DNA of 64,000 nt from an uncultured virus (IMG/VR IMGVR_UViG_3300031087_000513) (taxonomy: Duplodnaviria > Heunggongvirae > Uroviricota > Caudoviricetes), in IMG/VR virus record IMGVR_UViG_3300031087_000513. One strand, 5' to 3'. This document shows, in pieces, positions 1 through 64,000 of this stretch; the stretch's first letter is position 1, and each line of letters begins with the position of its first letter. The position numbers were made by a program, and so were the translations under genes. Under the pieces are notes generated by a model. That model ran no database searches. It saw only the letters and a list, made by a program, of their open reading frames with translations, and was not told the origin of the DNA.

Positions 1-103
1 GACATGAAAGAAGGGATACCATAACTACTGTGAGCATGGTATCCCCTGAGCCGTAGCTTGCACCCGGCTGACTATATTCTTCATTTTCATATGTGTTGTT
101 CAT
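1..103 (-). CDS. partial hypothetical protein running off the left edge (MNNTYENEEYSQPG...)
   Basis: ATG at 103 with GAGGTG RBS and upstream CCGATA motif; frame open to the edge. Confidence 0.45.
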   Translation of the reverse strand, partial: MNNTYENEEYSQPGASYGSGDTMLTVVMVSLLSC

Positions 104-140
104 ACACCTCTGATATCGGTTTAGAGCAACATATGAGGCA

Positions 141-1232
141 TCACTGATTGAAGAGTTCATCCTCCGCTTTTTGAACAAGCTCAGCATGTGTTGGAGGGTT
201 TGCAGGAGCTCCCTCAGGACGCTTCTTCTCAAACTCTGTGCGCAGAGTAGGCAGAACATGCTCAGCCAGCATATCCATCTGTTCTAACACCATCTTCAAC
301 GGGAGTCCCGCGTGATCGATGAGGAATTGTAAACGCTGTGCGTACCCAATATAGTCCTGGAAGGAAAGCGTACGGTCAATCACTTCCTGAGGTGAGCCAA
401 CAGTCAGAGGAGTTTGAGAAGTGAAGTCCTCCAAAGAAGGACCATGACCGTATACAGGAGCATTGTCAAAATATGGTCGGAACTTCTTCACAGCATCCTG
501 AGAGTTCTTATCCATGAACACTTGTGCACCAATACCAACAATGGCCTGCTCAGGAGTCCCATGACCATAGTGGGCGAACCGTTCACGATACAAGGCAATC
601 ATTTGCTGAGTGTGCTCTGGGTTCCAGAAGATATGGTTATGGAAAAACGGATCGGCATAATAAGCAGCTTGTTCCGCAATCTCAGGTGAGCGAATACTTC
701 CGTGCCAGACCAATGGTGGAACATCGTCTAATGGGCGAGGAGTAGAAGTGTACCCAACCAGAGGCGTACGGAATTTACCCTGCCAAGAGATTTCAGTCTC
801 GCGCCACAGCTTGTGTAGCAGGTCATAGTTCTCAAAGGCTAAGTTCATGCTGTCTTGAATTTTCTTGCCGAACCAGGGGTAGACCTGCGAAGTATTTCCG
901 CGGCCCATAACAAGGTCTAAACGCCCGTTTGAGAGGTGTTGAACCATCGCGTAGTCTTCTGCCAACAGAACAGGGTCATTCGTCGTGATGAGGGTTGTAG
1001 CAGTGGAGAGGATGATCTTGTCAGTCTTCGCTGCAAGGTAGCTCAACATTGGAATAGGTGATGCTACGAACGGTGGGTTATGATGCTCACCAGTAGCGAA
1101 GACATCAAAGCCCAGCTCTTCTGCATGCTGAGCGATGGTGAGTGTGTTCATGAGCTTTTCATGCTCAGTAGGGGTCTTGCCTGTGGTGGGATCAGTGGTA
1201 ACGTCTCCGACGCTGAATACTCCGAATTGCAT
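141..1232 (-). CDS. LLM-class flavin-dependent oxidoreductase (luciferase-like monooxygenase)
   Basis: MQFGVFSVGD start, GEHH motif, AEDYAMVQHLSNGR, GRGN, WHGSIRS; AAGGAA RBS before Met at 1232. Confidence 0.92.
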   Translation of the reverse strand: MQFGVFSVGDVTTDPTTGKTPTEHEKLMNTLTIAQHAEELGFDVFATGEHHNPPFVASPIPMLSYLAAKTDKIILSTATTLITTNDPVLLAEDYAMVQHLSNGRLDLVMGRGNTSQVYPWFGKKIQDSMNLAFENYDLLHKLWRETEISWQGKFRTPLVGYTSTPRPLDDVPPLVWHGSIRSPEIAEQAAYYADPFFHNHIFWNPEHTQQMIALYRERFAHYGHGTPEQAIVGIGAQVFMDKNSQDAVKKFRPYFDNAPVYGHGPSLEDFTSQTPLTVGSPQEVIDRTLSFQDYIGYAQRLQFLIDHAGLPLKMVLEQMDMLAEHVLPTLRTEFEKKRPEGAPANPPTHAELVQKAEDELFNQ

Positions 1233-1362
1233 TTCCTTCTTCTTTCTATGCGTTTGCATAGACTATAACTGTGGTCATATGTTTTCTATTCCCATGAATC
1301 CTTTACATTTAGAAAAGAATGCGATAGAATAGTGAACATAGTTTATCAGAAAGCAGCAGACG

Positions 1363-1989
1363 ATGGATATGAACAAAGCATTAGACGGAATGACGGATCA
1401 TGATAAGGACCTCGTTAAGCAGTTCCTTTTCGCGCTACAACAGCCTGACAGTCGTTCTGTTCAAATTGAGCTGATTCGTTCAACCGCTGCAACTGGGGAT
1501 CGTCTCTCTATTGAAACTTTGGACGGACGAAATCTGCTGGACCGCACACCTGAGGAGCAAGCTGCTTACGAGAAGTTCATGAGTGAGTCGTTGCCTTCAC
1601 AGGGAATCATTGTTGACTCAGCTTCGGAACTGCATGAAGTGGAAGATAATTACGGGGATGAGGCAGAGTTCAATCGCTATGAGAATGACGATGAAGTTCG
1701 CATTGAATTCCCTCGTTTAAGCGGTTCGCCGACAGCTGCCCAGTACCTCATGAATGATTACCCGAAGAACCTTGCGAACAAGAAGGTCATTCTGCTGGGG
1801 CGGAACGTTGTTGATGCAAGTGCACTCTTCTGCGATGAGCTTATCCGCCAGTTACAACTTCGTCGGGCAAAAGAAGTTGTCCTCATCGCCTTCCCTGAGT
1901 CTGTGATTGCTGACCTGGAGGAAGCAGCTACAAGAAGAGGACTGACTCATGTCCGTACTGGCTCTGTCGAAGACCTACGATTGAAGTGA
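1363..1989 (+). CDS. hypothetical protein, possible C-terminal STAS-like (DUF4325-like) domain
   Basis: C-terminal VILLGRNVVDASALFCDELIRQL resembles the STAS-like pattern. Confidence 0.5.
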   Translation: MDMNKALDGMTDHDKDLVKQFLFALQQPDSRSVQIELIRSTAATGDRLSIETLDGRNLLDRTPEEQAAYEKFMSESLPSQGIIVDSASELHEVEDNYGDEAEFNRYENDDEVRIEFPRLSGSPTAAQYLMNDYPKNLANKKVILLGRNVVDASALFCDELIRQLQLRRAKEVVLIAFPESVIADLEEAATRRGLTHVRTGSVEDLRLK

Positions 1990-1994
1990 AGAAA

Positions 1995-2029
1995 GAAAGA
2001 CCCTAACCTGGTCCAGGTTAGGGTCTTTC
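1995..2029. terminator. perfect inverted repeat, 17-bp arms
   Basis: gaaagaccctaacctgg-t-ccaggttagggtctttc just after the stop at 1989. Confidence 0.75.
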
Positions 2030-2139
2030 GCCTTTGATAAACAACCACATATATGAGGAGTTACTCCCGCGCTTCCTTGCAAAATCAACGAAGTAGCCGA
2101 TAGATATAGAGCAAAAGACGGATATTTTGGGAGAGTTTT

Positions 2140-3183
2140 ATGTGCAAATCTGTAGCTGATGGTGGAGAGCGTTGCATCTACGCGGATGCAATCAACAATG
2201 TTCGCAAGAAGACCCGCTACAAGAATCGCAACATCTACGAATCCGCTCGTGAACGGGAAGTGACGCGAGCTGTTCAGAAGTGGAAAGAAGAAAACCCTGA
2301 GCTTGTTCGTGAGCATCTTCCAGAGCACATGCCGTTCCAGGCGACCCCGAACAAGAAAGATGTTCCAGCTCACCTGAAAGCTCTGCTCTCACAGCGTTCC
2401 CGTGTACCTATCACTGGCCTTCCAAAAGAGGAACGTGAAGCGATGACTCGCGCGATGGCAAAAGAACGCGAGGAGATGGAAGAGAACTTAGACAATGACC
2501 ATGTTCGCGCTATCAGTAAGTACACTCAAACGTTCTATGACATTCTCAACCGAAGTCTGCGTCGTTCAGGAGTAGCTGAACATCTCCGTGAAGAACCGTA
2601 TGCGCGTGAAGGTTTTGAAGAGCGTGTCAAGGAAGCTACAAAGAGTATGGATGAAGTGTTTGAACGTACTCCAAACAAAGATGAGCCTCGCAAAGTGTAC
2701 CGTTTCTTCCGCGTTCCAGCAGGAGTAACTCCTCAGGAATTCATTGAAAAGTACTTTGCTGATGGGTCTGCGTTCAAAGACCGTGCGTTTATGTCTACAA
2801 CAGCGGACCCTGAATTCATTATGGCTCATATGTATGACCGTAATAAAGGGAAGCAGAATAAAGGTTATGTTGTGATGGAGATTCTTACAAAAGAAGGCAT
2901 CTCTCTGCAGGACAACGAAGTCTCACGTGGTGGAGATGTACAGTCTCTGGAACATGAAGTCCTCCTTCCACGTAACTCTAAGTTCCGTGTTGTCAATAAC
3001 CGTAAATCCCAACAGTTTGAGTTTGCTTCTGACCGTAAAGACTTGAACGCTCAATACAACCCAAACCACTACTACATGAGTAGTGATGAATCTTACCAGC
3101 GTCATGGTATGTTCAAGAAGGGTGACCGACTCAACTTCCCTGTTATTCAGATGATTGATGAGAAGCTTATTGCTGAATCCTGA
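2140..3183 (+). CDS. ADP-ribosyltransferase (VIP2/C3-like, R-S-E clade) with Cys-rich N-terminus
   Basis: KVYR, FMSTT and EHEVLLPRNSKFRV motifs; preceding AISKYT..YDILNRSLR helix. Confidence 0.88.
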   Translation: MCKSVADGGERCIYADAINNVRKKTRYKNRNIYESAREREVTRAVQKWKEENPELVREHLPEHMPFQATPNKKDVPAHLKALLSQRSRVPITGLPKEEREAMTRAMAKEREEMEENLDNDHVRAISKYTQTFYDILNRSLRRSGVAEHLREEPYAREGFEERVKEATKSMDEVFERTPNKDEPRKVYRFFRVPAGVTPQEFIEKYFADGSAFKDRAFMSTTADPEFIMAHMYDRNKGKQNKGYVVMEILTKEGISLQDNEVSRGGDVQSLEHEVLLPRNSKFRVVNNRKSQQFEFASDRKDLNAQYNPNHYYMSSDESYQRHGMFKKGDRLNFPVIQMIDEKLIAES

Positions 3184-3213
3184 GCTTGATTTTTAGTAAG
3201 GGAACATGGTAGG

Positions 3214-3405
3214 ATGCAGGTTATGAGCATTTTCTGGAAGCTACTTCACTTGCGAAGTGGCGAGCCTAGGAAAGTTCTGGGACGAATCACCACATCAGAA
3301 GGTAAGCTTCCTGTTTCTTTGAGTCATTTGCGACCAAGCCAGGAGTATACCAAGCGTGTTGATGAAGCGTTTAGACCGACACCTTCTCAGAGAATCAAGA
3401 AGTAG
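3214..3405 (+). CDS. small hypothetical protein
   Basis: ORF in a co-oriented run. Confidence 0.45.
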   Translation: MQVMSIFWKLLHLRSGEPRKVLGRITTSEGKLPVSLSHLRPSQEYTKRVDEAFRPTPSQRIKK

Positions 3406-3414
3406 GAAGACATC

Positions 3415-3612
3415 ATGAATAACCGTTTGAGCTGGACCAGCGCGTACCCGAGTACTGCTTTGTTCATCCTCGCTGCCATCACCCTCGTCATGTACATCAG
3501 CACTGGCTTCATCGTTCCAGGTTTGGTTATGTGGAGCGTTGTGACCGCTGCATTCTTTTTTCTTGCAGTGTTCCGTAACATTCAGGTTATTCGCAGCAGA
3601 AAGACCCGTTGA
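3415..3612 (+). CDS. small membrane protein (2 TM)
   Basis: AGGAAG RBS; two hydrophobic segments. Confidence 0.6.
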   Translation: MNNRLSWTSAYPSTALFILAAITLVMYISTGFIVPGLVMWSVVTAAFFFLAVFRNIQVIRSRKTR

Positions 3613-3627
3613 GGTCCACCCTTTATC

Positions 3628-3837
3628 ATGAGTGCGTTTCGTAAGCTTTTCTACCGTAGCCAGCACATGGCTGCTTCCAGTGTCTCCCTGTTTGGGCTAT
3701 TGGGTGTTATCACTTCTATTTTGTTCAATGCAAAAGAAGACAGTCATCTGATGAAGAAGTCCAAGACTGTACTCAACCTTGGACATAAGTGGAATGACCG
3801 AATCTTTGCAAGGAAAAACCGTAAACGAAGGACATAA
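3628..3837 (+). CDS. small membrane protein
   Basis: one hydrophobic segment, ends just before a terminator. Confidence 0.5.
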   Translation: MSAFRKLFYRSQHMAASSVSLFGLLGVITSILFNAKEDSHLMKKSKTVLNLGHKWNDRIFARKNRKRRT

Positions 3838-3843
3838 TACGTA

Positions 3844-3885
3844 AGGAGGGGCTTGTTCGGCACATCAGCTGAACAAGCCCCTCCT
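3844..3885. terminator. bidirectional hairpin terminator
   Basis: aggaggggcttgttc...gaacaagcccctcct between convergent genes. Confidence 0.75.
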
Positions 3886-3895
3886 GTTTTGTTAT

Positions 3896-4507
3896 TTAGA
3901 TTTGCTCAAACTGCTGCATGACCAGTAGGTACGGGTAGATTTTCAATTGCATCTCCTCCGACTCAATTTTGCTAAATTCTTCACCTAAGAAACCCTCCAG
4001 CTCATGAACATCCTTGTTCGGCATGTTATTACGCAACTCAGACTGTGAAACTACATTCAAGCGAGCACCCGCGTGGATAGAACTGAGGCAATACACTGAG
4101 TCCATAAGCCCGTCCACGGCATAATGCCTTAACGTAGGCACGCTGGATAAGGAAGAAAGGGCTCGGTGGGCTGACCAGCTTCCAGGCTGTTCATTATGAT
4201 GTTGAGCATTATATACTCTTCTACCTTGACGTTTCACCTCCGCACGAGTTGCATCATTAGGATTGCGTAACCATTCACGGTATGTATCATGTAAATCATG
4301 AGCTGTCAAAGAAGTGGTAAAAGGTAGGATAAGTTCCATGAGTTTCAATCCAGCTCCTCCATAAATCCACTCTTGCTGTACACCAATAAGTTTTTGGCCA
4401 TTGCCTTCAAACCAAGGGTCAAGCTGTTCTGCTTGAGGAAAGTAGAAGTCTAGTGACTCTCGAATTTTCTGGATGAGAGGATCATGGATAAGTACTTGAT
4501 CGGGCAT
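3896..4507 (-). CDS. hypothetical protein, paralog family A
   Basis: DPLIQKI and YREWLRNPNDATRAEVKRQ match 5576-6190 and 6211-6846. Confidence 0.7.
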   Translation of the reverse strand: MPDQVLIHDPLIQKIRESLDFYFPQAEQLDPWFEGNGQKLIGVQQEWIYGGAGLKLMELILPFTTSLTAHDLHDTYREWLRNPNDATRAEVKRQGRRVYNAQHHNEQPGSWSAHRALSSLSSVPTLRHYAVDGLMDSVYCLSSIHAGARLNVVSQSELRNNMPNKDVHELEGFLGEEFSKIESEEMQLKIYPYLLVMQQFEQI

Positions 4508-4550
4508 ACTATAAACCTTTTCTAACGTGATAGCTCCGATTATACACTAC

Positions 4551-4579
4551 TTGACATCACCATAGCAAGATGTTAGACT
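4551..4579 (+). promoter_or_regulatory. sigmaA-type promoter, probably leaderless transcript
   Basis: TTGACA-17-TAGACT with TG extension; ATG at 4587. Confidence 0.6.
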
Positions 4580-4586
4580 TCTGACC

Positions 4587-5531
4587 ATGAGTAGAGACAA
4601 TGAGCGCCCTGAGCGTATTGAGCTGCATGAGCCAGTCTTCCCGTATCTTGTTGCGGATGAGAGTGCTGAGCCGACTTCTTATGTCATCATCAGTAAGGCT
4701 GACCACCTGGGATACGATGCTGAGCGTACACTCTTCTACGTCCCTGGTGCCACCTTCCGCCAGCGCGACAACCGTCAGATGGGTACTCCTATCACGGATA
4801 TCATCCTGCATCATTCTTTCGCCAGTGATGACGAGGGTGACACTTCACATGTTGCGGACTTTGAGGTCCGTAGTATGCAGCTGGTTTCTGCATATGGGAA
4901 GCAGCTGACCTTCACAGGTTGGCTCACTGAGGCCCGCTTCTACCCTGAGGGTTACGTTGATGAGCGCTTTGAGGAGTTCAACCCGTTTGTCGGTGCAGTG
5001 AAGCAGGATGAGGGTCCTGAGCGTGATAACTACTCTGCGAACTACGGCTACCCGTACCTTGCGCCGAAGGTGAAGATTGAGGGCTTGCAGCTTCCTCTGG
5101 AAGTGGAAATCACTCTCATTCACAACATTGCTGATGCTAAGGCTGACACGCAGGAGAACATGCAGGCTCAGGCCCAGGCTCGTCTGGACCGCGCTGAGCG
5201 TCAGCGCAAGGAAGCTGAGAAGAAGGCTGCCGAGAAGATTCAGCGGGAGAAGGAGCATCAGGAGTGGTTGAAGACTGATGAAGGCATTGCTGATACTCTT
5301 GACACGAAGCTTCGTCGTCTCGTTCGCGCTGTCTCTCCGCAGGACACCATGACTTCTACTGAGCTTGAAGAGATTCAGTTGCAGGCAGACACGTTCGTTC
5401 TGTCGCTCTCCGATAAGGAGAAGGGCTTGCTCCTGGATGAGCAGGTTGGTAAGATTTGGTCCATCAAGCCTGAGCAGCTCATGCGTAACGCGTACTATGA
5501 CCGAGTAATTCACCAGCTTGAAAACACTTGA
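4587..5531 (+). CDS. hypothetical protein with coiled-coil segment
   Basis: 314-aa ORF with biased codon use and a promoter directly upstream. Confidence 0.75.
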   Translation: MSRDNERPERIELHEPVFPYLVADESAEPTSYVIISKADHLGYDAERTLFYVPGATFRQRDNRQMGTPITDIILHHSFASDDEGDTSHVADFEVRSMQLVSAYGKQLTFTGWLTEARFYPEGYVDERFEEFNPFVGAVKQDEGPERDNYSANYGYPYLAPKVKIEGLQLPLEVEITLIHNIADAKADTQENMQAQAQARLDRAERQRKEAEKKAAEKIQREKEHQEWLKTDEGIADTLDTKLRRLVRAVSPQDTMTSTELEEIQLQADTFVLSLSDKEKGLLLDEQVGKIWSIKPEQLMRNAYYDRVIHQLENT

Positions 5532-5532
5532 G

Positions 5533-5578
5533 TAAAAGTTGTGGCCCTACCAGTATACTGGTAGGGCCACAACTTTTA
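5533..5578. terminator. 46-bp perfect palindrome at a convergent junction
   Basis: taaaagttgtggccctaccagta|tactggtagggccacaactttta. Confidence 0.8.
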
Positions 5579-6190
5579 ATGGATAATGGGGGTTGTGAGA
5601 ATTCGTTGGTACTCGTCTAAGCAGAAGTTCAATAGCGCAATCCGTTGAGGACTGGCTATTTTGTCCATTCCTGGAACGCTCAGTTTAAGAGATTCAAGCC
5701 ATTCACCATAGCCAACATGATCTTTTGAGCGAGACAGGCGAGCTTGGGACATAGCTTTTTGGGTATCCTCATCGTATGTTGTGGCAAAAATAATGTTATC
5801 TACTACTCGAGCTAAATCATTTTTAGAGTAAGCTATCCGACCCAAACAATGCAAGGCACTGGAAACATAACTACTTTCATTACGATCAGCTCTGTCTCTA
5901 GAAATTCGTTTTAGCTGTTTCGTTAGTTCGTATTTAGTTGCAGTGGTAGGGTTTACTACCCAAGCTTCATAAGCATCTACCATAGCTTGTTGGCGCTCAT
6001 TAGTAATTCGTCTGCTGAATACCCTGAGTAGCGATTGACCCAGCTGAAAATATAAATCGTAACGATTACGGTAATCAACAAGCTGTCCGCATTCATTGAG
6101 CCATTCTTTGAGACGAGTTTTCTCTTCTTCCTTTGAATGAGCGCTGAGAACGTCTACAATTTTTTGTGCTAATGGATCAAATTCTGACAT
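5576..6190 (-). CDS. hypothetical protein, paralog family A
   Basis: EFDPLAQ..., YEAWVVNP...TKYELTKQ. Confidence 0.75.
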   Translation of the reverse strand: MSEFDPLAQKIVDVLSAHSKEEEKTRLKEWLNECGQLVDYRNRYDLYFQLGQSLLRVFSRRITNERQQAMVDAYEAWVVNPTTATKYELTKQLKRISRDRADRNESSYVSSALHCLGRIAYSKNDLARVVDNIIFATTYDEDTQKAMSQARLSRSKDHVGYGEWLESLKLSVPGMDKIASPQRIALLNFCLDEYQRILTTPIIH

Positions 6191-6210
6191 CGTTCAAATT
6201 CCTTTTTCTG

Positions 6211-6846
6211 TCAAGCTTTGTGTAATAGGTTAGCAGGGGAAGTAGCAATCCGTTGAAATTCTCTGATACAGAATACCAACAGCTCAAATCGTTGAGGAGT
6301 ATGAATCAGTCTTCGCTGCTTCTGATAATTAGCCATTTCTTCCTGGAACTGAGCTGAGCCTATGTATGGCCATGTCAGTCGGTATAAACGCTGATCTTCC
6401 GCCGCTGCCACTTCATCCACCATAGTAGCTTCAATAATGTTTTTAATCATTAAGTCAGGTGTTTGCCTTGGTTGCGCCATAGATGCGATAGATAGTAAAG
6501 CATTATTGACTCGAACAGATTCACCATATCGCTGGAAACGGTAAATGCTATTATTGTACAAACGACTTCGCTGTTTTTTGAGCTCGTATTTTGTTTCAGG
6601 ACTTGGGTTTAGAACCCAAGCTTCATAATCGCGCATCAATGCATGTTGACGCTCATTATAAGCTTCCTGACCGACTCGCCTTATCAGACCGTAACTGAGT
6701 TTGACGTACAAATCTTTTCTGTAATCAGGGTGAATCTCCGTACCATACTCATGCAACCATGTCAGCAACTCAAGTTGTTCCCGATCGTTTACATGCGGCA
6801 GAAGGTGTTCTACTAACTCTTGCGCCAAGGGGTCAAATTCTGGCAT
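6211..6846 (-). CDS. hypothetical protein, paralog family A
   Basis: MPEFDPLAQ..., YEAWVLNP...TKYELKKQ; start chosen by paralog alignment. Confidence 0.75.
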   Translation of the reverse strand: MPEFDPLAQELVEHLLPHVNDREQLELLTWLHEYGTEIHPDYRKDLYVKLSYGLIRRVGQEAYNERQHALMRDYEAWVLNPSPETKYELKKQRSRLYNNSIYRFQRYGESVRVNNALLSIASMAQPRQTPDLMIKNIIEATMVDEVAAAEDQRLYRLTWPYIGSAQFQEEMANYQKQRRLIHTPQRFELLVFCIREFQRIATSPANLLHKA

Positions 6847-6906
6847 TTCCTGTACCGTTTCTTTCGTATACATCAACGATACAGGAAATGCCAGAAACAG
6901 GTTGTT

Positions 6907-7731
6907 TTAATCTTCGTCAATCCAATGTGCATCAATAGTGAATGACTTACCTGTCTTGAGGTTCATTATAACTTCAACAGGAACAACGATGCGGTCATCT
7001 TCACCCCAGAAGTCAATCTCTTTCAACGTTTTTGCAGCGACTGGGATGTAACCAAACCGCTCGTCAGCTGTGACGATGCCCTCAGAGATGCGAGATAGGT
7101 CAATGTAACGAAGTTTCCATCCACCTGAATCGTCACCCCAGATGCAACCAGAGTATAGAGCAAACTGACCAGTGAACGCCATCAAGTCATCTTCATCGTA
7201 TAAGTAGTCTTTGCTTTCAATGCTACTCACGATGTAGGGAGCATCCTGAGTGTGATGCTCTGCATAGTCTGGGACATAGAATTCCACAGGGCAGAATCCC
7301 CAACCGGGCTGTTCAGTTCCCAGAGGCATCTCTTCACACCATTTCTCGTACCCCATTTTCCGCCACCGCTCATGATGTTCCTCTGCGACAACAGGGGTTG
7401 GAAGTTTAGCGATGACTTCACGCTTCTCCAGGTCCAGCACTTCAAAGCTGACGTAACTGGGAGAGATGAGAGCATAGTCATGCCATACTCCATCTTTGAG
7501 CTGACGGAAGGGTTCGAAGGTCTTGTACATGGCGTAGTTACGCTCATACGTGAAGATGTCCTCAACGGTGCCATCTTCATTATGCTGCTCAACGATGACA
7601 GTTGTGGTTCGCCATTTACCTGGCTCTTCTTTTTTCTCTTGACGGAATGTATACCGTTCACGGATGTTCTGTGCTGACGGGGAAACGAACTCGTTGAACG
7701 TTCGGTTCAAGTCTAATTTTTCTTCGCGCAT
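6907..7731 (-). CDS. hypothetical protein
   Basis: 274-aa ORF. Confidence 0.7.
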   Translation of the reverse strand: MREEKLDLNRTFNEFVSPSAQNIRERYTFRQEKKEEPGKWRTTTVIVEQHNEDGTVEDIFTYERNYAMYKTFEPFRQLKDGVWHDYALISPSYVSFEVLDLEKREVIAKLPTPVVAEEHHERWRKMGYEKWCEEMPLGTEQPGWGFCPVEFYVPDYAEHHTQDAPYIVSSIESKDYLYDEDDLMAFTGQFALYSGCIWGDDSGGWKLRYIDLSRISEGIVTADERFGYIPVAAKTLKEIDFWGEDDRIVVPVEVIMNLKTGKSFTIDAHWIDED

Positions 7732-7914
7732 GATAATGCTTCTTTCAGTGTAAATAGGTTTTCATAAAAATGTGGCGACTACTTTGCAGAGTGCACCTAT
7801 TTACGGTGGTTGCGCGTTGAGAAGAATAAGCTACAGCATGGTGTTCCTTTGGTTGAGAAATATTTCGTTCAATTGTAGTATCGGGTTTAGTATATCAGAA
7901 GATGTAATTCTTCG

Positions 7915-8172
7915 TCAATACTTGATGCGACCCCAAGATTGGTAATCGCCTTCGCTCATATAACCATCGTCGTGATAATTCGCTTTTCGTGCAGCGTCAG
8001 CTCGCTTGTTCGCTTCTTTGTCATACGGATATGCAGGAGTGTTGATTCCACCAGTCCAGTACCCTCCAAGACCATCTGAGTGGCGCTGAGGGGTATGCCC
8101 ACGCTTCTTGATACATGCGGTTCCATCTGTATTCTGTGAACGACAGACAACGAATGGGGCTTCCTCAGTCAT
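7915..8172 (-). CDS. small putative Zn-binding protein
   Basis: C-x9-C-x5-H-x4-H pattern; overlaps the upstream stop. Confidence 0.55.
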   Translation of the reverse strand: MTEEAPFVVCRSQNTDGTACIKKRGHTPQRHSDGLGGYWTGGINTPAYPYDKEANKRADAARKANYHDDGYMSEGDYQSWGRIKY

Positions 8173-8450
8173 ACCTGCACCTGCTTCGTAGCTTGCTTTT
8201 CATGCCAGATTTTGATGAACTCATCGTCATAAATCCAGTGCGGGTCAAGGTTCTGCTCAGTGCGAGCTTTTGCTGCTGCTGCAATCAGAGCCTGAGCAAG
8301 TTCCTCAGCCTCATCAGGTGTGAACTCATCCGCGAACAGTCCTCGAATCTTGAAAGAGACGATAGGGTCTTTCCCTGCTGAAATGGAAGGTGAAGCCTGG
8401 ATCGTGACACTCTGAAAAGATGTCGGAACAATGCCGTTATGGTCAGTCAT
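8169..8450 (-). CDS. hypothetical protein
   Basis: AGGAG RBS; FTPDEAEELAQALIAAA. Confidence 0.6.
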   Translation of the reverse strand: MTDHNGIVPTSFQSVTIQASPSISAGKDPIVSFKIRGLFADEFTPDEAEELAQALIAAAAKARTEQNLDPHWIYDDEFIKIWHEKQATKQVQV

Positions 8451-8569
8451 TACTGGTCTCCTGGAATAGCGCTAATACCGATAAGTTTACCATAAAGTTG
8501 AGGTATTGCCAAGAAGCTTATTCATGTGATAGAATCTCATCATAAACTGCAACCTAAGGTGAAACCCTC

Positions 8570-8695
8570 ATGATGACATGCCGTAACGGTGGAACAATGA
8601 CGTACAATGATGATGAATACGGCTATGATGGAAACTATGCAGTTTATAAATGCACATGCAAAGAACGCAGGCACTATGTGGAGTTGCCAGACTGA
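8570..8695 (+). CDS. 41-aa Cys-containing small protein (not in ORF track)
   Basis: MMTCRNGGTMTYNDDEYGYDGNYAVYKCTCKERRHYVELPD with AAGGTG RBS, abutting the next gene. Confidence 0.5.
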   Translation: MMTCRNGGTMTYNDDEYGYDGNYAVYKCTCKERRHYVELPD

Positions 8696-8698
8696 ACA

Positions 8699-9676
8699 AT
8701 GAAAGTCACATTTGCAACCATCAGTGGACAAGTGCATTCCTCCCTCACTGATGTCCCCAGAAACATTAGAACCATCAGTACGAAGAGTCATGTCGGATTT
8801 TACTGTCCAAATTGTGCATCCATTCATGTGCTGACGAAGAAAGCCATGAACTCCATCAAGGCTCGCATCAAATCATCTGATGATGCGGAACTTCAAGCTC
8901 GTGCGTTCAAAATCTTACAACCAGTTGGCATTGAGAAGTACTGCTATCGAGTGTTAGAGACCCTTCCTGAATGGAAGCAAATTGATGACCTCATCAAGAA
9001 GCAGGAAGCAAGTTTCACTGGATTCGCTGAGTACATTTGCTCCTACTCTGAACCGAAAAAGACAAAGCAGCTTGTTCATGTTGCTTGCAAGACGCATCCA
9101 AAAGGACACTACATTCCGAAGAAGGATGTTGTTACTCTTCGTAACGAAGTCAATTTCTCTGACCGTGGCTATCGCATTGCTAAAAACTGGGGTGAGCTGG
9201 GAAGAAAAGCTGTCACGCGAGCGTTGACCAGCCGAGCTTCCAATATCCTGTTTACTCAGGCCGCTAATAGGTCTGAGAAGCCACAGGAAGCCCCTCAGAA
9301 GCCTCAACAGCCTTGTATCGCACAAGTTGCTGTTGAGAGGAATAAACACCCTCTGTCAGCCTCTGAGGCAAGAATAGATGCAACTCAGTTCATCATTCCT
9401 CCTGCGCTGTTGAGTGATGAGCTGGCAGTTGAGTTCTACATGTGTGGGCGAAAGAATATGTACCTCACTGAGGCAGAAGCTTGGGTTGCGATGAAATACA
9501 ACGGTTCATCAGCTGAGTACTCTCCGTATAAATGTTTACACTGTGAGGGTTACCATTACGGACACAGCATCGTCAAGCTTGGAACAGTGCAGCAGTACAC
9601 GAAGAAGGGGAAGCTGTGGTACCGCAAGTTCCCTGGCAAAGCGAACAGGTTCATCCACCGTCTTCTGTTCTCCTAA
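8699..9676 (+). CDS. hypothetical protein with Zn-finger motifs
   Basis: YCPNCASIH and YKCLHCEGYH. Confidence 0.7.
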   Translation: MKVTFATISGQVHSSLTDVPRNIRTISTKSHVGFYCPNCASIHVLTKKAMNSIKARIKSSDDAELQARAFKILQPVGIEKYCYRVLETLPEWKQIDDLIKKQEASFTGFAEYICSYSEPKKTKQLVHVACKTHPKGHYIPKKDVVTLRNEVNFSDRGYRIAKNWGELGRKAVTRALTSRASNILFTQAANRSEKPQEAPQKPQQPCIAQVAVERNKHPLSASEARIDATQFIIPPALLSDELAVEFYMCGRKNMYLTEAEAWVAMKYNGSSAEYSPYKCLHCEGYHYGHSIVKLGTVQQYTKKGKLWYRKFPGKANRFIHRLLFS

Positions 9677-9698
9677 CCTTCAGCAGATATAGGAACCT

Positions 9699-10499
9699 AT
9701 GACAGACCTGCAAACATACCCAGCTGGATACAGCGTTATTGCGCAGCTCAAAACCGAGCAAGGTAAATACCGGCAGAACTTTTTAGCAAGCATCTTCGGA
9801 CTTAGCCCGTTACAATCCGAATCTCGTTCCTGGTACACAGGGGCTCTTGGGGAAATTGAAGTCGGGAAAGCGTTAGATGCACTCAAAAAAGATGGCTACG
9901 TCGTTCTTCACTCCGTCCCTATTGGACAAAAAGGTTCTGACATTGACCATATTGTTCTTACACCTTCACATGCTGTATACACGATCAATACTAAAACTCA
10001 TTATGGTAAAAAGATTTGGGCTGCTGGTTCAACATTCATGGTGAATGGGCATAAACAGCCATACTTCCGTAACTCTGAATATGAAGCAAAGCGGGTGGCT
10101 GAGAAGCTCAAAAACTTCTATGTCAAAAAAGTCGCTCCGTTGATTGTAGTCGTTGGTGCTGAAAAGCTCTCCTTCAAAAGTGACATCAAAGTTCCTGTCC
10201 TGAGTGTGGATAAGCTTGTATCCCACATACGCATGGAAGAAGATGCCCGTCAAAAACATCGTATCTGCACCGAAGCAAACAATGTTCAAAGATCGGAAGA
10301 ATTGCCGCAGGAGATAAGCTCTACAGACTTCTGGACGAAAAAAGCACCAGTTCACCCAGAACAGAACGAACTCTATGAATGGTTCTACAACCTCAAACGG
10401 ACAGTTAGGGTAAGAAAGCTTACCGCTTTCTGTTGGAAATTTGGTTTCCTTGCTCTGGCCAGTCTTGCCGTGCTCAATTTCTGGGTACTGTTGAAATGA
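9699..10499 (+). CDS. NERD-domain (PD-(D/E)xK nuclease-related) protein with C-terminal TM
   Basis: GALGEIEV, VLHSV, DIDHIV, INTK. Confidence 0.8.
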   Translation: MTDLQTYPAGYSVIAQLKTEQGKYRQNFLASIFGLSPLQSESRSWYTGALGEIEVGKALDALKKDGYVVLHSVPIGQKGSDIDHIVLTPSHAVYTINTKTHYGKKIWAAGSTFMVNGHKQPYFRNSEYEAKRVAEKLKNFYVKKVAPLIVVVGAEKLSFKSDIKVPVLSVDKLVSHIRMEEDARQKHRICTEANNVQRSEELPQEISSTDFWTKKAPVHPEQNELYEWFYNLKRTVRVRKLTAFCWKFGFLALASLAVLNFWVLLK

Positions 10500-10522
10500 G
10501 TGAAGCTGTGGTAGGGTAAACT

Positions 10523-10774
10523 ATGCGAACTTTTACTTTCATCCTGTCATCCTCCGATTACCGTTCCCTGGACCGTAGTATTGCCGCGCTGTTCACTGAG
10601 CTGACTCAGCCTGGAACTGAGATTGAGCTGTCCATCCTTCCTGTTGAAGGAAGCGGAACAGAGCGTGTTCAGTGTCGGAAGGTGAAGATTACTTCGGACG
10701 ACCTGCACATTGTTCAGAAGCTGCAACGTATTGACTTGCAGCAGGTTGTTCAGGTAGAAGGTTTCACGGAGTAA
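10523..10774 (+). CDS. ribosomal protein S10/NusE-like protein lacking the long loop
   Basis: LSSSDYRSLD..LP.E and RKVKI...VQKLQRIDL..VQVE align with the uS10 N- and C-terminal halves. Confidence 0.65.
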   Translation: MRTFTFILSSSDYRSLDRSIAALFTELTQPGTEIELSILPVEGSGTERVQCRKVKITSDDLHIVQKLQRIDLQQVVQVEGFTE

Positions 10775-10778
10775 TTAG

Positions 10779-10832
10779 ACATAGAGAAAGCGGTTGACAA
10801 CTCTAATCAGTTGTCAACCGCTTTCTCTATGT
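10779..10832. terminator. bidirectional hairpin, 24-bp arms
   Basis: acatagagaaagcggttgacaact...agttgtcaaccgctttctctatgt. Confidence 0.8.
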
Positions 10833-10835
10833 GTA

Positions 10836-11165
10836 TCAGTTAGTCAAGTCCACTGGAAAGTAGCCATGATTCGCTGCGTTATGCGTGCGAGCTGGTACAT
10901 GAGTAGGGACTGCGCGAAGAACCTTGAAAGCATCCTCCACTTTGTTCAGTTCACGTACCAGCGTAGAGATATTCTCACTACGAAGACCGACACTCATGGC
11001 TTCCAGTGCCTGTGTTCGGATTCGGATGTTGTTCACATCCTGTCCAATGAGGAAACCCCAGAGCATCCCTGTGATGGCGGACACGGCACGATGGTCTCTA
11101 CGCTCAATGGCATTTACTGCCTTTGCTCGATGCTCCTGAAAGAATCGAATCTCGTTCTCATTCAT
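10836..11165 (-). CDS. hypothetical protein
   Basis: ORF coupled to the upstream gene. Confidence 0.6.
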   Translation of the reverse strand: MNENEIRFFQEHRAKAVNAIERRDHRAVSAITGMLWGFLIGQDVNNIRIRTQALEAMSVGLRSENISTLVRELNKVEDAFKVLRAVPTHVPARTHNAANHGYFPVDLTN

Positions 11166-11790
11166 TTACTGTTCTCATTCTCTCTGCTGTAGCTCCTGCG
11201 AAGAAAGCATCCTTCACACTCAGAGTTTCACCTACATGCTCCATGCGCCAAGTGTAGTAATCGGATTCAGTCTCGCGGTGACTCTTCTGCTTGGCATCTT
11301 CTCTGTTATCCAGAATTTCTCCTGAGCGGAAAGGAGGAGTGACTCGGTTTGGGATAACCGTGACGTTAGGTGCTTCGCCACCGAACAGGACATCTACTGG
11401 ACGCGGACCCTTAGTAATTTCTACCCGCATGGAGGAGAAGAACTCAGGCTTTCCCTCAGAAGTCTCAGGCTTTCCCGTGCAGCAACCATCGCATCCATGG
11501 ATGTTGTCATTGCTGCGGTTGATGCTTGCAAGGTAGGCAGCAGCGTCAGCATCAGGATGGCCGACTCCATGCTTGCACACGCGTTCCAGAATCTGGCGGT
11601 CATCACGCCACAGCAGCTTCGCATCGCGCAAAGCATGGTCTGAGGGTCGGTTATGCATTCCGCAACCTCGCGCCTCGTAACAAGCGCTCAGAGGATGAAC
11701 ATTCTGAAGCTCGCCGTACTTCTCACCTGTGGCAGGGTCAATCAGCCTAACCCAGTAGCCTTTATCATTCTGTTCAAGCCAGTAGCTCAT
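11158..11790 (-). CDS. Cys/His-rich phage-type hypothetical protein
   Basis: CGMHNRPSDH, ERVCKHGVGHPD, HGCDGCC; GAGGAG RBS. Confidence 0.7.
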   Translation of the reverse strand: MSYWLEQNDKGYWVRLIDPATGEKYGELQNVHPLSACYEARGCGMHNRPSDHALRDAKLLWRDDRQILERVCKHGVGHPDADAAAYLASINRSNDNIHGCDGCCTGKPETSEGKPEFFSSMRVEITKGPRPVDVLFGGEAPNVTVIPNRVTPPFRSGEILDNREDAKQKSHRETESDYYTWRMEHVGETLSVKDAFFAGATAERMRTVNE

Positions 11791-11845
11791 AGTTCAATCT
11801 CCTCATATAATTATGTTGCTATTCTACACGATAAGCCCGCAAATA

Positions 11846-12142
11846 TCAAACTTCTGTGACGTTTAGGCGAATAATCTTCGCGTTACGATGTTCCGCGTAT
11901 TCCTCAGGCTTATACGGAAACTGCATGGGGAACAGTCTCTCCACCATAACATGACCCATACTGTCCTTCTCATACCAACCAAGATAGGTACCATTTTCAT
12001 CCTCAGTGCAGAGAACTTCCAGGATTTCTTCTTCCGTGGCTCCGTACATTTTGACTGTACGCTTTTGCTGAGAGATATGAAAGTAACGAGCAGGTTCGTC
12101 AGGTTTTGCGATGTTCTCAGCGTACATTGTCCACGGACCCAT
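11846..12142 (-). CDS. hypothetical protein, paralog family B
   Basis: EDENGTYLGW...LFPMQFPY. Confidence 0.7.
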   Translation of the reverse strand: MGPWTMYAENIAKPDEPARYFHISQQKRTVKMYGATEEEILEVLCTEDENGTYLGWYEKDSMGHVMVERLFPMQFPYKPEEYAEHRNAKIIRLNVTEV

Positions 12143-12143
12143 T

Positions 12144-12491
12144 TTACTTCTCTTTCACAGACAGTCGAACAACTTCGCCGTCTCCTGCCGCAACAGCAGC
12201 GTCAACACCGTACGGGAACTGGATAGAGAAGATTCGGTCAAGAGCGACCATAGAAACCACGTCTTCCCCCGCCTCAATCCAACCAAGATACTCGCCCTCA
12301 GCGTCTTCAATCAGGGAGACAGTCAGAATATCCTTCCCTGCCACTCCGCTGAACGCGAGAGCCTCACGCCACTGGCTAAAATGGATGTACTGCTCCTCGC
12401 CCTTCGGGGTTGCAATAGCATCAGCATCAGGGCGACCAGCAAAGTAATCCCAGTTACGGGGCGCAGTAATTTCAGTCATACCTTCAACCAT
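12144..12491 (-). CDS. hypothetical protein, paralog family B
   Basis: EDAEGEYLGW...IFSIQFPY. Confidence 0.7.
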   Translation of the reverse strand: MVEGMTEITAPRNWDYFAGRPDADAIATPKGEEQYIHFSQWREALAFSGVAGKDILTVSLIEDAEGEYLGWIEAGEDVVSMVALDRIFSIQFPYGVDAAVAAGDGEVVRLSVKEK

Positions 12492-12525
12492 AGCATATGT
12501 CAGACGATTATGCTACACTGGAACT

Positions 12526-13194
12526 ATGAGCGACCAATCAATTGTAGACGATCATTACCTTCGTCTCAGCATCCACCACAATCACCTGCATGCAGATATT
12601 GAATGCATCCATCATGAGCAGTGTGAAGCAGCTCAGCGTGTTGCGCAGGACAAGGCGGAGCATCAGAATGACCAAGGTGTTGAATACTACGACATTATCT
12701 TGGAATGGTTTGCTGATTCTGATGCGAAAGTGCTTCGCTCAGGAAACATCAGCTTGTTTGAAGACACTCATAACGGGTTCAACTTCGCTTCCTGGCGCTA
12801 CGTCAATGATGAACATCCTCATCCAGAACAGGTGATTGATGAACTCCGTAGTACTCCTCTTGCTGACCATGCGCTTATTGGCTGGGTGAAGAGCAAGACA
12901 GGTCCGTGCTTTGACATTATCTGTACAACCCGCCATGCAGGAGCGTACTGGAATGAAGACGAAGAGGCAGAATCGTCAGATGAACACGATGACGTTCTCT
13001 GCCTTGGCGGGCAACTAACAGAATGGGTTAATGGAGTAGATAACCTATTCAACCTGTACGGAGGCTTGGAAAACTCTGAGTTCCGTGATGATTACATCAA
13101 CATCGTAGCCGAGTATACCACTGATTACTGGGGTGAGTCTGATGGTGATGTTGCTTGGACATACCTCACTGACATGGTAGGAGAATCCGTATGA
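12526..13194 (+). CDS. acidic hypothetical protein, paralog family C
   Basis: CIHHEQCEA, HP..IDELR, HALI, C...H...CLG shared with the next gene. Confidence 0.7.
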   Translation: MSDQSIVDDHYLRLSIHHNHLHADIECIHHEQCEAAQRVAQDKAEHQNDQGVEYYDIILEWFADSDAKVLRSGNISLFEDTHNGFNFASWRYVNDEHPHPEQVIDELRSTPLADHALIGWVKSKTGPCFDIICTTRHAGAYWNEDEEAESSDEHDDVLCLGGQLTEWVNGVDNLFNLYGGLENSEFRDDYINIVAEYTTDYWGESDGDVAWTYLTDMVGESV

Positions 13195-13739
13195 CAACCG
13201 CTGAACAGCATGCATTGAAGATGGTTCTTCAAGACGGAGGAATGCAGGTAGTTATCACCTGTTTAGGACATGATGAATGTGAAGCAGTTCGCAGGATTGA
13301 AGAGGAAGCAGCGACTGCGTTCTACGGGAACAAGTACTCCCTGTTTGAAGAGTACTATTCAGGTGGAGCAGCTCCTATCCAGTCTAACTTGATTGACCTG
13401 AAAACTATTGACAGGAACGAGTTTATTACCTGGCAGTTCACTGCTGAACATCCTACAATTGATGAACTCAAAAACAAGTTCGCTTCCGACATCGACGGTC
13501 ATGTTCTCATTCCGTACATTGAGTACAATGATTTTGTCGCTCCCGAAATCGTATGTGTTGGACCTCATGCAAACAACAATGAGCCATGCTTGGGCGAAAA
13601 CCTCCGCGAGTATATTGGTGAAACAGGGGAAATGTGGAGCGGTTTTGTTGGAACTGAAGGAACGACGCTTCGGAGCGGACCTATCATCATCAAAAACAAT
13701 TCCGACCATGAATGGGTAATGGTCTGGGATTACGCATAA
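13191..13739 (+). CDS. acidic hypothetical protein, paralog family C
   Basis: CLGHDECEA, HPTIDELK, HVLI, C...H...CLG. Confidence 0.7.
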   Translation: MTTAEQHALKMVLQDGGMQVVITCLGHDECEAVRRIEEEAATAFYGNKYSLFEEYYSGGAAPIQSNLIDLKTIDRNEFITWQFTAEHPTIDELKNKFASDIDGHVLIPYIEYNDFVAPEIVCVGPHANNNEPCLGENLREYIGETGEMWSGFVGTEGTTLRSGPIIIKNNSDHEWVMVWDYA

Positions 13740-13740
13740 A

Positions 13741-13776
13741 AAGAAGGGGAAGCTGATTGTTCAGCTTCCCCTTCTT
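13741..13776. terminator. bidirectional hairpin terminator
   Basis: aagaaggggaagctga-ttgt-tcagcttccccttctt. Confidence 0.8.
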
Positions 13777-13789
13777 CGTTGTTTATAGC

Positions 13790-14986
13790 TTACTGAGCTT
13801 TGTAGGCCACTGCCCAGTCAATGAGCAAATGACCATCAGAAGAGTCAGGTGCACCGTTAGCTGAACCGTCCATTGGACCTGTCTGAACAACCCATGAATG
13901 CATGGTTGTTGGAATGTTTGCAGGGTTAGTTTCCTGAGCAATCAGCTTACCGTCCATGTAGTAACGGAGTGTCTTGCCTGGAACCCATTCAACAGTGGCA
14001 GTGTGCCAGTCGGACCAGTTGCTGATACCTTCTTTTTGCAAAGAGGTTCCACCAGGGTTGTTACCCAAGTTATGCTGGTACAAGTTAGTGTTACCAGTGA
14101 GTTCACCTTCTGGGAAGTCAATCTCACCTTCACCCCAGTTTTGGCTTTCAGGCCAAAGGATGAATGCTGAACCGTAACCAGCTGCGTTGCCTGTGGCTTT
14201 GAAGCGGATACTGAAACGTCCACCAGTGTAAGCCCAGTCTCCTGTGTTGGAGATGAACTGTCCTGCAGCGCCTGCATCAACGTTTCCGATGTGGCGCATG
14301 TGGAAGTCCAGAACACTGTCATGAGCTGTCAGAACTTGACCTGGAAGGTACTTACCGTCACCTGAGCCGTCAGGATACACTGGGAACGTATCCTTGTACT
14401 TGGTTGCTACTTCATTGGTTCCTGCTGTTTTTGTGAAATCTTCACTCATAACAGGAACCCAGTTGACACCGTTGCTGGAGACATTACCTGTTGGTATTGT
14501 TCCAGCTGGATTAGTCGGAACTGGTGTTGGTGTAGGCGTTGGAGCTGGCTGGGTTGGTGTAGGAGTTGGCTGGGTTGGCTGAGTTGTTTTAGCCACAGTG
14601 AAGGTACGAGATTTCTTCGTACTCAATGGCTCACCCTGCCAGTAACCGTTCTTGTAGAAGCACACCCCATACGTGTATGTTCCTGGTTGGAATTTGGTTT
14701 TCCCTACCAAAGAGTATGCCTTTGGAGAAAGAGTCACTGAACGCCCTCTGTTGACAGAGGCTAAGTCAAGATTTGTTCCTTTTGCATCACGGATACAAAT
14801 ACCTAATTTAGCGACTGATGTGCGTGTTGATGATTTGATACTGGAAGAAAAAGAAACAGTGTTACCTGAAACTTTTGTTGAACCAGTGTATGAATAGTTT
14901 GTAGCTGCCTGTGCTGGAATGGCAGCAGTCAGTAGTAGACCTGTGGTACCTAAAACTGTTGCAGCTAATTGCATAGCTCGTTTCAT
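13790..14986 (-). CDS. secreted glycoside hydrolase family 16
   Basis: Sec signal ending AQA, Pro/Thr linker, WP..W..GEIDFPE catalytic ExDxxE motif, WHT...EW...YYMDG. Confidence 0.85.
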   Translation of the reverse strand: MKRAMQLAATVLGTTGLLLTAAIPAQAATNYSYTGSTKVSGNTVSFSSSIKSSTRTSVAKLGICIRDAKGTNLDLASVNRGRSVTLSPKAYSLVGKTKFQPGTYTYGVCFYKNGYWQGEPLSTKKSRTFTVAKTTQPTQPTPTPTQPAPTPTPTPVPTNPAGTIPTGNVSSNGVNWVPVMSEDFTKTAGTNEVATKYKDTFPVYPDGSGDGKYLPGQVLTAHDSVLDFHMRHIGNVDAGAAGQFISNTGDWAYTGGRFSIRFKATGNAAGYGSAFILWPESQNWGEGEIDFPEGELTGNTNLYQHNLGNNPGGTSLQKEGISNWSDWHTATVEWVPGKTLRYYMDGKLIAQETNPANIPTTMHSWVVQTGPMDGSANGAPDSSDGHLLIDWAVAYKAQ

Positions 14987-15113
14987 GAAGCGAAAATCCC
15001 CTTAGATTGTTATGAACAACTTCAGAGTACTTATCTGCGTTTTGTGAACTGACACGCGAAAAAGAGCTGCGTGTTACGGATAACCGCAATAATTTGTTCA
15101 GAACCGCAACAAA

Positions 15114-15956
15114 TTATTGCTGGTCTGTTCTGAACGTGTCATAGTTCGCAGGTAAGCCGTGTCTCCCAGCATTACGAGCCATCCGTAACAAACCGTTCAA
15201 CAATCCACCATAGCCAGCTTCACTAACCAGCTTTTCTAACTCAACCAGAGTGTAATCACGGTCTTCCAATGAAACCAGCTTGTTCACTGGCTCTAAATAC
15301 TCACGCTTAAACTGTTCAGGTGAAGCAACGTCACCTTTCCAGCTGTCGCTCACTCCACGGAAACCGTACAAGTCTTGAATGTCAGCGTTCGCTGTGATGA
15401 TACCTGACCAATTATCCGTGCAGCGCATAATAAGAGGGCGGATGAAGTCAGTGCTATTCTTCGCTAATGAGTAAGAAGGAAGCGCAATAGGGAAAATAGG
15501 GATATGAGCATCTTGCAACCATTTCTGATATGGCCCAACCTGTTCCCCGAGAAGGAACTGAGCAATCGGATGCTCCGTCAACTCATCTACAGGAATTGCA
15601 GTGTCTTCAATAGGAACCTCAATGGCTTTACCCAGCAACCCTTTTACATACGGAATTTCAGTGTTGTTTGTATTGAAGTTTTGTAACGCTTCTATAAGAG
15701 CTAACTTACGTGGAGAGTTGAAGGAAGCATGCGCCAAGTAGTACTTGCCGTCTTTAAAGACAAAGAAATCAGTGGTTCGGGAACCTGTCCAGGAAATCTC
15801 ATGGTACGCTCCGAACACAATACGATGTGCAGCTAATGATTCAACTGAAACTGGCGTGAAACCATCATCAGTGAGTTCGTTCAACGAACCGGCGTAGTTG
15901 TTGATGGATAGCGCTGAAAAAGCGTTCTCAGCACCCAGTCTTTCAATTTTGAACAT
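15114..15956 (-). CDS. hypothetical protein
   Basis: 280-aa ORF with upstream CCGATA. Confidence 0.7.
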   Translation of the reverse strand: MFKIERLGAENAFSALSINNYAGSLNELTDDGFTPVSVESLAAHRIVFGAYHEISWTGSRTTDFFVFKDGKYYLAHASFNSPRKLALIEALQNFNTNNTEIPYVKGLLGKAIEVPIEDTAIPVDELTEHPIAQFLLGEQVGPYQKWLQDAHIPIFPIALPSYSLAKNSTDFIRPLIMRCTDNWSGIITANADIQDLYGFRGVSDSWKGDVASPEQFKREYLEPVNKLVSLEDRDYTLVELEKLVSEAGYGGLLNGLLRMARNAGRHGLPANYDTFRTDQQ

Positions 15957-16002
15957 TAGGTTCTCTTTCCATAAAATACGTCACAAGCTATCGGGTGCAT
16001 AG

Positions 16003-16035
16003 AAAAGGGAGGAGAGACTATCTCTCCTCCCTTTT
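16003..16035. terminator. hairpin terminator
   Basis: aaaagggaggagaga...ctctcctccctttt. Confidence 0.7.
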
Positions 16036-16044
16036 GCCGAGGGT

Positions 16045-16773
16045 TTACTTTCCTCCGCCTTTGCCAGAGTAGGCGTAGCTACGATAGTAGGCAGCAGTTT
16101 CTTGAGCTTTTTGCTCGTTGCGAGCTTTGCGTTCCTCTGCTTTACGAGCTGCTTCTTTCCGAGCTTCAATCTGAACTTTCGCCAGTTCTTTCACTACCGC
16201 AGTTTTCCCGTTCCGTGCAAGATGCTTGAGAATTACTGGTGGTGTCTTGCTGTTTATAACAACATTCGTCTGTACTCGCTCTGAATCAGAGCGGCCTAAT
16301 TTGTTGAGGTGGCCTGCTTTCAGATTCTTGTTCAACGCAAGGTTTGCAAGGACAGATTCATCTGTATCGTTCAAGTACAGCTCAATCTTTTCCTGGTCCT
16401 TTGTCTTGAACACTTCTGCTGCACGCTGAGCAGGAGTTGCGGAAGTCAAAAATTCATTGATAGCGGCTGTTTCAGATGCTGTACGTGAAGTTTTTGCAGT
16501 AGCGAGACGAGCACGGAGTTCATCCGTGTATTCATTATTTTTGCGTTCAGCAAGCTGAGTGTAACCATCAGAAGTCAGATCGTATTCAGCTTGAGCAGAG
16601 TCAATCTCAGTCCGTACAGCAGTGAACTGTTCGTAAGTTCGTGCATCTTCGAGTTTCTTTTTCGCTGCGTTGAGTTTTTCCTCAGCAGCTTTTGACCAGT
16701 GCTGGCCATGGATACGGCAAGTAGGGCCGGTGTAGCAGTATTTGTTATTACCTACAGCAACGCGTGTTGGCAT
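16045..16773 (-). CDS. protein with Cys-rich leader domain and LRV/HEAT-like repeats
   Basis: CYTGPTCRIHG leader; ESVLANLALN and ERVQTNVVIN..TP..IL..LA repeats; AAGGAG RBS. Confidence 0.75.
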   Translation of the reverse strand: MPTRVAVGNNKYCYTGPTCRIHGQHWSKAAEEKLNAAKKKLEDARTYEQFTAVRTEIDSAQAEYDLTSDGYTQLAERKNNEYTDELRARLATAKTSRTASETAAINEFLTSATPAQRAAEVFKTKDQEKIELYLNDTDESVLANLALNKNLKAGHLNKLGRSDSERVQTNVVINSKTPPVILKHLARNGKTAVVKELAKVQIEARKEAARKAEERKARNEQKAQETAAYYRSYAYSGKGGGK

Positions 16774-16810
16774 GTTCTCTCCTTAGTAAAGGTCATTCAT
16801 ACTATTACTA

Positions 16811-17632
16811 TCAACGATGTGGAGAGTTTTGAATGTCATCCCAGGTTGGCGTTGCAACCTGTTCATGTACGTTACGGGCAACCATTTCCCAGTCATAATC
16901 AAGCATAGAATTGTGAGTGTTCCCGAACCGGTCAAACTTTTTCACATCATATGTGAGACGAAGGAACGTACGAAGACCAGCACGTTCAGCAATACCTGAT
17001 TCATGAACTGTGTACGCATCCATGAAGTACGCTTTGTTCTCCTGCGCAATGATGTAATCCTGAGCTTGCAAGTCAAAACCCTGGAAGACGTTGAACTGCG
17101 TCTCATCAACCACAATGAACGGTTGAGGATAGAAGCGAGTTCCACCATTTGTCGTCATCACATAGTTACGGGTGATTTTGTTCTTCGGGTCAATACGAGC
17201 TCCCTGGAACCCGTCAACATGAAGACCGCCATGACGCTGCTGTTCATCTGGAACAACATACTTACAGTCAACAGTCATGTAGGTATTGTACTCACACCAG
17301 TTTGGGTTATGAGCATGCTCAACACCAATCAGCTGCTCCAACAGAGGAGCTAAACCTGCCCACTCCTCAGGAAGCTGATAGGTTTCTTGACCTGCTAAAC
17401 GAACAGGCATATCTAAACAGCGAGGATACTCTGTTTGTAGAACTGATAAGTCAACTGAGGGAAGCTGCTCAGGGGCGCGAGCTTCTTGATATCCAGCCCA
17501 ATTGAAGACTCGTTCATCCTCAGCTAATCGATCAAAGAACTCAATCGTCGGAGTCTGTGGTGTAAGCTGTACTCCTGTTTTTGAGGAGACAACAGCATCA
17601 ATAGTGAACGTTGGATCATGTGGTTTCTTCAT
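16811..17632 (-). CDS. putative 2OG-Fe(II) oxygenase-like (DSBH) protein
   Basis: RHGGLHVDG (HxD), distal HES, RTFLRL. Confidence 0.6.
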   Translation of the reverse strand: MKKPHDPTFTIDAVVSSKTGVQLTPQTPTIEFFDRLAEDERVFNWAGYQEARAPEQLPSVDLSVLQTEYPRCLDMPVRLAGQETYQLPEEWAGLAPLLEQLIGVEHAHNPNWCEYNTYMTVDCKYVVPDEQQRHGGLHVDGFQGARIDPKNKITRNYVMTTNGGTRFYPQPFIVVDETQFNVFQGFDLQAQDYIIAQENKAYFMDAYTVHESGIAERAGLRTFLRLTYDVKKFDRFGNTHNSMLDYDWEMVARNVHEQVATPTWDDIQNSPHR

Positions 17633-17652
17633 AGTATGTCACTATCGGGTAT

Positions 17653-18510
17653 CTACAGATGAGTGCTGAACATCATAAGCGAGTGACCAAGGATGCGACT
17701 CCTGTCTTCATCTGCGACACGATTCTCTAAGACACTTTCATCCTCAGCTTTGAGCCAAAACCGTGAGGAACCTCCTCCATCTAAGTTGAGCAATGTTTGC
17801 AAATTCAAGTAGGTTCCGAACTCCTGCAACTGTGGAAGACTGATTCCAGCGCTTCCGCCTGCCCCTTCGCCTTCCGCTACGATGAACACCAGTTCGTCGC
17901 TCTGTGAGGCTCCTACGGCCGTTCTGGCATGATTCTCGAGGCCATGACCAAGGAAGCTGGGTGGATTGACTACTCCCTCAGCGACAGGAGTTACCTCTTC
18001 AACAGGAAGGCTCAGTTGTATTCCATCATGAATGAGTAAAGGTCTGCTGCTCAACACATACTTACTCTCAGAAGGGCGCGTATCCAAGATTTCCCAGTTG
18101 CCATCGTCATCTTTCACAAGATAGCCATTGAGCGTCTCGTACATGATGTCTGAGTAGATGTTGTCACGAATTTTCACATACCCTACTGGATCACCAACCT
18201 CATACAAGTCATGCTGCCATTCATAGAAGCGTTTGCGATAATGGTTGTACGTTCCGTTGATAATGAACCGCAGATCAAGCTGTGACTTGACTAACTCATC
18301 CAATGTCCCGCCTTCACCAATATGATTGCTTTGTTGATTCGGAGCGAGAGCCTCAGAACTTTTAGATGCAATGAGTTTCAAATGCTTATGTTGCTGCGGG
18401 TATGTGATGACATGCAGAGTACTTGACTGTTTGTTTTCTTCAAACAGAAATTCTGCATAACGAAGGCCATCTAAGCCTTCATTGATTACCTTGACTTGTC
18501 TGATGTTCAT
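17653..18510 (-). CDS. phosphodiester glycosidase (NAGPA-like) family protein
   Basis: INGTY, ARTAVG, LNLDGGGS; GAGGT RBS before Met at 18510. Confidence 0.8.
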   Translation of the reverse strand: MNIRQVKVINEGLDGLRYAEFLFEENKQSSTLHVITYPQQHKHLKLIASKSSEALAPNQQSNHIGEGGTLDELVKSQLDLRFIINGTYNHYRKRFYEWQHDLYEVGDPVGYVKIRDNIYSDIMYETLNGYLVKDDDGNWEILDTRPSESKYVLSSRPLLIHDGIQLSLPVEEVTPVAEGVVNPPSFLGHGLENHARTAVGASQSDELVFIVAEGEGAGGSAGISLPQLQEFGTYLNLQTLLNLDGGGSSRFWLKAEDESVLENRVADEDRSRILGHSLMMFSTHL

Positions 18511-18593
18511 CGTTACCTCAACACATATCGTATCACAAAAATTGCAGCGTTTCCTTCTTGCAAACAGTGATTGTATTTGGTACAATCAGTTTC

Positions 18594-19046
18594 ATGTATG
18601 TGTACCGTATTGGAAGACCCACCCCAAAAGAAGAGATAGCCAATACATGTTCGCGTGCATTTGACAAAGCCCAGCCCATCCCAAATCATTGCTCGCCCAG
18701 GTCTGAAAGTGTGTACGCCAGTCTCAGCCAGACTTTCGCAAAATGGTGGTTCCGTTACCGGCTGAATGAAAGACGAGACACGACGCTTTATCGTATTGAA
18801 GTACCAGCTGATGTTCCCGTCTATGCCTATGAAATCAGATGGTACAACTACGTGCATGGCAGGCATGAGGATGAAGAAATGCCGACTGATGAACGGATGG
18901 CTGTGCATGCTTATTGGGATTCAGCAGAACTCATTCACGATATTGACAACCACGAGTCAGCCTACATGGAAGTTCTCATCCCATACGATATCGCTAAGAA
19001 CCTGACCTGGGAACAAATTCCTTATCCTGTGGAGGAAGTGTGGTAG
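18594..19046 (+). CDS. hypothetical protein, possible ART-fold (DUF2441-like)
   Basis: VYR...PRSESVYAS...LYRIEV...YW...EVLI; TTGCAA-17-TACAAT promoter upstream. Confidence 0.5.
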   Translation: MYVYRIGRPTPKEEIANTCSRAFDKAQPIPNHCSPRSESVYASLSQTFAKWWFRYRLNERRDTTLYRIEVPADVPVYAYEIRWYNYVHGRHEDEEMPTDERMAVHAYWDSAELIHDIDNHESAYMEVLIPYDIAKNLTWEQIPYPVEEVW

Positions 19047-19077
19047 AATTAGTTCCCAACGGCAGAAAAGGCTAAGC

Positions 19078-19479
19078 ATGCGTACAGATACTCTTTTTGA
19101 AGTCCGCCCACCACAGTTACATGTTACTCATTTGAGAACTGTGGAAGACCTGACAGAGTTCTACAATGAAATCATTGCAGGCAAGCTCTCAGTGCTAGAA
19201 TACTGGACCGCTTCTCGTTATGAGACCTTTGCCACGTACAGCTCCAAGACTCTCAAAATGGATGATAAAGGGCTGTCAACTGAAGAAGTTCGCTCCGAGT
19301 ATGGAAACTCCTTTAGTTACACCACGCATTACATTGCCAAAGTTGGCGATTATGTCATTCAGGATGTCCGCGGTAAATGCCAAGTTAGCGATAGCCCGTT
19401 TACTGAAACAAACATTCCAGAACGCTGGAAGAAGAACCGAGTTGTCATGATTTATAATGAAGACTCATCAGATATCTAA
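19078..19479 (+). CDS. hypothetical protein, paralog family D
   Basis: FEVRPP, LSVL, GDYVI, IPERWK. Confidence 0.7.
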   Translation: MRTDTLFEVRPPQLHVTHLRTVEDLTEFYNEIIAGKLSVLEYWTASRYETFATYSSKTLKMDDKGLSTEEVRSEYGNSFSYTTHYIAKVGDYVIQDVRGKCQVSDSPFTETNIPERWKKNRVVMIYNEDSSDI

Positions 19480-19511
19480 GACTCCGTTTCACAGATTGAA
19501 GGAAGCAAATT

Positions 19512-19895
19512 ATGTTCGCAGGTAAAACCTTTGAAGCTCGCCCACCTAAGGTTGATGTAGCACGGATCAAAGAGGAAGACTTGAAGACACTCTATTACCT
19601 CCTGACTGAGAAGGAGCTTTCTGTCTTAGTTTACCCCTCTCGTTACGGTGAACGTTTTGAAACATACAACTCTCATAACCTGACTTTGGATAAGACAGGT
19701 ATTATTGTTGATGTAGGTGAGGGACCGCGCTATCTGATTCACGCAGGAGACCACATCATCTTTGGCTCCAACCGGCGCTGCGAGGTTCTTCCACTTGGAG
19801 ACAGGGAAGTCACAGCTGAGGATATCCCTGCTCGTTGGAAAGAGAATGCTTTCGTTAAAGTCAGCAGCCAAAAGTCTTGGGAAACTTGGACTTGA
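19512..19895 (+). CDS. hypothetical protein, paralog family D
   Basis: FEARPP, LSVL, GDHII, IPARWK. Confidence 0.7.
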   Translation: MFAGKTFEARPPKVDVARIKEEDLKTLYYLLTEKELSVLVYPSRYGERFETYNSHNLTLDKTGIIVDVGEGPRYLIHAGDHIIFGSNRRCEVLPLGDREVTAEDIPARWKENAFVKVSSQKSWETWT

Positions 19896-19919
19896 CAAGA
19901 CCTTCTGACGTGGTATAGT
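19892..19919 (+). promoter_or_regulatory. sigmaA-type promoter
   Basis: TTGACA-16-TATAGT with TG extension; strong AGGAGG RBS downstream. Confidence 0.6.
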
Positions 19920-19955
19920 CACAGTATCAACTACCAAACGAAAGGAGGAGGCATC

Positions 19956-20501
19956 ATGTTGTTGCTTCGAGTGCAAGCTGGTTCGCATCTGTACGGTTAC
20001 GCAACGGATGCTTCCGACGACGACTATTTTGAGGTTCACACGGAACCGTTCATGATTGCTACGCGGGACGCGCCTCGGCAGGCCCGTCAGACCATTGTGG
20101 ACGGTATTGATACCTTGCAGATGACGTTCTCCAACTTCATGGAACGCGCTGCTGCGGGTTCACATCAGGCGTTGGATGCGATGTTCGCAGCAGAGCCTAT
20201 TGTTGACCACATCAGTGCACTGCGAGCTTCTTACCGTACGGGTTATGAAGTTGTTCCTGCATACGAGCGCATCATCACGAAGTTTGCTGCGCAGACGGGT
20301 TTCCGTAAGCAGCGTCATGCTTTGCGTGCACTGTTCAACTTGCAGGACATGCTGGATGTTGGTCGGTACCAGCCTGAACTGTCCGCTGAGCGTATTGCAT
20401 TCATCAATGAGAAGGCCCACCTTCCCTATGTTGAGTTCCGTGAACTGCTCATTCAGCTCTCCCCGATTGAACTTGCCCATGCTCTTCCTGAGCAGGTGTA
20501 A
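19956..20501 (+). CDS. DNA polymerase beta-superfamily nucleotidyltransferase (RlaP-like)
   Basis: GSHLYGYATDASDDD motif and C-terminal HALR helix. Confidence 0.8.
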   Translation: MLLLRVQAGSHLYGYATDASDDDYFEVHTEPFMIATRDAPRQARQTIVDGIDTLQMTFSNFMERAAAGSHQALDAMFAAEPIVDHISALRASYRTGYEVVPAYERIITKFAAQTGFRKQRHALRALFNLQDMLDVGRYQPELSAERIAFINEKAHLPYVEFRELLIQLSPIELAHALPEQV

Positions 20502-20510
20502 CAATCACAA

Positions 20511-20564
20511 AATAAGTTTGTCCTTGACATCATTTGATGGTATGATGTCAAGGACAAACTTATT
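20511..20564. terminator. 23-bp-arm hairpin overlapping a putative promoter
   Basis: aataagtttgtccttgacatcat...atgatgtcaaggacaaacttatt; contains TTGTCC-17-TATGAT. Confidence 0.65.
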
Positions 20565-20579
20565 AACGGAGAAATGCAC

Positions 20580-21041
20580 ATGAGTGAAGTTTACTTGGTT
20601 GAGCGGAACCATTATGGTCAGCATATTAAAGCTGGTGAAGTTTTCACAGACAAAGCAACAGCTCAGTCGTTCGCCGATGCTGCAAATGAGTATCTCAAAA
20701 TTGTGTATCCCACTTACACTGATGCAATTGCAAACCGTGTTGTAGCAATGCCTTCTATCGAAGGTTCAAAGGAGTATGAGATGCTTCTCACCGCACCAGT
20801 TGTACATTCTCCTCAACGCCTCATTGAATCAGGAGTTGAGCCTGACGAGTACTACCTCGCTACCCCTGGATATAATCTCGTTGAAAAGGGGACTCCTGTT
20901 CCTGAACCTGAGGTCCAGAATCCTGCTGATTATAACCCTTCACTCTGGCCGTATTGGAGCGTGACGCTTTATGCTCACACGATGGATGAGCTAAGTGAGC
21001 TTGCCCAGCCATACATCGACAAATTCAACGCTACATTGTAG
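20580..21041 (+). CDS. hypothetical protein, paralog family E
   Basis: GEVFTDKATAQ...WSVTLYA. Confidence 0.7.
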   Translation: MSEVYLVERNHYGQHIKAGEVFTDKATAQSFADAANEYLKIVYPTYTDAIANRVVAMPSIEGSKEYEMLLTAPVVHSPQRLIESGVEPDEYYLATPGYNLVEKGTPVPEPEVQNPADYNPSLWPYWSVTLYAHTMDELSELAQPYIDKFNATL

Positions 21042-21042
21042 A

Positions 21043-21094
21043 AGAACTGTGGAAGACCCAATCAATAAAGCATGTTGGGTCTTCCACAGTTCTT
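21043..21094. terminator. hairpin terminator
   Basis: aagaactgtggaagacccaa...ttgggtcttccacagttctt. Confidence 0.75.
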
Positions 21095-21121
21095 TCCTAT
21101 TTCAGAACAAAGGATTCTAAA

Positions 21122-21367
21122 ATGAAAATTCAGACACTACCAGTCAACGATCAAGTTATGCTCATCCAATCCATGAGAAAAGAATTAGTGCGCACCGTTG
21201 ATGAAGCGGGAAGCATTGACGTAAACATTGCATGTCGTCAAGTAGCCCGGACATTACAGGTCCCGCGAGCGACTGTTCGTTACGGATTGACTGAGGCGAC
21301 AGTAGACAAACATATTCAGGTTGATCGCAAAACTTCCACACTCCATTCAATCAAAGGAAAACGATAA
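21122..21367 (+). CDS. small basic protein, possible winged HTH
   Basis: VARTLQVPRATVRYGL; AAGGA RBS. Confidence 0.5.
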   Translation: MKIQTLPVNDQVMLIQSMRKELVRTVDEAGSIDVNIACRQVARTLQVPRATVRYGLTEATVDKHIQVDRKTSTLHSIKGKR

Positions 21368-21852
21368 TGCCAATTGACGAAGAAATTTTAGAACAGCCAG
21401 TATATGAACTCGCTCGCTTTGATGGAGGAGAATATACTCACCAATACGGTGAATACTTTACTGACAAAGATCAGGCTGAGCAGGTAGCAAAACTTCTCAA
21501 TGAAGAAGACCAATACAATCATGTGTCTTACTCTGATGGTTGGACTGTTCTGCAAATTGAAACAATATCTCCGAATGCCGCCTTTTTTCTTGTTTATAAT
21601 GTAACCCTTGTCAACAAGGCTTGGTATAAAGAGCCAATTGAGGGTAAATATGAAGCAGGAGAATACAAATCAAAAGTTGTCCAAAGCTTCTTGCCTTTTG
21701 ATGAGGCATACCAGTATGATGAAGGTGTATGGAAAGACCGATGGGAAGTAACTCTTTGGGCAAAAACTCCTGAGGAGCTTCAAATCCGCATTGAGGAAGT
21801 ACTTGCCCGCTTGAATGAAACCAATGACCCAGGTGCCCTTCGTATTATCTGA
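21367..21852 (+). CDS. hypothetical protein, paralog family E
   Basis: QYGEYFTDKDQAEQVA...WEVTLWA. Confidence 0.72.
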   Translation: MPIDEEILEQPVYELARFDGGEYTHQYGEYFTDKDQAEQVAKLLNEEDQYNHVSYSDGWTVLQIETISPNAAFFLVYNVTLVNKAWYKEPIEGKYEAGEYKSKVVQSFLPFDEAYQYDEGVWKDRWEVTLWAKTPEELQIRIEEVLARLNETNDPGALRII

Positions 21853-21896
21853 ACCTTACATCGTCTACACTCTATAATAAGCAGAAAACAATACCC

Positions 21897-22376
21897 ATGC
21901 CAAGTACAAACACCACATACAAAGTAGTCAGTCATGTCGCCGGCACCTCAGATACTTACCAACATGATGAGATTTTTGAGAGCAAAGAGCAGGCTGAGAA
22001 AATCGCAACATTATTAGAGGAACGTGATGAATACAACTTCTCTCGCATCCCTCGGAAATGGACTGTTGAGGAAAATGTAACTACTACGTCTGAATCATCC
22101 TATTTCATTGCTTATTCAATGCTCATTGAACCTAGTATTAGGTTATGGGAAGATGGAAGTCGTTTCGTTGATTATTTCATCCGGAGCCACCGAGCTGAAC
22201 TGGTCAAAGACTTCATCCCCGAAGATATTGCAGAAAAAGGAGAAGTTGGCGGACTCCCAGCCTGGACAGTAAAAGTATATGATGCGACAGTTCACGATGT
22301 GAGAATACGGGCATCATATATGAAGAAACATCTAGGTGCGGGTGATAACCCAACAGAATATTTCAATCGGAGGTAA
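21897..22376 (+). CDS. hypothetical protein, paralog family E
   Basis: QHDEIFESKEQAEKIA...WTVEEN...WTVKVYD. Confidence 0.72.
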   Translation: MPSTNTTYKVVSHVAGTSDTYQHDEIFESKEQAEKIATLLEERDEYNFSRIPRKWTVEENVTTTSESSYFIAYSMLIEPSIRLWEDGSRFVDYFIRSHRAELVKDFIPEDIAEKGEVGGLPAWTVKVYDATVHDVRIRASYMKKHLGAGDNPTEYFNRR

Positions 22377-22379
22377 GAT

Positions 22380-22439
22380 ATGACTTGGGTGGGTCAGGTT
22401 AAGTTTTGGAAGCTCTTAACCTGACCTATCTAAGTCATA
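22380..22439 (+). terminator. long hairpin with G-U pairs
   Basis: atgacttgggtgggtcaggttaag...cttaacctgacctatctaagtcat. Confidence 0.65.
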
Positions 22440-22570
22440 AAATAGTCACGACAGTAATACGTAGTGACTTGACCAATGATTTCAAATTATACCAGTCACC
22501 CTGTTCCAATGATATTAGCAATAGAAACTATTGTTATTCTCTCTAACAAACAGAGTGTGAACCGTGCAGC

Positions 22571-23008
22571 TCACAGAACCGGCTTTTCTCTATTCCAAAT
22601 AGAATCAAAATCCATTCGCGCTAAATCTACGATAGGTTTTGGCACTTCAAGAGCATCCTCTCTGGTAGCAGCGAAGCTTATTGCATAGTCAAGTAAGTAT
22701 TTAATACCTTCATATCCTTCCGATCCACATACTGATACCAGGGTGCGATACTGACTGTCAAGTTTTTCCGCTGCATCCTTAGCATCATAAAATCCACTGC
22801 CTTCTAGGTGTTTTACCTGCAAGCATATCTCGTACTTTTTCCCAGTTGGTTTGATTTGACAAATATCATTCCATTTAGCGAAAGCGTCACTGAGTAATTG
22901 CTCAAATTCATATCTTTCGTTAGCTCTGAAGTAATCATTTATTTTACCTAAGAGTTCTTCGCGTTCATCATTCATACTGTCCCTTTTCTGATACACAATT
23001 GTTCTCAC
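22571..23008 (-). CDS. hypothetical protein (AT-rich)
   Basis: 145-aa ORF; start may be MNDERE. Confidence 0.55.
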   Translation of the reverse strand: MRTIVYQKRDSMNDEREELLGKINDYFRANERYEFEQLLSDAFAKWNDICQIKPTGKKYEICLQVKHLEGSGFYDAKDAAEKLDSQYRTLVSVCGSEGYEGIKYLLDYAISFAATREDALEVPKPIVDLARMDFDSIWNREKPVL

Positions 23009-23242
23009 ATCTTTTTCAGTATAAGGGAACTCCGTCTTTGATTGCCAGAAATAGCTTTTAGCGCTTACCCACCTATAGAAAGATCACCAGCAGGGATTTG
23101 CCTATCATGTCACTGGTTGACGAAGCTTGAGACTTCTGGTAATATTGAAGTCAGGAAAAGATGAGAAACCAATGATTAAGGTGAACTTCGTATCATCTCA
23201 TTAGACACCTCCTTAACGCTACAAGAAATGAAGGCCGCAATC

Positions 23243-23728
23243 ATGTCAAGCGAAAGCACCGCATACAAGGTAGTGACCCGAGGCGGGGAACTGTTTGACG
23301 AAAACCATCAGCATGGTGAAGTTTTTGAAGACAGGGAACAGGCTGAGAAGGTCGCTGAGCTCTTGAATGCACGCGATAAGCACAACCATCCTCGCCAATC
23401 CCGAACTTGGACTTGGACTGTCGAGGAGAACGCAACTGCACCTACTGAGTCAATCTACTTCGTTGTATACTCAGTGCGCATTGAAACATACGTTGACGAA
23501 CGAGAAGACGGAAGCGTAAGGTATGTCTATGTTCGCAGTGGTCCCAATGCAGAGCTTGCCAAAGACTCTATTCCTGAGGACGTTGCCCAGAAGGTAGACT
23601 CTGACGGTCGTTCAACTTGGGATGTAACAGTCTACGATACAACAGTTGATGGAGCAAAAGAGCGTGCACAGCAGATGCGAGGTTGGATGGAGCTGGGAGA
23701 CCCCACAGTACATCTCAACCAGAGGTGA
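23243..23728 (+). CDS. hypothetical protein, paralog family E
   Basis: QHGEVFEDREQAEKVA...WTVEEN...WDVTVYD. Confidence 0.72.
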   Translation: MSSESTAYKVVTRGGELFDENHQHGEVFEDREQAEKVAELLNARDKHNHPRQSRTWTWTVEENATAPTESIYFVVYSVRIETYVDEREDGSVRYVYVRSGPNAELAKDSIPEDVAQKVDSDGRSTWDVTVYDTTVDGAKERAQQMRGWMELGDPTVHLNQR

Positions 23729-24102
23729 GAGAATTGGGACAGCTACTCTTCTGCTGTTCCAATTCCTTTGTTCCAGTGAACTTCCTGACAAAGCTTGTTA
23801 GGAAGTGAACAGGAAGTAAACGGACCGATAAATTATAGTGTCCTATTAGAAGAGTCTTCAATGGCGCAGGCCCAAAACCAGCAAACTCAAAGGTTCCTGA
23901 ATTATGCCAACTGAAACTCAAACTCGTCCTACAACAACTCATCCTGCTACTGTTCCAATGAGTCTGGAAACAGAAGCTATTGTCATCATCTCCAACAACT
24001 AGGTTGTTCTTCTGAACTCAACCATCCCACTATTGGGGGTTGAGTGCAAGCTTTCTCTTCTTATCGCTCATCCTGGAAGTTTCCTGGGATTTGATGCGAC
24101 GG

Positions 24103-24131
24103 TTGACACTCCTATGTTCTTCTGGTACTGT
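24103..24131 (+). promoter_or_regulatory. sigmaA-type promoter
   Basis: TTGACA-17-TACTGT with TG extension. Confidence 0.6.
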
Positions 24132-24157
24132 TACAACCAAGAAGAGAGGAGAAACCA

Positions 24158-24982
24158 ATGACTAGCAACGTTATCTTCCTGCGGAAGGCCCGCAGCACCC
24201 GCTCCACGTGGGATTACATGTCGAGCACTGACAAGGGACAGATGGTTGTCTCTGACGGCGACCTGGCCATGCAGATGGGTATGGTCATTGAGAAGCTTGT
24301 CGCTTTCGGTGACACGGTTACCGTCGTTTCTCCTCAGCTGAACTCGCGTACCCGTGAGGACCTGGCTGTGCTGTTCCCGAGCATGCACTTCATGCCCATT
24401 ACGGAGAACAGCATCAACGGTTTCTTTGAGCGTTCGTTCTCACAGACGGTTTCGCGTCGTCGTGCGAACCAGAACATTTTTTACATCGGTTCGGACGCAT
24501 CTGGAGGCCACATTGACGCTCGTACGAACGAGATGGTTCCTGCTGTTTGGGCCTGGTGCGCAGACGGTGTGAACGGTTCGTACGATTTCGGCTACTCGGG
24601 GGATGTGAACGTGAACGTTTCCGAGTTTGAGGGTATCGCTAACGCTGTTGTTGCGAACGCAGACAACCCTGCCGCACGCATTCATGTGTTCTCGGACAGC
24701 GCTAACGCAGTTGACATGTTCAACTACGACGTTGCTGAGGGTATCATCCCTCGTGAGGCTCGCAAGTACGGTCTGGTTGGTATCGCTAAGGATGCTATGG
24801 AGGTCATGAAGGCTCGGCCTGTAACGGTTGAGTGGGTCAAGGGTCACCGTCAGCACCGTTTGAACAACATCGCTGACAGCATTTCTCGCCACGCGCGTGT
24901 TCGTTTCATGGCTGGTTTTGTTGCAGATGATTTCGTTCGGGAGACCGACGCACTGTACGCAGTGTTCAACCGCAACGCATAG
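24158..24982 (+). CDS. RNase HI-domain protein with N-terminal extension
   Basis: SDAS, N.SEFEG, VFSDS, EWVKGH, N.IAD (D-E-D-D set). Confidence 0.85.
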   Translation: MTSNVIFLRKARSTRSTWDYMSSTDKGQMVVSDGDLAMQMGMVIEKLVAFGDTVTVVSPQLNSRTREDLAVLFPSMHFMPITENSINGFFERSFSQTVSRRRANQNIFYIGSDASGGHIDARTNEMVPAVWAWCADGVNGSYDFGYSGDVNVNVSEFEGIANAVVANADNPAARIHVFSDSANAVDMFNYDVAEGIIPREARKYGLVGIAKDAMEVMKARPVTVEWVKGHRQHRLNNIADSISRHARVRFMAGFVADDFVRETDALYAVFNRNA

Positions 24983-24990
24983 AACCCAGC

Positions 24991-25030
24991 AAGGAAGGGC
25001 TGACCTAAGGGATTAGGTCAGCCCTTCCTT
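24991..25030. terminator. hairpin terminator
   Basis: aaggaagggctgacctaa-ggga-ttaggtcagcccttcctt. Confidence 0.75.
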
Positions 25031-25070
25031 CATTTGTGCTATCATAATGTCATTGACATAGGAGAAACTC

Positions 25071-25199
25071 ATGACTGATATCACAGACCCGTATAATCGC
25101 ATTCCTGGTTTGATCGTGTATGATTTGACTCGCCCCGAAGAGCGCATCATGTATACGATTGCTATGGCTACTGGAAAGTCAATGGTCGCAGCTTCTTGA
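25071..25199 (+). CDS. 42-aa small protein (not in ORF track)
   Basis: AGGAGA RBS, MTDITDPYNRIPG...; flanked by two terminators. Confidence 0.5.
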   Translation: MTDITDPYNRIPGLIVYDLTRPEERIMYTIAMATGKSMVAAS

Positions 25200-25204
25200 A
25201 AGGC

Positions 25205-25259
25205 AAACATGAAGGGAGGGTGAGACCCTAAAAATGGGTCTCACCCTCCCTTCATGTTT
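25205..25259. terminator. bidirectional hairpin, 24-bp arms
   Basis: aaacatgaagggagggtgagaccc...gggtctcaccctcccttcatgttt. Confidence 0.8.
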
Positions 25260-25912
25260 TAGTTGGAGTGACTCTTCAACCATGCCTGGTTCTTATCCAG
25301 GCGCTTCTGAACATTCTGCGTATTCTGTTCAGCACGGTCGTAGGTGTTCTGAGCCTGCTGCAAAGCTCGCTCAGCGGCCTTCTGCTCCTTCTGCATTTTA
25401 GTCACATCACGCTTCAATGCTGCATGCTGTGCTTCACGCGCCTGCTTTCGGACATACTGCGAAACTGCAATAGGGTCGTTGCGGAAAAGACTTGTAGGGA
25501 GAGACATCTTCCCCTTGCTCGTCTGGAAGACATAGTGAGGGTTCTCCTCACCCAGAGCATGGGAAATACCCAGCACAGTTGCATCACTGGGGATAGTGAG
25601 CTTACGATGCATCTCGCTAACAATCGCAGGCTCGTGAATGAACTTGCGCAGCGTGTTGTACACAACAACGTTATACAGACTAATAGCGGCACCGTGCGCG
25701 GCACGGGAAGCATTGAGCTGCGTCAGGGCCTCCTGTCGCTTCTCTTCCAGCTCCTGCTGCTGCTTTTCAACTTCTCGTTGAGCAGCATAGAAAGCTCGCT
25801 TTGCAACGCTCAGCTGTTCCTGCTGTTCCTGAGACTGTTTTGCCCACTGCTTCTGGATGTCACCAGACTCAATAGCGAAAGCGTTCAGGGGGTCAATAGT
25901 TGTGGTCGTCAT
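25259..25912 (-). CDS. coiled-coil hypothetical protein
   Basis: Q/E/A-rich heptads; AAGGAAG RBS. Confidence 0.7.
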   Translation of the reverse strand: MTTTTIDPLNAFAIESGDIQKQWAKQSQEQQEQLSVAKRAFYAAQREVEKQQQELEEKRQEALTQLNASRAAHGAAISLYNVVVYNTLRKFIHEPAIVSEMHRKLTIPSDATVLGISHALGEENPHYVFQTSKGKMSLPTSLFRNDPIAVSQYVRKQAREAQHAALKRDVTKMQKEQKAAERALQQAQNTYDRAEQNTQNVQKRLDKNQAWLKSHSN

Positions 25913-26031
25913 GATTTGTTCTTCCTTAGAATTTTGAATAAATGAGTGTGAGGTTTGAATTACTGCTCAGCTCATTAGGAAGAATCCATGAACGGGATAA
26001 ACGTCTAGTAGAATGTCGTTGTCATGGTTGT

Positions 26032-26115
26032 ACTGTACCACAGCATATACAAACCTGTCAAGTATCTCTTTTTGGAGGTTCGTTTGTTGACAACGTATGA
26101 GATGGAGTGTACTGT
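26032..26115. promoter_or_regulatory. divergent sigmaA-type promoter pair
   Basis: plus strand TTGACA(26087)-17-TACTGT; minus strand TTGACA(26061)-18-TACAGT. Confidence 0.6.
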
Positions 26116-26153
26116 GAGTGTTGTACTTATCCACTTGATTTAGGAAGCTTCTC

Positions 26154-26570
26154 ATGATTGTCTTTGACATTGATGACACCATCTCCCCGACCCGTCCGCC
26201 GAAGGACTGGGATGTGGAGCATGAGACGCATAACATCATGTGGGGTGCCATCAAGATTCCTGTCTATATTTTGGATTTCCTTCGCTCCCGTGATGACATT
26301 GCGCTTCTCAGTACTTGGGGTTCTGGTTCACAGAAGATTGCAGATGGGTTCGGTTTCAAGGCGAAGATTCTGCTTATTGATGAGGAAGATTTGGGTGTTG
26401 ATGGTAAGTATCACATCATTCAAGATTTGGGTTCTGAGGTCACTGCTTGGATTGATGACCACATGACAACGAAAATGATGAAGGCTTTGGAAGCTGAGGG
26501 TGTCACTGTCATCAAGCCGCGAAGGGGAGTTATTACTGAGCAGGAGATTGACTCGCTCCGCAACCTGTAA
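26154..26570 (+). CDS. HAD-superfamily hydrolase
   Basis: FDIDDT motif I, LSTW, WIDD. Confidence 0.75.
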   Translation: MIVFDIDDTISPTRPPKDWDVEHETHNIMWGAIKIPVYILDFLRSRDDIALLSTWGSGSQKIADGFGFKAKILLIDEEDLGVDGKYHIIQDLGSEVTAWIDDHMTTKMMKALEAEGVTVIKPRRGVITEQEIDSLRNL

Positions 26571-26577
26571 CTGAAAA

Positions 26578-26616
26578 TGAGAAAGGCCCTGACATCTATG
26601 TGCAGGGCCTTTCTCA
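26578..26616. terminator. hairpin terminator
   Basis: tgagaaaggccctg...cagggcctttctca. Confidence 0.65.
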
Positions 26617-26648
26617 GCTGAAAGGGTATTATGTAGTAAAATAAGAGG

Positions 26649-27992
26649 ATGACTAACGTGGATCAGAGTACAGAATATGTTGCCCCTGATGGGATTGGAG
26701 CCGTCCGTTTCCCAACGAAATTTGTCCAAATTTTTGACCTAAATGAGCAGGATATTATTGCTGCCTTGACTGATTATGAGAAGGAACCTGATTTCTTTGA
26801 TGCGGTTACTGAGGCAAATAACTTAGAGGACTTCTGGTATTTGACTCCGAATAGTGTCCCGTATGAAGTTCAGAAAGCCGTGTACGCTGTTGCCCCACAG
26901 ACCGCTCAGCAAGTAGTGGCTATTGGTCATTCTCTTCCAACAGAAGAGGATATTGAGTACATTGTTCCAGAAACATCCAGCTACAATGGTAGGGGTTTAG
27001 AAGGTCTTAGCGTAGAAGAAGTTACACAGCGTTTGCTTGATGACACTACATTCCTCGTTTATGTCGCTGATGCGAACCAGGTGAGTTCTCTTGGTTTACC
27101 TGCAGCTGTTCGTGGGCGCGTGGTTCGGAAAATTGCAGAACAGGTTGCTCCACAGTTTGCAGACAATATTGTCAATTGGCGACGAAACGCAAAACAAGCT
27201 GAGCAATTGAGAGTTGCTAACGCTCTCGCTCATCAAGGCGCTTCCTCCCGCAACGGGGTTCTCTTGAACGGTAAAGAATACACTGTTCAGATTCCTGAGT
27301 ACTACAATGGTTTGGATTACTTCTTTGAACAGGCTGCCTGGAGTCCTGAGGAAGCTGTAAAGTTCGTCCTTTCCGATGAGGACTTTACTGATGCCGTCAC
27401 CGGAGAGTTAGGTGCGGTAGCACGAGAGAACCCCGAGCTGAAAGACTACTTTGAAGCTCAGCCTGTCAACCATTGGTATACAGCTGCCCAACAAGCTGCA
27501 CCTCAGGTAGTGGAACAACTTGCTGTTGATGCTGTTGAGTTCTACTGGAATCAAGCTAGAGAACAACAACTTCAAGAGCGCAATAGACTGCAGAGCAAGA
27601 GCGATAACGAACGCTTAGATGATGTTTATGCGGAGATTGCCCCTGAGATTGTTGGCATGCATAATCAAGAGGATTGCACTTCTTGTGGTCATGCGCGGAT
27701 GCAAGGAGACCATAATGAGGGTCTTACTCCTGCGGCTAATGGATATGTATTCTATCACCAGCAGAACGTTGAAAATCTTCACATGAGCATTTACTTCAAC
27801 TATGCAGCTTTTACTGACAAAGAGGGAGTAGAAGAGGACAATGAGCACATTGCAGTTGCAAACAAATTCGTTGCTGCCTTGAAGAACCACGGGTTCTCTC
27901 CTATCTGGGATGGCTCACCTGACAGCAACATTGAGGTGCCGTTTAGATGGTCTCCTCTGCTTCCTGAATTTAAGCTTGCCTCCAAGGAGTAA
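26649..27992 (+). CDS. protein with three internal repeats and a C-terminal DUF6891-like domain
   Basis: repeated D.F..AV....APQ units; CTSCG, GYVFYHQQ, HGFSPIWDGS..SNIEV. Confidence 0.65.
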   Translation: MTNVDQSTEYVAPDGIGAVRFPTKFVQIFDLNEQDIIAALTDYEKEPDFFDAVTEANNLEDFWYLTPNSVPYEVQKAVYAVAPQTAQQVVAIGHSLPTEEDIEYIVPETSSYNGRGLEGLSVEEVTQRLLDDTTFLVYVADANQVSSLGLPAAVRGRVVRKIAEQVAPQFADNIVNWRRNAKQAEQLRVANALAHQGASSRNGVLLNGKEYTVQIPEYYNGLDYFFEQAAWSPEEAVKFVLSDEDFTDAVTGELGAVARENPELKDYFEAQPVNHWYTAAQQAAPQVVEQLAVDAVEFYWNQAREQQLQERNRLQSKSDNERLDDVYAEIAPEIVGMHNQEDCTSCGHARMQGDHNEGLTPAANGYVFYHQQNVENLHMSIYFNYAAFTDKEGVEEDNEHIAVANKFVAALKNHGFSPIWDGSPDSNIEVPFRWSPLLPEFKLASKE

Positions 27993-28005
27993 GGGACATA
28001 GATTT

Positions 28006-28572
28006 ATGACGAAGCAGAAGCGTGTGCTTGACTCATTCCATCATACTTTCCCAGCAAGTGAACTGGGAGATATTACAGTAGTCGTTGCGAACAATGGCGT
28101 GCGAGCTGTGCTGTTTGAAAATCAAATGGAGAAGGCTGATTCTGAATTACTGGGTAGCCATATCCGCTCTGATGACCACCCAGTAATAGAACAGGCCGTT
28201 CAGCAGCTTCACGAATATTTTGCTGGTTCTCGCAGTGAATTTAATCTTCCGTTGTTCATTGACCAGGGACTACCTGTATATCGGAAATATGGGGACAAGA
28301 ATGTTCTGAAAGTGCTCCGAGCTGTGAACAGTATTCCCTACGGTCAGACCAAAACCTATGGTGGTATTACGAAAGATGTCGTCGGAGAAACGCCAGTTCA
28401 TTTGAAGCTAACGATGATTGGTCATATCATCAGCTCTACTCAGCTGAATGTCATTATTCCAACACATCGCGTGTTAGGAGCGGGGAACAGCTTAGTTGGT
28501 TATCCAGGCGGAGTAGCTCGCAAACGACTCCTTCTGAGCATTGAAGAGGGCAATCTCCAATCAGGTAGCTGA
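28006..28572 (+). CDS. O6-methylguanine-DNA methyltransferase homologue with PTHR instead of PCHR (ATL-like)
   Basis: QLHEYFAG, IPYGQTKTYG, IIPTHRV, LVGYPGG..RK..LL..E. Confidence 0.85.
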   Translation: MTKQKRVLDSFHHTFPASELGDITVVVANNGVRAVLFENQMEKADSELLGSHIRSDDHPVIEQAVQQLHEYFAGSRSEFNLPLFIDQGLPVYRKYGDKNVLKVLRAVNSIPYGQTKTYGGITKDVVGETPVHLKLTMIGHIISSTQLNVIIPTHRVLGAGNSLVGYPGGVARKRLLLSIEEGNLQSGS

Positions 28573-28582
28573 AAAGCCCAGC

Positions 28583-28978
28583 TCAATCAAACAGTTCACG
28601 CCATTCTGCTGCTGATACTTTTGCTCTTGCAGTTGCACGATGGATAATACCAATCCAATGACGGTTTCGAACGATGTTCTGCTTTCGTGTTTCCACATTT
28701 TCACCCGGGCGAGGTCTAAAACGGAGAATGTTCATTTCTCGCAATGTGGAAAGGCCAGCTTTACGGAGAACGATACGCTCTTTTCGGGACTGCTGTTGGT
28801 CTGAGAGCTCCTTGAAGTAGAAGCCTGGATAGTTGTATTGCTTTTGGTAGTCTTTGATGTCCACTGAATGTGATGAAAGCTTCCAGACACGACGTTCATT
28901 CCGAGTGATATTACGGCCTCGAGGCTTGACAAGGAAGAACTCTGAACGAGTGTTTGGTTTCCGTTGAGTAAAGCGCAT
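28583..28978 (-). CDS. basic hypothetical protein
   Basis: GAGGA RBS before MRFTQRK. Confidence 0.55.
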   Translation of the reverse strand: MRFTQRKPNTRSEFFLVKPRGRNITRNERRVWKLSSHSVDIKDYQKQYNYPGFYFKELSDQQQSRKERIVLRKAGLSTLREMNILRFRPRPGENVETRKQNIVRNRHWIGIIHRATARAKVSAAEWRELFD

Positions 28979-29036
28979 GATGGGGAGTCCTCTACCTTGG
29001 TTGACATGCCAGTTAGATAATGATACCATTTTCAGC

Positions 29037-29330
29037 ATGGATACTACGGAAAAGCGCTACTACGCCTACGGAGCTGGCTGGGATGCTTATGAGGATTGTG
29101 AAACCCTCGGAGAGAACATCACAGACAACGACAACGACGGGCGATGCATTTTTCCTGGACTGACTGGTTGGGACACGTTCACTGAATTCCAGGAATGGTA
29201 TGACAGTCTTTCGACCCAGGAGCAGCGTGATGTAGGCGCGTTCTATCTGTACGACTCCGAGTATGACGATAATCGTGCTTTGATTTCTGACGGAACCTAT
29301 GATACAGTAGTGTTCGCACATTACGCCTAA
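29037..29330 (+). CDS. acidic hypothetical protein (leaderless)
   Basis: TTGACA(29001)-17-TACCAT then ATG at 29037. Confidence 0.6.
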   Translation: MDTTEKRYYAYGAGWDAYEDCETLGENITDNDNDGRCIFPGLTGWDTFTEFQEWYDSLSTQEQRDVGAFYLYDSEYDDNRALISDGTYDTVVFAHYA

Positions 29331-29355
29331 CCATTTACGACACGAAAGAGTAATC

Positions 29356-30126
29356 ATGTCTCAGAACAACACCCTTCCTGATGGTGTGAAGTTCAAGGCT
29401 CTTGAAAAGGAGTCCTTCCGTTTCCTGCCTGATAACACGTATGCTGTTGTCCGCTTTGACGGTAAGAACTTCTCTTCCTTCACGAAGCGTTTCGCTAAGC
29501 CGTACGATGAGCAGTTCATGGCTGCGATGGATGACACCACCCGCAAGATGGCTGCCACCATTCCTGGGGCGCTGTTCGGCTACACTCAGTCTGATGAAAT
29601 CAGCATCGTATTCTCTGACTTGGCTTCGGAGAACAGTCAGATGTGGTTCGGTGGACGTGTTGACAAGATGCTTTCCATCGGTGCTGCAACTGTGACCGCT
29701 CTGTTCATCCAGGCTCTTGGGTTTGACGGTCTTGGTCAGATTCCTGTCTTTGATGCTCGCGTGCACACGCTGGGCGACAAGGCAGAGGTGGAAGAGTACG
29801 TTCGGTGGCGGCGCTTTGACGCTCAGAAGAACTCTGTGACGATGGCGGCGAACGTTCTGCACTCTCACAAGTTCCTGATGGGTCTTCCGTCTAAGGAGCG
29901 TTTGCGGCTGCTGGAAGGTACGGAGTACGAGACGCTGCCTGATGGCTTCTACAACGGCCGTGTGGCGTATAGGGAGCTGTTTGAACAGCCTGCCACGAAG
30001 GTCGTCCGTCCGACGAAGAAGGTCAAGAACCCTGAAACGGAAGCTGTGACGGTTACTCGCAGCCGTTGGGTTTCTGCTCCTGCAACCCGCGCGTTCATGG
30101 AGAACGACTTCCTGGACCTGATGTAG
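29356..30126 (+). CDS. tRNA(His) guanylyltransferase Thg1-like protein
   Basis: VRFDGKNFSSFT, KPYD, YTQSDEIS, WFGGRVDK, FDAR. Confidence 0.92.
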   Translation: MSQNNTLPDGVKFKALEKESFRFLPDNTYAVVRFDGKNFSSFTKRFAKPYDEQFMAAMDDTTRKMAATIPGALFGYTQSDEISIVFSDLASENSQMWFGGRVDKMLSIGAATVTALFIQALGFDGLGQIPVFDARVHTLGDKAEVEEYVRWRRFDAQKNSVTMAANVLHSHKFLMGLPSKERLRLLEGTEYETLPDGFYNGRVAYRELFEQPATKVVRPTKKVKNPETEAVTVTRSRWVSAPATRAFMENDFLDLM

Positions 30127-30132
30127 TATAAG

Positions 30133-30179
30133 AATGGGTAAGGACCAGAACCTCTGATGGGTTCTGGTCCTTACCCATT
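30133..30179. terminator. bidirectional hairpin terminator
   Basis: aatgggtaaggaccagaacc...ggttctggtccttacccatt. Confidence 0.8.
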
Positions 30180-30183
30180 TGAA

Positions 30184-30471
30184 TCAAACGTTGCTGATAA
30201 CAAGCTCTTTCTGCGCATCTGTCAGACCAATGAACTTGTCCAGGTCTTCCCGAAGTAGTGCACTGTCTTTAATTTTCTGCAAATACTCAACACCGACAAC
30301 ATGCCCACCATGCTTATTGCTCGCATAGTCAACCAGCAGGGAGTAGTGAGTCTCTGCAATTTTCTCCTCAGTGCGATTGATCGTACAATCACAGAACTGT
30401 ACATAACCAGCTTCAACCTCAGGGTCAAAGGTGGTTTTGAGGACGGACTCAGCATGTTTTGTTTCGCTCAT
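30184..30471 (-). CDS. DUF2283-like protein
   Basis: FDPEVEAGYV...LVDY...VVGVEYL. Confidence 0.6.
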   Translation of the reverse strand: MSETKHAESVLKTTFDPEVEAGYVQFCDCTINRTEEKIAETHYSLLVDYASNKHGGHVVGVEYLQKIKDSALLREDLDKFIGLTDAQKELVISNV

Positions 30472-30483
30472 GATACTATCATA

Positions 30484-30711
30484 TCACGAATCAAGGGTAT
30501 CATCAACATCATAAATGCGAGAGTTGTCATTGTCAGCTACCCAGAAGAAGATTTTACTTGACGGAGACTGTGCGACTTTTTCAGTCGCAGCGTCAATAGC
30601 ATGATCCCGATTGCCATGCTTTTCGTACTCTTCTTGCAGCCATGCATCATACTGATCTAACACATCAGTAATCTCGTCTTCACTGGGGATGATGTTCTCA
30701 ATCTCAGACAT
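30484..30711 (-). CDS. small acidic hypothetical protein
   Basis: GAGGA RBS, upstream CCGATA. Confidence 0.55.
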   Translation of the reverse strand: MSEIENIIPSEDEITDVLDQYDAWLQEEYEKHGNRDHAIDAATEKVAQSPSSKIFFWVADNDNSRIYDVDDTLDS

Positions 30712-30828
30712 GTTCCTCTTCTTTCACATACTGGGGTTTCTCAGCAAACTATCGGCTAATTAGGAGCTCTCACTTTACAGTTCCGATAGCTTCTACATCC
30801 CTTAAACGAATAGGATGTACTGTTTTCC

Positions 30829-32373
30829 ATGAGCGCTAAAGAAACCTTTGTCAACCAACTCCGCGAAGCTCGTTGGACAAGCGCAGGAGGTGGAGTCTAT
30901 CTGAAAAGTGATGAGCTGCAATTCACAACAGATTTAGCAAAGAACACCTATTCTAAAATCACTAAAGATGTGTATATTTGGACTCGTAGAGGAGGAATAA
31001 GAAGTCCCTATGGGAATCGGAATGTTCCAAAAACTTTTACACTGTACGAAGCGTTACTTTACGTTCAAAAAATGGATAAGTCAGGTATGGTCATTTTCCA
31101 TAATGTTGACCAGGACCTAAAAAATGCAGATTCGCTAACTATCGAAACATTACGCAAAGTATTGAGCGCAAATTTTTACCGTACCATCAGCAAGCGCGTT
31201 GGACTCATTCTCACTGGGACTACGGGATGGATACCAACAGCCGTATCAGAGTATTTTCAATTAGTAGAAACTCCCTTACCTGATTATGAAGAGCTTGACC
31301 AACTGCTTTCCTCTGCTCTGAATGATAAAAATCTTGAAAAATATGGCTATGATTTGAGTGTAACAAAAGAGGTTCGCAAGAATATTATCAATGCAGCATT
31401 AGGGCTCACCCGAGTAGAAGCTCAGATTGCTTTTGCGAAAGCGAAGTATGATAAGAAGATTGATAACGATGATGTGCAACTGATTGCTGGTTTGAAATCT
31501 CAAAAATACACAGACAAAGCTTTAGAGTTCTACAATACTCAGCTCAATCTAGAAGATGTCGGAGGTTTGGAAAACCTCAAAGCTTGGTTGAATAAGCGCA
31601 AACCATTATGGGAGACTGACCCTGAGATAACTCATATTCCAAAGCCAAAAGGCGTGCTGCTTACAGGTCTACCTGGAACAGGTAAATCCCTCTCAGCAAA
31701 GGCTATCTCCTCTGCCTTCGGTTTTCCACTTTTGCGCTTAGATGTGGGAAGTGTATTCGGAAAGTATTATGGGGAATCGGAAGCTGGTATGCGCTCAGCT
31801 ATCAAAGCAGCAGAAGCAAATGCTCCTTGTGTACTGTGGATTGATGAGATTGAAAAAGGATTAGGTTCTAACACGGACATGGGAGGTCAGACTCGTGAAA
31901 CAGTGGTTGGTACACTCCTTACCTGGATGCAGGAGCGGACAAAAGACATCTTCGTTGTCGCAACAGCGAATAACGTTGATGGTATTCGTCCAGAGCTGCT
32001 CCGTAAAGGGCGTTTTGATGAAATATTTTTCGTAGACTTACCCACAGATGTTGAACGTGAAGCTATTTTTAGTGTTCATCTTCGTAAGCGTGTTCCTGAT
32101 TTCACCGGTGACATAAAAACTCTAGTAGAGAACTCAGAAGGTTTTGTGGGAGCTGAAATTGAGCAAGCTGTTGTTTCAGCTATGATTGAAGCTTTCGGGG
32201 AGAATCGTGCGGTGACAACAGAAGATATTAGCTTAGCTCTTCGCAACACTACGCCGTTATCCGTATCTCAACGAGCAAACTTAGACATGACTCGTAGATG
32301 GGCAAGAGATACGCAAGCTGTTCCTGCGTCAGAAGGAACAGTCTCATTGCAACGTGCGGGTTTCCACTTCTGA
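30829..32373 (+). CDS. AAA+ ATPase (Ycf46-like)
   Basis: DVGGLENLKAWL, GLPGTGKS, WIDEIEK, ATAN, LLRKGRFDEIFFVDLP. Confidence 0.92.
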   Translation: MSAKETFVNQLREARWTSAGGGVYLKSDELQFTTDLAKNTYSKITKDVYIWTRRGGIRSPYGNRNVPKTFTLYEALLYVQKMDKSGMVIFHNVDQDLKNADSLTIETLRKVLSANFYRTISKRVGLILTGTTGWIPTAVSEYFQLVETPLPDYEELDQLLSSALNDKNLEKYGYDLSVTKEVRKNIINAALGLTRVEAQIAFAKAKYDKKIDNDDVQLIAGLKSQKYTDKALEFYNTQLNLEDVGGLENLKAWLNKRKPLWETDPEITHIPKPKGVLLTGLPGTGKSLSAKAISSAFGFPLLRLDVGSVFGKYYGESEAGMRSAIKAAEANAPCVLWIDEIEKGLGSNTDMGGQTRETVVGTLLTWMQERTKDIFVVATANNVDGIRPELLRKGRFDEIFFVDLPTDVEREAIFSVHLRKRVPDFTGDIKTLVENSEGFVGAEIEQAVVSAMIEAFGENRAVTTEDISLALRNTTPLSVSQRANLDMTRRWARDTQAVPASEGTVSLQRAGFHF

Positions 32374-32377
32374 AAAA

Positions 32378-32416
32378 GCGGGGGAGGTGAACTATTATTG
32401 GTTCTCCTCCCCCGCT
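32378..32416. terminator. bidirectional hairpin terminator
   Basis: gcgggggagg...ctcccccgct. Confidence 0.6.
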
Positions 32417-32419
32417 GAC

Positions 32420-34264
32420 TTACACGGCTATAGCTGCAGCTTGTCGCTTTTCTCGTGCAGCCTGAGCTTTCTTCTTCTTTTCTTGCTGTTTTTTCTTTTC
32501 AGCTTCCCGAGCTTTTTCCTCAGCTTTGCGAGCTTCTTCGACTCGCTTTACCCCAGCAGAAACATGCTTTTCAGTTTCCTCATATAATGGAGCGTCAACA
32601 GACATGTTGAACTTTTTGTATAGCTGGCGCATGCGACCGTCACTGGTAACTTCCATGTTCGCTAGCATCTCACCATCTTCATACACAGCGAAGACACTTG
32701 TGCGACCAGAGATGACAGAGCTGGTGTAACCACCAATACAGTTACTCATCTGGTTTCCCCAGTCGAAGAGTTCAGAACTCCACTTCGGGGAAACAATCTT
32801 ATACTGCTTATCTTCAAAAGTGTACTCAAAACCATCAAGTTCACCCATCAAGCCATCTTGCTCAAACGGCTTCGGCTTGTTCTTAATGAAGTGAAGTGCT
32901 CGGGTCAAAGAGTCATGCAGCTCTTTCCAAGAGCGGAACGAGAGGGTATCTAACTGCTCGCTAATATCATGCTTCTCTGTAACAAAAGTATGTAGCATGC
33001 GTAGCGTATCTCTGAAATGCATGTCTTCTCGGTTATTCGTGAATACGGCCAGGAGAAGACGTTTTCTGTTCGTCTCAGTTGTCTTCGCCAACAAGTCAGT
33101 AATGTATTTGAATGAGTACTCTCCTGGGTCATATGTACGGTCAATGAGAGCTGTCGTAATGACGTATTTTTTCGGGTCTTTGACCAGCATAATAAGCCAG
33201 TCTGTTGGCACTGTATTGCGGAGATTGTGAATCAGTTCCAATGGCGCAAAATACTCTGATTCAGCAACAGCTTTCATTAGGTCTTTGCGGACATTACGCT
33301 TCCCTACAAGCTTTTGAGTGAACGCACGAAGATTCGGCTCACAGAAAAGTAAATGGGAACCTGTGCGCAACATACGTCCCTCATCATAATACCGAGAGGC
33401 GAAGTAAATGGGTTGGTGAGCATCATATAGTCCTTCTCCCACAAAACCCTTTTCTGCAAAAAGTTCCATCACAGGATAAGCCATACGATGAATGAGACGA
33501 GAGGTTGGAAGAGACTGTAAATCTACATCTGGGTTTGCTTCCGCATACTTTTTCAAAACCACCCACAACGCAAATAAGTTCGCAGTAGTTCCAGTGTCAG
33601 TTGTATCAAACACTCGCCCATCAAACAACGCAATACGGCTCAGTTGTTCCATCTGGTCAGTATTCATCTGGGAACGATAGCTATGTGCAATTTGAGGACG
33701 TGTAAGAACTGCTGTAGCGGTGACGTTCTTGATTTTTGGACGATGAGCCGCTTCTTTTTTGGTTCCTGCAATGCTGTACACTCGGAGGAGTGATTTACCA
33801 AATTTTTCTGTTTTCAGAGAGTATGACCGAATGGATAAATCCTTCCAGCGTTGCCACTTCGCACCTGATGCAGCAACACCAGAAACATGCTCCTGTTGCT
33901 TGATGGTAACAATACGATCTTTCACATATACATTGTGAACGAGGCGAGCGTAATCTTCTTCCTTCTCATTGTAGAAGTCAGAAATAAAGTTGCCCTCAGC
34001 ATCGTAGCGCTTGTCAGAGAAGCCGAAAATTTGTACACCATCGTCCGTTGTGAACACAGGTTGCAACGAATTGAAATCAATTACCCCAACAGGACGCTCT
34101 TTGCCGAACGAATCAAATCCTGAGTAAGAATCCACCGTTCCTTTACGAACAGTAGGAAACGGTCCTTTCGCCGTACGGAGCTGGTTGATGATGGTCTCAC
34201 AGGGGTCAGGCTCGTCATCTAAAAGCCATCCTGCTTCAACTGTGTAATCGTCAGTAATTGTCAC
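32420..34264 (-). CDS. PcfJ-domain protein
   Basis: ELHD.L, ELFDWGNQMSNCIGGY, Q.YKKFN. Confidence 0.75.
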   Translation of the reverse strand: MTITDDYTVEAGWLLDDEPDPCETIINQLRTAKGPFPTVRKGTVDSYSGFDSFGKERPVGVIDFNSLQPVFTTDDGVQIFGFSDKRYDAEGNFISDFYNEKEEDYARLVHNVYVKDRIVTIKQQEHVSGVAASGAKWQRWKDLSIRSYSLKTEKFGKSLLRVYSIAGTKKEAAHRPKIKNVTATAVLTRPQIAHSYRSQMNTDQMEQLSRIALFDGRVFDTTDTGTTANLFALWVVLKKYAEANPDVDLQSLPTSRLIHRMAYPVMELFAEKGFVGEGLYDAHQPIYFASRYYDEGRMLRTGSHLLFCEPNLRAFTQKLVGKRNVRKDLMKAVAESEYFAPLELIHNLRNTVPTDWLIMLVKDPKKYVITTALIDRTYDPGEYSFKYITDLLAKTTETNRKRLLLAVFTNNREDMHFRDTLRMLHTFVTEKHDISEQLDTLSFRSWKELHDSLTRALHFIKNKPKPFEQDGLMGELDGFEYTFEDKQYKIVSPKWSSELFDWGNQMSNCIGGYTSSVISGRTSVFAVYEDGEMLANMEVTSDGRMRQLYKKFNMSVDAPLYEETEKHVSAGVKRVEEARKAEEKAREAEKKKQQEKKKKAQAAREKRQAAAIAV

Positions 34265-34692
34265 TTTACACCTCGGAGTGTCTCGTTTTGCAAAGTCAGA
34301 GCAACAGCATCCTTGAACAACGGAAGAGCCTCAGAACGGTCAGCATGCTCAGCAACGTTGTCAAACAGTCGCTGGTAGTCAACGGTCCAAACCTTACCGT
34401 CAAGAACCTTCACATCAGCAGTGATGTCAACCTCAGCAACCGCAGGGATGGCAGCACGGATGTTCTTCACCAGAGAATTGATACGACCATCAATCAGTTG
34501 ACCATCACGAGTCCAGTTGCTCGTATCAGGCTTCGGCTCATACAGAGCAACAGCAGTGAGGCCCTTGCGAAGCTTAACACTTCCAACACGGTCACCCTGC
34601 AAAAGAGCGTCAATGGTCTGACCGACCCGACGAGCGTCCTCCGCCGTATCAAAGAAGCTGGTGGTGTTGATATCAAGAACATACTGCGACAT
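34261..34692 (-). CDS. hypothetical protein
   Basis: ORF overlapping the next start by 4 nt. Confidence 0.65.
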   Translation of the reverse strand: MSQYVLDINTTSFFDTAEDARRVGQTIDALLQGDRVGSVKLRKGLTAVALYEPKPDTSNWTRDGQLIDGRINSLVKNIRAAIPAVAEVDITADVKVLDGKVWTVDYQRLFDNVAEHADRSEALPLFKDAVALTLQNETLRGVK

Positions 34693-34773
34693 GGTAAATA
34701 AACTTTCTGTACAAGCCAATGGAATACAAGACTCATACTACCACAAATAGTAGGGTGCAGTCAACCCAAACGC

Positions 34774-35100
34774 TTAGTTGAAAACATCAAAAATGTCACC
34801 CAGGAACTCCCAGAAACCAGAGGTTGACTGGAAGAAGTACCCGACAGGAGTCCATAAGCTCCATGTAAAAGCAATATGAACAATTACACCCAGAACAATC
34901 GATACAACCAGGCTCACACCTGCAGCAATGAAGAAAGCAATCTGATGTGCTACCAGCTCAGGCTGGAATGCTTCATACAGGAAGACGAACACTGCAATGA
35001 ATGTTGCAGCGATAACAAGGTTGCCCACCCAGTGCCAAAAAGTTGCGGAAACGAATGGGCGAAAAATCCATGGAGTGGAAGAAGCTACACTATTGGTCAT
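34774..35100 (-). CDS. membrane protein
   Basis: two TM segments. Confidence 0.6.
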   Translation of the reverse strand: MTNSVASSTPWIFRPFVSATFWHWVGNLVIAATFIAVFVFLYEAFQPELVAHQIAFFIAAGVSLVVSIVLGVIVHIAFTWSLWTPVGYFFQSTSGFWEFLGDIFDVFN

Positions 35101-35137
35101 AAAAGTATTCTAACGTATTGCTCATCAAATGTCCAGA

Positions 35138-35611
35138 TTAGTTGTCTGAAATTTCAGGCGACCAGAGGTAGAAGTCATGGTTAGAGGCTTCGGTAAATAC
35201 AAAGCTCCGATCAGGGATGAGTTGATCTGTTAGTAGGGTCTCTTTCACTAAGGGGCTTAGAAACCCCTGCTTCTGATTTGCCCAAATCATATACGCCTCA
35301 GCGCATCGTCCAGCAACAAGAATATAGTCAGCGATTTTCTCAAGATCATCAGCGATGACACCAAGATCATTTACTCCACCAATATTGCTGAGCTGGGAAC
35401 TTTTATCCCATTTTCTCCATAGTTCAAACAAGTATGCTCGGTCTGCCCAAGCGTGCAATACAACGGAATTACGTCCACCATGGTTTTCGGAGAATTTATC
35501 GAACATGATGACTAAACCAGTATCTCCGACTTCATACGGAGTGTTTATCTTGAACACTGTTTCCCTATTCAGTGAAACCAGCCGACGAACTTGATGTAGC
35601 AATCTCCACAT
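35138..35611 (-). CDS. hypothetical protein (start uncertain)
   Basis: ORF downstream of tdk. Confidence 0.55.
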   Translation of the reverse strand: MWRLLHQVRRLVSLNRETVFKINTPYEVGDTGLVIMFDKFSENHGGRNSVVLHAWADRAYLFELWRKWDKSSQLSNIGGVNDLGVIADDLEKIADYILVAGRCAEAYMIWANQKQGFLSPLVKETLLTDQLIPDRSFVFTEASNHDFYLWSPEISDN

Positions 35612-36144
35612 AAAGACTCATACTCAGCTTGCTGCCCATCAATAGCAACCTGAGAACCTTCACGAACCCATTCGCCATTGACTTTACGGCCATTGAACAT
35701 AGCTTTGCGACCGCAACGGCAAATGGTCTTCATCTCTTCTAAGGAATGAGCGAGCTCCATCAGACGCGCTGAACCAGGGAATGCTTTTGTTGCGAAGTCA
35801 GTACGGATACCGTATGCCAGGACAGGGACATCTTCCTTGACTGCAATGTAGAACAGCTGTTCAACCTGCTTCGGGGTCAAGAACTGCGCTTCATCAACGA
35901 GGATACAGTCAACTTTCTCAGTTTCAGCTGCGAGCATATCCCGAATGTCATCGTCAGGTCCAATATGCCAGTCAACATCAGCTGAAACATTGAGGCGGGA
36001 AAGAACTTTATCGCTTTTGGTATCAATGCTTGGTTTTGCAATGATAGGACGCTGTTCCCGCTCGATGTAGTTGTAGGAAACCTGTAACAGTGCGGTGCTC
36101 TTACCCGCATTCATTGGACTATGGCGAAAAAATAATTTACTCAC
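35569..36144 (-). CDS. tdk: thymidine kinase
   Basis: MNAGKS, VDEAQF, YGIRTDF, CRCG...YESLC. Confidence 0.95.
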   Translation of the reverse strand: MSKLFFRHSPMNAGKSTALLQVSYNYIEREQRPIIAKPSIDTKSDKVLSRLNVSADVDWHIGPDDDIRDMLAAETEKVDCILVDEAQFLTPKQVEQLFYIAVKEDVPVLAYGIRTDFATKAFPGSARLMELAHSLEEMKTICRCGRKAMFNGRKVNGEWVREGSQVAIDGQQAEYESLCGDCYIKFVGWFH

Positions 36145-36271
36145 AAGCGAATCCTAACATTATTTTCTCAGCAACCATGTTTTTATAGTTGACTTTACGC
36201 TTCTATGAGCATCTGCTTTGAATAACAGCCTATCTATACTACTTTCCATTTCATCCCGATATTCATACATT

Positions 36272-36703
36272 ATGAGCTTTCAACAACCAGGTCCCGCGCT
36301 GGTTATGCCACCAGCGACTCCGCCTTCACAGCGGTCAACTGTATCTTCCAGCATTATCAGCATCATTTTAGCTATTTTTGGAACGTTGATTTTAGTCTGG
36401 TCCTTTGGATTCCCATCTAATGCCCCGGCGGAAGTTGTCATCGCTTGGTTGAGCGTAGCAGGAATGTGGATAGGTACTGTGCTGTTAGGCATCCTGGATT
36501 TAACAACCGAGTATAATCGGAAGCGTTTCCATGACGTGACAGTGCATTACACGCAGATGACAGGGGATCAGCGGTTCCTCCCGTACATTATTAGACCAAA
36601 TCTTGTCGCAGTATGGGTCTTGCAAGGAGCGGCGTTTGCAATGATTGTCTTCACCACATTCTTCGCCATTTTCTGGGGCAGCACAATTTCAGGAGGGTAC
36701 TGA
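36272..36703 (+). CDS. membrane protein (3 TM)
   Basis: hydrophobic segments; CCGATA 10 nt upstream. Confidence 0.65.
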   Translation: MSFQQPGPALVMPPATPPSQRSTVSSSIISIILAIFGTLILVWSFGFPSNAPAEVVIAWLSVAGMWIGTVLLGILDLTTEYNRKRFHDVTVHYTQMTGDQRFLPYIIRPNLVAVWVLQGAAFAMIVFTTFFAIFWGSTISGGY

Positions 36704-37068
36704 TGAGTAATATGTTCCCGAACCATAGCGTCCAGCATTCATCAGCGGTCCCTGTTGTTCAGTATAAGTCTTCTGCTGGATGGGTTGTTCCTGTCTCATT
36801 GCTGTTAGCGTTGACGGGGTTCATTCCGTGGGGCATTTTCGCTTCTACAGGGCATGAGCTGCGCTACATGAACCATGGGTTCTGGTGGTTGATTGTTTCT
36901 TGGCCTTTGTTAGCATCTGTCATCATTCCAGCATTGCATATCAAAGTGCAAGGCTATCAACCATTATGGGAGAAGCTAACCATGATTGGCCTGGCGGTGT
37001 TCGGATTAGCTATGTGCACACTTCCAGTCATATCAACTCTTCTTTATGGCTCTGGTATTGGAAACTAA
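36703..37068 (+). CDS. membrane protein (3 TM)
   Basis: TGATG coupling; hydrophobic segments. Confidence 0.65.
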   Translation: MSNMFPNHSVQHSSAVPVVQYKSSAGWVVPVSLLLALTGFIPWGIFASTGHELRYMNHGFWWLIVSWPLLASVIIPALHIKVQGYQPLWEKLTMIGLAVFGLAMCTLPVISTLLYGSGIGN

Positions 37069-37122
37069 GCTACTATATAGCAGATAAGTTTCTTTGTCGC
37101 ATATGCTGAAAGTTAGGTCCTC

Positions 37123-37398
37123 ATGAGCTTAGATGTTAATTACATCACCCAGATGTTTCCCGCTATCCCGTACTTCTTCCTCGGGCTATTAGCGTTAGTA
37201 CTCAGCGCAGGATTATTTGTTTCCTCTCCATTCGTCTTCGTTCCTACTGTTGGTCAGGTTCGTGAGCAGGATATTGAGCCTGAGAGACGTAAAGCCCTGT
37301 TCTGGTTAGTGCTGGTGTTCGGCTTTGCTCTGGCCTACGCAGGTTGGTGGAGTTTCAATGAAGTTGCTAGCATTATGGGTGCAGCTCGTCCAAGCTAA
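37123..37398 (+). CDS. membrane protein (2 TM)
   Basis: hydrophobic segments. Confidence 0.6.
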   Translation: MSLDVNYITQMFPAIPYFFLGLLALVLSAGLFVSSPFVFVPTVGQVREQDIEPERRKALFWLVLVFGFALAYAGWWSFNEVASIMGAARPS

Positions 37399-37403
37399 TC
37401 CAT

Positions 37404-37904
37404 ATGACTGACAAAGAACCAACTCTTCCGAACTCCTACTACTCCGCTAACGGCGGATTGCAGTCAGGAAAAAATCAGCTGCCCTCTCAGCCGCAGGAGG
37501 AAACGCTTGCGAAGACTCCTGTCCTGGATGAAATGGTGATGGTGTTAGTTGGAGCAATTCTAATCATATTCCCACTCATGTTCGTTCGTTTGAGAACAGA
37601 TAGCATGTATCTGCCTGCTACGATCATGCTGGCTGGGATTATTCTGACTGGGATGACTCTCATCAGCCTGGGTTGGTGGAAGCAGCGTTCATACGTAAAG
37701 ACAAATGCGGCTGTTACTGAATATCAGGAACGTACATATGACACTCGTTTTCAGGATCGTATTATTGTCGTGAAAGACTCTGAACGGAAGTCTTTGAAAA
37801 CCAGCGCTATCACCGGACTCGTGATTGGCTCATTAGAATTAGTAGTCATTGTATATGCAGTTGTTACATATGTTTTGACTAATGTGGAAAGGTTTCTTAC
37901 ATGA
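37404..37904 (+). CDS. membrane protein (3 TM), probable paralog of 36272-36703
   Basis: VTEYQERTYDTRF versus VTVHYTQMTGDQRF; same TM layout. Confidence 0.62.
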   Translation: MTDKEPTLPNSYYSANGGLQSGKNQLPSQPQEETLAKTPVLDEMVMVLVGAILIIFPLMFVRLRTDSMYLPATIMLAGIILTGMTLISLGWWKQRSYVKTNAAVTEYQERTYDTRFQDRIIVVKDSERKSLKTSAITGLVIGSLELVVIVYAVVTYVLTNVERFLT

Positions 37905-38203
37905 ACGCTTTCCTGAAAACCAGCTACGGTAAGTTAGCTGTTACGTCAATGGTGCTGATCGTAGTAGAGATACTTTTGCTGCTCAATTTTCTGGTAACAA
38001 ATCAACTCACACCAGATTTTCTTCGTGAGACATTTGTTGTTTTTACAGTGTTCGTATTGAACATCGCTGGTGTAGTCTTCGGGGTATTTTCTGTCCGTAA
38101 AAACGAAACAGTACCCCGCTTACATAACATTGTTTGCATTCTGATTACAATGCTACATGTGGTAGCGATGGTACTGTTTCTAAGTTTGTTTTACTTAGCG
38201 TAG
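37901..38203 (+). CDS. membrane protein (3 TM)
   Basis: ATGA coupling; hydrophobic segments. Confidence 0.6.
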   Translation: MNAFLKTSYGKLAVTSMVLIVVEILLLLNFLVTNQLTPDFLRETFVVFTVFVLNIAGVVFGVFSVRKNETVPRLHNIVCILITMLHVVAMVLFLSLFYLA

Positions 38204-38207
38204 GATA

Positions 38208-38561
38208 TTAGTCTAAAAATGTCTTATCGTAGAAGACAGTGGTTCCGTCTGAGAAGACAAATTTCCCTTTAGTGTTTCGGTCTGTTATCAAAGCGCTGAG
38301 AAGCATTGAACGGAAACGGAAACGCTTTGGTCCACCAGCTGCGGTAGTCTCATTTAGATGGTTGACCCTGTATTTGAAGAGTACAACATCAGCTGTGACA
38401 ACTTCTCCAACGCTATTCATGAGGAGCTCAACTTCGCCTGTTCCTGCGAACAGCAGGCTATCATTTGTTGAATCCGCGGCAGCAAGAGCTGCGTTGATAT
38501 CATACGGAGCTTGTGGACCGTCATCCTTTTTGACTGAGACGGATGTGTTGACATCAGACAT
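38208..38561 (-). CDS. hypothetical protein
   Basis: AAGGAG RBS, upstream CCGATA. Confidence 0.6.
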   Translation of the reverse strand: MSDVNTSVSVKKDDGPQAPYDINAALAAADSTNDSLLFAGTGEVELLMNSVGEVVTADVVLFKYRVNHLNETTAAGGPKRFRFRSMLLSALITDRNTKGKFVFSDGTTVFYDKTFLD

Positions 38562-38636
38562 GATTGAACTTCCTTCTATGAATCGTAAAAAATACCTACA
38601 TAACCCATATCGGTCATAACTACCGATAGAGTTCCC

Positions 38637-39158
38637 ATGACTGAAAACAACGAAACTCCCAACTTCACCATCTCTGTTGAGACCATCAAATCCCCTGACG
38701 AGACCCTCAATCTTCTTGGAACTATCCGCGCCGACTTACAGCGTCAGCTGAGCAAAGAACTCGGAGAGGATGACGCTCGAGGCCATGTCCTTGTATCCGT
38801 TATTGAGAACGGCGTGTTCGTCGCCTGCATCCTTGAAGATAAGAACGGTGAATACCGTTACGGTGATATCACTCCTGAGAGCGTGTACGAACTGTGGAAG
38901 TTGAAGCAGTCCCAGTACACTCCTGTCAAAGGTGCTTGGTTCTCAGTAGAGTTCACCTCAGGCTCTGATGGGTTCATTGTGAAGACCCAATACAACTATG
39001 ACAAGCGTATCTACAGTGGTGACACTCCCGAGAACTGGTTTGTTGCACCAGAAACCGAAACAGAACTGTACAATTCTCCATGGGATGTGGTAAACTATCA
39101 AGAGGATTTGAAGCTCTTCCCTCGTAAAGAAGCTGACATTCCTGATTGGTTAAAGTAA
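38637..39158 (+). CDS. DUF600/YezG-like immunity-type protein
   Basis: LK..QY.P.KGAWFS...YNYD...YQEDLKLFPR....IPDWL. Confidence 0.6.
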   Translation: MTENNETPNFTISVETIKSPDETLNLLGTIRADLQRQLSKELGEDDARGHVLVSVIENGVFVACILEDKNGEYRYGDITPESVYELWKLKQSQYTPVKGAWFSVEFTSGSDGFIVKTQYNYDKRIYSGDTPENWFVAPETETELYNSPWDVVNYQEDLKLFPRKEADIPDWLK

Positions 39159-39182
39159 CCTCACAATAGTAGGAGTATTCAC

Positions 39183-39761
39183 ATGAGTCAGCCTGGTTAC
39201 ACCGCAGGGATGCGTCGGCTTATTTTTGCTGGCCGTCCAGGTTCAGGTAAAGGCACCCAAGCGGTAAAGCTTGCCGCTTACCTTGGCGTACCGCACATTT
39301 CAACGGGGGATATTTTCCGTGACCACATAAAGCGTCAAACCCCGCTGGGAATCGCCATTACGGAATCCATGAACGCAGGTAAGTACACTTCGGATGACAT
39401 TACCAACCAAGTTGTCAAAGAGCGTCTTGCAGAACCTGACGCTGCAAATGGCTTTATCCTTGACGGGTATCCTCGCACCCTGAACCAGGTAGAGTTCTTG
39501 GAGAAGGAGAACATTCAGATTGACTGCGTGTTCAATCTTTCAGTTTCCGAGGAAGAGTGCCTTCGCCGTCTAATTGCACGTGCTGAGAGCAGTGGACGTA
39601 AGGATGACACCGAAGAAGTCATCCGTGAGCGTATGCGCATTTACGTTGAAACAGTTCACCCTGTTCTTGACTACTATGCTGATGAGGGTCGTGTTCAGCA
39701 TTTTGACGGCAATCAGGAGGTTGAAGCAATTCACCACCAGATGGTCAGATACTGTCACTGA
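39183..39761 (+). CDS. adk: adenylate kinase (short-LID type)
   Basis: GRPGSGKGTQ, HISTGDIFR, GFILDGYPRT, GRKDD. Confidence 0.95.
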   Translation: MSQPGYTAGMRRLIFAGRPGSGKGTQAVKLAAYLGVPHISTGDIFRDHIKRQTPLGIAITESMNAGKYTSDDITNQVVKERLAEPDAANGFILDGYPRTLNQVEFLEKENIQIDCVFNLSVSEEECLRRLIARAESSGRKDDTEEVIRERMRIYVETVHPVLDYYADEGRVQHFDGNQEVEAIHHQMVRYCH

Positions 39762-39784
39762 ACAGTATGTGATGTGAGGATGTT

Positions 39785-40048
39785 GTGAGCAAGAGAACGA
39801 TTGTCATTCTGATTGCAGTGGTTATCGCTGTATGGGTGTGCGTGCTGTTCTGGTCCCATTCTCAGGAGCTTCATGTAGTGAAACTTCAACGAGTGATGAG
39901 TCATTCTGTGGGAGCTGAACCGAAAGACTGCTTAGTTGTTGCGCAAGCAGGTAATGGTCCTCTTGTGCAGGGATATGCTCCTTCATCAGAGTGTACGTCC
40001 CTCCAACTGGGGGATGTTGTTCGCATCGAAAATGATGAAGTGCAGTAG
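39785..40048 (+). CDS. small membrane-anchored protein
   Basis: N-terminal TM, GAGGA RBS, GTG start. Confidence 0.55.
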   Translation: MSKRTIVILIAVVIAVWVCVLFWSHSQELHVVKLQRVMSHSVGAEPKDCLVVAQAGNGPLVQGYAPSSECTSLQLGDVVRIENDEVQ

Positions 40049-40203
40049 TTTTTACGCTACAATAATTACATGACCTCAAAAGCGAGGTCAAAGCCCACCT
40101 GGGGTCTCATTCTCTCCTCTTCTCAAAACCAGGTGGGCTTTTTCTTTGCCTTTCTCAGAGTGTTGTCAGGAAAAGTTCAGCTAATATGCCGATACGGGTA
40201 TGT

Positions 40204-40818
40204 ATGAAACGTTTAACTGATTTGATTACTGCCTCAACTGCCGCAGTAGCAGGAACAGTGAACGGGGTTGCAAAAGTTCACCGCCAGCGCGCTGATGAGT
40301 TCAAAACAACAGAAGCTGGTCAACGCGCTTACGCCCTCCGTTCACAGGTCCGCACTGCCGCCCGAACTGCTGCTCAGACAGCAAAATCAACTGTGGATCA
40401 GGTTGCTGCTGATGCAGCTACTGTACGTCAGGAAGCCCGCCGTAATGTTGTAAAAGCCCGTGCCGCCTCCCGCCGTTCACCTGTCCGAGAAACCCCTCTT
40501 GTGGACCCAGTGACGCATGTTACAGAACCTGTGAATTCTGAGGACGCAAAACCTACAACTATGCAGGATGTTGTTGACGGGATAAAGAAAGCAGTCAAAA
40601 CAGAAGTAGATAATTTGCGCAATGATGAAGCACTGCAAGCGCAGGTAGTAGAAGCAAAAACGCAGGTCAAGAAGACCACTACACGAGTACGTAAAGCACC
40701 TACAACAACAGAGAAGAAAACTGCCTCAGCGACACAGAGTACTACTGAGGATGTCAAGAAGTCTGCCTCCGCTGGAAGACGGAAGGTTGATACTGACAAA
40801 GCTGGTGAAGACGTTTGA
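40204..40818 (+). CDS. Ala/Thr/Lys-rich hypothetical protein
   Basis: low-complexity ORF with CCGATA 9 nt upstream. Confidence 0.65.
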   Translation: MKRLTDLITASTAAVAGTVNGVAKVHRQRADEFKTTEAGQRAYALRSQVRTAARTAAQTAKSTVDQVAADAATVRQEARRNVVKARAASRRSPVRETPLVDPVTHVTEPVNSEDAKPTTMQDVVDGIKKAVKTEVDNLRNDEALQAQVVEAKTQVKKTTTRVRKAPTTTEKKTASATQSTTEDVKKSASAGRRKVDTDKAGEDV

Positions 40819-40875
40819 AGCATTCCTCCTTATGAGGGTTTCAAACGCAGCATTGTCAAGAAATTAGAAAGCACT

Positions 40876-40924
40876 AAATGAAGTGAGGGTCGGAACAGTT
40901 TATGTTCCGACCCTCACTTCATTT
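40876..40924. terminator. bidirectional hairpin terminator
   Basis: aaatgaagtgagggtcggaaca...tgttccgaccctcacttcattt. Confidence 0.8.
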
Positions 40925-40937
40925 GTTTACTGCATGG

Positions 40938-41435
40938 TTACGCGATGACAGCCCACTCAGAGCCATTCCACTTGAACATACCAGGCTTCCAGTTGCCATC
41001 CTTGCGGCCCGTCATGTACTCGCCCTTACGAACGTGGTCCATGTTGTTTGCAAGGATGTCCTTGGTACGAGCCTTACGGTTCAGCTCCCGAGCGAAGTCA
41101 ACCTCATCAGCGAGCAGGTCAAACACCGAGTCAGCATCAAAGTCGTACTCAAAGTCATACGTGGAAGCGTAACCCTTGAAGTCATAAGAAGCGACGTACT
41201 CATCCCACGCACGACCCTCACCCAGCTGGTCAAAGAACGTCCACAGGTGCGCACCGCCACGGCCCTCGTTCTCCACGACAGCAACGCGCTTCGTACCTCG
41301 GTACAGGGAAGCCTCAAACTGAAGGGTGTCCCGACCCTGACGCGGGTTGTAGCTCTTGATGCTGTACTCACCAGCAACGGCCTGCTTCTGCGAGGCGGGA
41401 AGGGTGATGTACTTCGTAGCGGTAGCGGTAGACAT
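40938..41435 (-). CDS. hypothetical phage-type protein
   Basis: FEASLY...VENEGRGG; AAGGAG RBS; TTGACA-18-TAGAGT promoter at 41479-41508. Confidence 0.7.
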   Translation of the reverse strand: MSTATATKYITLPASQKQAVAGEYSIKSYNPRQGRDTLQFEASLYRGTKRVAVVENEGRGGAHLWTFFDQLGEGRAWDEYVASYDFKGYASTYDFEYDFDADSVFDLLADEVDFARELNRKARTKDILANNMDHVRKGEYMTGRKDGNWKPGMFKWNGSEWAVIA

Positions 41436-41476
41436 GTTTTCTCTCCTTGTGATGTCTGCAACGTGCTTGATAGAAG

Positions 41477-42388
41477 TTACTCTACAACACTCTCATCCTG
41501 TTTGTCAACAGGTGCACCCCAAAGTCTTCTCTGCTCGTTTCCGTACTGGTCAAGCAGTACTCTGTCAGGCTTATACGCCCATAGTTTCTTGTCCCGAGAT
41601 GAAGGGGTAACGCTTTTCAGAATGACAGGCAGGAATTTTTCCACCTCGCAGTCATACCAACCTGAACACCAGGCAGGGTTGAACTCTAAAATGAACACCC
41701 CGTCTACTGTTACAGCAACATCTACAACAAACGCAGGAGGAAGAGTCATGTCTGTATCAAGCAGTTCCGAAACTTTCTCTTCTGCTAACTCATACTCATC
41801 CTCAGGGAACTCTGCGCCATCATACACAGTCACTCCATGACGCAGGTATCCACTGCCTGTTTGAATTTTCAATTGGGACCGCTGCTTAGACACGAAGAAA
41901 CGATACTCACTAATGATTTCAGGCAGGGGCGTTGAATTCTGTAACCAAGCTTCACCAGGTAAAGCAAGCTCCTCAATTGCTGCAACTAACTCATCATGCG
42001 TTCTCAGCTGTGCAACAAAACCATCATGTTTCGCAGTTGCTAACTTCCACCAAAGAGGAGGCCAGCCGAACAACGTAGACAGTGCATCGTTCACCGTCAT
42101 TGTTTCAACATGTCGCCCAGTCAAAGACTCTGGAAGCTGGTCTAATAGGTCAGGAGTAGGGGCGATGAACACCACCTCAGGAAGTTGGTAATGCTCAATA
42201 GCGCGTAATAGCTGAACAGCTTGCGCCTGAGGAAGCCACCAAGCGTCCCCCGGCGCATACGCTGGAACATCTAAACCGTAGCTCAAATCAACCTGCCAGC
42301 CGTCAGCTTTCGCTAACTCATCACGCTGCCAACTTTGATGGGAGACAAGATGTAGGGTATTCACAATGCTCAAACTTTCTACGGACAA
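41477..42388 (-). CDS. ATP-grasp domain protein (R2K/DUF4343-like)
   Basis: EYRFFV, FVVDVA, ILEFNPAWCSGWYDC. Confidence 0.75.
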   Translation of the reverse strand: MSVESLSIVNTLHLVSHQSWQRDELAKADGWQVDLSYGLDVPAYAPGDAWWLPQAQAVQLLRAIEHYQLPEVVFIAPTPDLLDQLPESLTGRHVETMTVNDALSTLFGWPPLWWKLATAKHDGFVAQLRTHDELVAAIEELALPGEAWLQNSTPLPEIISEYRFFVSKQRSQLKIQTGSGYLRHGVTVYDGAEFPEDEYELAEEKVSELLDTDMTLPPAFVVDVAVTVDGVFILEFNPAWCSGWYDCEVEKFLPVILKSVTPSSRDKKLWAYKPDRVLLDQYGNEQRRLWGAPVDKQDESVVE

Positions 42389-42418
42389 TACACTTACCTA
42401 ATGTTATAGGATGAAACG

Positions 42419-42841
42419 TTAGGACAGCGTAACAGCCTGAGGAAGTTCAGTTTTCTGATGAACATCCAACATCTGAATGATTCGTGTGTATGATGCAATC
42501 AGCTGCTGAACAACAGCGTCAGAGTCAACATGCACTGTACGGCTGCGACGGAACAGTGAAGGCTTCGGAGGAGCTGTCAATGTTTTTCTTGTCTCAGCAA
42601 CCATGTACCGCTGCTCAAACAGTAGGAACGTGTACGCCTGCTCAACAGAGACAAACGTCATGTCCAGCGTCTCAAACGCTGTACCATTGGCAACTGAGAA
42701 TTCAGAATCGTACTGAATGTTTGCAGCGTCTAAGGTACTCTTCGCTAAACCTGTGTAATGAAGATTCTCGGTGAACGAATGCTCAAAAGGGTACTCAATA
42801 TCCCCATGGAGTGCTTCTACCTGACTTACCAGTAATGTCAT
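42419..42841 (-). CDS. hypothetical protein
   Basis: GAGGA RBS. Confidence 0.6.
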   Translation of the reverse strand: MTLLVSQVEALHGDIEYPFEHSFTENLHYTGLAKSTLDAANIQYDSEFSVANGTAFETLDMTFVSVEQAYTFLLFEQRYMVAETRKTLTAPPKPSLFRRSRTVHVDSDAVVQQLIASYTRIIQMLDVHQKTELPQAVTLS

Positions 42842-42948
42842 GTTTTCCTCTAACTATGAGACTTCACTCAACACGCTACCATAACAGTTGGTGAAAGTCA
42901 ACAAGGATTCCGATATTACCATTACTATGTTGAAAGGAAAACGATCCA

Positions 42949-43449
42949 ATGGCTGAGGAGAAGAAGCAATCATCTGCGCCAATTAGGACCCCGACTACTT
43001 TCAATCCAGCTCCTACCCGTAGTGCAGGAGTAAAACCAAAAACAAATCTTAGCGCACCAAAGAAATTTACCAGTAAACGCAAACGCCTCAAAAACGCAGA
43101 GAAGACACAAAAAGGCGCATTCAACCTTCGTCGTTTCTTCGGAGGGCTGCTAATTCTCATCGTATTAGGTGCTGCATTCTACGCTTTCACCAACCAGTCG
43201 CAGGTGAAAAGCTGGTTCGACGGAAAAGCTCTGCAGAAAACACAAGCATGCACTGTTACGCGTTTGAACACCACATACTACTTTGAAACAAGCTGTGGGA
43301 CACTGCAATGGGATGTTGATGCTCTCAAAGGTGGGACTCCAGCTCAGAATTTAGCTATAGGCAAAAAGTATAGTTTCGTTACAGAAGGTTTATCCATTCC
43401 AATCGCAGGCAACTTCCCAGAAGTGCAGAAAGTTACGCCAATTTCATGA
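42949..43449 (+). CDS. single-TM membrane protein
   Basis: basic N-terminus, TM, extracellular Cys pair. Confidence 0.65.
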   Translation: MAEEKKQSSAPIRTPTTFNPAPTRSAGVKPKTNLSAPKKFTSKRKRLKNAEKTQKGAFNLRRFFGGLLILIVLGAAFYAFTNQSQVKSWFDGKALQKTQACTVTRLNTTYYFETSCGTLQWDVDALKGGTPAQNLAIGKKYSFVTEGLSIPIAGNFPEVQKVTPIS

Positions 43450-44036
43450 ACGAATGGACGTTGATGGAACTCGGCGGATATTTGGAACGAAAAACTCTTC
43501 CAGGAGGTTTCACGTTCACCAAAACCATCCCACGAAACGCCGAATATGGGACACCTGAGATGGTTGTCGGATTGGGCTGGTTCATTCCAGGTGGAATAGG
43601 CAAAGCATCGTATCTACCTAACAGTCAGAAATGGCAATTCGCCAATCCTATTTTGGATAGTCTGAATGAAGTGTACTTGTACATGCATCAGCAGAAACCT
43701 GACACTTGGCAGGAAGAGACCATCTTCCGTAAAGGCTATGCAGCATTCGGGTATGACCGTGAGCTACGTACAGCGCAACTGTTTGAGAACGTCTCCCGCG
43801 ACACTCTCGCCCAACTGAGAGAGCAGTACTCTTTTGAAGAAGTTGTATTCATCATTGCTGCGCGTTTATATCAAGATACAGCGTTATGGATGCGCACGTT
43901 ACGTCAGATACGAACAAACAACCCAAACTTCGAGTTTGAGGATGCTATCCGCTACATTGAATTAGGGGTTCCTCCTCAGAGCTTAGCAGACAGCTTAGAA
44001 ATGCCATTTCATGTTGTCAAAGACTTATACAAATGA
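43446..44036 (+). CDS. hypothetical protein
   Basis: ATGA coupling. Confidence 0.65.
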   Translation: MNEWTLMELGGYLERKTLPGGFTFTKTIPRNAEYGTPEMVVGLGWFIPGGIGKASYLPNSQKWQFANPILDSLNEVYLYMHQQKPDTWQEETIFRKGYAAFGYDRELRTAQLFENVSRDTLAQLREQYSFEEVVFIIAARLYQDTALWMRTLRQIRTNNPNFEFEDAIRYIELGVPPQSLADSLEMPFHVVKDLYK

Positions 44037-44078
44037 GTGAAGCCTCTACCTTTTATTTGGTAGAGGCTTCACTCATTT
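44031..44078. terminator. bidirectional hairpin whose arms contain both convergent stop codons
   Basis: aaatgagtgaagcctctacc...ggtagaggcttcactcattt. Confidence 0.8.
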
Positions 44079-44447
44079 CCAGGTACCTCCGAAGAGCCTA
44101 CCTTCAAACCGACCAAGAATACTTTTTGTTTCAGGGTACGCTACGATTGTTTCATCGATAGCCTTAGACCGAGCTTTCAGATTCTCCATCAAGTCAAGAA
44201 CAGATGGAAGGTCATAGTCAGCTTCGTTGTAGCCGTTTGCATTCTGACGCACTCCAAGACGTTTGAGCATGTTATGAGCGTAGGAGTACGCGGCAAGGAC
44301 TGCAATGTCATCCTCATCCCACTCCTCACGCTCACGTGCTGCCCGAACACGAGAAGCGATATGGTCAATGCCTGTGATAATTGTAGGCATATACATATCA
44401 ATAATGTTACGCATCTCTTCAGCAGTTAGATCAGTATTATCATCCAT
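44073..44447 (-). CDS. hypothetical protein
   Basis: 124-aa ORF. Confidence 0.6.
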   Translation of the reverse strand: MDDNTDLTAEEMRNIIDMYMPTIITGIDHIASRVRAAREREEWDEDDIAVLAAYSYAHNMLKRLGVRQNANGYNEADYDLPSVLDLMENLKARSKAIDETIVAYPETKSILGRFEGRLFGGTWK

Positions 44448-44497
44448 ACAAACAGAGTACCGTATGTTGAGTCAACCGTCAAGGCTTTGAGGAAAGC

Positions 44498-44794
44498 TTA
44501 TTTCGTAGGACTGAATTCGTCAGTATGCTGCACTGATGTCGAATTTCCTTGTTCAATAGTTTTGCTAATGTTTTCGGTTTTATTATTAATGGCTCCACCC
44601 ATAAGGCTAGTAAGAATAACAACAACTAAGGTAAATCCTGCAATCAAAAGAATTGTCCCTACGATATCTCCGGAGCTTTCTTGTTCTACTTTCTCTGTTT
44701 GCTTGGCTACGGTTGGCTTTTCTACTGGTAAAATTTCTACTTTATTAAGATCAATGTCCATAACATAAAACTGTACCATTGTCAAACGCGACAC
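44498..44794 (-). CDS. Flp/Tad pilin-like small membrane protein (start uncertain)
   Basis: ESSG|DIVGTILLIAGFTLVVVIL...AINNK. Confidence 0.45.
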   Translation of the reverse strand: MSRLTMVQFYVMDIDLNKVEILPVEKPTVAKQTEKVEQESSGDIVGTILLIAGFTLVVVILTSLMGGAINNKTENISKTIEQGNSTSVQHTDEFSPTK

Positions 44795-44849
44795 ACCGAA
44801 AAAACGAAAAAGGTTGCATAATTATTATGCAACCTTTTATTATTCGCAG

Positions 44850-45080
44850 TTATTCAGCAGAAGGATGATTCTCTTCATGCTGCGCGATGAGCTTTTCAGC
44901 CTGACGAACCCTAATGGAATCCCAAGCAGCCAAGAAGCAAATACCTGAACCGAAGAAAAGCATCAAAGGAGAACCAAGCACTACACCTAAAAGAATCACG
45001 ACAATGCCGAAAACACGGTCGAAACTGAATCGTTTGTTCAGCACTGCAAGAGCGCTGCGGAGTTCGTTGATATTAGGCAT
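44850..45080 (-). CDS. small membrane protein
   Basis: AAGGA RBS before MPNINEL. Confidence 0.55.
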   Translation of the reverse strand: MPNINELRSALAVLNKRFSFDRVFGIVVILLGVVLGSPLMLFFGSGICFLAAWDSIRVRQAEKLIAQHEENHPSAE

Positions 45081-45261
45081 CAGGGTGTATTCCTTTCGAA
45101 GATGCGGCAATAAGGGCGAACAGTGCTGCACCAATGGTAATGCAAACAGCTGAAATCGTAAACAAGATCATCTGAGAAGATGTCACTAAAATTGGGAAAC
45201 CCAGCACAAGGAACAGAACAATCCCGAACATGAGAGCGATTCGGCTAAGGTTTCTGAACAT
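45073..45261 (-). CDS. small membrane protein
   Basis: two TM; AAGGA RBS. Confidence 0.55.
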   Translation of the reverse strand: MFRNLSRIALMFGIVLFLVLGFPILVTSSQMILFTISAVCITIGAALFALIAASSKGIHPDA

Positions 45262-45443
45262 TGGGGGATAGTCCTTTCATGGTACTTATATGACACACAA
45301 TACCATGTATACTCATAAAGTCAACCTTTTTATCTGCTCAAACAACGCAAACATGTCCTTTTCGGGTAGATGTTCCTAAGAATGTGCATTATTGGAACAA
45401 CTATGATAGAGTAAGCATCATTATTATTCGTGAGGGAAAAAGA

Positions 45444-46064
45444 GTGGAAAGAAAAATTACTGCAACACTACTGATCGTAGTTGTTGCATTCAGCGCCTTG
45501 ATTGGAAGTGTCCAGTTAGTGAATATGTTCACCAACTGGCGAGTAGCTCCCGTGACTACCAGTGCTATGGAACCAGCGGTCCCTCAGGGTGCCCTCATTG
45601 TCTCTAAGCTCACACCTGAGAAAGACATCAAACGAGGTGACATCGTGACCATCGGTGTTGGTACTCAGAATGATAACCTCATCGGACGTGTACTTGACAT
45701 CACTACTGACGACAAACAGTATTACAACATCGCCTTAAAAAGTGACCAGAACCCACTCCCAGATAACTTCCCGTATAAAACCCGTGACGTAACCTACAAA
45801 GAGCAGTTTGATATTCCATTTCTCGGATTCGCTGTTGTCGCTCTCACCTCACCTGTCGGTTGGATTATCACAACCCTTCTTCTTCTCGGTTTAGGTTTAG
45901 TATATCTGTACCGTTTCCATGCACCTGTATCCCAGGACCTGCGTGTTGTTCATAGCACTGAGAAAGCACGTAAGAAAGCTGTTCAGCGCATTGCAGAGCG
46001 TGGAGACCATAACGGAGTAGAGAAGATTAACGCCTTGTTCGTAGAAAGTGAAGTAAGCAACTAA
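45444..46064 (+). CDS. SipW-like (S26) signal peptidase homologue, apparently inactive
   Basis: TM, V.TSAMEPAVPQG.L, DIKRGDIVT, IGRV, LKSDQN..PD, IPFLG, TM. Confidence 0.7.
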   Translation: MERKITATLLIVVVAFSALIGSVQLVNMFTNWRVAPVTTSAMEPAVPQGALIVSKLTPEKDIKRGDIVTIGVGTQNDNLIGRVLDITTDDKQYYNIALKSDQNPLPDNFPYKTRDVTYKEQFDIPFLGFAVVALTSPVGWIITTLLLLGLGLVYLYRFHAPVSQDLRVVHSTEKARKKAVQRIAERGDHNGVEKINALFVESEVSN

Positions 46065-48703
46065 TGACGACACAACCGAAACCCTTAGCCTCAACAACCA
46101 AGAAACTTCTTGTCGCCGCAGGTGTGCTTGTGACAGGTGCTGCACTGTTCCTTTCTCAGAACACCACTACTGTGCAAGCATCTGATGCTGGTAACTTCGT
46201 CACCGCGAAAGATGTTTCAGCAGGGAACACGTTCGCTACTCTCCTCACTACCAGTGGTGACGTGTACAGCCGTGGATGGAACAGTCAAGGTCAGCTTGGT
46301 ATTGAATCAGGCCAGAAAGTCAATGTTTCAAACTGGGAGAAAGTCCCGTTGAAAGAAAAGATTTCCAGCATTGACTCACCGTATGACCACACTGTCGCTT
46401 TGAGTACATCAGGACACATCTTCACATGGGGTCCGAATGATGTTGGCCAGGAAGGTAACGGTTCCACGAATCCTACTTACACCCCTAACCAGGTAACTGC
46501 TGCTGTTCGTTTCCAGCAGATCACCGCTGGAAACAACTTCACCTTAGCCTTAGATAGAGATGGAAAACTTTGGTCTTGGGGTGACAACAGTAAAGGCCAG
46601 CTTGGTGATGGAACAACTACCGCTCACACCACTCCTGACGTAGCAAAAACGGATGAAACGTTTGCATCCATCTATGCAGGTAAAGACTTCGCTATTGCTC
46701 GCACCAACACAGGTGGGTTATACTCTTGGGGTGACAACAGTAAAGGCCAGCTTGGTGATGGAACAACCAACTCACGTAACACCCCTGCGGCTACCGCTGG
46801 TGGTCAGACATGGACCAGTGTTACTACGAACATCCAGTCTCAGTCCGTTCTTGCTATCTCCTCCGCTGGTTACCTGTACTCATGGGGCTCTAACGCGCAC
46901 GGTGAGTTAGGTGTTGGTGTTGATTGGCGAGCACAGCAGGCAGCTGAAAACCAGCGTGTTAAGGATGAGATTGCTCGCATCAAAGCTCAGGATGATGCTC
47001 GTCGTCAGGGTCTCATCAATCAGTGCGTCAATGATGCAGTAGCGGCAGCGGAACAGAAAGCACAGGAGGAAGCTCAGAAAGAGTTTGACCAGCAGCAGAA
47101 AGAGGAGAAAGCTAGGCAGAAGGCTTCACCAAGCCCAAGCCCAACACCAACCGCTTCACCGTCCCCGTCTGGCTCACCCACTCCTTCTGGAACACCGTCC
47201 CCGTCTGAGACTCCTGAACCGACTCCAACTCCCAGTGCAAGCCCCACCCCTAAGCCTGTTAACCCACAGGATTATGTAGCGGATTGTACAACCAAAGTTG
47301 ACGCAACGTTCAAGTACACTGACACCTCCAACATCAAGCCAAAGACCATTACTGAGCCTGCATTGCGCGGTGACAGCAGTGACCCTATCCAGGTGACCGC
47401 TGCTGTACAGTTCAGCAAAGCTGCTTTGGGTTCACAAAACGGTTACGCTGTTGACGTTCTCAACCGTCTATACTCATGGGGTTCAGACGCAAACGGCCAA
47501 ACAGGAATCAACGTTGACGATTCCAAAGCTCACACTCAGGTTCCTGTTCAGATTCTGACTCAGGTAAGTTCTGTCGCTGCTGGTGACAAGTTTGGTGTGG
47601 CAACATCCACAGCAGGTGGCGTGTATGTATGGGGAGCTAACGCTCATGGCGAAACACTTGCTGACCCGAAAACTGAAAAGCAGGTTCTCACTCCTACTCA
47701 GCGTACAGACGGTTACAATACTGTCATCGCAGGTCCAAACACTGTCTACGCTTTCACAGGTAACACAGTACGGGCCTGGGGTGACAACAGTAAAGGCCAG
47801 CTTGGTGCGAACAATAACAGCGCTCAGGTGTTCACCCCTGCTGAACTGACTACCCGTTTGCAAAATCTCGCTCCGTTCAACACAGGAGTCGTGGGTCTTG
47901 ACCTCTCTAACAAGCTTGTCAGTTGGGGTCAGAACCAGGAAGGCGAGTTCGGAACAGGAACTACCAGCAAAGAGACAGTGCGTTCCGTAACGGCCAAAGT
48001 TATTGATACATTCAAAACCACCAAAGCAGGTTACCTATACTCCTTGGCTGTGGATAACACAGGTCAGGTATGGGGTTGGGGCTACGGTGACTCAGGTCTT
48101 CTCGGAGCAAACAACCCAGGAAATAACCTGTATCCTGTTGCTGTCCCAGTTGCATCCAACGTCACGCATATCGCAGCAGGTAAGCTTGTCGCAATTGCAT
48201 CCAATGACAAAAAAGTTGTCATCTGGGGGAGTGGCTTGAATGGTAAAACTCAGCAGTATGACCTCTCCAACATCAACCAGGTTGCAGCAGGAGACAAGCA
48301 TGTTCTTGCTTTGACCAAAGATGGAGACCTTTGGAACTGGGGCGATGAAACAACTGGTGTGAAGAACCAAAAAGAGCAGCGCACTCTTGTAGAAGCTGAC
48401 ACATCCCACACCTACTCATATGTCGCTGCTGGCGCAGGAACAACATTCGGTATCACCACTGAGGGTAAACTCATCGGTTGGGGAGATAACAAAAACAATG
48501 TCTTGCAGTTCACGGACGGGAATGACACCACAAATGTCAACCTTGACTTGAAAACCATTCACTTAGCAGGCACCTATGCTGCTGGTGTGGATAAGAACGG
48601 TGTCGCATGGGCTTGGGGTTTCAACCCATACGGAGTGTTCGGACTCCCATCAGAAAGTAAAGTACCAACTGCTCTGCCATTGACCACCTCGGAAGGAAAC
48701 TAA
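46064..48703 (+). CDS. secreted RCC1/BLIP-II repeat protein with coiled-coil and Pro/Ser/Thr insert
   Basis: many WG.N..GQLG repeats; signal peptide; PSPSPTPT linker. Confidence 0.9.
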   Translation: MTTQPKPLASTTKKLLVAAGVLVTGAALFLSQNTTTVQASDAGNFVTAKDVSAGNTFATLLTTSGDVYSRGWNSQGQLGIESGQKVNVSNWEKVPLKEKISSIDSPYDHTVALSTSGHIFTWGPNDVGQEGNGSTNPTYTPNQVTAAVRFQQITAGNNFTLALDRDGKLWSWGDNSKGQLGDGTTTAHTTPDVAKTDETFASIYAGKDFAIARTNTGGLYSWGDNSKGQLGDGTTNSRNTPAATAGGQTWTSVTTNIQSQSVLAISSAGYLYSWGSNAHGELGVGVDWRAQQAAENQRVKDEIARIKAQDDARRQGLINQCVNDAVAAAEQKAQEEAQKEFDQQQKEEKARQKASPSPSPTPTASPSPSGSPTPSGTPSPSETPEPTPTPSASPTPKPVNPQDYVADCTTKVDATFKYTDTSNIKPKTITEPALRGDSSDPIQVTAAVQFSKAALGSQNGYAVDVLNRLYSWGSDANGQTGINVDDSKAHTQVPVQILTQVSSVAAGDKFGVATSTAGGVYVWGANAHGETLADPKTEKQVLTPTQRTDGYNTVIAGPNTVYAFTGNTVRAWGDNSKGQLGANNNSAQVFTPAELTTRLQNLAPFNTGVVGLDLSNKLVSWGQNQEGEFGTGTTSKETVRSVTAKVIDTFKTTKAGYLYSLAVDNTGQVWGWGYGDSGLLGANNPGNNLYPVAVPVASNVTHIAAGKLVAIASNDKKVVIWGSGLNGKTQQYDLSNINQVAAGDKHVLALTKDGDLWNWGDETTGVKNQKEQRTLVEADTSHTYSYVAAGAGTTFGITTEGKLIGWGDNKNNVLQFTDGNDTTNVNLDLKTIHLAGTYAAGVDKNGVAWAWGFNPYGVFGLPSESKVPTALPLTTSEGN
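46574..47807 (+). repeat. intragenic direct repeats in the RCC1 gene
   Basis: identical 44-mer at 46574 and 46724; 31-nt core again at 47777. Confidence 0.85.
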
Positions 48704-48706
48704 CCC

Positions 48707-49711
48707 ATGCGCGCAGCACAGAGAAGAAGAGCTGTCTTCGTTGTCATCTTAGGTTTCGTAGCAGTAGCTATGGGCGGGCTTATCCTGTTCGTATCATTCA
48801 CAGCAGACCTCATCCCAAACAACCGATTCAACGCAGACAACTACGTTCAATATGGTTTACAGCAGGTAAAAATCACTGCGAATGATGAGAACACTGCAAC
48901 AGGTCTACCTGCGAAAACCATCAGATTCAAGTTCGGCGACAGCACCATTTCAGGAAGAAACGCCTTAGATAGTGGTGGGTTGGAGATTCTTGGGGAAAAC
49001 ATTGAGAAAGAGATTGACAAGTCCCCAGCTATCTACAACATTGAAGGCTCTGGGACCAAAGAATCAAACTTCAACTTCACGTTCCACAGTGTTTCCCCAT
49101 CTGACTATAAGGACCGCACATACCTAAATGCATACAATGCCTTCACTCGTCTTGGTGATAGCACAAACATTGGTGCACTCACCTACGATTCCACAGTGGA
49201 TGAGCAGACAGGTCGCCGCATTGTCAACATTTCAGAAACAGGCAACAACATCACTGGGAGTGACGTTCTTGGGAACAACTGGCAGAACTTACTGAGCGTT
49301 CTGCCAACTGACTCGAACACCACATACAATGTCACGTTCAATACAGGTGAAAATGTAACCGTTCATGGAACGTTCTCCACGAAAGCAGAGCGCGAAGCTC
49401 TCATGAACGTGGATAGCGCAGTATGGAAAAATGCCGCAGGATATGTAGGTATTTCAGGATACACTTCATCTTCTGTGTACAAGATTCAACGTGCAGATGT
49501 ATACCTTTCGCCTGTAAAGGGTAGCAATCAGACAACCCTTGCTTTGACTATTCCAAAAGGCACTGACCGAGGAACATTCCTGAGTACCTTCCAAAGCAAA
49601 GCGTCACAGGACCCTGACCTTGACTACAACTCAGCAATGACTACCACGTTGACTGTTGACGGAGATAAAACGCCGTTCAACATCATCTACCCGTCCAACC
49701 GCGACTGGTGA
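48707..49711 (+). CDS. membrane-anchored extracellular protein
   Basis: N-terminal TM, Asn/Thr-rich; AAGGA RBS. Confidence 0.7.
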   Translation: MRAAQRRRAVFVVILGFVAVAMGGLILFVSFTADLIPNNRFNADNYVQYGLQQVKITANDENTATGLPAKTIRFKFGDSTISGRNALDSGGLEILGENIEKEIDKSPAIYNIEGSGTKESNFNFTFHSVSPSDYKDRTYLNAYNAFTRLGDSTNIGALTYDSTVDEQTGRRIVNISETGNNITGSDVLGNNWQNLLSVLPTDSNTTYNVTFNTGENVTVHGTFSTKAEREALMNVDSAVWKNAAGYVGISGYTSSSVYKIQRADVYLSPVKGSNQTTLALTIPKGTDRGTFLSTFQSKASQDPDLDYNSAMTTTLTVDGDKTPFNIIYPSNRDW

Positions 49712-49743
49712 GAACCAGCACCAACCAAGAAAGAACCATTATC

Positions 49744-50019
49744 ATGAACGTGTGCGAACGAGATTTAGAAAAAGCCAACTGGGAGTACCTTCAAGTTAAC
49801 GGCGACCATTACCGTATGACTGAAATCAACGAGTACCCTGTTACTCAGAAGCGGGTTGTTTATCCAGAGAACTCCCGAAGAAGACTCACTGCGAAAGCTA
49901 TTGAAGGTCGTTATACTGTCATGGACATGAAAGTCAGAGGGACAGGCAATACTTATCTGATTATTGGATGGGAAACAGTTCCTTCGTTAGCTATGGAGCT
50001 GGAAGGCATTCTTTCCTGA
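49744..50019 (+). CDS. hypothetical protein
   Basis: ORF at the end of the operon. Confidence 0.55.
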   Translation: MNVCERDLEKANWEYLQVNGDHYRMTEINEYPVTQKRVVYPENSRRRLTAKAIEGRYTVMDMKVRGTGNTYLIIGWETVPSLAMELEGILS

Positions 50020-50106
50020 TTCTTCGCAGGTTGCAGAAGTGAACAAAGTACGCTATGCTGCTGAAAACAACCAATCTGTTCTCTGTAACCTGCGAAGGAA
50101 AATCCT

Positions 50107-50736
50107 ATGACTGGCACCGTATACACTGGATTCGGCATCCGCATCCAGCTTAATGGTTCTCTCGTTGATGACAGTCATATCAGCTCCAACGCTTTTCATA
50201 CTGCAAGTCGTCGCAAGATGGCAGAGTATGCTCGGATTGTTCCTAAGTCTACAATGAAGATTGGTTCTGGAACCGGGAACGATTACCTACGTCTGATTCC
50301 GTTGAATGATGAGCAGAACACTGCCATCCTCATGATTCTCCTGCCGTTTGCAGGGCATCCTGGTGTCCGTTCTGAAAGCATGGCTGATGTCATTGACCAT
50401 ACTCGTGTCATCCAGCTCGCAACCTCCCCCGCTCCTTACACCACACAGCATGTTGTTCGTATGCCGAGCGGGGCAGTGAAAGCTTTTCCCACGCATATTC
50501 TGCAAGCTCTTCGTGATGATGTTGCGCGTAACGGCGATGTGAATGTGAACAAGTATGCGCAGACGTTTGGATTCGCTGATGCAGCGCACATGCTCAGTAA
50601 CGTCTCATATGAGGTGCCTGAGGAGTTTGCTCGCTTTGCTACCTGGCTGGGTCTGTTCACGCATCAGAGCGCAGTCGAGGCTCTTCGTCCGATGACTGTG
50701 CATGTGAAAGCATCTGAATTTGCCGTGGCAGCCTAA
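50107..50736 (+). CDS. hypothetical protein
   Basis: AAGGA RBS; C-terminal WLGLF.....EALRPM resembles 55551-56327. Confidence 0.65.
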   Translation: MTGTVYTGFGIRIQLNGSLVDDSHISSNAFHTASRRKMAEYARIVPKSTMKIGSGTGNDYLRLIPLNDEQNTAILMILLPFAGHPGVRSESMADVIDHTRVIQLATSPAPYTTQHVVRMPSGAVKAFPTHILQALRDDVARNGDVNVNKYAQTFGFADAAHMLSNVSYEVPEEFARFATWLGLFTHQSAVEALRPMTVHVKASEFAVAA

Positions 50737-50744
50737 GGTCTAAA

Positions 50745-50788
50745 ATTCCTGAGCATGTGTAATTGCACATTTACACATGCTCAGGAAT
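50745..50788. terminator. hairpin terminator
   Basis: attcctgagcatgtgtaa...ttacacatgctcaggaat. Confidence 0.7.
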
Positions 50789-50849
50789 AGCTGTTAAATG
50801 CCTCAATGAGAAGAGAAGCTGCGGTTTTGAGCAGATAGTTACAGATATC

Positions 50850-51248
50850 ATGAATGAACCCCCGAAGCCCTCAGCTTATGAACGAGTGTACTCACAAACA
50901 CCAACGTTTGAAGAAGCGCAAAGTTTTCCAGATCGTATAGGTCTGTACAGCTTGATCGCGCTTTCACTTGGGGCGCTCATTAGCATTGCAGGTTTTCACT
51001 ACATGGGCCAAAGCTTCTCAGGACATGACACTGGCTTTGGTACGTTCGTTAGTTGGTTCAGCGTCATCTATAACCTCCTTGCATTCATTGGAGGTATGGC
51101 TGCAAGCATCTACGGTATCTATCATCCATACAGTCTAAAAACGGGCCAGCCAGTTCATCGTATCTTCTGTCGTATCGCTGTATGGTGGCCGCTCATTGGT
51201 CCTGTTGTTTTCACCGTATTCTGGATTATCTCCTTAGCTTTCAGTTGA
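50850..51248 (+). CDS. membrane protein (3 TM)
   Basis: hydrophobic segments. Confidence 0.6.
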   Translation: MNEPPKPSAYERVYSQTPTFEEAQSFPDRIGLYSLIALSLGALISIAGFHYMGQSFSGHDTGFGTFVSWFSVIYNLLAFIGGMAASIYGIYHPYSLKTGQPVHRIFCRIAVWWPLIGPVVFTVFWIISLAFS

Positions 51249-51300
51249 GCGTTTTTCCTTTCCGATATCTTCCATTACGGAACATGGAAAGTAAACGGGT

Positions 51301-52770
51301 ATGAGAATCTCTGAGGAACGAGCAAGAACGTTCGGTGAAGTACTCACTCCTTCCTGGATGGTTCATGAGATGCTTAAACCTGTTGAAGAAGAGCTTCCAA
51401 AGTTCCGTAGAATTCTTGACTTATGTGCAGGACCAGGAGCCTTCATTAGCTCCATCCTACGGAGACTGCTCAATGACTTAGATCATGCAGAGCTTCTTCC
51501 ATCACTCAGTCGTCTCTACGCAATTGAGCTACTCCCTGATAACTTGGCTGCCTGCAAAGAACAACTGCACGCTATACTTGAAGAGTTTGGCGTGTCAGAT
51601 GAACAAAGGCAGTTAGCTGATGTCATTTTTGAAAAGAACTTGATCCAAAGAGATGTTCTCACTTCGCCAATTACGGAGATGAGGCTCCCTGTATGGGATA
51701 TCGAACTACTTCGAACAGCTCAAGCTCGAGATATAGAAAAAACGTACGTATTACAGCCAGTAACACCTGATTTTTTTGACTACATTATTTCCAACCCTCC
51801 TTATCAGAAAAACATCTCCGGTTCCGATGAAGACAACCGGTTACGGAATCATTCAAAAGCTACCCCTATCTACCAGCATTTCTTCAATCTTATGAAAGAG
51901 CTGAACCCGCGCTTTTTTAGTATCATTATGCCGGCGAAATGGTACACCGGCGGATGGGGTTTAAATGTATGGAGGGAAAGTGTCATTTCGGACAAAAGAA
52001 TCCGAATCTTACATGATTACCGAGATTCAAACATCATCTTCCCTGGAACAGAAGTCAACGGCGGTATCTGCTGGCTGCTGTGGGACCGTGATAGCACTGG
52101 AACCCCTACTGTAAAACAGTTCAACCGGAAAGGTGAACTCTTTGCTGATGAAATCAGACAGCTACAAGTACCTGGTTCAGATTTCTTCATCCGTGACCAT
52201 TACGCTCAAAGCATTTTGGACAAGATTGGCAGTTTCCGATTAGAAGAAGGTAGAAGGTTCTCTTCAATCATCCTTCCCACAACTCCATTCGGCATTGCGT
52301 CAAACTTTGCTGACTATCAAACGGAGTGGAGTGATGAAGCCAATGTGAAGCTGTACTACATCAAGAAGAAAGAGTACTGGATTCGCTCTGACCAGGTGAC
52401 AGCAAACAGTTCACATGTGAAGTCCTGGAAAATCTTCCTATCTCTCAGCTATAATCAGCATTCACCTCAAATCATCAATCAACCCGCAGTATACGGACCA
52501 GGTACTGTATGTACTCATTCATACGTGGCTATTACAGGATTTGAAAGTCAGCAAGAAGCTGAGAACTGTGTGACTTACATGAAGACAAAATTCTTCCGGT
52601 TCTTGGCACATCAGCTCAAAATTAGCCCTATCGCTACAAAACAGGTGTACCGGTTAGCTCCAATACAAGACTGGTCAAAAACTTGGACGGACGAGGAACT
52701 GTACTCCAAATACGGTCTTGATACTCAAGAGCAAGCTCATATTGAGCAGACCATCAGTGCAATGGTCTAA
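51301..52770 (+). CDS. N6-adenine DNA methyltransferase (Eco57I-like), no adjacent endonuclease
   Basis: GEVLTP, ILDLCAGPGAF, IISNPPY, IIMPAKW. Confidence 0.9.
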   Translation: MRISEERARTFGEVLTPSWMVHEMLKPVEEELPKFRRILDLCAGPGAFISSILRRLLNDLDHAELLPSLSRLYAIELLPDNLAACKEQLHAILEEFGVSDEQRQLADVIFEKNLIQRDVLTSPITEMRLPVWDIELLRTAQARDIEKTYVLQPVTPDFFDYIISNPPYQKNISGSDEDNRLRNHSKATPIYQHFFNLMKELNPRFFSIIMPAKWYTGGWGLNVWRESVISDKRIRILHDYRDSNIIFPGTEVNGGICWLLWDRDSTGTPTVKQFNRKGELFADEIRQLQVPGSDFFIRDHYAQSILDKIGSFRLEEGRRFSSIILPTTPFGIASNFADYQTEWSDEANVKLYYIKKKEYWIRSDQVTANSSHVKSWKIFLSLSYNQHSPQIINQPAVYGPGTVCTHSYVAITGFESQQEAENCVTYMKTKFFRFLAHQLKISPIATKQVYRLAPIQDWSKTWTDEELYSKYGLDTQEQAHIEQTISAMV

Positions 52771-52811
52771 CACTCCCGATAATTTCCCTCATACAACCCT
52801 GTAGGAGAAAA

Positions 52812-53270
52812 ATGGTCGCGTTCTTTATCATCGTCAGTATTGCTCTCATTGGAGCTGCTGTCTACGATGCTCGCCATCGTATTCCTGAGGAAGAGTATTG
52901 GGATGAATCAGATACTCATTACTCATTGTGGGATCGCATTCAAGCGAAGCGTTATCCACAGAATGCAACAAGTGTTCTCATCCGTGAGCAAAACCAGCGT
53001 CAACGTGTTCGTCAAGAAGCTCTCATCGGACGCAACCGCCGACGTGATGAGAAACGTAAAGCAGAGTACTCACTCCTGAGAATAGAGCGTCAGGGCTTCA
53101 AGCTTGAGGCTGCGGAGCAGATGCAGAAAAAACGAGAAGACGCGAAAAGAGCATATAAGTTGGCTGTTCGGGAAGCAAAAGAAGAGCGTTTCTGGGTTCA
53201 TGATGCCGCGAAAGAGCGAGAGCAAACTCAACGAGAAAAAGTTGACGAACAACTAAAAACTTTGCTATAA
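52812..53270 (+). CDS. N-terminally anchored coiled-coil protein
   Basis: AGGAG RBS, TM, R/E-rich. Confidence 0.65.
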   Translation: MVAFFIIVSIALIGAAVYDARHRIPEEEYWDESDTHYSLWDRIQAKRYPQNATSVLIREQNQRQRVRQEALIGRNRRRDEKRKAEYSLLRIERQGFKLEAAEQMQKKREDAKRAYKLAVREAKEERFWVHDAAKEREQTQREKVDEQLKTLL

Positions 53271-53307
53271 CGCACCTGTTTGAGGGACAAGGGGTTAGGA
53301 ACTTCAT

Positions 53308-54069
53308 ATGAAAGACTGCCAAGCCAAAAATCCCGAATTTTGCCGGTACCACGGGGCATACCATTTCCCTGCGGAAAAGTTGAGCTATGTTGAGCATGTG
53401 CGAGAATCAGAAAAGCTCAAAATGTTCCTCACCATTGATGAACGTGATGCTGTTCAAGGGTATTTAGAACAGGAATACATGGAACTCAATGCACACTTGC
53501 ATGGAGCTGAGATTAACCCTTCACCTGAGACGCTCAAACGCATCAAAGACTTAGATGCAGCATTAGATAAGTATGAACCGCTGCGACCTCAGAACGTCAT
53601 CACCACGTACCGTGCAACTAAATGCTACCAGTCTTTTACTGATAGAACCGAAGCTCAAAAGTGGATTCGTGAAAACTTCCCTGTGAAAAGCAAGATCAAG
53701 CTTGCTGGGTTCACATCAACAACGCCGAACCCTTCTGCCTTGTTTGATTTCCTACCAGAGTCTCATGCTGACCTGTCTCCAACAATTGGTGGGCCACTTT
53801 TCCCCACGAAGAAAGATTGGGATGAGTACCTTCAAGAAGAACCAGACAGAGGTTTAGGGAACTTAGTCTTCGTTTTGAAAACTCGAGCTGGAGTTCCAGT
53901 TTCTGGTTATGGTCAAGCATTCAGTCAAAAAGAACAAGAGTACCTGTTCCCACGAGACAAAGAGTTTACGGTTGACAGTATTCTTCCATACCGTAAGATA
54001 CTCAACCCTGATGACTCTTCCCGTCGTCAGTCTGCTCATGCCACAGTAATCACATTAAAAGAATCATAA
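53308..54069 (+). CDS. ADP-ribosyltransferase (VIP2/C3-like) with CxxxxxxCRxHG leader
   Basis: TYRA, GFTSTT, EQEYLFPRDKEF. Confidence 0.85.
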   Translation: MKDCQAKNPEFCRYHGAYHFPAEKLSYVEHVRESEKLKMFLTIDERDAVQGYLEQEYMELNAHLHGAEINPSPETLKRIKDLDAALDKYEPLRPQNVITTYRATKCYQSFTDRTEAQKWIRENFPVKSKIKLAGFTSTTPNPSALFDFLPESHADLSPTIGGPLFPTKKDWDEYLQEEPDRGLGNLVFVLKTRAGVPVSGYGQAFSQKEQEYLFPRDKEFTVDSILPYRKILNPDDSSRRQSAHATVITLKES

Positions 54070-54082
54070 GCAAAGGAGCTTC

Positions 54083-54577
54083 ATGATGAGTAAAGACTGC
54101 CAAGCTAAGGACCCGCAGAAGTGCCGTATCCATGGTATCAATGGTCAGCTTCGTCAATTACAAGTACAAGCAAACGACGCTATTGCCGCCAAGGATGAAA
54201 ACAAGTATTTGGAGTCAAGACAACTCATGGAAACGCTTTCTGATGATCCAGGTGTGGATGTATTGGTAGATCATCTTCGTAGTGATAACAAAGGCGTATC
54301 TGCTGTAGCTGAGGAAATGTTAGAAGAACGTGGTTACACTGAATCACAAATCTTGGTGAAAAAGCACTTCATTGAAGAGGACGCAGAAGTCATCAGATGG
54401 CCTGCTACTAGTTGTTATATGGACATCCAGAAACGGTACAGTGTGACATTCCGCAAACAATTCACTCGTGAAGCGTTTAGCCAGTTAGAAGAGTCACAGA
54501 ATACAGAGAAGTTTGTTGATGAACTCCTCAAAGAAGCGAAGAAACTCAAGCAGCGCCACAACATGCAAATTGTGTAA
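54083..54577 (+). CDS. protein with CxxxxxxCRxHG leader
   Basis: KDCQAKDPQKCRIHG nearly identical to the upstream ART N-terminus; AAGGAG RBS. Confidence 0.75.
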   Translation: MMSKDCQAKDPQKCRIHGINGQLRQLQVQANDAIAAKDENKYLESRQLMETLSDDPGVDVLVDHLRSDNKGVSAVAEEMLEERGYTESQILVKKHFIEEDAEVIRWPATSCYMDIQKRYSVTFRKQFTREAFSQLEESQNTEKFVDELLKEAKKLKQRHNMQIV

Positions 54578-54585
54578 CTTATCAC

Positions 54586-54975
54586 TTAGCTGTAGGTAGC
54601 GTACAGCACAGGACCAAGTTTAGCGCCAAACAACTCAGCAAGCTCTTCTAATGTCTTTTGGGTTTCAGGGGAGCTCGCCTTGGTCGCAAGCATGACTGGC
54701 TCCAGGTCCTCTTTTTCTACATCAATCTTAGATGGCTTATCTAAAACGATCAGGAAGTCTTTTGAATAGTCATAGCTTGGGCTATCAACGTACACATTAG
54801 GCAGAAGTTCATATCCACCAAGATAGTCTTTACCGTCGTTCTCCGCGCCATCATAAGACCAGCTCCAGGGCTTGCCCGAAGTTGTTTCAAAATACTCTTT
54901 GAGTGTAGTAAAAACTTCGTCAGTATAATCTACTCTAAAACCATATCCGGCTGTGCCGCTGTAATATAAACCCAT
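54586..54975 (-). CDS. hypothetical protein
   Basis: 129-aa ORF. Confidence 0.6.
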   Translation of the reverse strand: MGLYYSGTAGYGFRVDYTDEVFTTLKEYFETTSGKPWSWSYDGAENDGKDYLGGYELLPNVYVDSPSYDYSKDFLIVLDKPSKIDVEKEDLEPVMLATKASSPETQKTLEELAELFGAKLGPVLYATYS

Positions 54976-55065
54976 AAGCAGATTCTATCACATAGACTTG
55001 ATTTTCTAAGGTTTGAATGGTATGATTGAGTGTTATTTACCGATGAGAGAGTAAGGATTAACACC

Positions 55066-55545
55066 ATGACTGGCAAGCAGGTTATTGTTGCTGAGGGCAA
55101 GTACGGCAACGACTTCTTCGATGCTTCTACTCCTGAGCTGGAAGCTCGTGCGTACAGCATCATCCTCGCTGAGCGCAAGGAGATTGGCTACTTCTACCGT
55201 GAGTACGAGGGCGAAATCACACTGACGGCTGAGCAGCAGGAGATTCTGGACATGACTGATGAGCAGATTGAAGCTCTTCCGTCTTCTCTTCGTGATAACA
55301 CGAAGGAGCGTAAGTCTAAGATTGCTCGTGGGCTTGCCGCAAAGAAGCGTCGTAAGGAGCAGGAGGACCAGTGGTTCAACGCTCTTGACAAGGTTCTCGC
55401 TGTGCCTGCTGAGGAGAGCTACAAGGTGACCACTGAGGGTGTTCCTGGGTTTGAGCATGGCCGTGTTCGTCCGCTTGCAGAGGTTTTGGTTGAGTCCCGA
55501 ACCGATGGGGAGTACGAAAACGTTTACACGGAGAGGCTGCGGTAA
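55066..55545 (+). CDS. hypothetical protein
   Basis: AAGGA RBS before MTGKQ. Confidence 0.65.
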   Translation: MTGKQVIVAEGKYGNDFFDASTPELEARAYSIILAERKEIGYFYREYEGEITLTAEQQEILDMTDEQIEALPSSLRDNTKERKSKIARGLAAKKRRKEQEDQWFNALDKVLAVPAEESYKVTTEGVPGFEHGRVRPLAEVLVESRTDGEYENVYTERLR

Positions 55546-55550
55546 CCACG

Positions 55551-56327
55551 ATGGGAATTCGCATCAGCAAAAGTCTGGGTTGGGGCATTGTCCTGCCTTA
55601 CAACAATGACTTCCATGAACGAGTTGATGAGGCTTTAGAGCAGGACTATGATGATTATGTTCAGTTCCTGAAAGACAAGTACAAAGATGAGTCCGCTGAG
55701 CAGGCTCTTGCGCAGCTTGGTATGCCCCTGTACAACATGGACCGCCTTTCTTTATTCAATGACACCCTCAAGCCGAAGCATCGTTACAAGGATGTTTTTG
55801 ACGCGTACGATGTTGTCACATTGGAAACTGAGTACGTAAACGAGAATAAGGACATGGTTCTCGTGGTTTCACCCTTCTCTGTCGCTTCCGCATGGAAGCG
55901 CTATGATGACTCCATTGATTGGGCAGAAGCTTTTCTGAATATGGAGGATGAGGGGCGTACTGATATCGTCAAGAATACTATCCGCTATCTTCCACATAAT
56001 CAGTATCCATACGATGGCCAGTATATGCACGAGGTTACGGGCAAACCCGTTTCACAGGATGCTCGTATGGTTATGCGCTACGCAAAAGCTGTGCTGGAAT
56101 CCATTGCTGAAAAGGGTCAGTTGGACCATGCAGATACTATCGAGTTCCTTCGCCGTACAGATGTGAAAATTCAGCGTGAAGGTTTCGCTTCATACGAAGA
56201 CCTTAAAGCTCACATGGTTCCTTTTGTTCCTCAGGATGTTCGTGATATCTGCGAATGGTTGGAAATCTTTGAAGATAAAAGAGCAGTTCTTGAATTACGC
56301 CCTATGTTACTCACACACTGGGGATAA
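55551..56327 (+). CDS. hypothetical protein
   Basis: 258-aa ORF. Confidence 0.7.
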   Translation: MGIRISKSLGWGIVLPYNNDFHERVDEALEQDYDDYVQFLKDKYKDESAEQALAQLGMPLYNMDRLSLFNDTLKPKHRYKDVFDAYDVVTLETEYVNENKDMVLVVSPFSVASAWKRYDDSIDWAEAFLNMEDEGRTDIVKNTIRYLPHNQYPYDGQYMHEVTGKPVSQDARMVMRYAKAVLESIAEKGQLDHADTIEFLRRTDVKIQREGFASYEDLKAHMVPFVPQDVRDICEWLEIFEDKRAVLELRPMLLTHWG

Positions 56328-56330
56328 ACT

Positions 56331-56861
56331 ATGAATGCCTCATACAGTTTTACTCCCTTTACTCACAAAGAAGACATTAGTATTCTTCCTGCTTTTGATG
56401 ACCCGTTTTATCAGACAGCGAAGTACGAGTCATTCCTGATGACAGTAAGCCGCATCCTGCATGATAATCAGGTACAGCGGTCAGCTTTTGTTCGCACAGT
56501 AGGCATGTGGAAAGGCCAGCATGAACCTTCCGTAACAGTTGATGTCTACGGTGACAAAGGGGACATAGAGATTGCTGGTCGCATCATCCAGGAGCACTTC
56601 AATCAGGATGCTGTCCGCATTACATACGAAAACGGTGTGCACACTCATCAGCAGTATGTGTTTCGTCAGTCTGTATACGTTCCGTCAACAGTAATTGAAC
56701 GGTTAGTTTCAGTAGGAATTTCAGGAGCACAGCTCACGCCGACCACTATCCGGATTGACATCCCAGGTGAGCTGGATGAGGATACTATGCAGAGACTGAG
56801 TGACTGGTTTGGGAAACCGAAACAGATTCCTTGTGAAGTGGTTCGCATCAAACGGGCATAA
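56331..56861 (+). CDS. hypothetical protein, possible SAM lyase (T3 SAMase)-like domain
   Basis: GMWKGQHEPSVTV...HFNQDAV. Confidence 0.4.
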   Translation: MNASYSFTPFTHKEDISILPAFDDPFYQTAKYESFLMTVSRILHDNQVQRSAFVRTVGMWKGQHEPSVTVDVYGDKGDIEIAGRIIQEHFNQDAVRITYENGVHTHQQYVFRQSVYVPSTVIERLVSVGISGAQLTPTTIRIDIPGELDEDTMQRLSDWFGKPKQIPCEVVRIKRA

Positions 56862-56900
56862 TGAAAGCGTCAGACCTATTATCAGGTCTGACGCTTTCAT
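56861..56900. terminator. bidirectional hairpin terminator
   Basis: atgaaagcgtcagacct...aggtctgacgctttcat. Confidence 0.75.
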
Positions 56901-56906
56901 ATTTTC

Positions 56907-57293
56907 TTACTTGTGGTAGTACAACCAGTCAAGTTCTACCTTGACAATTGCATACCCTGCATTCTTCATGGAGTAATGGCTGGGATGTGTAACAGCCCAA
57001 CCAAAATTGACAGTACCGTCAATCTCATCCTGACGCACATTCTGACGGAACAGAGTCTTCACATCAGGATCACTCAGTTGATCCCATACAAGATTTCCGA
57101 TGGTTTGAACATTGATTGTCTTTGGTAACTTATTAGACCCCTCAATAGCATGCCAGAATAGGATGATGCCGTGGTCTGTTAATTGGTAGGCTGCAACTGA
57201 ATACCCTGAAATCTCTAATGCAAGTTCTAGAGTTTTGAAGAGATGCTCTTTATTACTTCCGTTGATGGAAAATTTCTGCTCATCAGTAAACAT
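56907..57293 (-). CDS. hypothetical protein
   Basis: coupled to the upstream gene. Confidence 0.6.
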   Translation of the reverse strand: MFTDEQKFSINGSNKEHLFKTLELALEISGYSVAAYQLTDHGIILFWHAIEGSNKLPKTINVQTIGNLVWDQLSDPDVKTLFRQNVRQDEIDGTVNFGWAVTHPSHYSMKNAGYAIVKVELDWLYYHK

Positions 57294-57759
57294 TGTTTAC
57301 CTTGCTTTCTGTATAGTAGTTACTCACCTGTTCAGTCAAAGCTTTTAAGCTTTCAACCACTGCAACTTCGGGGCGAGCTAACCGAAGTTGTGTTACGACA
57401 TCTAACTTACGTTGGTAGTTCGGGTGAGTACCAACAAACAACTGTGTATCTTTCTGATGACTAAAACGACCCAATTCAAACAAAGTGATAGGGCAGAGAG
57501 TCTCCTCAGGGAACCAGAATAGGACAGCGGAAGATTTGTTGAGAGCATCAAACTCCCAAGCGATCTGAACTTCCGCTACCCCTGGAGCAGTTGAGTACAC
57601 TGCACGGCGTGGATTATACATAGGAACAGAAACACCAGCGGCTTCTAAGTCTCGTGTGATAACATTCTGCCAATCAGGGCAACCAGAAATTCCACCAGCG
57701 ATGAATAACCCATCCAGGCGAGGGGCTGTAACAGGCTCAGGGGCGGTAATGACAGTCAT
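57283..57759 (-). CDS. nucleoside 2-deoxyribosyltransferase-like domain protein
   Basis: FIAGGI...DWQ, NPRR, QIAWE, FWFP, PITLFELG. Confidence 0.85.
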   Translation of the reverse strand: MTVITAPEPVTAPRLDGLFIAGGISGCPDWQNVITRDLEAAGVSVPMYNPRRAVYSTAPGVAEVQIAWEFDALNKSSAVLFWFPEETLCPITLFELGRFSHQKDTQLFVGTHPNYQRKLDVVTQLRLARPEVAVVESLKALTEQVSNYYTESKVNNVY

Positions 57760-57814
57760 AGGAGCAGTTTACCACCAAGAAGATGAACAGCTGCATATAT
57801 GGCCTTAGAACGCC

Positions 57815-58813
57815 TTACAGCTCTTCCAGTTGAATAATCTGTACTGGACCTTCACCACTATACCCGTGAACAACAGCTTGCAGATTGTTATTCACAACAC
57901 GATATTTGCCATCACGAGGAAGTAAGAACTCTTTCTCGTTCGTACCTTGATTAGCTGTTGCTGAGATGGAAGCCCCGCGGCGTGTTTTAATTTCAAAACG
58001 AGCGATGAGGTTTCGGCTGTTCGTTCTGTCAGGACCAGGAATGTTCTTCTGATCTAAACTCGTAGACATGAAGAAACCTGGTTCATATACACTCCCGACA
58101 GGGAACTTCTTTTGAAGCTCCTCAGAAGAGATATGCGCGAACGATCCATCCTCATCGTAGAAGAAATGACGGCGGTAAACGACAACTTCTTTGTTGTTCG
58201 ATGCTTTAGCTAACGCAGAATCTAAATACTTTACTGTCTCTTGGACGCTTTCCATCGAAGCTCTCGGCGTGAATGAAGCACTGGAAAGAACCCCATTCAC
58301 ATCAGCGTAGCCGCCCTGTGAGTAATGGTTCATTGCTTCAATCTCTTCATCACTTAAATGTTCAGCCCAGTCCAAAGACTCCTGCAACATAACAGCCATA
58401 TCCTCGCCGTTTTCATCAATGCGGTTTAGCTGGTGACCTTCTTGCGTGAATTCGCACTGCTGATATGCGTAAGAACCAATGACTGTTCTCTCATGAGTCT
58501 CTTCTACTTGTTGTTTCTTACTCAACTGATCCAGAGCATGCTGGCGGTCTGAACGAGCTTTTTCTAAGTTCATCTCCGCCCATGAGCCGCCGCCTTCAAT
58601 TACTTCACGTTCCAACGCGCGGATACCGGCAGGAGTCATATTGAACTCCTGATCTGCGTCATCTCTGAGATGCTTCAACCGGTCAAACTCGTTATAGTCC
58701 ATCTCATCATCGTTTCGATGGTTCTCATAGTAGACACGGAACTCATGTTTAGCCTTCGCTAAACGCTTTGCAGCATCTGCTGAACAACGGGGACCAGGTT
58801 TCGGGTAGCACAT
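57815..58813 (-). CDS. ADP-ribosyltransferase (VIP2/C3-like) with MCYPKPGPRC leader domain
   Basis: VVYRR, FMSTS, EKEFLLPRDGKYRV. Confidence 0.88.
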   Translation of the reverse strand: MCYPKPGPRCSADAAKRLAKAKHEFRVYYENHRNDDEMDYNEFDRLKHLRDDADQEFNMTPAGIRALEREVIEGGGSWAEMNLEKARSDRQHALDQLSKKQQVEETHERTVIGSYAYQQCEFTQEGHQLNRIDENGEDMAVMLQESLDWAEHLSDEEIEAMNHYSQGGYADVNGVLSSASFTPRASMESVQETVKYLDSALAKASNNKEVVVYRRHFFYDEDGSFAHISSEELQKKFPVGSVYEPGFFMSTSLDQKNIPGPDRTNSRNLIARFEIKTRRGASISATANQGTNEKEFLLPRDGKYRVVNNNLQAVVHGYSGEGPVQIIQLEEL

Positions 58814-58973
58814 GGTTTATATCTAACTGGTAACAGCTCTTGACATGCTCTCATGCGTTCTTGTAGAGTTGACCCTACAAGACGGGACAAGCGCGAAGAA
58901 GCGTTCACCCGATAGTAATGATAGTATGACAAATACATCATCCCCATCTCTGACAAAGGAGTCTGAGCTCAAA

Positions 58974-59207
58974 ATGGAAACCCTGAAAAGCGCAAACGGC
59001 CAGTACGAAATCATCTACTCTGGTGATTACACTGGGTGGGTGCAGCTGGTAGAATATGTCGGTGAAGCACCTCGTCGTGAGGTTTCCCGCACCTCTATCC
59101 CATTCGAAATGATTGCCATGCTTATGGACAAGATGCTCTTCAACACTACCGCTGTGGTTGAGCCTTCTAAGACAGAACTGAACATCAAGCAGGCAACTCT
59201 CAGCTAA
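58974..59207 (+). CDS. small hypothetical protein
   Basis: AAGGAG RBS. Confidence 0.55.
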   Translation: METLKSANGQYEIIYSGDYTGWVQLVEYVGEAPRREVSRTSIPFEMIAMLMDKMLFNTTAVVEPSKTELNIKQATLS

Positions 59208-59235
59208 ATCTTCCCGTTCTTATTCATTGGGAACG

Positions 59236-59285
59236 AAATTACTCCTTACTGTGTTATAGAAAGTAGACACAGTAAGGAGTAATTT
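59236..59285 (+). promoter_or_regulatory. hairpin sequestering the msrB RBS
   Basis: aaattactccttactgtgt...acacagtaaggagtaattt, ATG at 59288. Confidence 0.6.
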
Positions 59286-59287
59286 TT

Positions 59288-59689
59288 ATGTCTTACCCAG
59301 TACAGAAAACCGAAGAACAGTGGAAGCAAGAGCTGTCTACTGAGGAATACCAGGTTCTGCGCAAAGCTGGAACAGAACGTCCTTGGAGCGGAACGTTATT
59401 AGATGAGCATGGTGATGGTGTATTTCGTTGCAGAGCTTGTCAAGCTCCGTTGTTCAAGTCTACAACCAAGTTTGAGTCAGGATCAGGTTGGCCATCCTTC
59501 TATGAACCTATCACTCCTGATGCTGTTGAACTCAAAACAGACCGTTCATGGTTGATGACTCGCACAGAAGTTCGTTGCGCATCATGCGGTTCACATCTTG
59601 GACATTTGTTTGATGATGCATACCAAACACCAACAGGAGACCGTTTCTGCATGAACTCAGTATCATTGGATTTTGAAGCAACGAAATAG
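59288..59689 (+). CDS. msrB: peptide-methionine (R)-S-oxide reductase
   Basis: GTERP, CRAC, GWPSF, CASCGSHLGHLF, RFCMNS. Confidence 0.96.
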   Translation: MSYPVQKTEEQWKQELSTEEYQVLRKAGTERPWSGTLLDEHGDGVFRCRACQAPLFKSTTKFESGSGWPSFYEPITPDAVELKTDRSWLMTRTEVRCASCGSHLGHLFDDAYQTPTGDRFCMNSVSLDFEATK

Positions 59690-59834
59690 GGAAGATAGCG
59701 CAACTTTGCGTGCCCCCTAAAAGCGGGTATCGCTTATTTTTCGTGTAGCACGGTCATAAAGGTTATTTACCGATAACCTTTATGACCCCCTTTCTATGAG
59801 ACCCTCAGTTATATAAAAAAGGACGCTATACCCA

Positions 59835-61385
59835 ATGCTACACCCCTCAATCTCAGAAAAAGTGCGCTCACGCCGAATAAGTCGTGAAGTGTTTATCAAT
59901 GAAGAAGGCGCTATCGACTTAGCCAGTATTATGGTCGGTATCATTGTCATCGGCTTAATCGGTGGTGTCATCGCAGCGACGATCTTCGCTGTTATCCCAT
60001 GGGCGCAAGACAATGCAGCAAAGCAGCAGCTCAACTCAGTCAAAACAGCAGAAGATGCCTACCGTGGTCTTGCAGAAGACAGTGGAGTGTCTGAATACGG
60101 TAGCAATAAGCAACTTGCTGACCCTACCTTCGGAACAAAGAAACACCCATCTTTGCTGGACTTGGATGAAAATAAAGTTCTTATCACCCCTATCCCAGGT
60201 CCACCTCCTAGCTACACAGCTACTGTTGTTTCCCAATCAGGTAAAACCTACCAGTTGGGTCCTGATGGAAAAATTAGAGAAGTTCCAAAACCTGATGGAG
60301 GAACAAATCCACCTGCAACAGTTGGGGACCTGAGCTTAGCTAAGGGGTCAATGCAAACCTATCCAGGGGAAACCCTGACAGCTAAACCTGCTGATAAAGC
60401 AAATTCATTACTTGGAACAGCTACCAGCTCAACCATCACTGAATTCCAGAATTTCAGCACCTTCTTCAAATCAGCTTCATTCTCTACTGTTAATGATTTG
60501 TTCCTACCTGAGGGTACAAAATACGGTTACACCGATTATAATGGGCAAGCAGATATTTACATTGTTCGTCCTAATACTGTGACTATTACTGACAATAAAA
60601 AGAACCAAATTGCTCAGTATTCAGGAAACACTGGAACAGCTCTTGCATATCTCAAAGTGGGAGATTCATACAGCTGGCAGTTCATAACGGCTTATCCTGA
60701 TGCAGCAGAAAAAGCCGTATCACAAAGCAGCGGTTACGTTGTTACCATGGCCTTTGATAATGGAAACATTTCCTTTGCCGGTAACAACCCTAACGTTTTT
60801 GAACCAGGCCCTACAGGAACTGGCTCAGATGTCGCGTCTGGTCCCATTGTTGCTTCATCTGTGAATTATGCACCTGTCACTGACAACAATGGTCAAGGCT
60901 TCGCAACTCAGGATGCATATGACCATGCCTTAGTCAACCGCGATACTGATTTCTGGTCTTTCCAAGTTACAGTGAATAATCCAAATCCTCAGAGTTTACC
61001 TGACTTATCTGATGTTCCTTTTGTCCAAAATCCAGATGGAACATATAAAGCTGTCATGAAAAACGGTAGATGGTATAAAGATGCAGTATTCACATTCGCT
61101 AATGGAAACTCTGGAATGCTTGTCGGTAATTCAGATATGGCTTCTGTAAATTCTGATAGAAATGAGTATTTTGAGAATTTGACTATCACCTTGGATGAAA
61201 ATAAGAAAGTAACTTCTTTGAAGCTTGATTATCTCGGAGTTAGAGTACCAGGATATTCAACTCTTGCAGAAGCGAAAGCAAAGCTTTCTGGTTCAACAGT
61301 AACAATTTATCCATATGCAACACAACCTAATAACGATTACGCCATAGTTTCAACAACTAAGACAATGACGTTCACACTCAAATAA
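59835..61385 (+). CDS. large pilin-like / surface protein
   Basis: EEG|AIDLASIMVGIIVIGLIGGVIAATIFAVIPWAQD class III-like leader and hydrophobic helix. Confidence 0.6.
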   Translation: MLHPSISEKVRSRRISREVFINEEGAIDLASIMVGIIVIGLIGGVIAATIFAVIPWAQDNAAKQQLNSVKTAEDAYRGLAEDSGVSEYGSNKQLADPTFGTKKHPSLLDLDENKVLITPIPGPPPSYTATVVSQSGKTYQLGPDGKIREVPKPDGGTNPPATVGDLSLAKGSMQTYPGETLTAKPADKANSLLGTATSSTITEFQNFSTFFKSASFSTVNDLFLPEGTKYGYTDYNGQADIYIVRPNTVTITDNKKNQIAQYSGNTGTALAYLKVGDSYSWQFITAYPDAAEKAVSQSSGYVVTMAFDNGNISFAGNNPNVFEPGPTGTGSDVASGPIVASSVNYAPVTDNNGQGFATQDAYDHALVNRDTDFWSFQVTVNNPNPQSLPDLSDVPFVQNPDGTYKAVMKNGRWYKDAVFTFANGNSGMLVGNSDMASVNSDRNEYFENLTITLDENKKVTSLKLDYLGVRVPGYSTLAEAKAKLSGSTVTIYPYATQPNNDYAIVSTTKTMTFTLK

Positions 61386-61397
61386 TACAGTAGTAAG

Positions 61398-61450
61398 ACA
61401 AAAGGGTGAAGGCAGCTATCAATTTATAATAGCTGCCTTCACCCTTTTGT
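61398..61450. terminator. bidirectional hairpin terminator
   Basis: acaaaagggtgaaggcagct...agctgccttcacccttttgt. Confidence 0.8.
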
Positions 61451-61451
61451 T

Positions 61452-61790
61452 TCAAAGCTGATGTAAGAACGCAATAGCATCAAATATGCTTTCGCATTCA
61501 GTATGTTTTTGAACCTCATTATTGAAATCAAAGAAAGCAATTTCAAACACTGGGAGTTTTGTTTCCTCCGAGTGGATCAGCTCCACAATAATGTGCTTCC
61601 GGTCCGCTCTTTGTTCAATACGCAACCCAGGTTCTTCGGAAGCAGGGAACAAGCCGAATTGACCAGGATAATGATCTTCAAAGTATGAGCACACAATTTC
61701 GAACTCTGTCAGCTCATGTTCATCTAATGTGTCAGCGTAACCTTTTTCTTTCAACGTCGCTAAGCGGCGCTCCCATTTTGTTTCACTCAT
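61452..61790 (-). CDS. hypothetical protein
   Basis: GAGGA RBS, coupled to the upstream gene. Confidence 0.6.
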   Translation of the reverse strand: MSETKWERRLATLKEKGYADTLDEHELTEFEIVCSYFEDHYPGQFGLFPASEEPGLRIEQRADRKHIIVELIHSEETKLPVFEIAFFDFNNEVQKHTECESIFDAIAFLHQL

Positions 61791-62037
61791 TCTGTGATTC
61801 CTCCCACACTAACTTTTCCATACGGTTCCAGTAGACAGTTGCACTGAGACCTCTAAACAGTGTTACTAGTAGTAGGATGAATGCAATGCCTGAATATGCT
61901 GCAACGAAAACAGTCTTCTGGTCCTGAACCAACCAACCAGCTACGACAACAATAATACCGACAACAAATGCTTCGGCAACCCTACGAAGAACTTTGGTTC
62001 TCTGCTGAGTAAGCTCTTCTTCATGTTCATGTGTCAT
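61783..62037 (-). CDS. small membrane protein
   Basis: two TM. Confidence 0.6.
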   Translation of the reverse strand: MTHEHEEELTQQRTKVLRRVAEAFVVGIIVVVAGWLVQDQKTVFVAAYSGIAFILLLVTLFRGLSATVYWNRMEKLVWEESQNE

Positions 62038-62040
62038 CTG

Positions 62041-62337
62041 CTAACCCCTATAGGTTTTCGGGCGACCGTTAGCAACCCAAGTTTTATATGCGTTCGCAGA
62101 AGATTCAGAACTTCGACGTTCTTCACGATCATTAGCGGCATGTGCAATTTCTCGGGCTCTCTGCAGCGCCGTCTTAGGGGTCGGTAGAAATTTCAAATGC
62201 TCCAAAAGCTTCGTATAACTCTTTGTAATAGAGTCGTGAGCTTCTTGTTTGAACTCATTTGTGACAGACGGATCATCCAAAGGAACCCATCCTGATTCCT
62301 TCGTATACAGTTGGACCGTACTCTTCGTGGCAGTCAT
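62041..62337 (-). CDS. hypothetical protein
   Basis: 98-aa ORF. Confidence 0.55.
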   Translation of the reverse strand: MTATKSTVQLYTKESGWVPLDDPSVTNEFKQEAHDSITKSYTKLLEHLKFLPTPKTALQRAREIAHAANDREERRSSESSANAYKTWVANGRPKTYRG

Positions 62338-62532
62338 CTTCTACTCTCAAACATATGAACTGAATGCCTTAGTATATCGTCATTTTTAGAGCAGGTCAAT
62401 GATTTTGATAAACAAAGTTGTCCGCTACCAGTATTCTATCCTTCTAATCAACTGAAAATAGTATAACTTGTCTAACTAAATCAATAGCTCCTTCCGATGT
62501 ATACAAAAGAACCTCAATCAGGAAGAACCGTC

Positions 62533-62997
62533 ATGACACTTACCGCCGAAGAACGTGCAGAATACCTACGTAGAGTAGAAGCTGAAGAATATCCTGAGCG
62601 GGAAGAAGAGCGCAAAGCTCGCGTCTATAAAGACCTCCGTAACAGTGTCAAACTCCTTCGCAACATCATCGTTGTAGAAGCCGGAGATGAAACTCCTTCA
62701 AAAGGCATTCTTCACCATGAGATGGGTGACCCTCGCCTTGCAGACGATGAATATGAACTCACATATGATGGTAAAGGCGCATTAGAGTTCATTGAAGAGA
62801 TTCGTGATACCTACAAGCTTGTCAAAGCAAACCACGACTTAAATTTTGACGACAGCGGTATTGTCATCATGCTCAACTATCTGTTCCGAACCATTCTTCT
62901 CACCCATGAAATCGGTGACACTATCTTCATCAGCCGTGACCGTGTAGTGCTCTTCCATGAAGACGTAACTACGTATGCTGACCAGGAAAACCTGTAA
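62533..62997 (+). CDS. hypothetical protein
   Basis: AGGAAG RBS before MTLTAE. Confidence 0.65.
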   Translation: MTLTAEERAEYLRRVEAEEYPEREEERKARVYKDLRNSVKLLRNIIVVEAGDETPSKGILHHEMGDPRLADDEYELTYDGKGALEFIEEIRDTYKLVKANHDLNFDDSGIVIMLNYLFRTILLTHEIGDTIFISRDRVVLFHEDVTTYADQENL

Positions 62998-63036
62998 ACC
63001 AGAGCTTCTGAACGAATAACCGATACACTGAATGTT

Positions 63037-63462
63037 ATGAAGAACAGTATCTGGTTGACTTTTACCTCCGTCGCATGTCTTGCCGTCATGCTTACATCCT
63101 GCTCTGCGCCGCAGCATATTCAAGCTCCTGGAACAGTTGGAGACATGTATGAGAATAGCGAGTATGTGGCTGGCACTGAATACTATGTCAACGGGGATCA
63201 TGCGAACGCGGCGGATGATGTGAAAATTAGCATCAAACCAATAGCGAAAAATGATGAAGGCGTAGAAACCACTAGCATTGTCCCTTGGAAGCAGACTCGC
63301 CCCGCTGCTTTGGGAGATAAAGTCAAAATGACCGTTCAATCGTACACAGAGAACGGCACTGTTGAATGCCAAATCTCATCAGGAAAATACATTGTACATA
63401 ACACAGCCAAAGGCAAAACACCCAAAGTGACATGCGCCATGACTATACCGAAAAAGCCGTAG
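63037..63462 (+). CDS. lipoprotein
   Basis: signal peptide with LTSC lipobox. Confidence 0.7.
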   Translation: MKNSIWLTFTSVACLAVMLTSCSAPQHIQAPGTVGDMYENSEYVAGTEYYVNGDHANAADDVKISIKPIAKNDEGVETTSIVPWKQTRPAALGDKVKMTVQSYTENGTVECQISSGKYIVHNTAKGKTPKVTCAMTIPKKP

Positions 63463-63491
63463 AAGATGCGAACCTTCTACGGCTTTTTCGG
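63450..63491. terminator. bidirectional hairpin terminator
   Basis: gaaaaagccgtagaag...cttctacggctttttc. Confidence 0.7.
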
Positions 63492-63499
63492 CAATTCCA

Positions 63500-64000
63500 T
63501 TACTGCCCGAACTTCTCCAACACCGCCTGAACAGTCGCCTCACGGTCAAGGCCAACCATCTCGTCAGTATTCAAGAACTTCATCACCTTACCCAGCTCAG
63601 GGCCAGGAGTAAGACCAAGCAACTTTGCAATGTCATTACCGTTCAACGCAGGACGCAGCGCAGCGCGAGCATCCTTCGCCTTCACACGAGCAATCTCCTC
63701 CTGCAACTCCCCAACAGTACGGTGAAGTGCTGCACGCTTCTTGTCAATACCTGTCGTAGCGTCAGAGTAGAAAATGACAATCAAACGCTCCAACTGCTTC
63801 ATGTTACCAGCGTCAACACTCAGACGACGGACCGCAGACTCACTCCAACCAGACTTGAACGTGTGCGAACGCATGTGCATGAACACAAGACGAGCAACAG
63901 CGTCAGTCTCATCCTTGGAGTAACCGTGGCGCGGAAGAATCTTCCGAACCATCTTAGAACCCACAACATCGTGGTTCGTGAAAGATACGACACCCTTCTT
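63500..64000 (-). CDS. CCA tRNA nucleotidyltransferase, C-terminal part (truncated by the window edge)
   Basis: HDVVGSKM, LVFMHMR, WSESAVRR, D.TT, LRPALNGNDI..LLGL.PGPELG. Confidence 0.85.
   Translation of the reverse strand, partial: KKGVVSFTNHDVVGSKMVRKILPRHGYSKDETDAVARLVFMHMRSHTFKSGWSESAVRRLSVDAGNMKQLERLIVIFYSDATTGIDKKRAALHRTVGELQEEIARVKAKDARAALRPALNGNDIAKLLGLTPGPELGKVMKFLNTDEMVGLDREATVQAVLEKFGQ

Follow-up and report, generated by a model that had tools for sequence, protein, structure and literature searches.

Comparison with Described Delivery Systems

Internal proteins of Escherichia phage T4 carry a short N-terminal capsid targeting sequence, are loaded into the head, and are injected. 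This sequence has no cysteine pair and is removed by the prohead protease. The T4 ADP-ribosyltransferase (ART) Alt is packaged, and its untagged paralogues ModA and ModB stay behind. Zinc knuckles and intermolecular zinc clasps are short Cys/His clusters at a turn, where a partner may complete a three-ligand site, and in substrates of type VII-like systems a helical domain at the N-terminus is joined to a polymorphic toxin at the C-terminus. The packaging of Alt is stated in the portion of PMC5512222 available to us. According to the accessible portions of PMC5576092 and PMC5512222, MuF polymorphic toxins (Mu gp30/SPP1 gp7, PF04233) join a conserved N-terminus to variable C-terminal toxins, including ARTs, and the MuF gene lies beside the portal gene, its product being a head component. 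In the same portion of PMC5512222 (Iyer et al. 2017), effector domains fused to MuF or to portal proteins are predicted to be packaged and injected; the words "cysteine" and "knuckle" do not occur there.

The window, that is, the whole 64-kb stretch of DNA analyzed here, resembles T4 in the placement of what may be a short N-terminal address on unrelated proteins with ARTs among the cargo, although its leaders have no sequence likeness to the T4 signal. MuF-fused ARTs are among the close homologues of P0005; however, the MuF domain exceeds 100 residues, whereas the leaders are 11-13 residues long and the helical domain that follows some of them is unmatched in the libraries, and PF04233 was detected neither in P0001-P0005 at E-values up to 1 nor in the 96 window ORFs. 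The MuF-like placement beside a portal gene is absent in the window and present only for the main-type genes of three Kiritimatiellota prophages. The repertoire of ART, NUDIX, GNAT, PBECR nuclease, and LPD3 domains, as well as the portal fusions and the predicted packaging and injection, recalls that of the polyvalent proteins in the accessible portion of PMC5512222, but those chain 2-15 domains, whereas the window payloads are separate small genes with their own leaders and at most one payload domain recognized by Pfam. The window ARTs share the catalytic R, S-T-S, and E-x-E, and in the model of P0005 the fold, with C3, VIP2, and iota-type PF03496 enzymes; these toxins are secreted via signal peptides or binary partners, in contrast with window ARTs, which have a Cys leader and no signal peptide. 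As in a zinc knuckle, Cys and His residues of the leader cluster closely about a turn, but no four-ligand pattern appears to be conserved.

The leader is read here, with a probability of roughly 45%, as a cargo tag for virion-packaged, injected effectors. The leader is a small portable N-terminal module whose two cysteines flank a Pro/Gly turn at a distance of seven (or five, or nine) residues, the second usually followed by x-x-His, to which part of the family adds a helical domain of about 90 residues. As a tag, it would mark unrelated enzymes as cargo of the virus particle, and the tagged protein would enter the head at or near the portal, exit with the DNA, and act in the newly infected cell. 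Cargo from the window would comprise three R-S-ExE ARTs and two proteins without assigned activity. The leader may itself cause loading, and it may bind metal, possibly at a site completed by a ligand of a partner.

Leader Genes of the Window

The first-pass annotation had described five dispersed genes with Cys-pair leaders; all five ORFs open where it placed them, each with its N-terminal cysteine pair (Table 1).

Table 1. Coordinates of the leader genes and leader motifs in the window.
Feature	Position	Strand	Size or residues	Description
P0001	2140..3183	+	347 aa	Predicted ADP-ribosyltransferase; ART domain residues 109-287
P0001 leader	2143..2175	+	residues 2-12	C-K-S-V-A-D-G-G-E-R-C
Candidate sixth leader gene	7915..8172	-	85 aa	From the N-terminal Cys-pair scan
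Sixth-candidate motif	8113..8145	-	residues 10-20	C-R-S-Q-N-T-D-G-T-A-C
P0002	16045..16773	-	242 aa	C-x5-C-R-x-H-G leader, shared helical N-domain, then C-terminal part
P0002 leader	16705..16737	-	residues 13-23	C-Y-T-G-P-T-C-R-I-H-G
P0003	53308..54069	+	253 aa	Predicted ADP-ribosyltransferase; main-type leader directly before ART domain
P0003 leader	53317..53355	+	residues 4-16	C-Q-A-K-N-P-E-F-C-R-Y-H-G, main type
P0004	54083..54577	+	164 aa	Main-type leader and payload without known family
P0004 leader	54098..54136	+	residues 6-18	C-Q-A-K-D-P-Q-K-C-R-I-H-G, main type
P0005	57815..58813	-	332 aa	Predicted ADP-ribosyltransferase; type-a leader, four-helix N-domain residues 11-100, C3/VIP2-like ART
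P0005 leader	58775..58810	-	residues 2-13	C-Y-P-K-P-G-P-R-C-S-A-D, type a

P0001, P0003, and P0005 matched PF03496 with E-values of 1.9e-10, 2.6e-12, and 3.4e-21 and bit scores of 40.9, 46.9, and 75.9, respectively (cut-off 23.4), and no further ART was detected among the 96 window ORFs scanned, in agreement with the earlier claim that all clear ARTs of the window carry a leader. P0001 also matched PF01129 (E 2.4e-05) and is paralogous to P0005 (28% identity over 265 aa). The R, S-T-[ST], and E-x-E residues are present in all three proteins (R188, S219-T-T, and E271-H-E273 in P0001), which are predicted from sequence to be arginine-type R-S-ExE ADP-ribosyltransferases. The reported lack of a Sec signal was also upheld, the Kyte-Doolittle 15-residue mean being at most 0.21 within the first 45 residues, with no hydrophobic N-terminus. 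The "LRV-like repeats" attributed to P0002 had no Pfam support, and Pfam assigned no family to its C-terminal part. P0004, which starts 14 nt past the end of P0003, keeps its motif in three orthologues (79-99% identity), and its payload had no match in the family libraries scanned, Pfam and NCBIfam among them. A metatranscriptome contig of 151 nt maps inside P0003 with zero differences, but DNA carry-over is possible, so it is not taken as evidence of transcription. The product of the candidate sixth gene had no Pfam, PHROG, or NCBIfam family; judged by eye alone, its motif resembles the C-x9-C type.

Leader Subtypes and Conservation

The idea of one shared leader stood in part: a Cys pair is present in all five genes, but the leaders form three or four related subtypes rather than one motif, and R-x-H-G is missing from P0001 and P0005. 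The main type, C-x-A-K-[DN]-P-x-x-C-R-x-H-G, heads P0003 and P0004. The C-x5-C-R-x-H-G subtype is found in P0002 and also heads the ART homologues P0218, P0224, P0236, and P0247, and type a, M-C-Y-P-K-P-G-P-R-C-S, is found in P0005, with Asp at the usual His13 position. P0001 has the M-C-x5-G-G-x-R-C subtype, with Ala where relatives have His. By eye, with no alignment statistic, the P0001 leader matches M-C-R-x-K-E-x-G-G-R-R-C-P-x-H, carried by P0223, P0232, P0264, P0270, and P0271, in spacing, G-G, and R-C.

The pattern C-x4-10-C-[RK]-x-H-G occurs three times in the six-frame translation of the window, each time 6-15 codons past a stop, whereas 30 base shuffles averaged 0.1 occurrences and never gave more than 1. 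A C-x5-9-C pair lies within the first 30 residues of 12 of the 96 ORFs, compared with 4 of 498 internal 30-residue windows. By our count, about six of these twelve ORFs are credible leader genes, the remainder being doubtful ORFs or other motifs. A chance origin of the leader pattern is excluded.

In seven P0003 orthologues (46-64% identity), C4, A6, C12, H15, and G16 are invariant, and so are R102, S137, E209, and E211. The 70 type-a homologues of P0005 that were aligned show no variation at M1, C2, P6, G7, P8, C10, T60, E293, or E295; R214 is conserved in at least 90% of them, and His13 varies. The conservation of the motif alongside the catalytic E-x-E favors the cargo tag. Counting against it, only three possible metal ligands are conserved in the main type, where C, C, and H are invariant and the alignments contain no fourth ligand, and His13 is variable in type a. 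An additional Cys lies seven residues upstream of the motif in a jumbo-phage protein described below. The motif is undescribed in the family libraries and literature searched, motif-string queries returning unrelated papers, and the leader matched no zinc-finger or nucleic-acid-binding family in Pfam, NCBIfam, or PDB sequences. A profile of 49 motif segments retrieved no motif-bearing solved chain, and gave three weak ribosomal eL33 matches (E >= 0.7). In alignments A3 and A4, the residues behind the leader show no conserved motif resembling a cleavage site.

The Helical N-Domain and Predicted Structures

An HMM derived from the first 110 residues of 73 ARTs of type a was searched against 287 sequences. 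Residues 13-100 of P0002 were matched at E 2.5e-9, and four main-type proteins, L070, P0131, L075, and L027, at about 1e-6; P0001 had no match. By BLASTP, P0002 also matched the main-motif proteins L070 (E 4e-8) and L024. A helical domain of about 90 residues behind several subtypes therefore ties P0002 and some main-type proteins to the P0005 type; the P0001 leader is not tied in by this domain. Types a, b, and c are all present on contigs of which the longest has 885,359 bp, and this co-occurrence, together with the HMM matches, suggests that the subtypes belong to one family.

The helices of the N-domain form a bundle in which a Y-D-x-T-P-A-G turn is conserved. The AlphaFold2 model of P0005 (pLDDT 93.9, pTM 0.91) shows the leader as an ordered loop (pLDDT 83) that continues into the helical domain packed against the ART. 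In Foldseek, VIP2 was the best match (1qs1_A, E 1.8e-10), followed by C3 exoenzymes; the matches to VIP2, Certhrax, and C3 had E-values of 1e-10 to 1e-8 over about 200 residues. P0003 was modeled with a mean pLDDT of 83.4, residues 1-30 being at 66-77. A packed N-domain such as that of P0005 could be regulatory or substrate-binding rather than an address, which counts against the cargo tag.

Recurrence in Metagenomes and Payload Diversity

Metagenomes were scanned with a degenerate DNA pattern of the main type, which yielded 75 loci with 61 distinct ORFs. Of these ORFs, 46 have the motif no more than 25 residues from their first possible start, most often at residue 4-8. Behind the motif, the sequences form 35 BLASTP clusters of unrelated payloads, and the leader recurs before varied payloads in near-identical and sister replicons. 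Of the 59 motif ORFs of at least 60 aa, 57 were scanned with Pfam, two from a near-identical record being excluded; ART was assigned in seven, NUDIX in three, and GNAT, RNase_T, and RlaP in one each, besides two weak matches, and 36 had no family. Four short GC-rich ORFs (L014, L048, L052, and L084) look like chance scan matches.

Most main-type copies lie on contigs of 0.72-0.88 Mb close to the window, and the motif is also present in unrelated phage lineages. It forms the sole constant island of a jumbo-phage protein whose length is about 800-1,850 aa; of 91 long proteins retrieved, nearly all share the core C-R-A-x-N-P-[LM]-x-C-R-[FY]-H-G. The genes surrounding the motif protein in a 251-kb jumbo phage have no structural annotation. 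This distribution bears on the proposal that the motif is a structural cap, a metal- or disulfide-stabilized turn that would shield the N-terminus or help it fold, spread by recombination in one replicon lineage with no sorting role. The supply of most copies by one giant-replicon clade and the ordered loop modeled by AlphaFold2 for P0005, and at lower confidence for P0003, would suit such a cap, but its occurrence in unrelated phage lineages and two portal families, and its persistence as the one constant island of so long a protein, would not. Conservation at the catalytic level and the complementarity with MuF and portal carriers also exceed what a cap needs, and this explanation is considered quite improbable.

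Returning to the cargo tag, its N-terminal position and portability across payloads argue in its favor, as do payloads matching the MuF- and portal-fused domains in the accessible portion of PMC5512222. In the giant replicons, leaderless NUDIX genes adjoin leader genes, which suggests sorting and likewise favors the tag.

Links to Portal Proteins

Motif and payload occur behind Portal_Mu in one polypeptide in L025, L035, L039, L086, and P0095, which carry LPD3 or PBECR1, and behind Phage_portal_3 in L001/L072 and L038. In three Kiritimatiellota MAG prophages, the gene of a 137-aa motif protein directly follows the portal gene; in L094, a terminase gene precedes the portal gene, which overlaps the motif gene by 4 bp. 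The module is conserved, N-terminal, joined to many payloads, covalently attached to portals, and encoded directly after portal genes. These fusions and portal-adjacent genes favor the cargo tag, though only indirectly.

A complementary distribution was observed among the best 150 P0005 homologues. An N-terminal Cys pair is present in 99; of the 150, 77 start with M-C-Y-x-x-P-G-P-x-C, 11 with M-C-x5-G-G-x-x-C, and four more carry a shorter G-G-R-R-C form. Among the 51 that lack the pair, 27 exceed 450 aa in length, and an internal C-x5-9-C-x2-H is missing from all 27. Phage_Mu_F precedes the ART in four, and Phage_portal in two, of 24 long leaderless homologues scanned. The presence of leaderless ARTs on MuF and portal carriers, complementary to the leader, also favors the tag. 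Comparison of P0005 with plasmids and of P0232 with phages gave the ART domain as the only match, and the ESM Atlas returned generic ART clusters only.

The portal fusions also count against the cargo tag, since some portal-ART fusions occur without the motif while other fused copies keep it where a docking tag is redundant, and the motif may therefore act after delivery. It would then be a nucleic-acid- or host-target-binding module, or a redox- or metal-sensing one, working in the target or the producing cell and bringing the enzymes to a common substrate (RNA, RNA polymerase, or the ribosome) or switching them on, with presence in the virion incidental. The K and R residues that make the motif basic around the Cys pair fit this explanation, together with the nucleotide- and RNA-directed payloads (NUDIX, RNase_T, RlaP nucleotidyltransferase, an RNA-ligase-like protein, and PBECR1 nuclease) and the P0005 leader, which in the model runs into a helical domain packing with the ART. 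However, a module needed in the target cell would not be expected to be missing from portal-ART fusions and MuF-borne ART homologues, a binding module has no need of the extreme N-terminal placement (46 of 61), and no nucleic-acid-binding family was matched in the libraries named above. Such a role, after delivery or in the producing cell, is considered unlikely.

Should the leader prove to be a loading tag, the effectors that a phage injects could be read from its genome, including many proteins without known function, which are otherwise found only through virion proteomics; delivery by many small genes with their own tags would be a third way beside MuF fusions and polyvalent polyproteins, and the tag would offer a very short handle for putting foreign proteins into laboratory phage capsids. 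The wider generalization, in which a 13-residue Cys2-His peptide is a universal phage cargo address at unrelated portals, perhaps through a shared metal site, and defines a set of at least a dozen injected host-takeover enzymes, each from its own gene, in the 0.7-0.9 Mb replicons, is doubtful.

Replicon Context

The replicons of 0.7-0.9 Mb to which the window belongs form an unclassified clade, rich in NAD/ADP-ribose enzymes, on which nothing was found in the literature on huge replicons. Capsid, portal, terminase, and tail families were absent from the 64-kb window, from 18 loci (about 5 kb each) on four giant contigs, and from 27 further loci; portal and terminase matches came from the portal-fusion loci alone. 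Neighbors of the leader genes encode replication, nucleotide-metabolism, and methylase functions rather than a structural module. These observations count against the cargo tag. The address-tag interpretation of the first-pass annotation is supported in part, as to a portable N-terminal module and, indirectly, as to a virion link through portals; no head gene appeared in the sampled parts of the replicon, and nothing directly favored its alternative of export. The IMG/VR copy searched contained no relatives of P0003 and no type-a leader pattern, and INPHARED had no match for P0005, an 8.5-kb stretch of window DNA, or a 50-aa main-type N-terminus; given this absence, the viral nature of the clade is presumptive, and its replicons may make virions. 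The largest phage genome known to us is about 735 kb, and if these replicons are phages they would be larger. The clade merits its own description independently of how the leader is read.

Since phage identity is presumed, the leader and helical domain might instead be an export or transfer signal for a non-virion machine, conjugative or type VII-like. A PcfJ-like gene in the window, RskA_C and DUF4190 in genes flanking leader genes (mainly actinobacterial families), and the helical-bundle N-domain with its Y-D-x-T-P-A-G turn, reminiscent of WXG/LXG-type carriers, point in this direction. Such a signal is nevertheless considered very improbable: no LXG, WXG, or secretion-system family appeared in any scan, including P0001-P0005 at E-values up to 1, the sole physical links found are to phage portals, in outer-membrane bacteria, NUDIX and GNAT are atypical of toxins used between bacteria, and no partner resembling an immunity protein was noted.

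Neither Rfam nor tRNA scans of the window gave a match, and position counts of TANNNT and Shine-Dalgarno sequences gave no leader-specific signal. The sequence TTAG[AG][AT]A lies about 13 nt before the ATG of several leader genes and before non-leader genes too.

Leader Genes of the Window and Their Distribution

Five open reading frames (ORFs) begin with a short Cys-pair leader, or "knuckle", followed by different payloads, and all five open where the first-pass annotation had placed them. The three clear ADP-ribosyltransferases (ARTs) counted there, each with a leader, were recovered with Pfam, while the PF03496 domain was detected in none of the other 93 window ORFs of at least 60 aa. The signature of the R-S-E clade (Arg, Ser-Thr-Ser/Thr, and Glu-x-Glu) is complete in P0001, P0003, and P0005. 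The LRV-like repeats proposed for P0002 were not supported by family searches. A hydrophobic N-terminus is absent from all five leader proteins; the earlier reading had noted no Sec signal in the three ARTs. That the leader is a signal for another export route seems improbable. The best-supported mechanism, to which we assign a probability of roughly 45%, is that the leader is a cargo address, which would mark effectors as virion cargo to be injected.

Coordinates and properties of the leader genes and other features (window positions unless stated)
Feature	Position	Strand	Motif	Family or product
P0001	2140-3183	+	M-C-x5-G-G-x-x-C	ART, PF03496 above cut-off
P0002	16045-16773	-	type (ii): C-x-x-G-P-x-C-R-x-H-G	no match in searched libraries
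P0003	53308-54069	+	main type: C-x-A-K-[DN]-P-x-x-C-R-x-H-G	ART, PF03496 above cut-off
P0004	54083-54577	+	main type	no match in searched libraries
P0005	57815-58813	-	type a: M-C-Y-P-K-P-G-P-R-C-S-x-H-A	ART, PF03496 above cut-off
85-aa ORF	7915-8172	-	C-R-S-Q-N-T-D-G-T-A-C, residues 10-20	
Gene next to 85-aa ORF	8169-8450	-		weak DUF6907 match
Overlapping neighbours	12526-13194, 13191-13739	+	C-x2-H-x2-C-E-A, near residues 24-35	no family
Four small paralogues	20574-21041, 21367-21852, 21897-22376, 23228-23728	+	G-E-x-F-x-D-K-x-x-A-E-x-x-A, near residue 30-45	155-166 aa, no family
Neighbour pair, similar N-termini	19078/19512	+		no family
Neighbour pair, similar N-termini	5576/6211	-		no family
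RCC1-repeat protein	45384-49711	+		879 aa, hydrophobic N-terminal segment
Region found in further runs	52800-58900			
Acidic protein	13729-17265 of L090		main type, internal	1,178 aa

The N-terminal enrichment of the Cys pair was borne out within the window: of 96 ORFs, 12 have a C-x5-9-C pair within their first 30 residues (roughly half of them being doubtful ORFs or other motifs), versus 4 of 498 internal windows. In the six-frame translation there are three occurrences of the strict form C-x4-10-C-[RK]-x-H-G, always 6-15 codons past a stop, against a mean of 0.1 in 30 shuffles. A possible sixth leader gene, of a C-x9-C type, is the 85-aa ORF. The Cys/His motif common to the two overlapping neighbours is distinct from the leader.

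A degenerate nucleotide pattern representing the main type was used to scan three collections. It matched at 6 places in viral contigs (2 look real), at 7 in a one-genome-per-species collection (6 look real), and at 75 loci in metagenome contigs, corresponding to 61 distinct ORFs; as A, K, and [DN]-P were required by the pattern, the conservation of these residues among the matches is partly built in. The motif lies at most 25 residues from the first start codon, with at least 100 residues after it, in 46 of the 61, the remainder being short (2) or having an internal motif or an open 5' end (13). The 46 N-terminal-motif ORFs fall into 35 payload clusters, and the motif does recur elsewhere before varied payloads. 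Pfam families among 57 motif ORFs were ART (7), portals (5), NUDIX (3), GNAT, RNase_T, and RlaP (1 each), with weak matches to RNA-ligase-like plus DnaJ-finger (2) and another (1), and 36 had no family. In a nearly identical 878,612-bp record, P0003 is 100% identical and P0004 shows a single difference; the strict pattern matches seven times there (two ARTs, one GNAT, and four unknowns), and six, six, and one times in the sister contigs of 788,683, 725,246, and 791,393 bp, respectively.

A profile of 49 motif segments, compared with 5.8 billion proteins by scoring the 8,000 candidates with the most words in common, gave at least 135 matches at E <= 10 among those candidates. Of 118 matched proteins retrieved, 27 were shorter than 500 aa, 25 of them with the motif at residues 4-15, and nearly all of the 91 longer ones belong to one acidic family with an internal motif, on contigs up to ~276 kb. 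The 1,178-aa acidic protein is encoded by a viral contig of 251,769 bp that has inverted terminal repeats (G001; loci L004, L082, and L090), with an ADP-ribosylglycohydrolase gene ~6 kb downstream. Its relatives (~800-1,850 aa, on contigs up to ~276 kb) keep an internal C-R-A-x-N-P-[LM]-x-C-R-[FY]-H-G, and the remainder varies.

Leader Subtypes, Predicted Fold, and Putative Metal Binding

The leaders had been described as one motif and are better regarded as related subtypes, with the C-x7-C-x2-H spacing common to the main type and type a. Among P0003 orthologues as low as 46% identity, C, A, C, H, and G of the main type are invariant. A phmmer search with P0005 against 1.84 billion representatives gave 260 matches at E <= 1e-3; among the best 150, 77 have a type-a start, 15 an M-C-x5-G-G-x-x-C or shorter G-G-R-R-C start, 4 type (ii), and 3 a Cys pair of another kind at the N-terminus, leaving 51 that lack one. 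An alignment of 70 type-a proteins shows no variation at M1, C2, P6, G7, P8, and C10 or at the catalytic E-x-E; His13 varies and is Asp in P0005. A profile HMM built on residues 1-110 of 73 type-a proteins, searched against 287 sequences, matched P0002 at residues 13-100 (E 2.5e-9) and four main-type proteins (E ~1e-6). Different knuckles therefore precede one common helical domain, which contains a Y-D-x-T-P-A-G turn. P0001 gave no match to this HMM in the 287-sequence set, and its leader was assigned to a type by visual likeness. Types a, b, and (ii) were all found on contigs, the longest of 885,359 bp.

The predicted fold of P0005 (pLDDT 93.9, pTM 0.91) begins with an ordered loop (pLDDT 83 over residues 1-10) and four helices at residues 11-100, followed by a C3/VIP2-like ART; that of P0003 is less confident (pLDDT 83.4; 66-77 over the first 30 residues). 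A purely structural cap is an improbable role for the leader. The C, C, H pattern suggests putative metal binding, for which the extra Cys seven residues upstream of the motif in the jumbo-phage acidic protein would complete four ligands; for the M-C types, one may speculate that the fourth ligand is the free N-terminus. Action after delivery, for example in binding a target or nucleic acid or in regulation, is an unlikely alternative to the cargo address. The leader is covered by no solved chain and no Pfam, NCBIfam, or PHROG family, and appears to be previously undescribed, judging from these sources, a motif-string literature search, and the parts of PMC5512222 consulted, in which neither "cysteine" nor "knuckle" occurs.

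Association with Portal and MuF Proteins

Internal copies of the motif suggest a link to the virion. Five metagenome ORFs encode portal, acidic linker, motif, and payload in this order, with Portal_Mu (L025, L035, and L039, the payload of L025 including LPD3) or Phage_portal_3 (L038 and L072; also L001). On a MAG contig (L086), Portal_Mu is followed by the motif and a PBECR1 nuclease, P0095 being laid out likewise, and in three other Kiritimatiellota MAGs the portal gene directly precedes a gene for a 137-aa protein whose motif lies at residue 5. At locus L094, the order is terminase, portal, and motif gene, with a 4-bp overlap at each junction. Among the best 150 of the 260 P0005 matches, 27 of the 51 without a Cys leader exceed 450 aa, and none of the 27 has an internal C-x5-9-C-x2-H. 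Of 24 scanned, Phage_Mu_F precedes the ART in 4 and Phage_portal in 2, the others being mostly multi-ART giants. From this distribution, the same enzyme has either a known head-associated carrier or a small leader. Fusions of PBECR, NUDIX, GNAT, and ART domains to MuF or portal are described, and their packaging and injection predicted, in the consulted parts of Iyer et al. 2017 (PMC5512222).

Nature of the Replicon

The window has a GC content near 46%, no tRNA or Rfam matches, and a Pfam family for about one quarter of its ORFs, including Thg1, thymidine kinase, adenylate kinase, AAA ATPase, RNase H, methylase, MsrB, an RCC1-repeat protein, and a PcfJ-like protein. Sister-contig flanks add ThyA, DHFR, GyrB, helicase, Macro, NUDIX, PTH2, methylases, DNA polymerase, and a DnaB-like helicase. 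The best matches of Thg1 and the AAA protein lie in phages; no head or tail genes were seen in the window or the sampled flanks, and the clade was not found in the viral collections searched (INPHARED and an IMG/VR copy). The replicon is probably a huge phage. Contigs of the clade span 0.72-0.89 Mb (725,246, 782,330, 788,683, 791,393, 828,331, 858,429, 878,612, 883,042, and 885,359 bp, including those behind L013, L015, L016, and L079), with phage-like gene content and about three quarters of ORFs without a family. If viral, these replicons would exceed the largest known phage genome (~735 kb).

An NAD/ADP-ribose enzyme theme was observed in sister giant contigs (L037, L043, L058, L073, and L081), in which a Macro-domain gene and NUDIX genes lacking the leader adjoin leader genes; the closest models of the leader-bearing NUDIX are ADP-ribose pyrophosphatase and NadM-Nudix. 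The RCC1-repeat protein, matched by PHROG families labelled "regulator of chromosome condensation", lies between two further proteins that have membrane-like segments. At least half of the sampled words of the region containing P0003, P0004, and P0005 occur in each of 12 further runs from 11 studies, labelled as phyllosphere, leaf litter, or plant metagenome, or as one of two organisms; in one organism-labelled run, a 37-kb contig spans the whole region with 107 differences in 6,101 bases.

Follow-up and report, generated by a model that had tools for sequence, protein, structure and literature searches.

Results

Genes and Features around the S10-like Gene

The gene at positions 10523-10774 (+) is an ATG-to-TAA open reading frame (ORF) for a protein of 83 amino acids, which we read as a loop-less homologue of ribosomal protein S10, also known as NusE (hereafter the S10-like protein). 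It lies in a window of 64,000 nucleotides, by which we mean the whole stretch of DNA that was analyzed, and was found where the initial annotation had placed it, with the sequence quoted there. The gene is the last in a run of three on the same strand. A sigma-70-like promoter candidate (TTGCCA, 18-nt spacer, TAGAAT, with TG) was picked up by a consensus scan (10/12) upstream of this run, at 8506-8535 (+), and carries no evidence of function. The first gene of the run (8699-9676, +) encodes a protein of 325 aa with no Pfam family and no fold match. Only its C-terminal Cys/His domain of about 100 aa (9374-9673, +) is conserved in distant relatives, and tblastn searches with the whole protein against two related loci that carry S10-like genes (L003 and L004) aligned residues 226-323 only, at 37-38% identity. 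The domain contains C24, C54, H56, C57, and H61 (domain numbering), and the pattern C...C-x-H-C-x-G-Y-H-Y-G is invariant in its alignment (A4). Its predicted structure has a pLDDT of 76, and the searches returned neither a PDB fold match at E ≤ 0.001 nor a Pfam family for it.

After a gap of 22 nt, the second gene (9699-10499, +) encodes a NERD (nuclease-related domain) protein of 266 aa with a hydrophobic C-terminus (Pfam NERD, E 1.2e-13), and another 23 nt lead to the S10-like gene. In L004, which is 41% identical and lies on a contig of 788,683 bp, the NERD gene is likewise followed by the S10-like gene, and the gene order is kept across at least eight genes. Three same-strand genes spaced by 22-23 nt, ending at one hairpin and with their order kept at 41% identity, could mean that the S10 fold has been put to an unrelated use, e.g., as a small RNA-binding or regulatory subunit that partners the products of the two co-transcribed genes, the NERD nuclease and the Cys/His-domain protein, independently of the Nus factors. 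However, the synteny spans at least eight genes and hence is not specific to the S10-like/NERD pair, and the neighbors match no defence-system model. Together with the retained residues described below, this leaves an unrelated use rather improbable in our judgement.

Four bases past the stop codon of the S10-like gene begins a perfect hairpin with a 24-bp stem and a 6-nt loop (10779-10832; −46.4 kcal/mol, z −10.7). It lies between convergent genes, has no U tract, and is likely to be a bidirectional 3′-end signal. The convergent gene (10836-11165, −) encodes a protein of 109 aa for which no family was found; it belongs to the conserved block and has its counterpart at 10305-10658 in L004. In the metatranscriptome run X20, which is one RNA library, assembled contigs matched the region at 10833-10985 and 11057-11242 only and none lay on the S10-like gene; as coverage by assembled contigs, this shows neither silence nor transcription of that gene. 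The contig at 10833-10985 covers the convergent gene and stops beside the hairpin, although contigs cannot show RNA ends. Further along, two pairs of apparent tandem paralogues were seen, both kept in L004: the genes at 11846-12142 (−) and 12144-12491 (−) share a QFPY motif, and those at 12526-13194 (+) and 13191-13739 (+) share an H-x-E-C-E-A motif.

The count of perfect hairpins in the 64 kb, with stems 13-24 bp long, came to 18, compared with 0-2 in each of 10 dinucleotide shuffles. All 18 are located at gene 3′ ends as judged from the list of 98 ORFs, many of them between convergent genes. They span positions 1995-63491 (e.g., 5533-5578, 20511-20564, 25205-25259, and 61398-61450); a U tract is missing from most of them, and several begin with A-runs and finish with T-runs. 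A scan for the canonical hairpin-plus-U-tract signal in the first 20 kb gave 22 hits against 15.6 ± 4.2 expected, which is not clearly enriched. The initial annotation had described a genome dense in strong terminators, which these counts bear out in part.

The S10-like Family and Its Conservation

Close relatives of the S10-like protein form ten clusters (83-100% identity) and distant relatives another five (33-41% identity, 82-87 aa), and with the profile search the family amounts to 16 clusters. The family alignment (A1) contains 15 members, all 82-87 aa long; the protein of the sixteenth cluster (P0018) has 85 aa. Two candidates were dropped before the family was defined, namely a 2,775-aa Ig-repeat protein (P0015) with a spurious repeat match and a tandem-repeat protein (P0017) whose match was also spurious. 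The positions invariant in A1 are M1, F4, S10, D12, L16, D17, L27, T32, R52, K53, and H62. Neither longer nor fused forms of the family turned up when they were searched for, which is weak evidence.

The S10-like genes of L003 and L004 differ by 16 synonymous and six non-synonymous changes (dN/dS 0.11), and the gene is under purifying selection. Between the window and a close relative (L001) there are three changes of each kind, too few to weigh. We reject a pseudogene or a chance ORF on the grounds of the conservation across 33-41% identity and of the dN/dS of 0.11. In the DNA of public sequencing runs, variants were found at 10658, 10673, and 10683, leading to T46A, C51R, and V54A, respectively, and the resulting residues are those found in close relatives of the protein.

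The family was absent from a scan of 185,579 species genomes, a scan of a viral contig collection found none either, and a phage collection held neither a DNA nor a protein match to the gene. Several family members are called 'ribosomal protein S10' in the automatic annotation of the JGI.

Homology to Ribosomal Protein S10

Used as a single query, the 83-aa protein had no matches in Pfam, PHROGs, or the PDB sequences at E ≤ 10, none among the NCBIfam models at E ≤ 10, and none in PADLOC. The S10 signal for the window protein emerges with the family profile and not from the window protein alone. When the A1 profile was compared with all PDB chain sequences, 47 of the 51 distinct sequences at E ≤ 10 were S10, including all of the top 43. 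Engineered, loop-deleted forms of NusE (3d3c_J, 2mew_A, and 2kvq_E) were at or near the top (E 0.008-0.02) and aligned with the profile from end to end. The comparison of A1 with five actinobacterial S10 proteins by hhalign gave a probability of 85.6% and an E-value of 5.5e-6 over 75 columns with 25% identity, and the alignment had one gap only, of 17 columns, at the ribosome-binding loop. Curated models were matched weakly, Pfam Ribosomal_S10 (PF00338) by three of the 15 family members (best E 0.042) and the NCBIfam S10 models by five of the 15 (best E 0.0069).

The AlphaFold2 model of the protein (pLDDT 87, pTM 0.74) has a beta-alpha-beta-beta-alpha-beta order, as in S10. Every one of the Foldseek matches listed (ranks 1-50) was an S10 chain or an S10-containing entry, with E-values down to 2.3e-6, and among the matches listed the lowest rmsd values, 1.6-2.3 Å, belonged to loop-deleted NusE (3d3c_J 1.6 Å, 3r2c_K 1.8 Å, 2kvq_E 1.9 Å, and 2mew 2.0 Å). 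In a run of an independent aligner (VIA) against 48,161 chains, the top places went to ribosome chains (Z 12.0, rmsd 2.0 Å, 83 residues aligned), and a structure search of the ESM Atlas returned an S10 cluster at a TM of 0.86. Among the viral structures of BFVD there was no S10-like entry, the best being LANA/E2-type domains at a TM of about 0.5-0.6. This class of fold is common, and designed ferredoxin-like proteins reach Z 10 in the VIA run. As a consequence, the fold alone is no proof of homology, and it is the sequence evidence that carries the claim. The closeness of the designed proteins (Z 10) to the S10-type chains (Z 12) would also suit the unrelated use considered above.

We conclude that the 83-aa protein is, with high confidence, a divergent S10 homologue. 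The homology to S10/NusE proposed by the initial annotation is thus upheld by the profile search (47 of 51 PDB matches), by hhalign (E 5.5e-6), and by Foldseek, in which the predicted fold matches S10 and agrees best with loop-deleted NusE.

Missing Loop, Retained Residues, and Charge

The loop that S10 inserts into the ribosome is absent from all 15 aligned family members, which have a five-residue turn instead. In the window protein the turn is G43-E47 (GSGTE; codons at 10649-10663, +), it stands in place of S10 residues 46-67, and it coincides with the 17-column hhalign gap. The replacement turn is the most variable part of the family alignment. The sequence and fold results agree that a five-residue turn replaces the beta-hairpin of about 22 residues by which S10 is held in the head of the 30S subunit, as the initial annotation had noted for GSGTE.

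Outside the loop, the S10 motifs D-x-R-x-L-D (helix alpha1), L-P (strand beta2), H/Q-x-R (strand beta3), and L-Q-R-x-D-L-x-x-x-V (alpha2/beta4) are kept, and L39-P40 correspond to S10 L42-P43 in the alignments. D12, D17, and R52 align to S10 D14, D19, and R72, and all three are invariant in the family. S10 D19 and R72, the counterparts of D17 and R52, are residues that we take to be key to NusE function. R14 aligns to S10 R16 and is kept in 13 of the 15 members; in the structure of the Aquifex NusB-NusE-BoxA complex, R16 is reported to stack on U8 of BoxA (PMC3177189). The family-invariant residues S10, T32, K53, and H62 are missing from S10 itself, which suggests a function of the family's own and would speak for the unrelated use, while the S10 residues that are retained sit on the NusB face and speak against it.

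The five actinobacterial S10 proteins are basic (pI 9.3-9.75). The pI of the window protein is 5.07, and values range from 5.1 to 6.6 in the window clade and from 6.8 to 9.7 among the distant family members. The gene is located outside the S10 ribosomal-protein operon; its neighbors are the NERD gene and genes of no known family.

The 22-residue loop is described as the anchor of S10 in the ribosome, and loop-deleted NusE is reported to keep NusB binding and transcriptional activity and to lose translational activity (PMC2800207; PMC3177189). This background had been invoked in the initial annotation and agrees with what these two sources report. Virus-encoded ribosomal proteins are on record (PMC6375957), and the S10-like protein, being an S10 homologue that the JGI pipeline in several cases names as the ribosomal protein, could by analogy be a replacement that enters the host 30S subunit, a role that has been put forward for bS21 and bL12 of phages. 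However, the ribosome-binding loop is missing in all members, loop-deleted NusE is reported to have no translational activity (PMC2800207), and the window clade is acidic, so that we regard a ribosomal replacement as very improbable. Since the loop is missing and the protein is acidic in the window clade, we infer that the S10-like protein is unable to take the place of S10 in the ribosome and functions outside it, as free NusE.

Predicted Pairing with NusB

According to the same two studies, NusE is the member of the NusB-NusE pair that is regarded as active, with NusB as its loader (PMC2800207; PMC3177189), and the NusB:S10 and NusG:S10 contacts are described as broadly conserved across phyla, including Actinomycetota (PMC13753749). 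The complex of the S10-like protein with NusB was predicted from the family alignment and from NusB of five actinobacterial genomes, with alignments built in this work. A Streptomyces genome, chosen on the evidence of one gene, supplied the NusB partner as a stand-in, and the true host may differ. The predicted complex scored 0.66 (runs 0.66, 0.67, and 0.66), compared with three controls of which the best reached 0.01. In the calibration of the score mark, 116 of 157 solved complexes and two of 215 mismatched pairs reached it. The runs agreed in at least 94% of the contacts, and the pLDDT of the partner was at least 79.

On the S10-like side, the predicted interface comprises residues 13, 17, 20-21, 24, and 28 (helix alpha1), 34-41 (strand beta2), and 45, 48, and 50, and on the NusB side residues 13, 16-17, 20-22, 35, 80-82, and 115-119. 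The aromatic residue that corresponds to E. coli Y18 lies within NusB 16-17, and Y18 is described as conserved (PMC13753749). The predicted docking uses the canonical S10 face. NusB-NusE complexes have already been solved, and the complex score therefore shows likeness and may echo the known structures rather than binding; the model supports NusB binding without showing it. The complex with NusB that the initial annotation had suggested predicting was thus obtained on the expected face, with a stand-in NusB and for a type of complex of which similar structures exist.

In the proposed mechanism, the S10-like protein would pair with host NusB through the face formed by helix alpha1, strand beta2, and strand beta3, for which the support is in silico. 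The element would thereby possess a source of NusE, the active half of the NusB-NusE module, that does not depend on the ribosome, and such a supply could alter termination and antitermination of the element's transcripts. We consider the chances of a NusB-linked role in transcription to be about even, and we lean slightly towards the model-based reading in which the protein, as a free NusE, joins the NusB of the host and alters how transcripts of the element terminate. Several observations weigh against a free-NusE role. The acidic charge could weaken the contacts to RNA (BoxA), and the conserved place behind the NERD nuclease gene could indicate another role. A BoxA-like motif, possibly different from the BoxA of the host, is not enriched in the window, where it occurred nine times against 6.3 ± 2.1 expected. 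A Pfam scan of 100 ORFs of the window showed no NusB, NusG, or KOW family, and no N-like, Q-like, or Psu-like genes were recognized in the 64 kb.

Alternatively, the protein might be a decoy for host shut-off that binds NusB and/or the NusG KOW domain without forming a working antitermination complex, and so titrates these factors away from the host rRNA operons, or from Rho or the lead ribosome. The predicted NusB docking fits such a decoy equally well, and the acidic charge and the lack of BoxA-like enrichment would suit a protein that binds partners and not RNA. In addition, the C-terminal domain of NusG is reported to bind S10 or Rho and never both together (PMC13753749). On the other hand, the arginine corresponding to the BoxA-contacting one (R14 = R16) and R52 (= R72) are still present, and neither the timing nor a shut-off of the host is in evidence. 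On these grounds we regard a decoy as unlikely. The initial annotation had left the choice open between a dedicated antitermination factor and a NusB/NusG decoy; the in silico support (0.66 vs. 0.01) extends to the NusB part of that proposal only.

The Carrier Element and Its Possible Host

The record from which the window was taken has 883,042 bp, and those of its relatives are 510-882 kb in size. The contigs bearing the family measure 883, 882, 879, 828, 789, 782, 777, 638, and 510 kb, in addition to shorter ones. The window has a GC content of about 46%, and the 98 short ORFs that were picked cover 90% of it. No tRNAs (ARAGORN) and no Rfam matches were found in the 64 kb, and neither virion genes nor core cellular genes were recognized there. 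The gene products of the window include a Thg1-like enzyme (PHROG, 9e-52), an AAA ATPase (phrog_8638, 2e-112), an 879-aa RCC1-repeat protein, a PcfJ-like protein, and an R2K ATP-grasp protein. Among the enzymes are also thymidine kinase, adenylate kinase, MGMT, MsrB, RNase H, and an Eco57I-type methylase, and the secreted proteins are GH16 and NAGPA-like. Genes with ADP-ribosyltransferase domains are located at 2140-3183 (+), 53308-54069 (+), and 57815-58813 (−) and have weak PHROG matches to Alt-like RNA-polymerase ADP-ribosyltransferases; the three could provide further host-takeover functions.

Based on this content, the carrier is probably a giant (0.5-0.9 Mb) phage-like element. The contig sizes of 0.51-0.88 Mb would also suit the genome of a small bacterium, e.g., of the candidate phyla radiation, in which case the gene would be an additional, extraribosomal S10 paralogue of a cell. 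A cellular carrier would also agree with the lack of virion genes in the window and with the viral contig collection, in which three of the window proteins had no close relatives. Evidence against a bacterial chromosome comes from the 64 kb, which contain no tRNA, Rfam RNA, or core cellular gene, from the short genes (98 ORFs picked), and from a content typical of jumbo phages (Thg1, AAA ATPase, three ADP-ribosyltransferases, R2K ATP-grasp, and RCC1-repeat proteins), and the S10-like family was not found in the 185,579 species genomes. A cellular carrier therefore seems improbable to us. The hairpins at gene ends also raised the question of a eukaryotic giant virus, which is less likely because Shine-Dalgarno-like cores precede 32 of 91 ORFs, compared with a background of 12%.

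Returning to the phage-like element, a luciferase-like monooxygenase gene at 141-1259 (−) is a weak pointer to its host. The protein, encoded in an element of only 46% GC, is 65-72% identical to homologues in its best 80 genome loci, of which 78 belong to Actinomycetota as judged from their titles, and by its sequence it hints at an actinobacterial host or gene-donor lineage. The GH16 glycoside hydrolase gene (13790-14986, −) encodes a secreted-looking protein with a signal-peptide-like N-terminus and a Pro/Thr-rich linker, a style that is common in Actinomycetota. DNA nearly identical to positions 8400-11300 was present in 20 public runs from 16 studies, mostly phyllosphere, leaf-litter, and plant metagenomes, and 15 of the 20 runs contain at least half of the sampled words of this region. 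The window itself may derive from one of these metagenomes. The element is thus possibly one of Actinomycetota on plant surfaces and leaf litter. The largest phage genome found in the literature searched, a different element, is given as 841,704 bp with 55% GC (preprint 10.1101/2025.01.14.633092); the 883,042-bp record, if phage, would exceed it.

Discussion

S10 serves in the ribosome and, under the name NusE, also acts as the active partner in antitermination. Both jobs are done by one essential protein and are therefore hard to study apart. Structural biologists deleted the loop to separate the two, and a natural, conserved, loop-less copy amounts to the same cut made by evolution. Such a copy offers a means, already at hand, of examining the activity of free NusE. 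Should the carrier prove to be a phage, no earlier report of an S10 homologue from a virus would be on record in the literature searched, and the takeover of host transcription elongation would take a new form, with a surrogate Nus factor instead of a recruiter like lambda N. Neither a natural loop-less S10 nor a viral S10 was found in that literature, which covered the main text of openly accessible papers, and the main texts of PMC6375957, PMC7162821, and PMC13157829 make no mention of S10/uS10.

Taken as a whole, the picture would be that of a record-size (0.5-0.88 Mb) phage-like lineage from plant surfaces and leaf litter that carries a ribosome-free NusE, the first viral S10 homologue and a natural counterpart of engineered loop-deleted NusE. 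By capturing NusB of the host, and perhaps also the KOW domain of NusG, the protein would allow the AT-richer genome of the element to be transcribed through host termination and silencing. We put forward this combined reading tentatively, as a possibility that falls short of being probable.

The closest known counterpart of the S10-like protein is engineered loop-deleted NusE, in which residues 46-67 of E. coli S10 are replaced by Ser (3D3B, 3D3C, and 2KVQ), with further examples from Aquifex (3R2C and 3R2D) and Thermotoga (2MEW). The fold, the length class (79-87 aa), and the short linker at the site of the loop are alike, the best profile and structure matches are to these proteins, and NusB is predicted on the same face. 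In contrast to them, the S10-like protein is natural, is encoded outside a ribosomal operon, is acidic in its clade, and has invariant residues of its own. With canonical uS10/NusE (PF00338; TIGR01049) it shares a homologous globular domain and the retained motifs; it differs in having no loop, in not being basic, in lying outside the S10 operon, and in its weak matches to curated models, and its identity to S10 is only about 20-25%. It can thus be described as a uS10/NusE homologue that fails the ribosomal hallmarks (loop, operon position, and basic charge) and that, by prediction, works like engineered loop-deleted NusE.

As in the case of virus-encoded bS21 and bL12 (PMC6375957; PMC7162821), a homologue of a ribosomal protein is found here on what is probably a giant phage genome. 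The viral bS21 and bL12 are proposed or reported in these sources to enter ribosomes (PMC6375957; PMC7162821), whereas the S10-like protein does not have the part needed for ribosome binding. The proposed function of the free NusE, to use the Nus machinery of the host for controlling how the element's own transcripts terminate, would rather place it beside lambda N and P4 Psu. With lambda N, which works together with the Nus factors, and with Psu of P4, phages overcome termination by the host. Lambda N recruits the S10 of the host, whereas the element described here would bring its own S10 surrogate.
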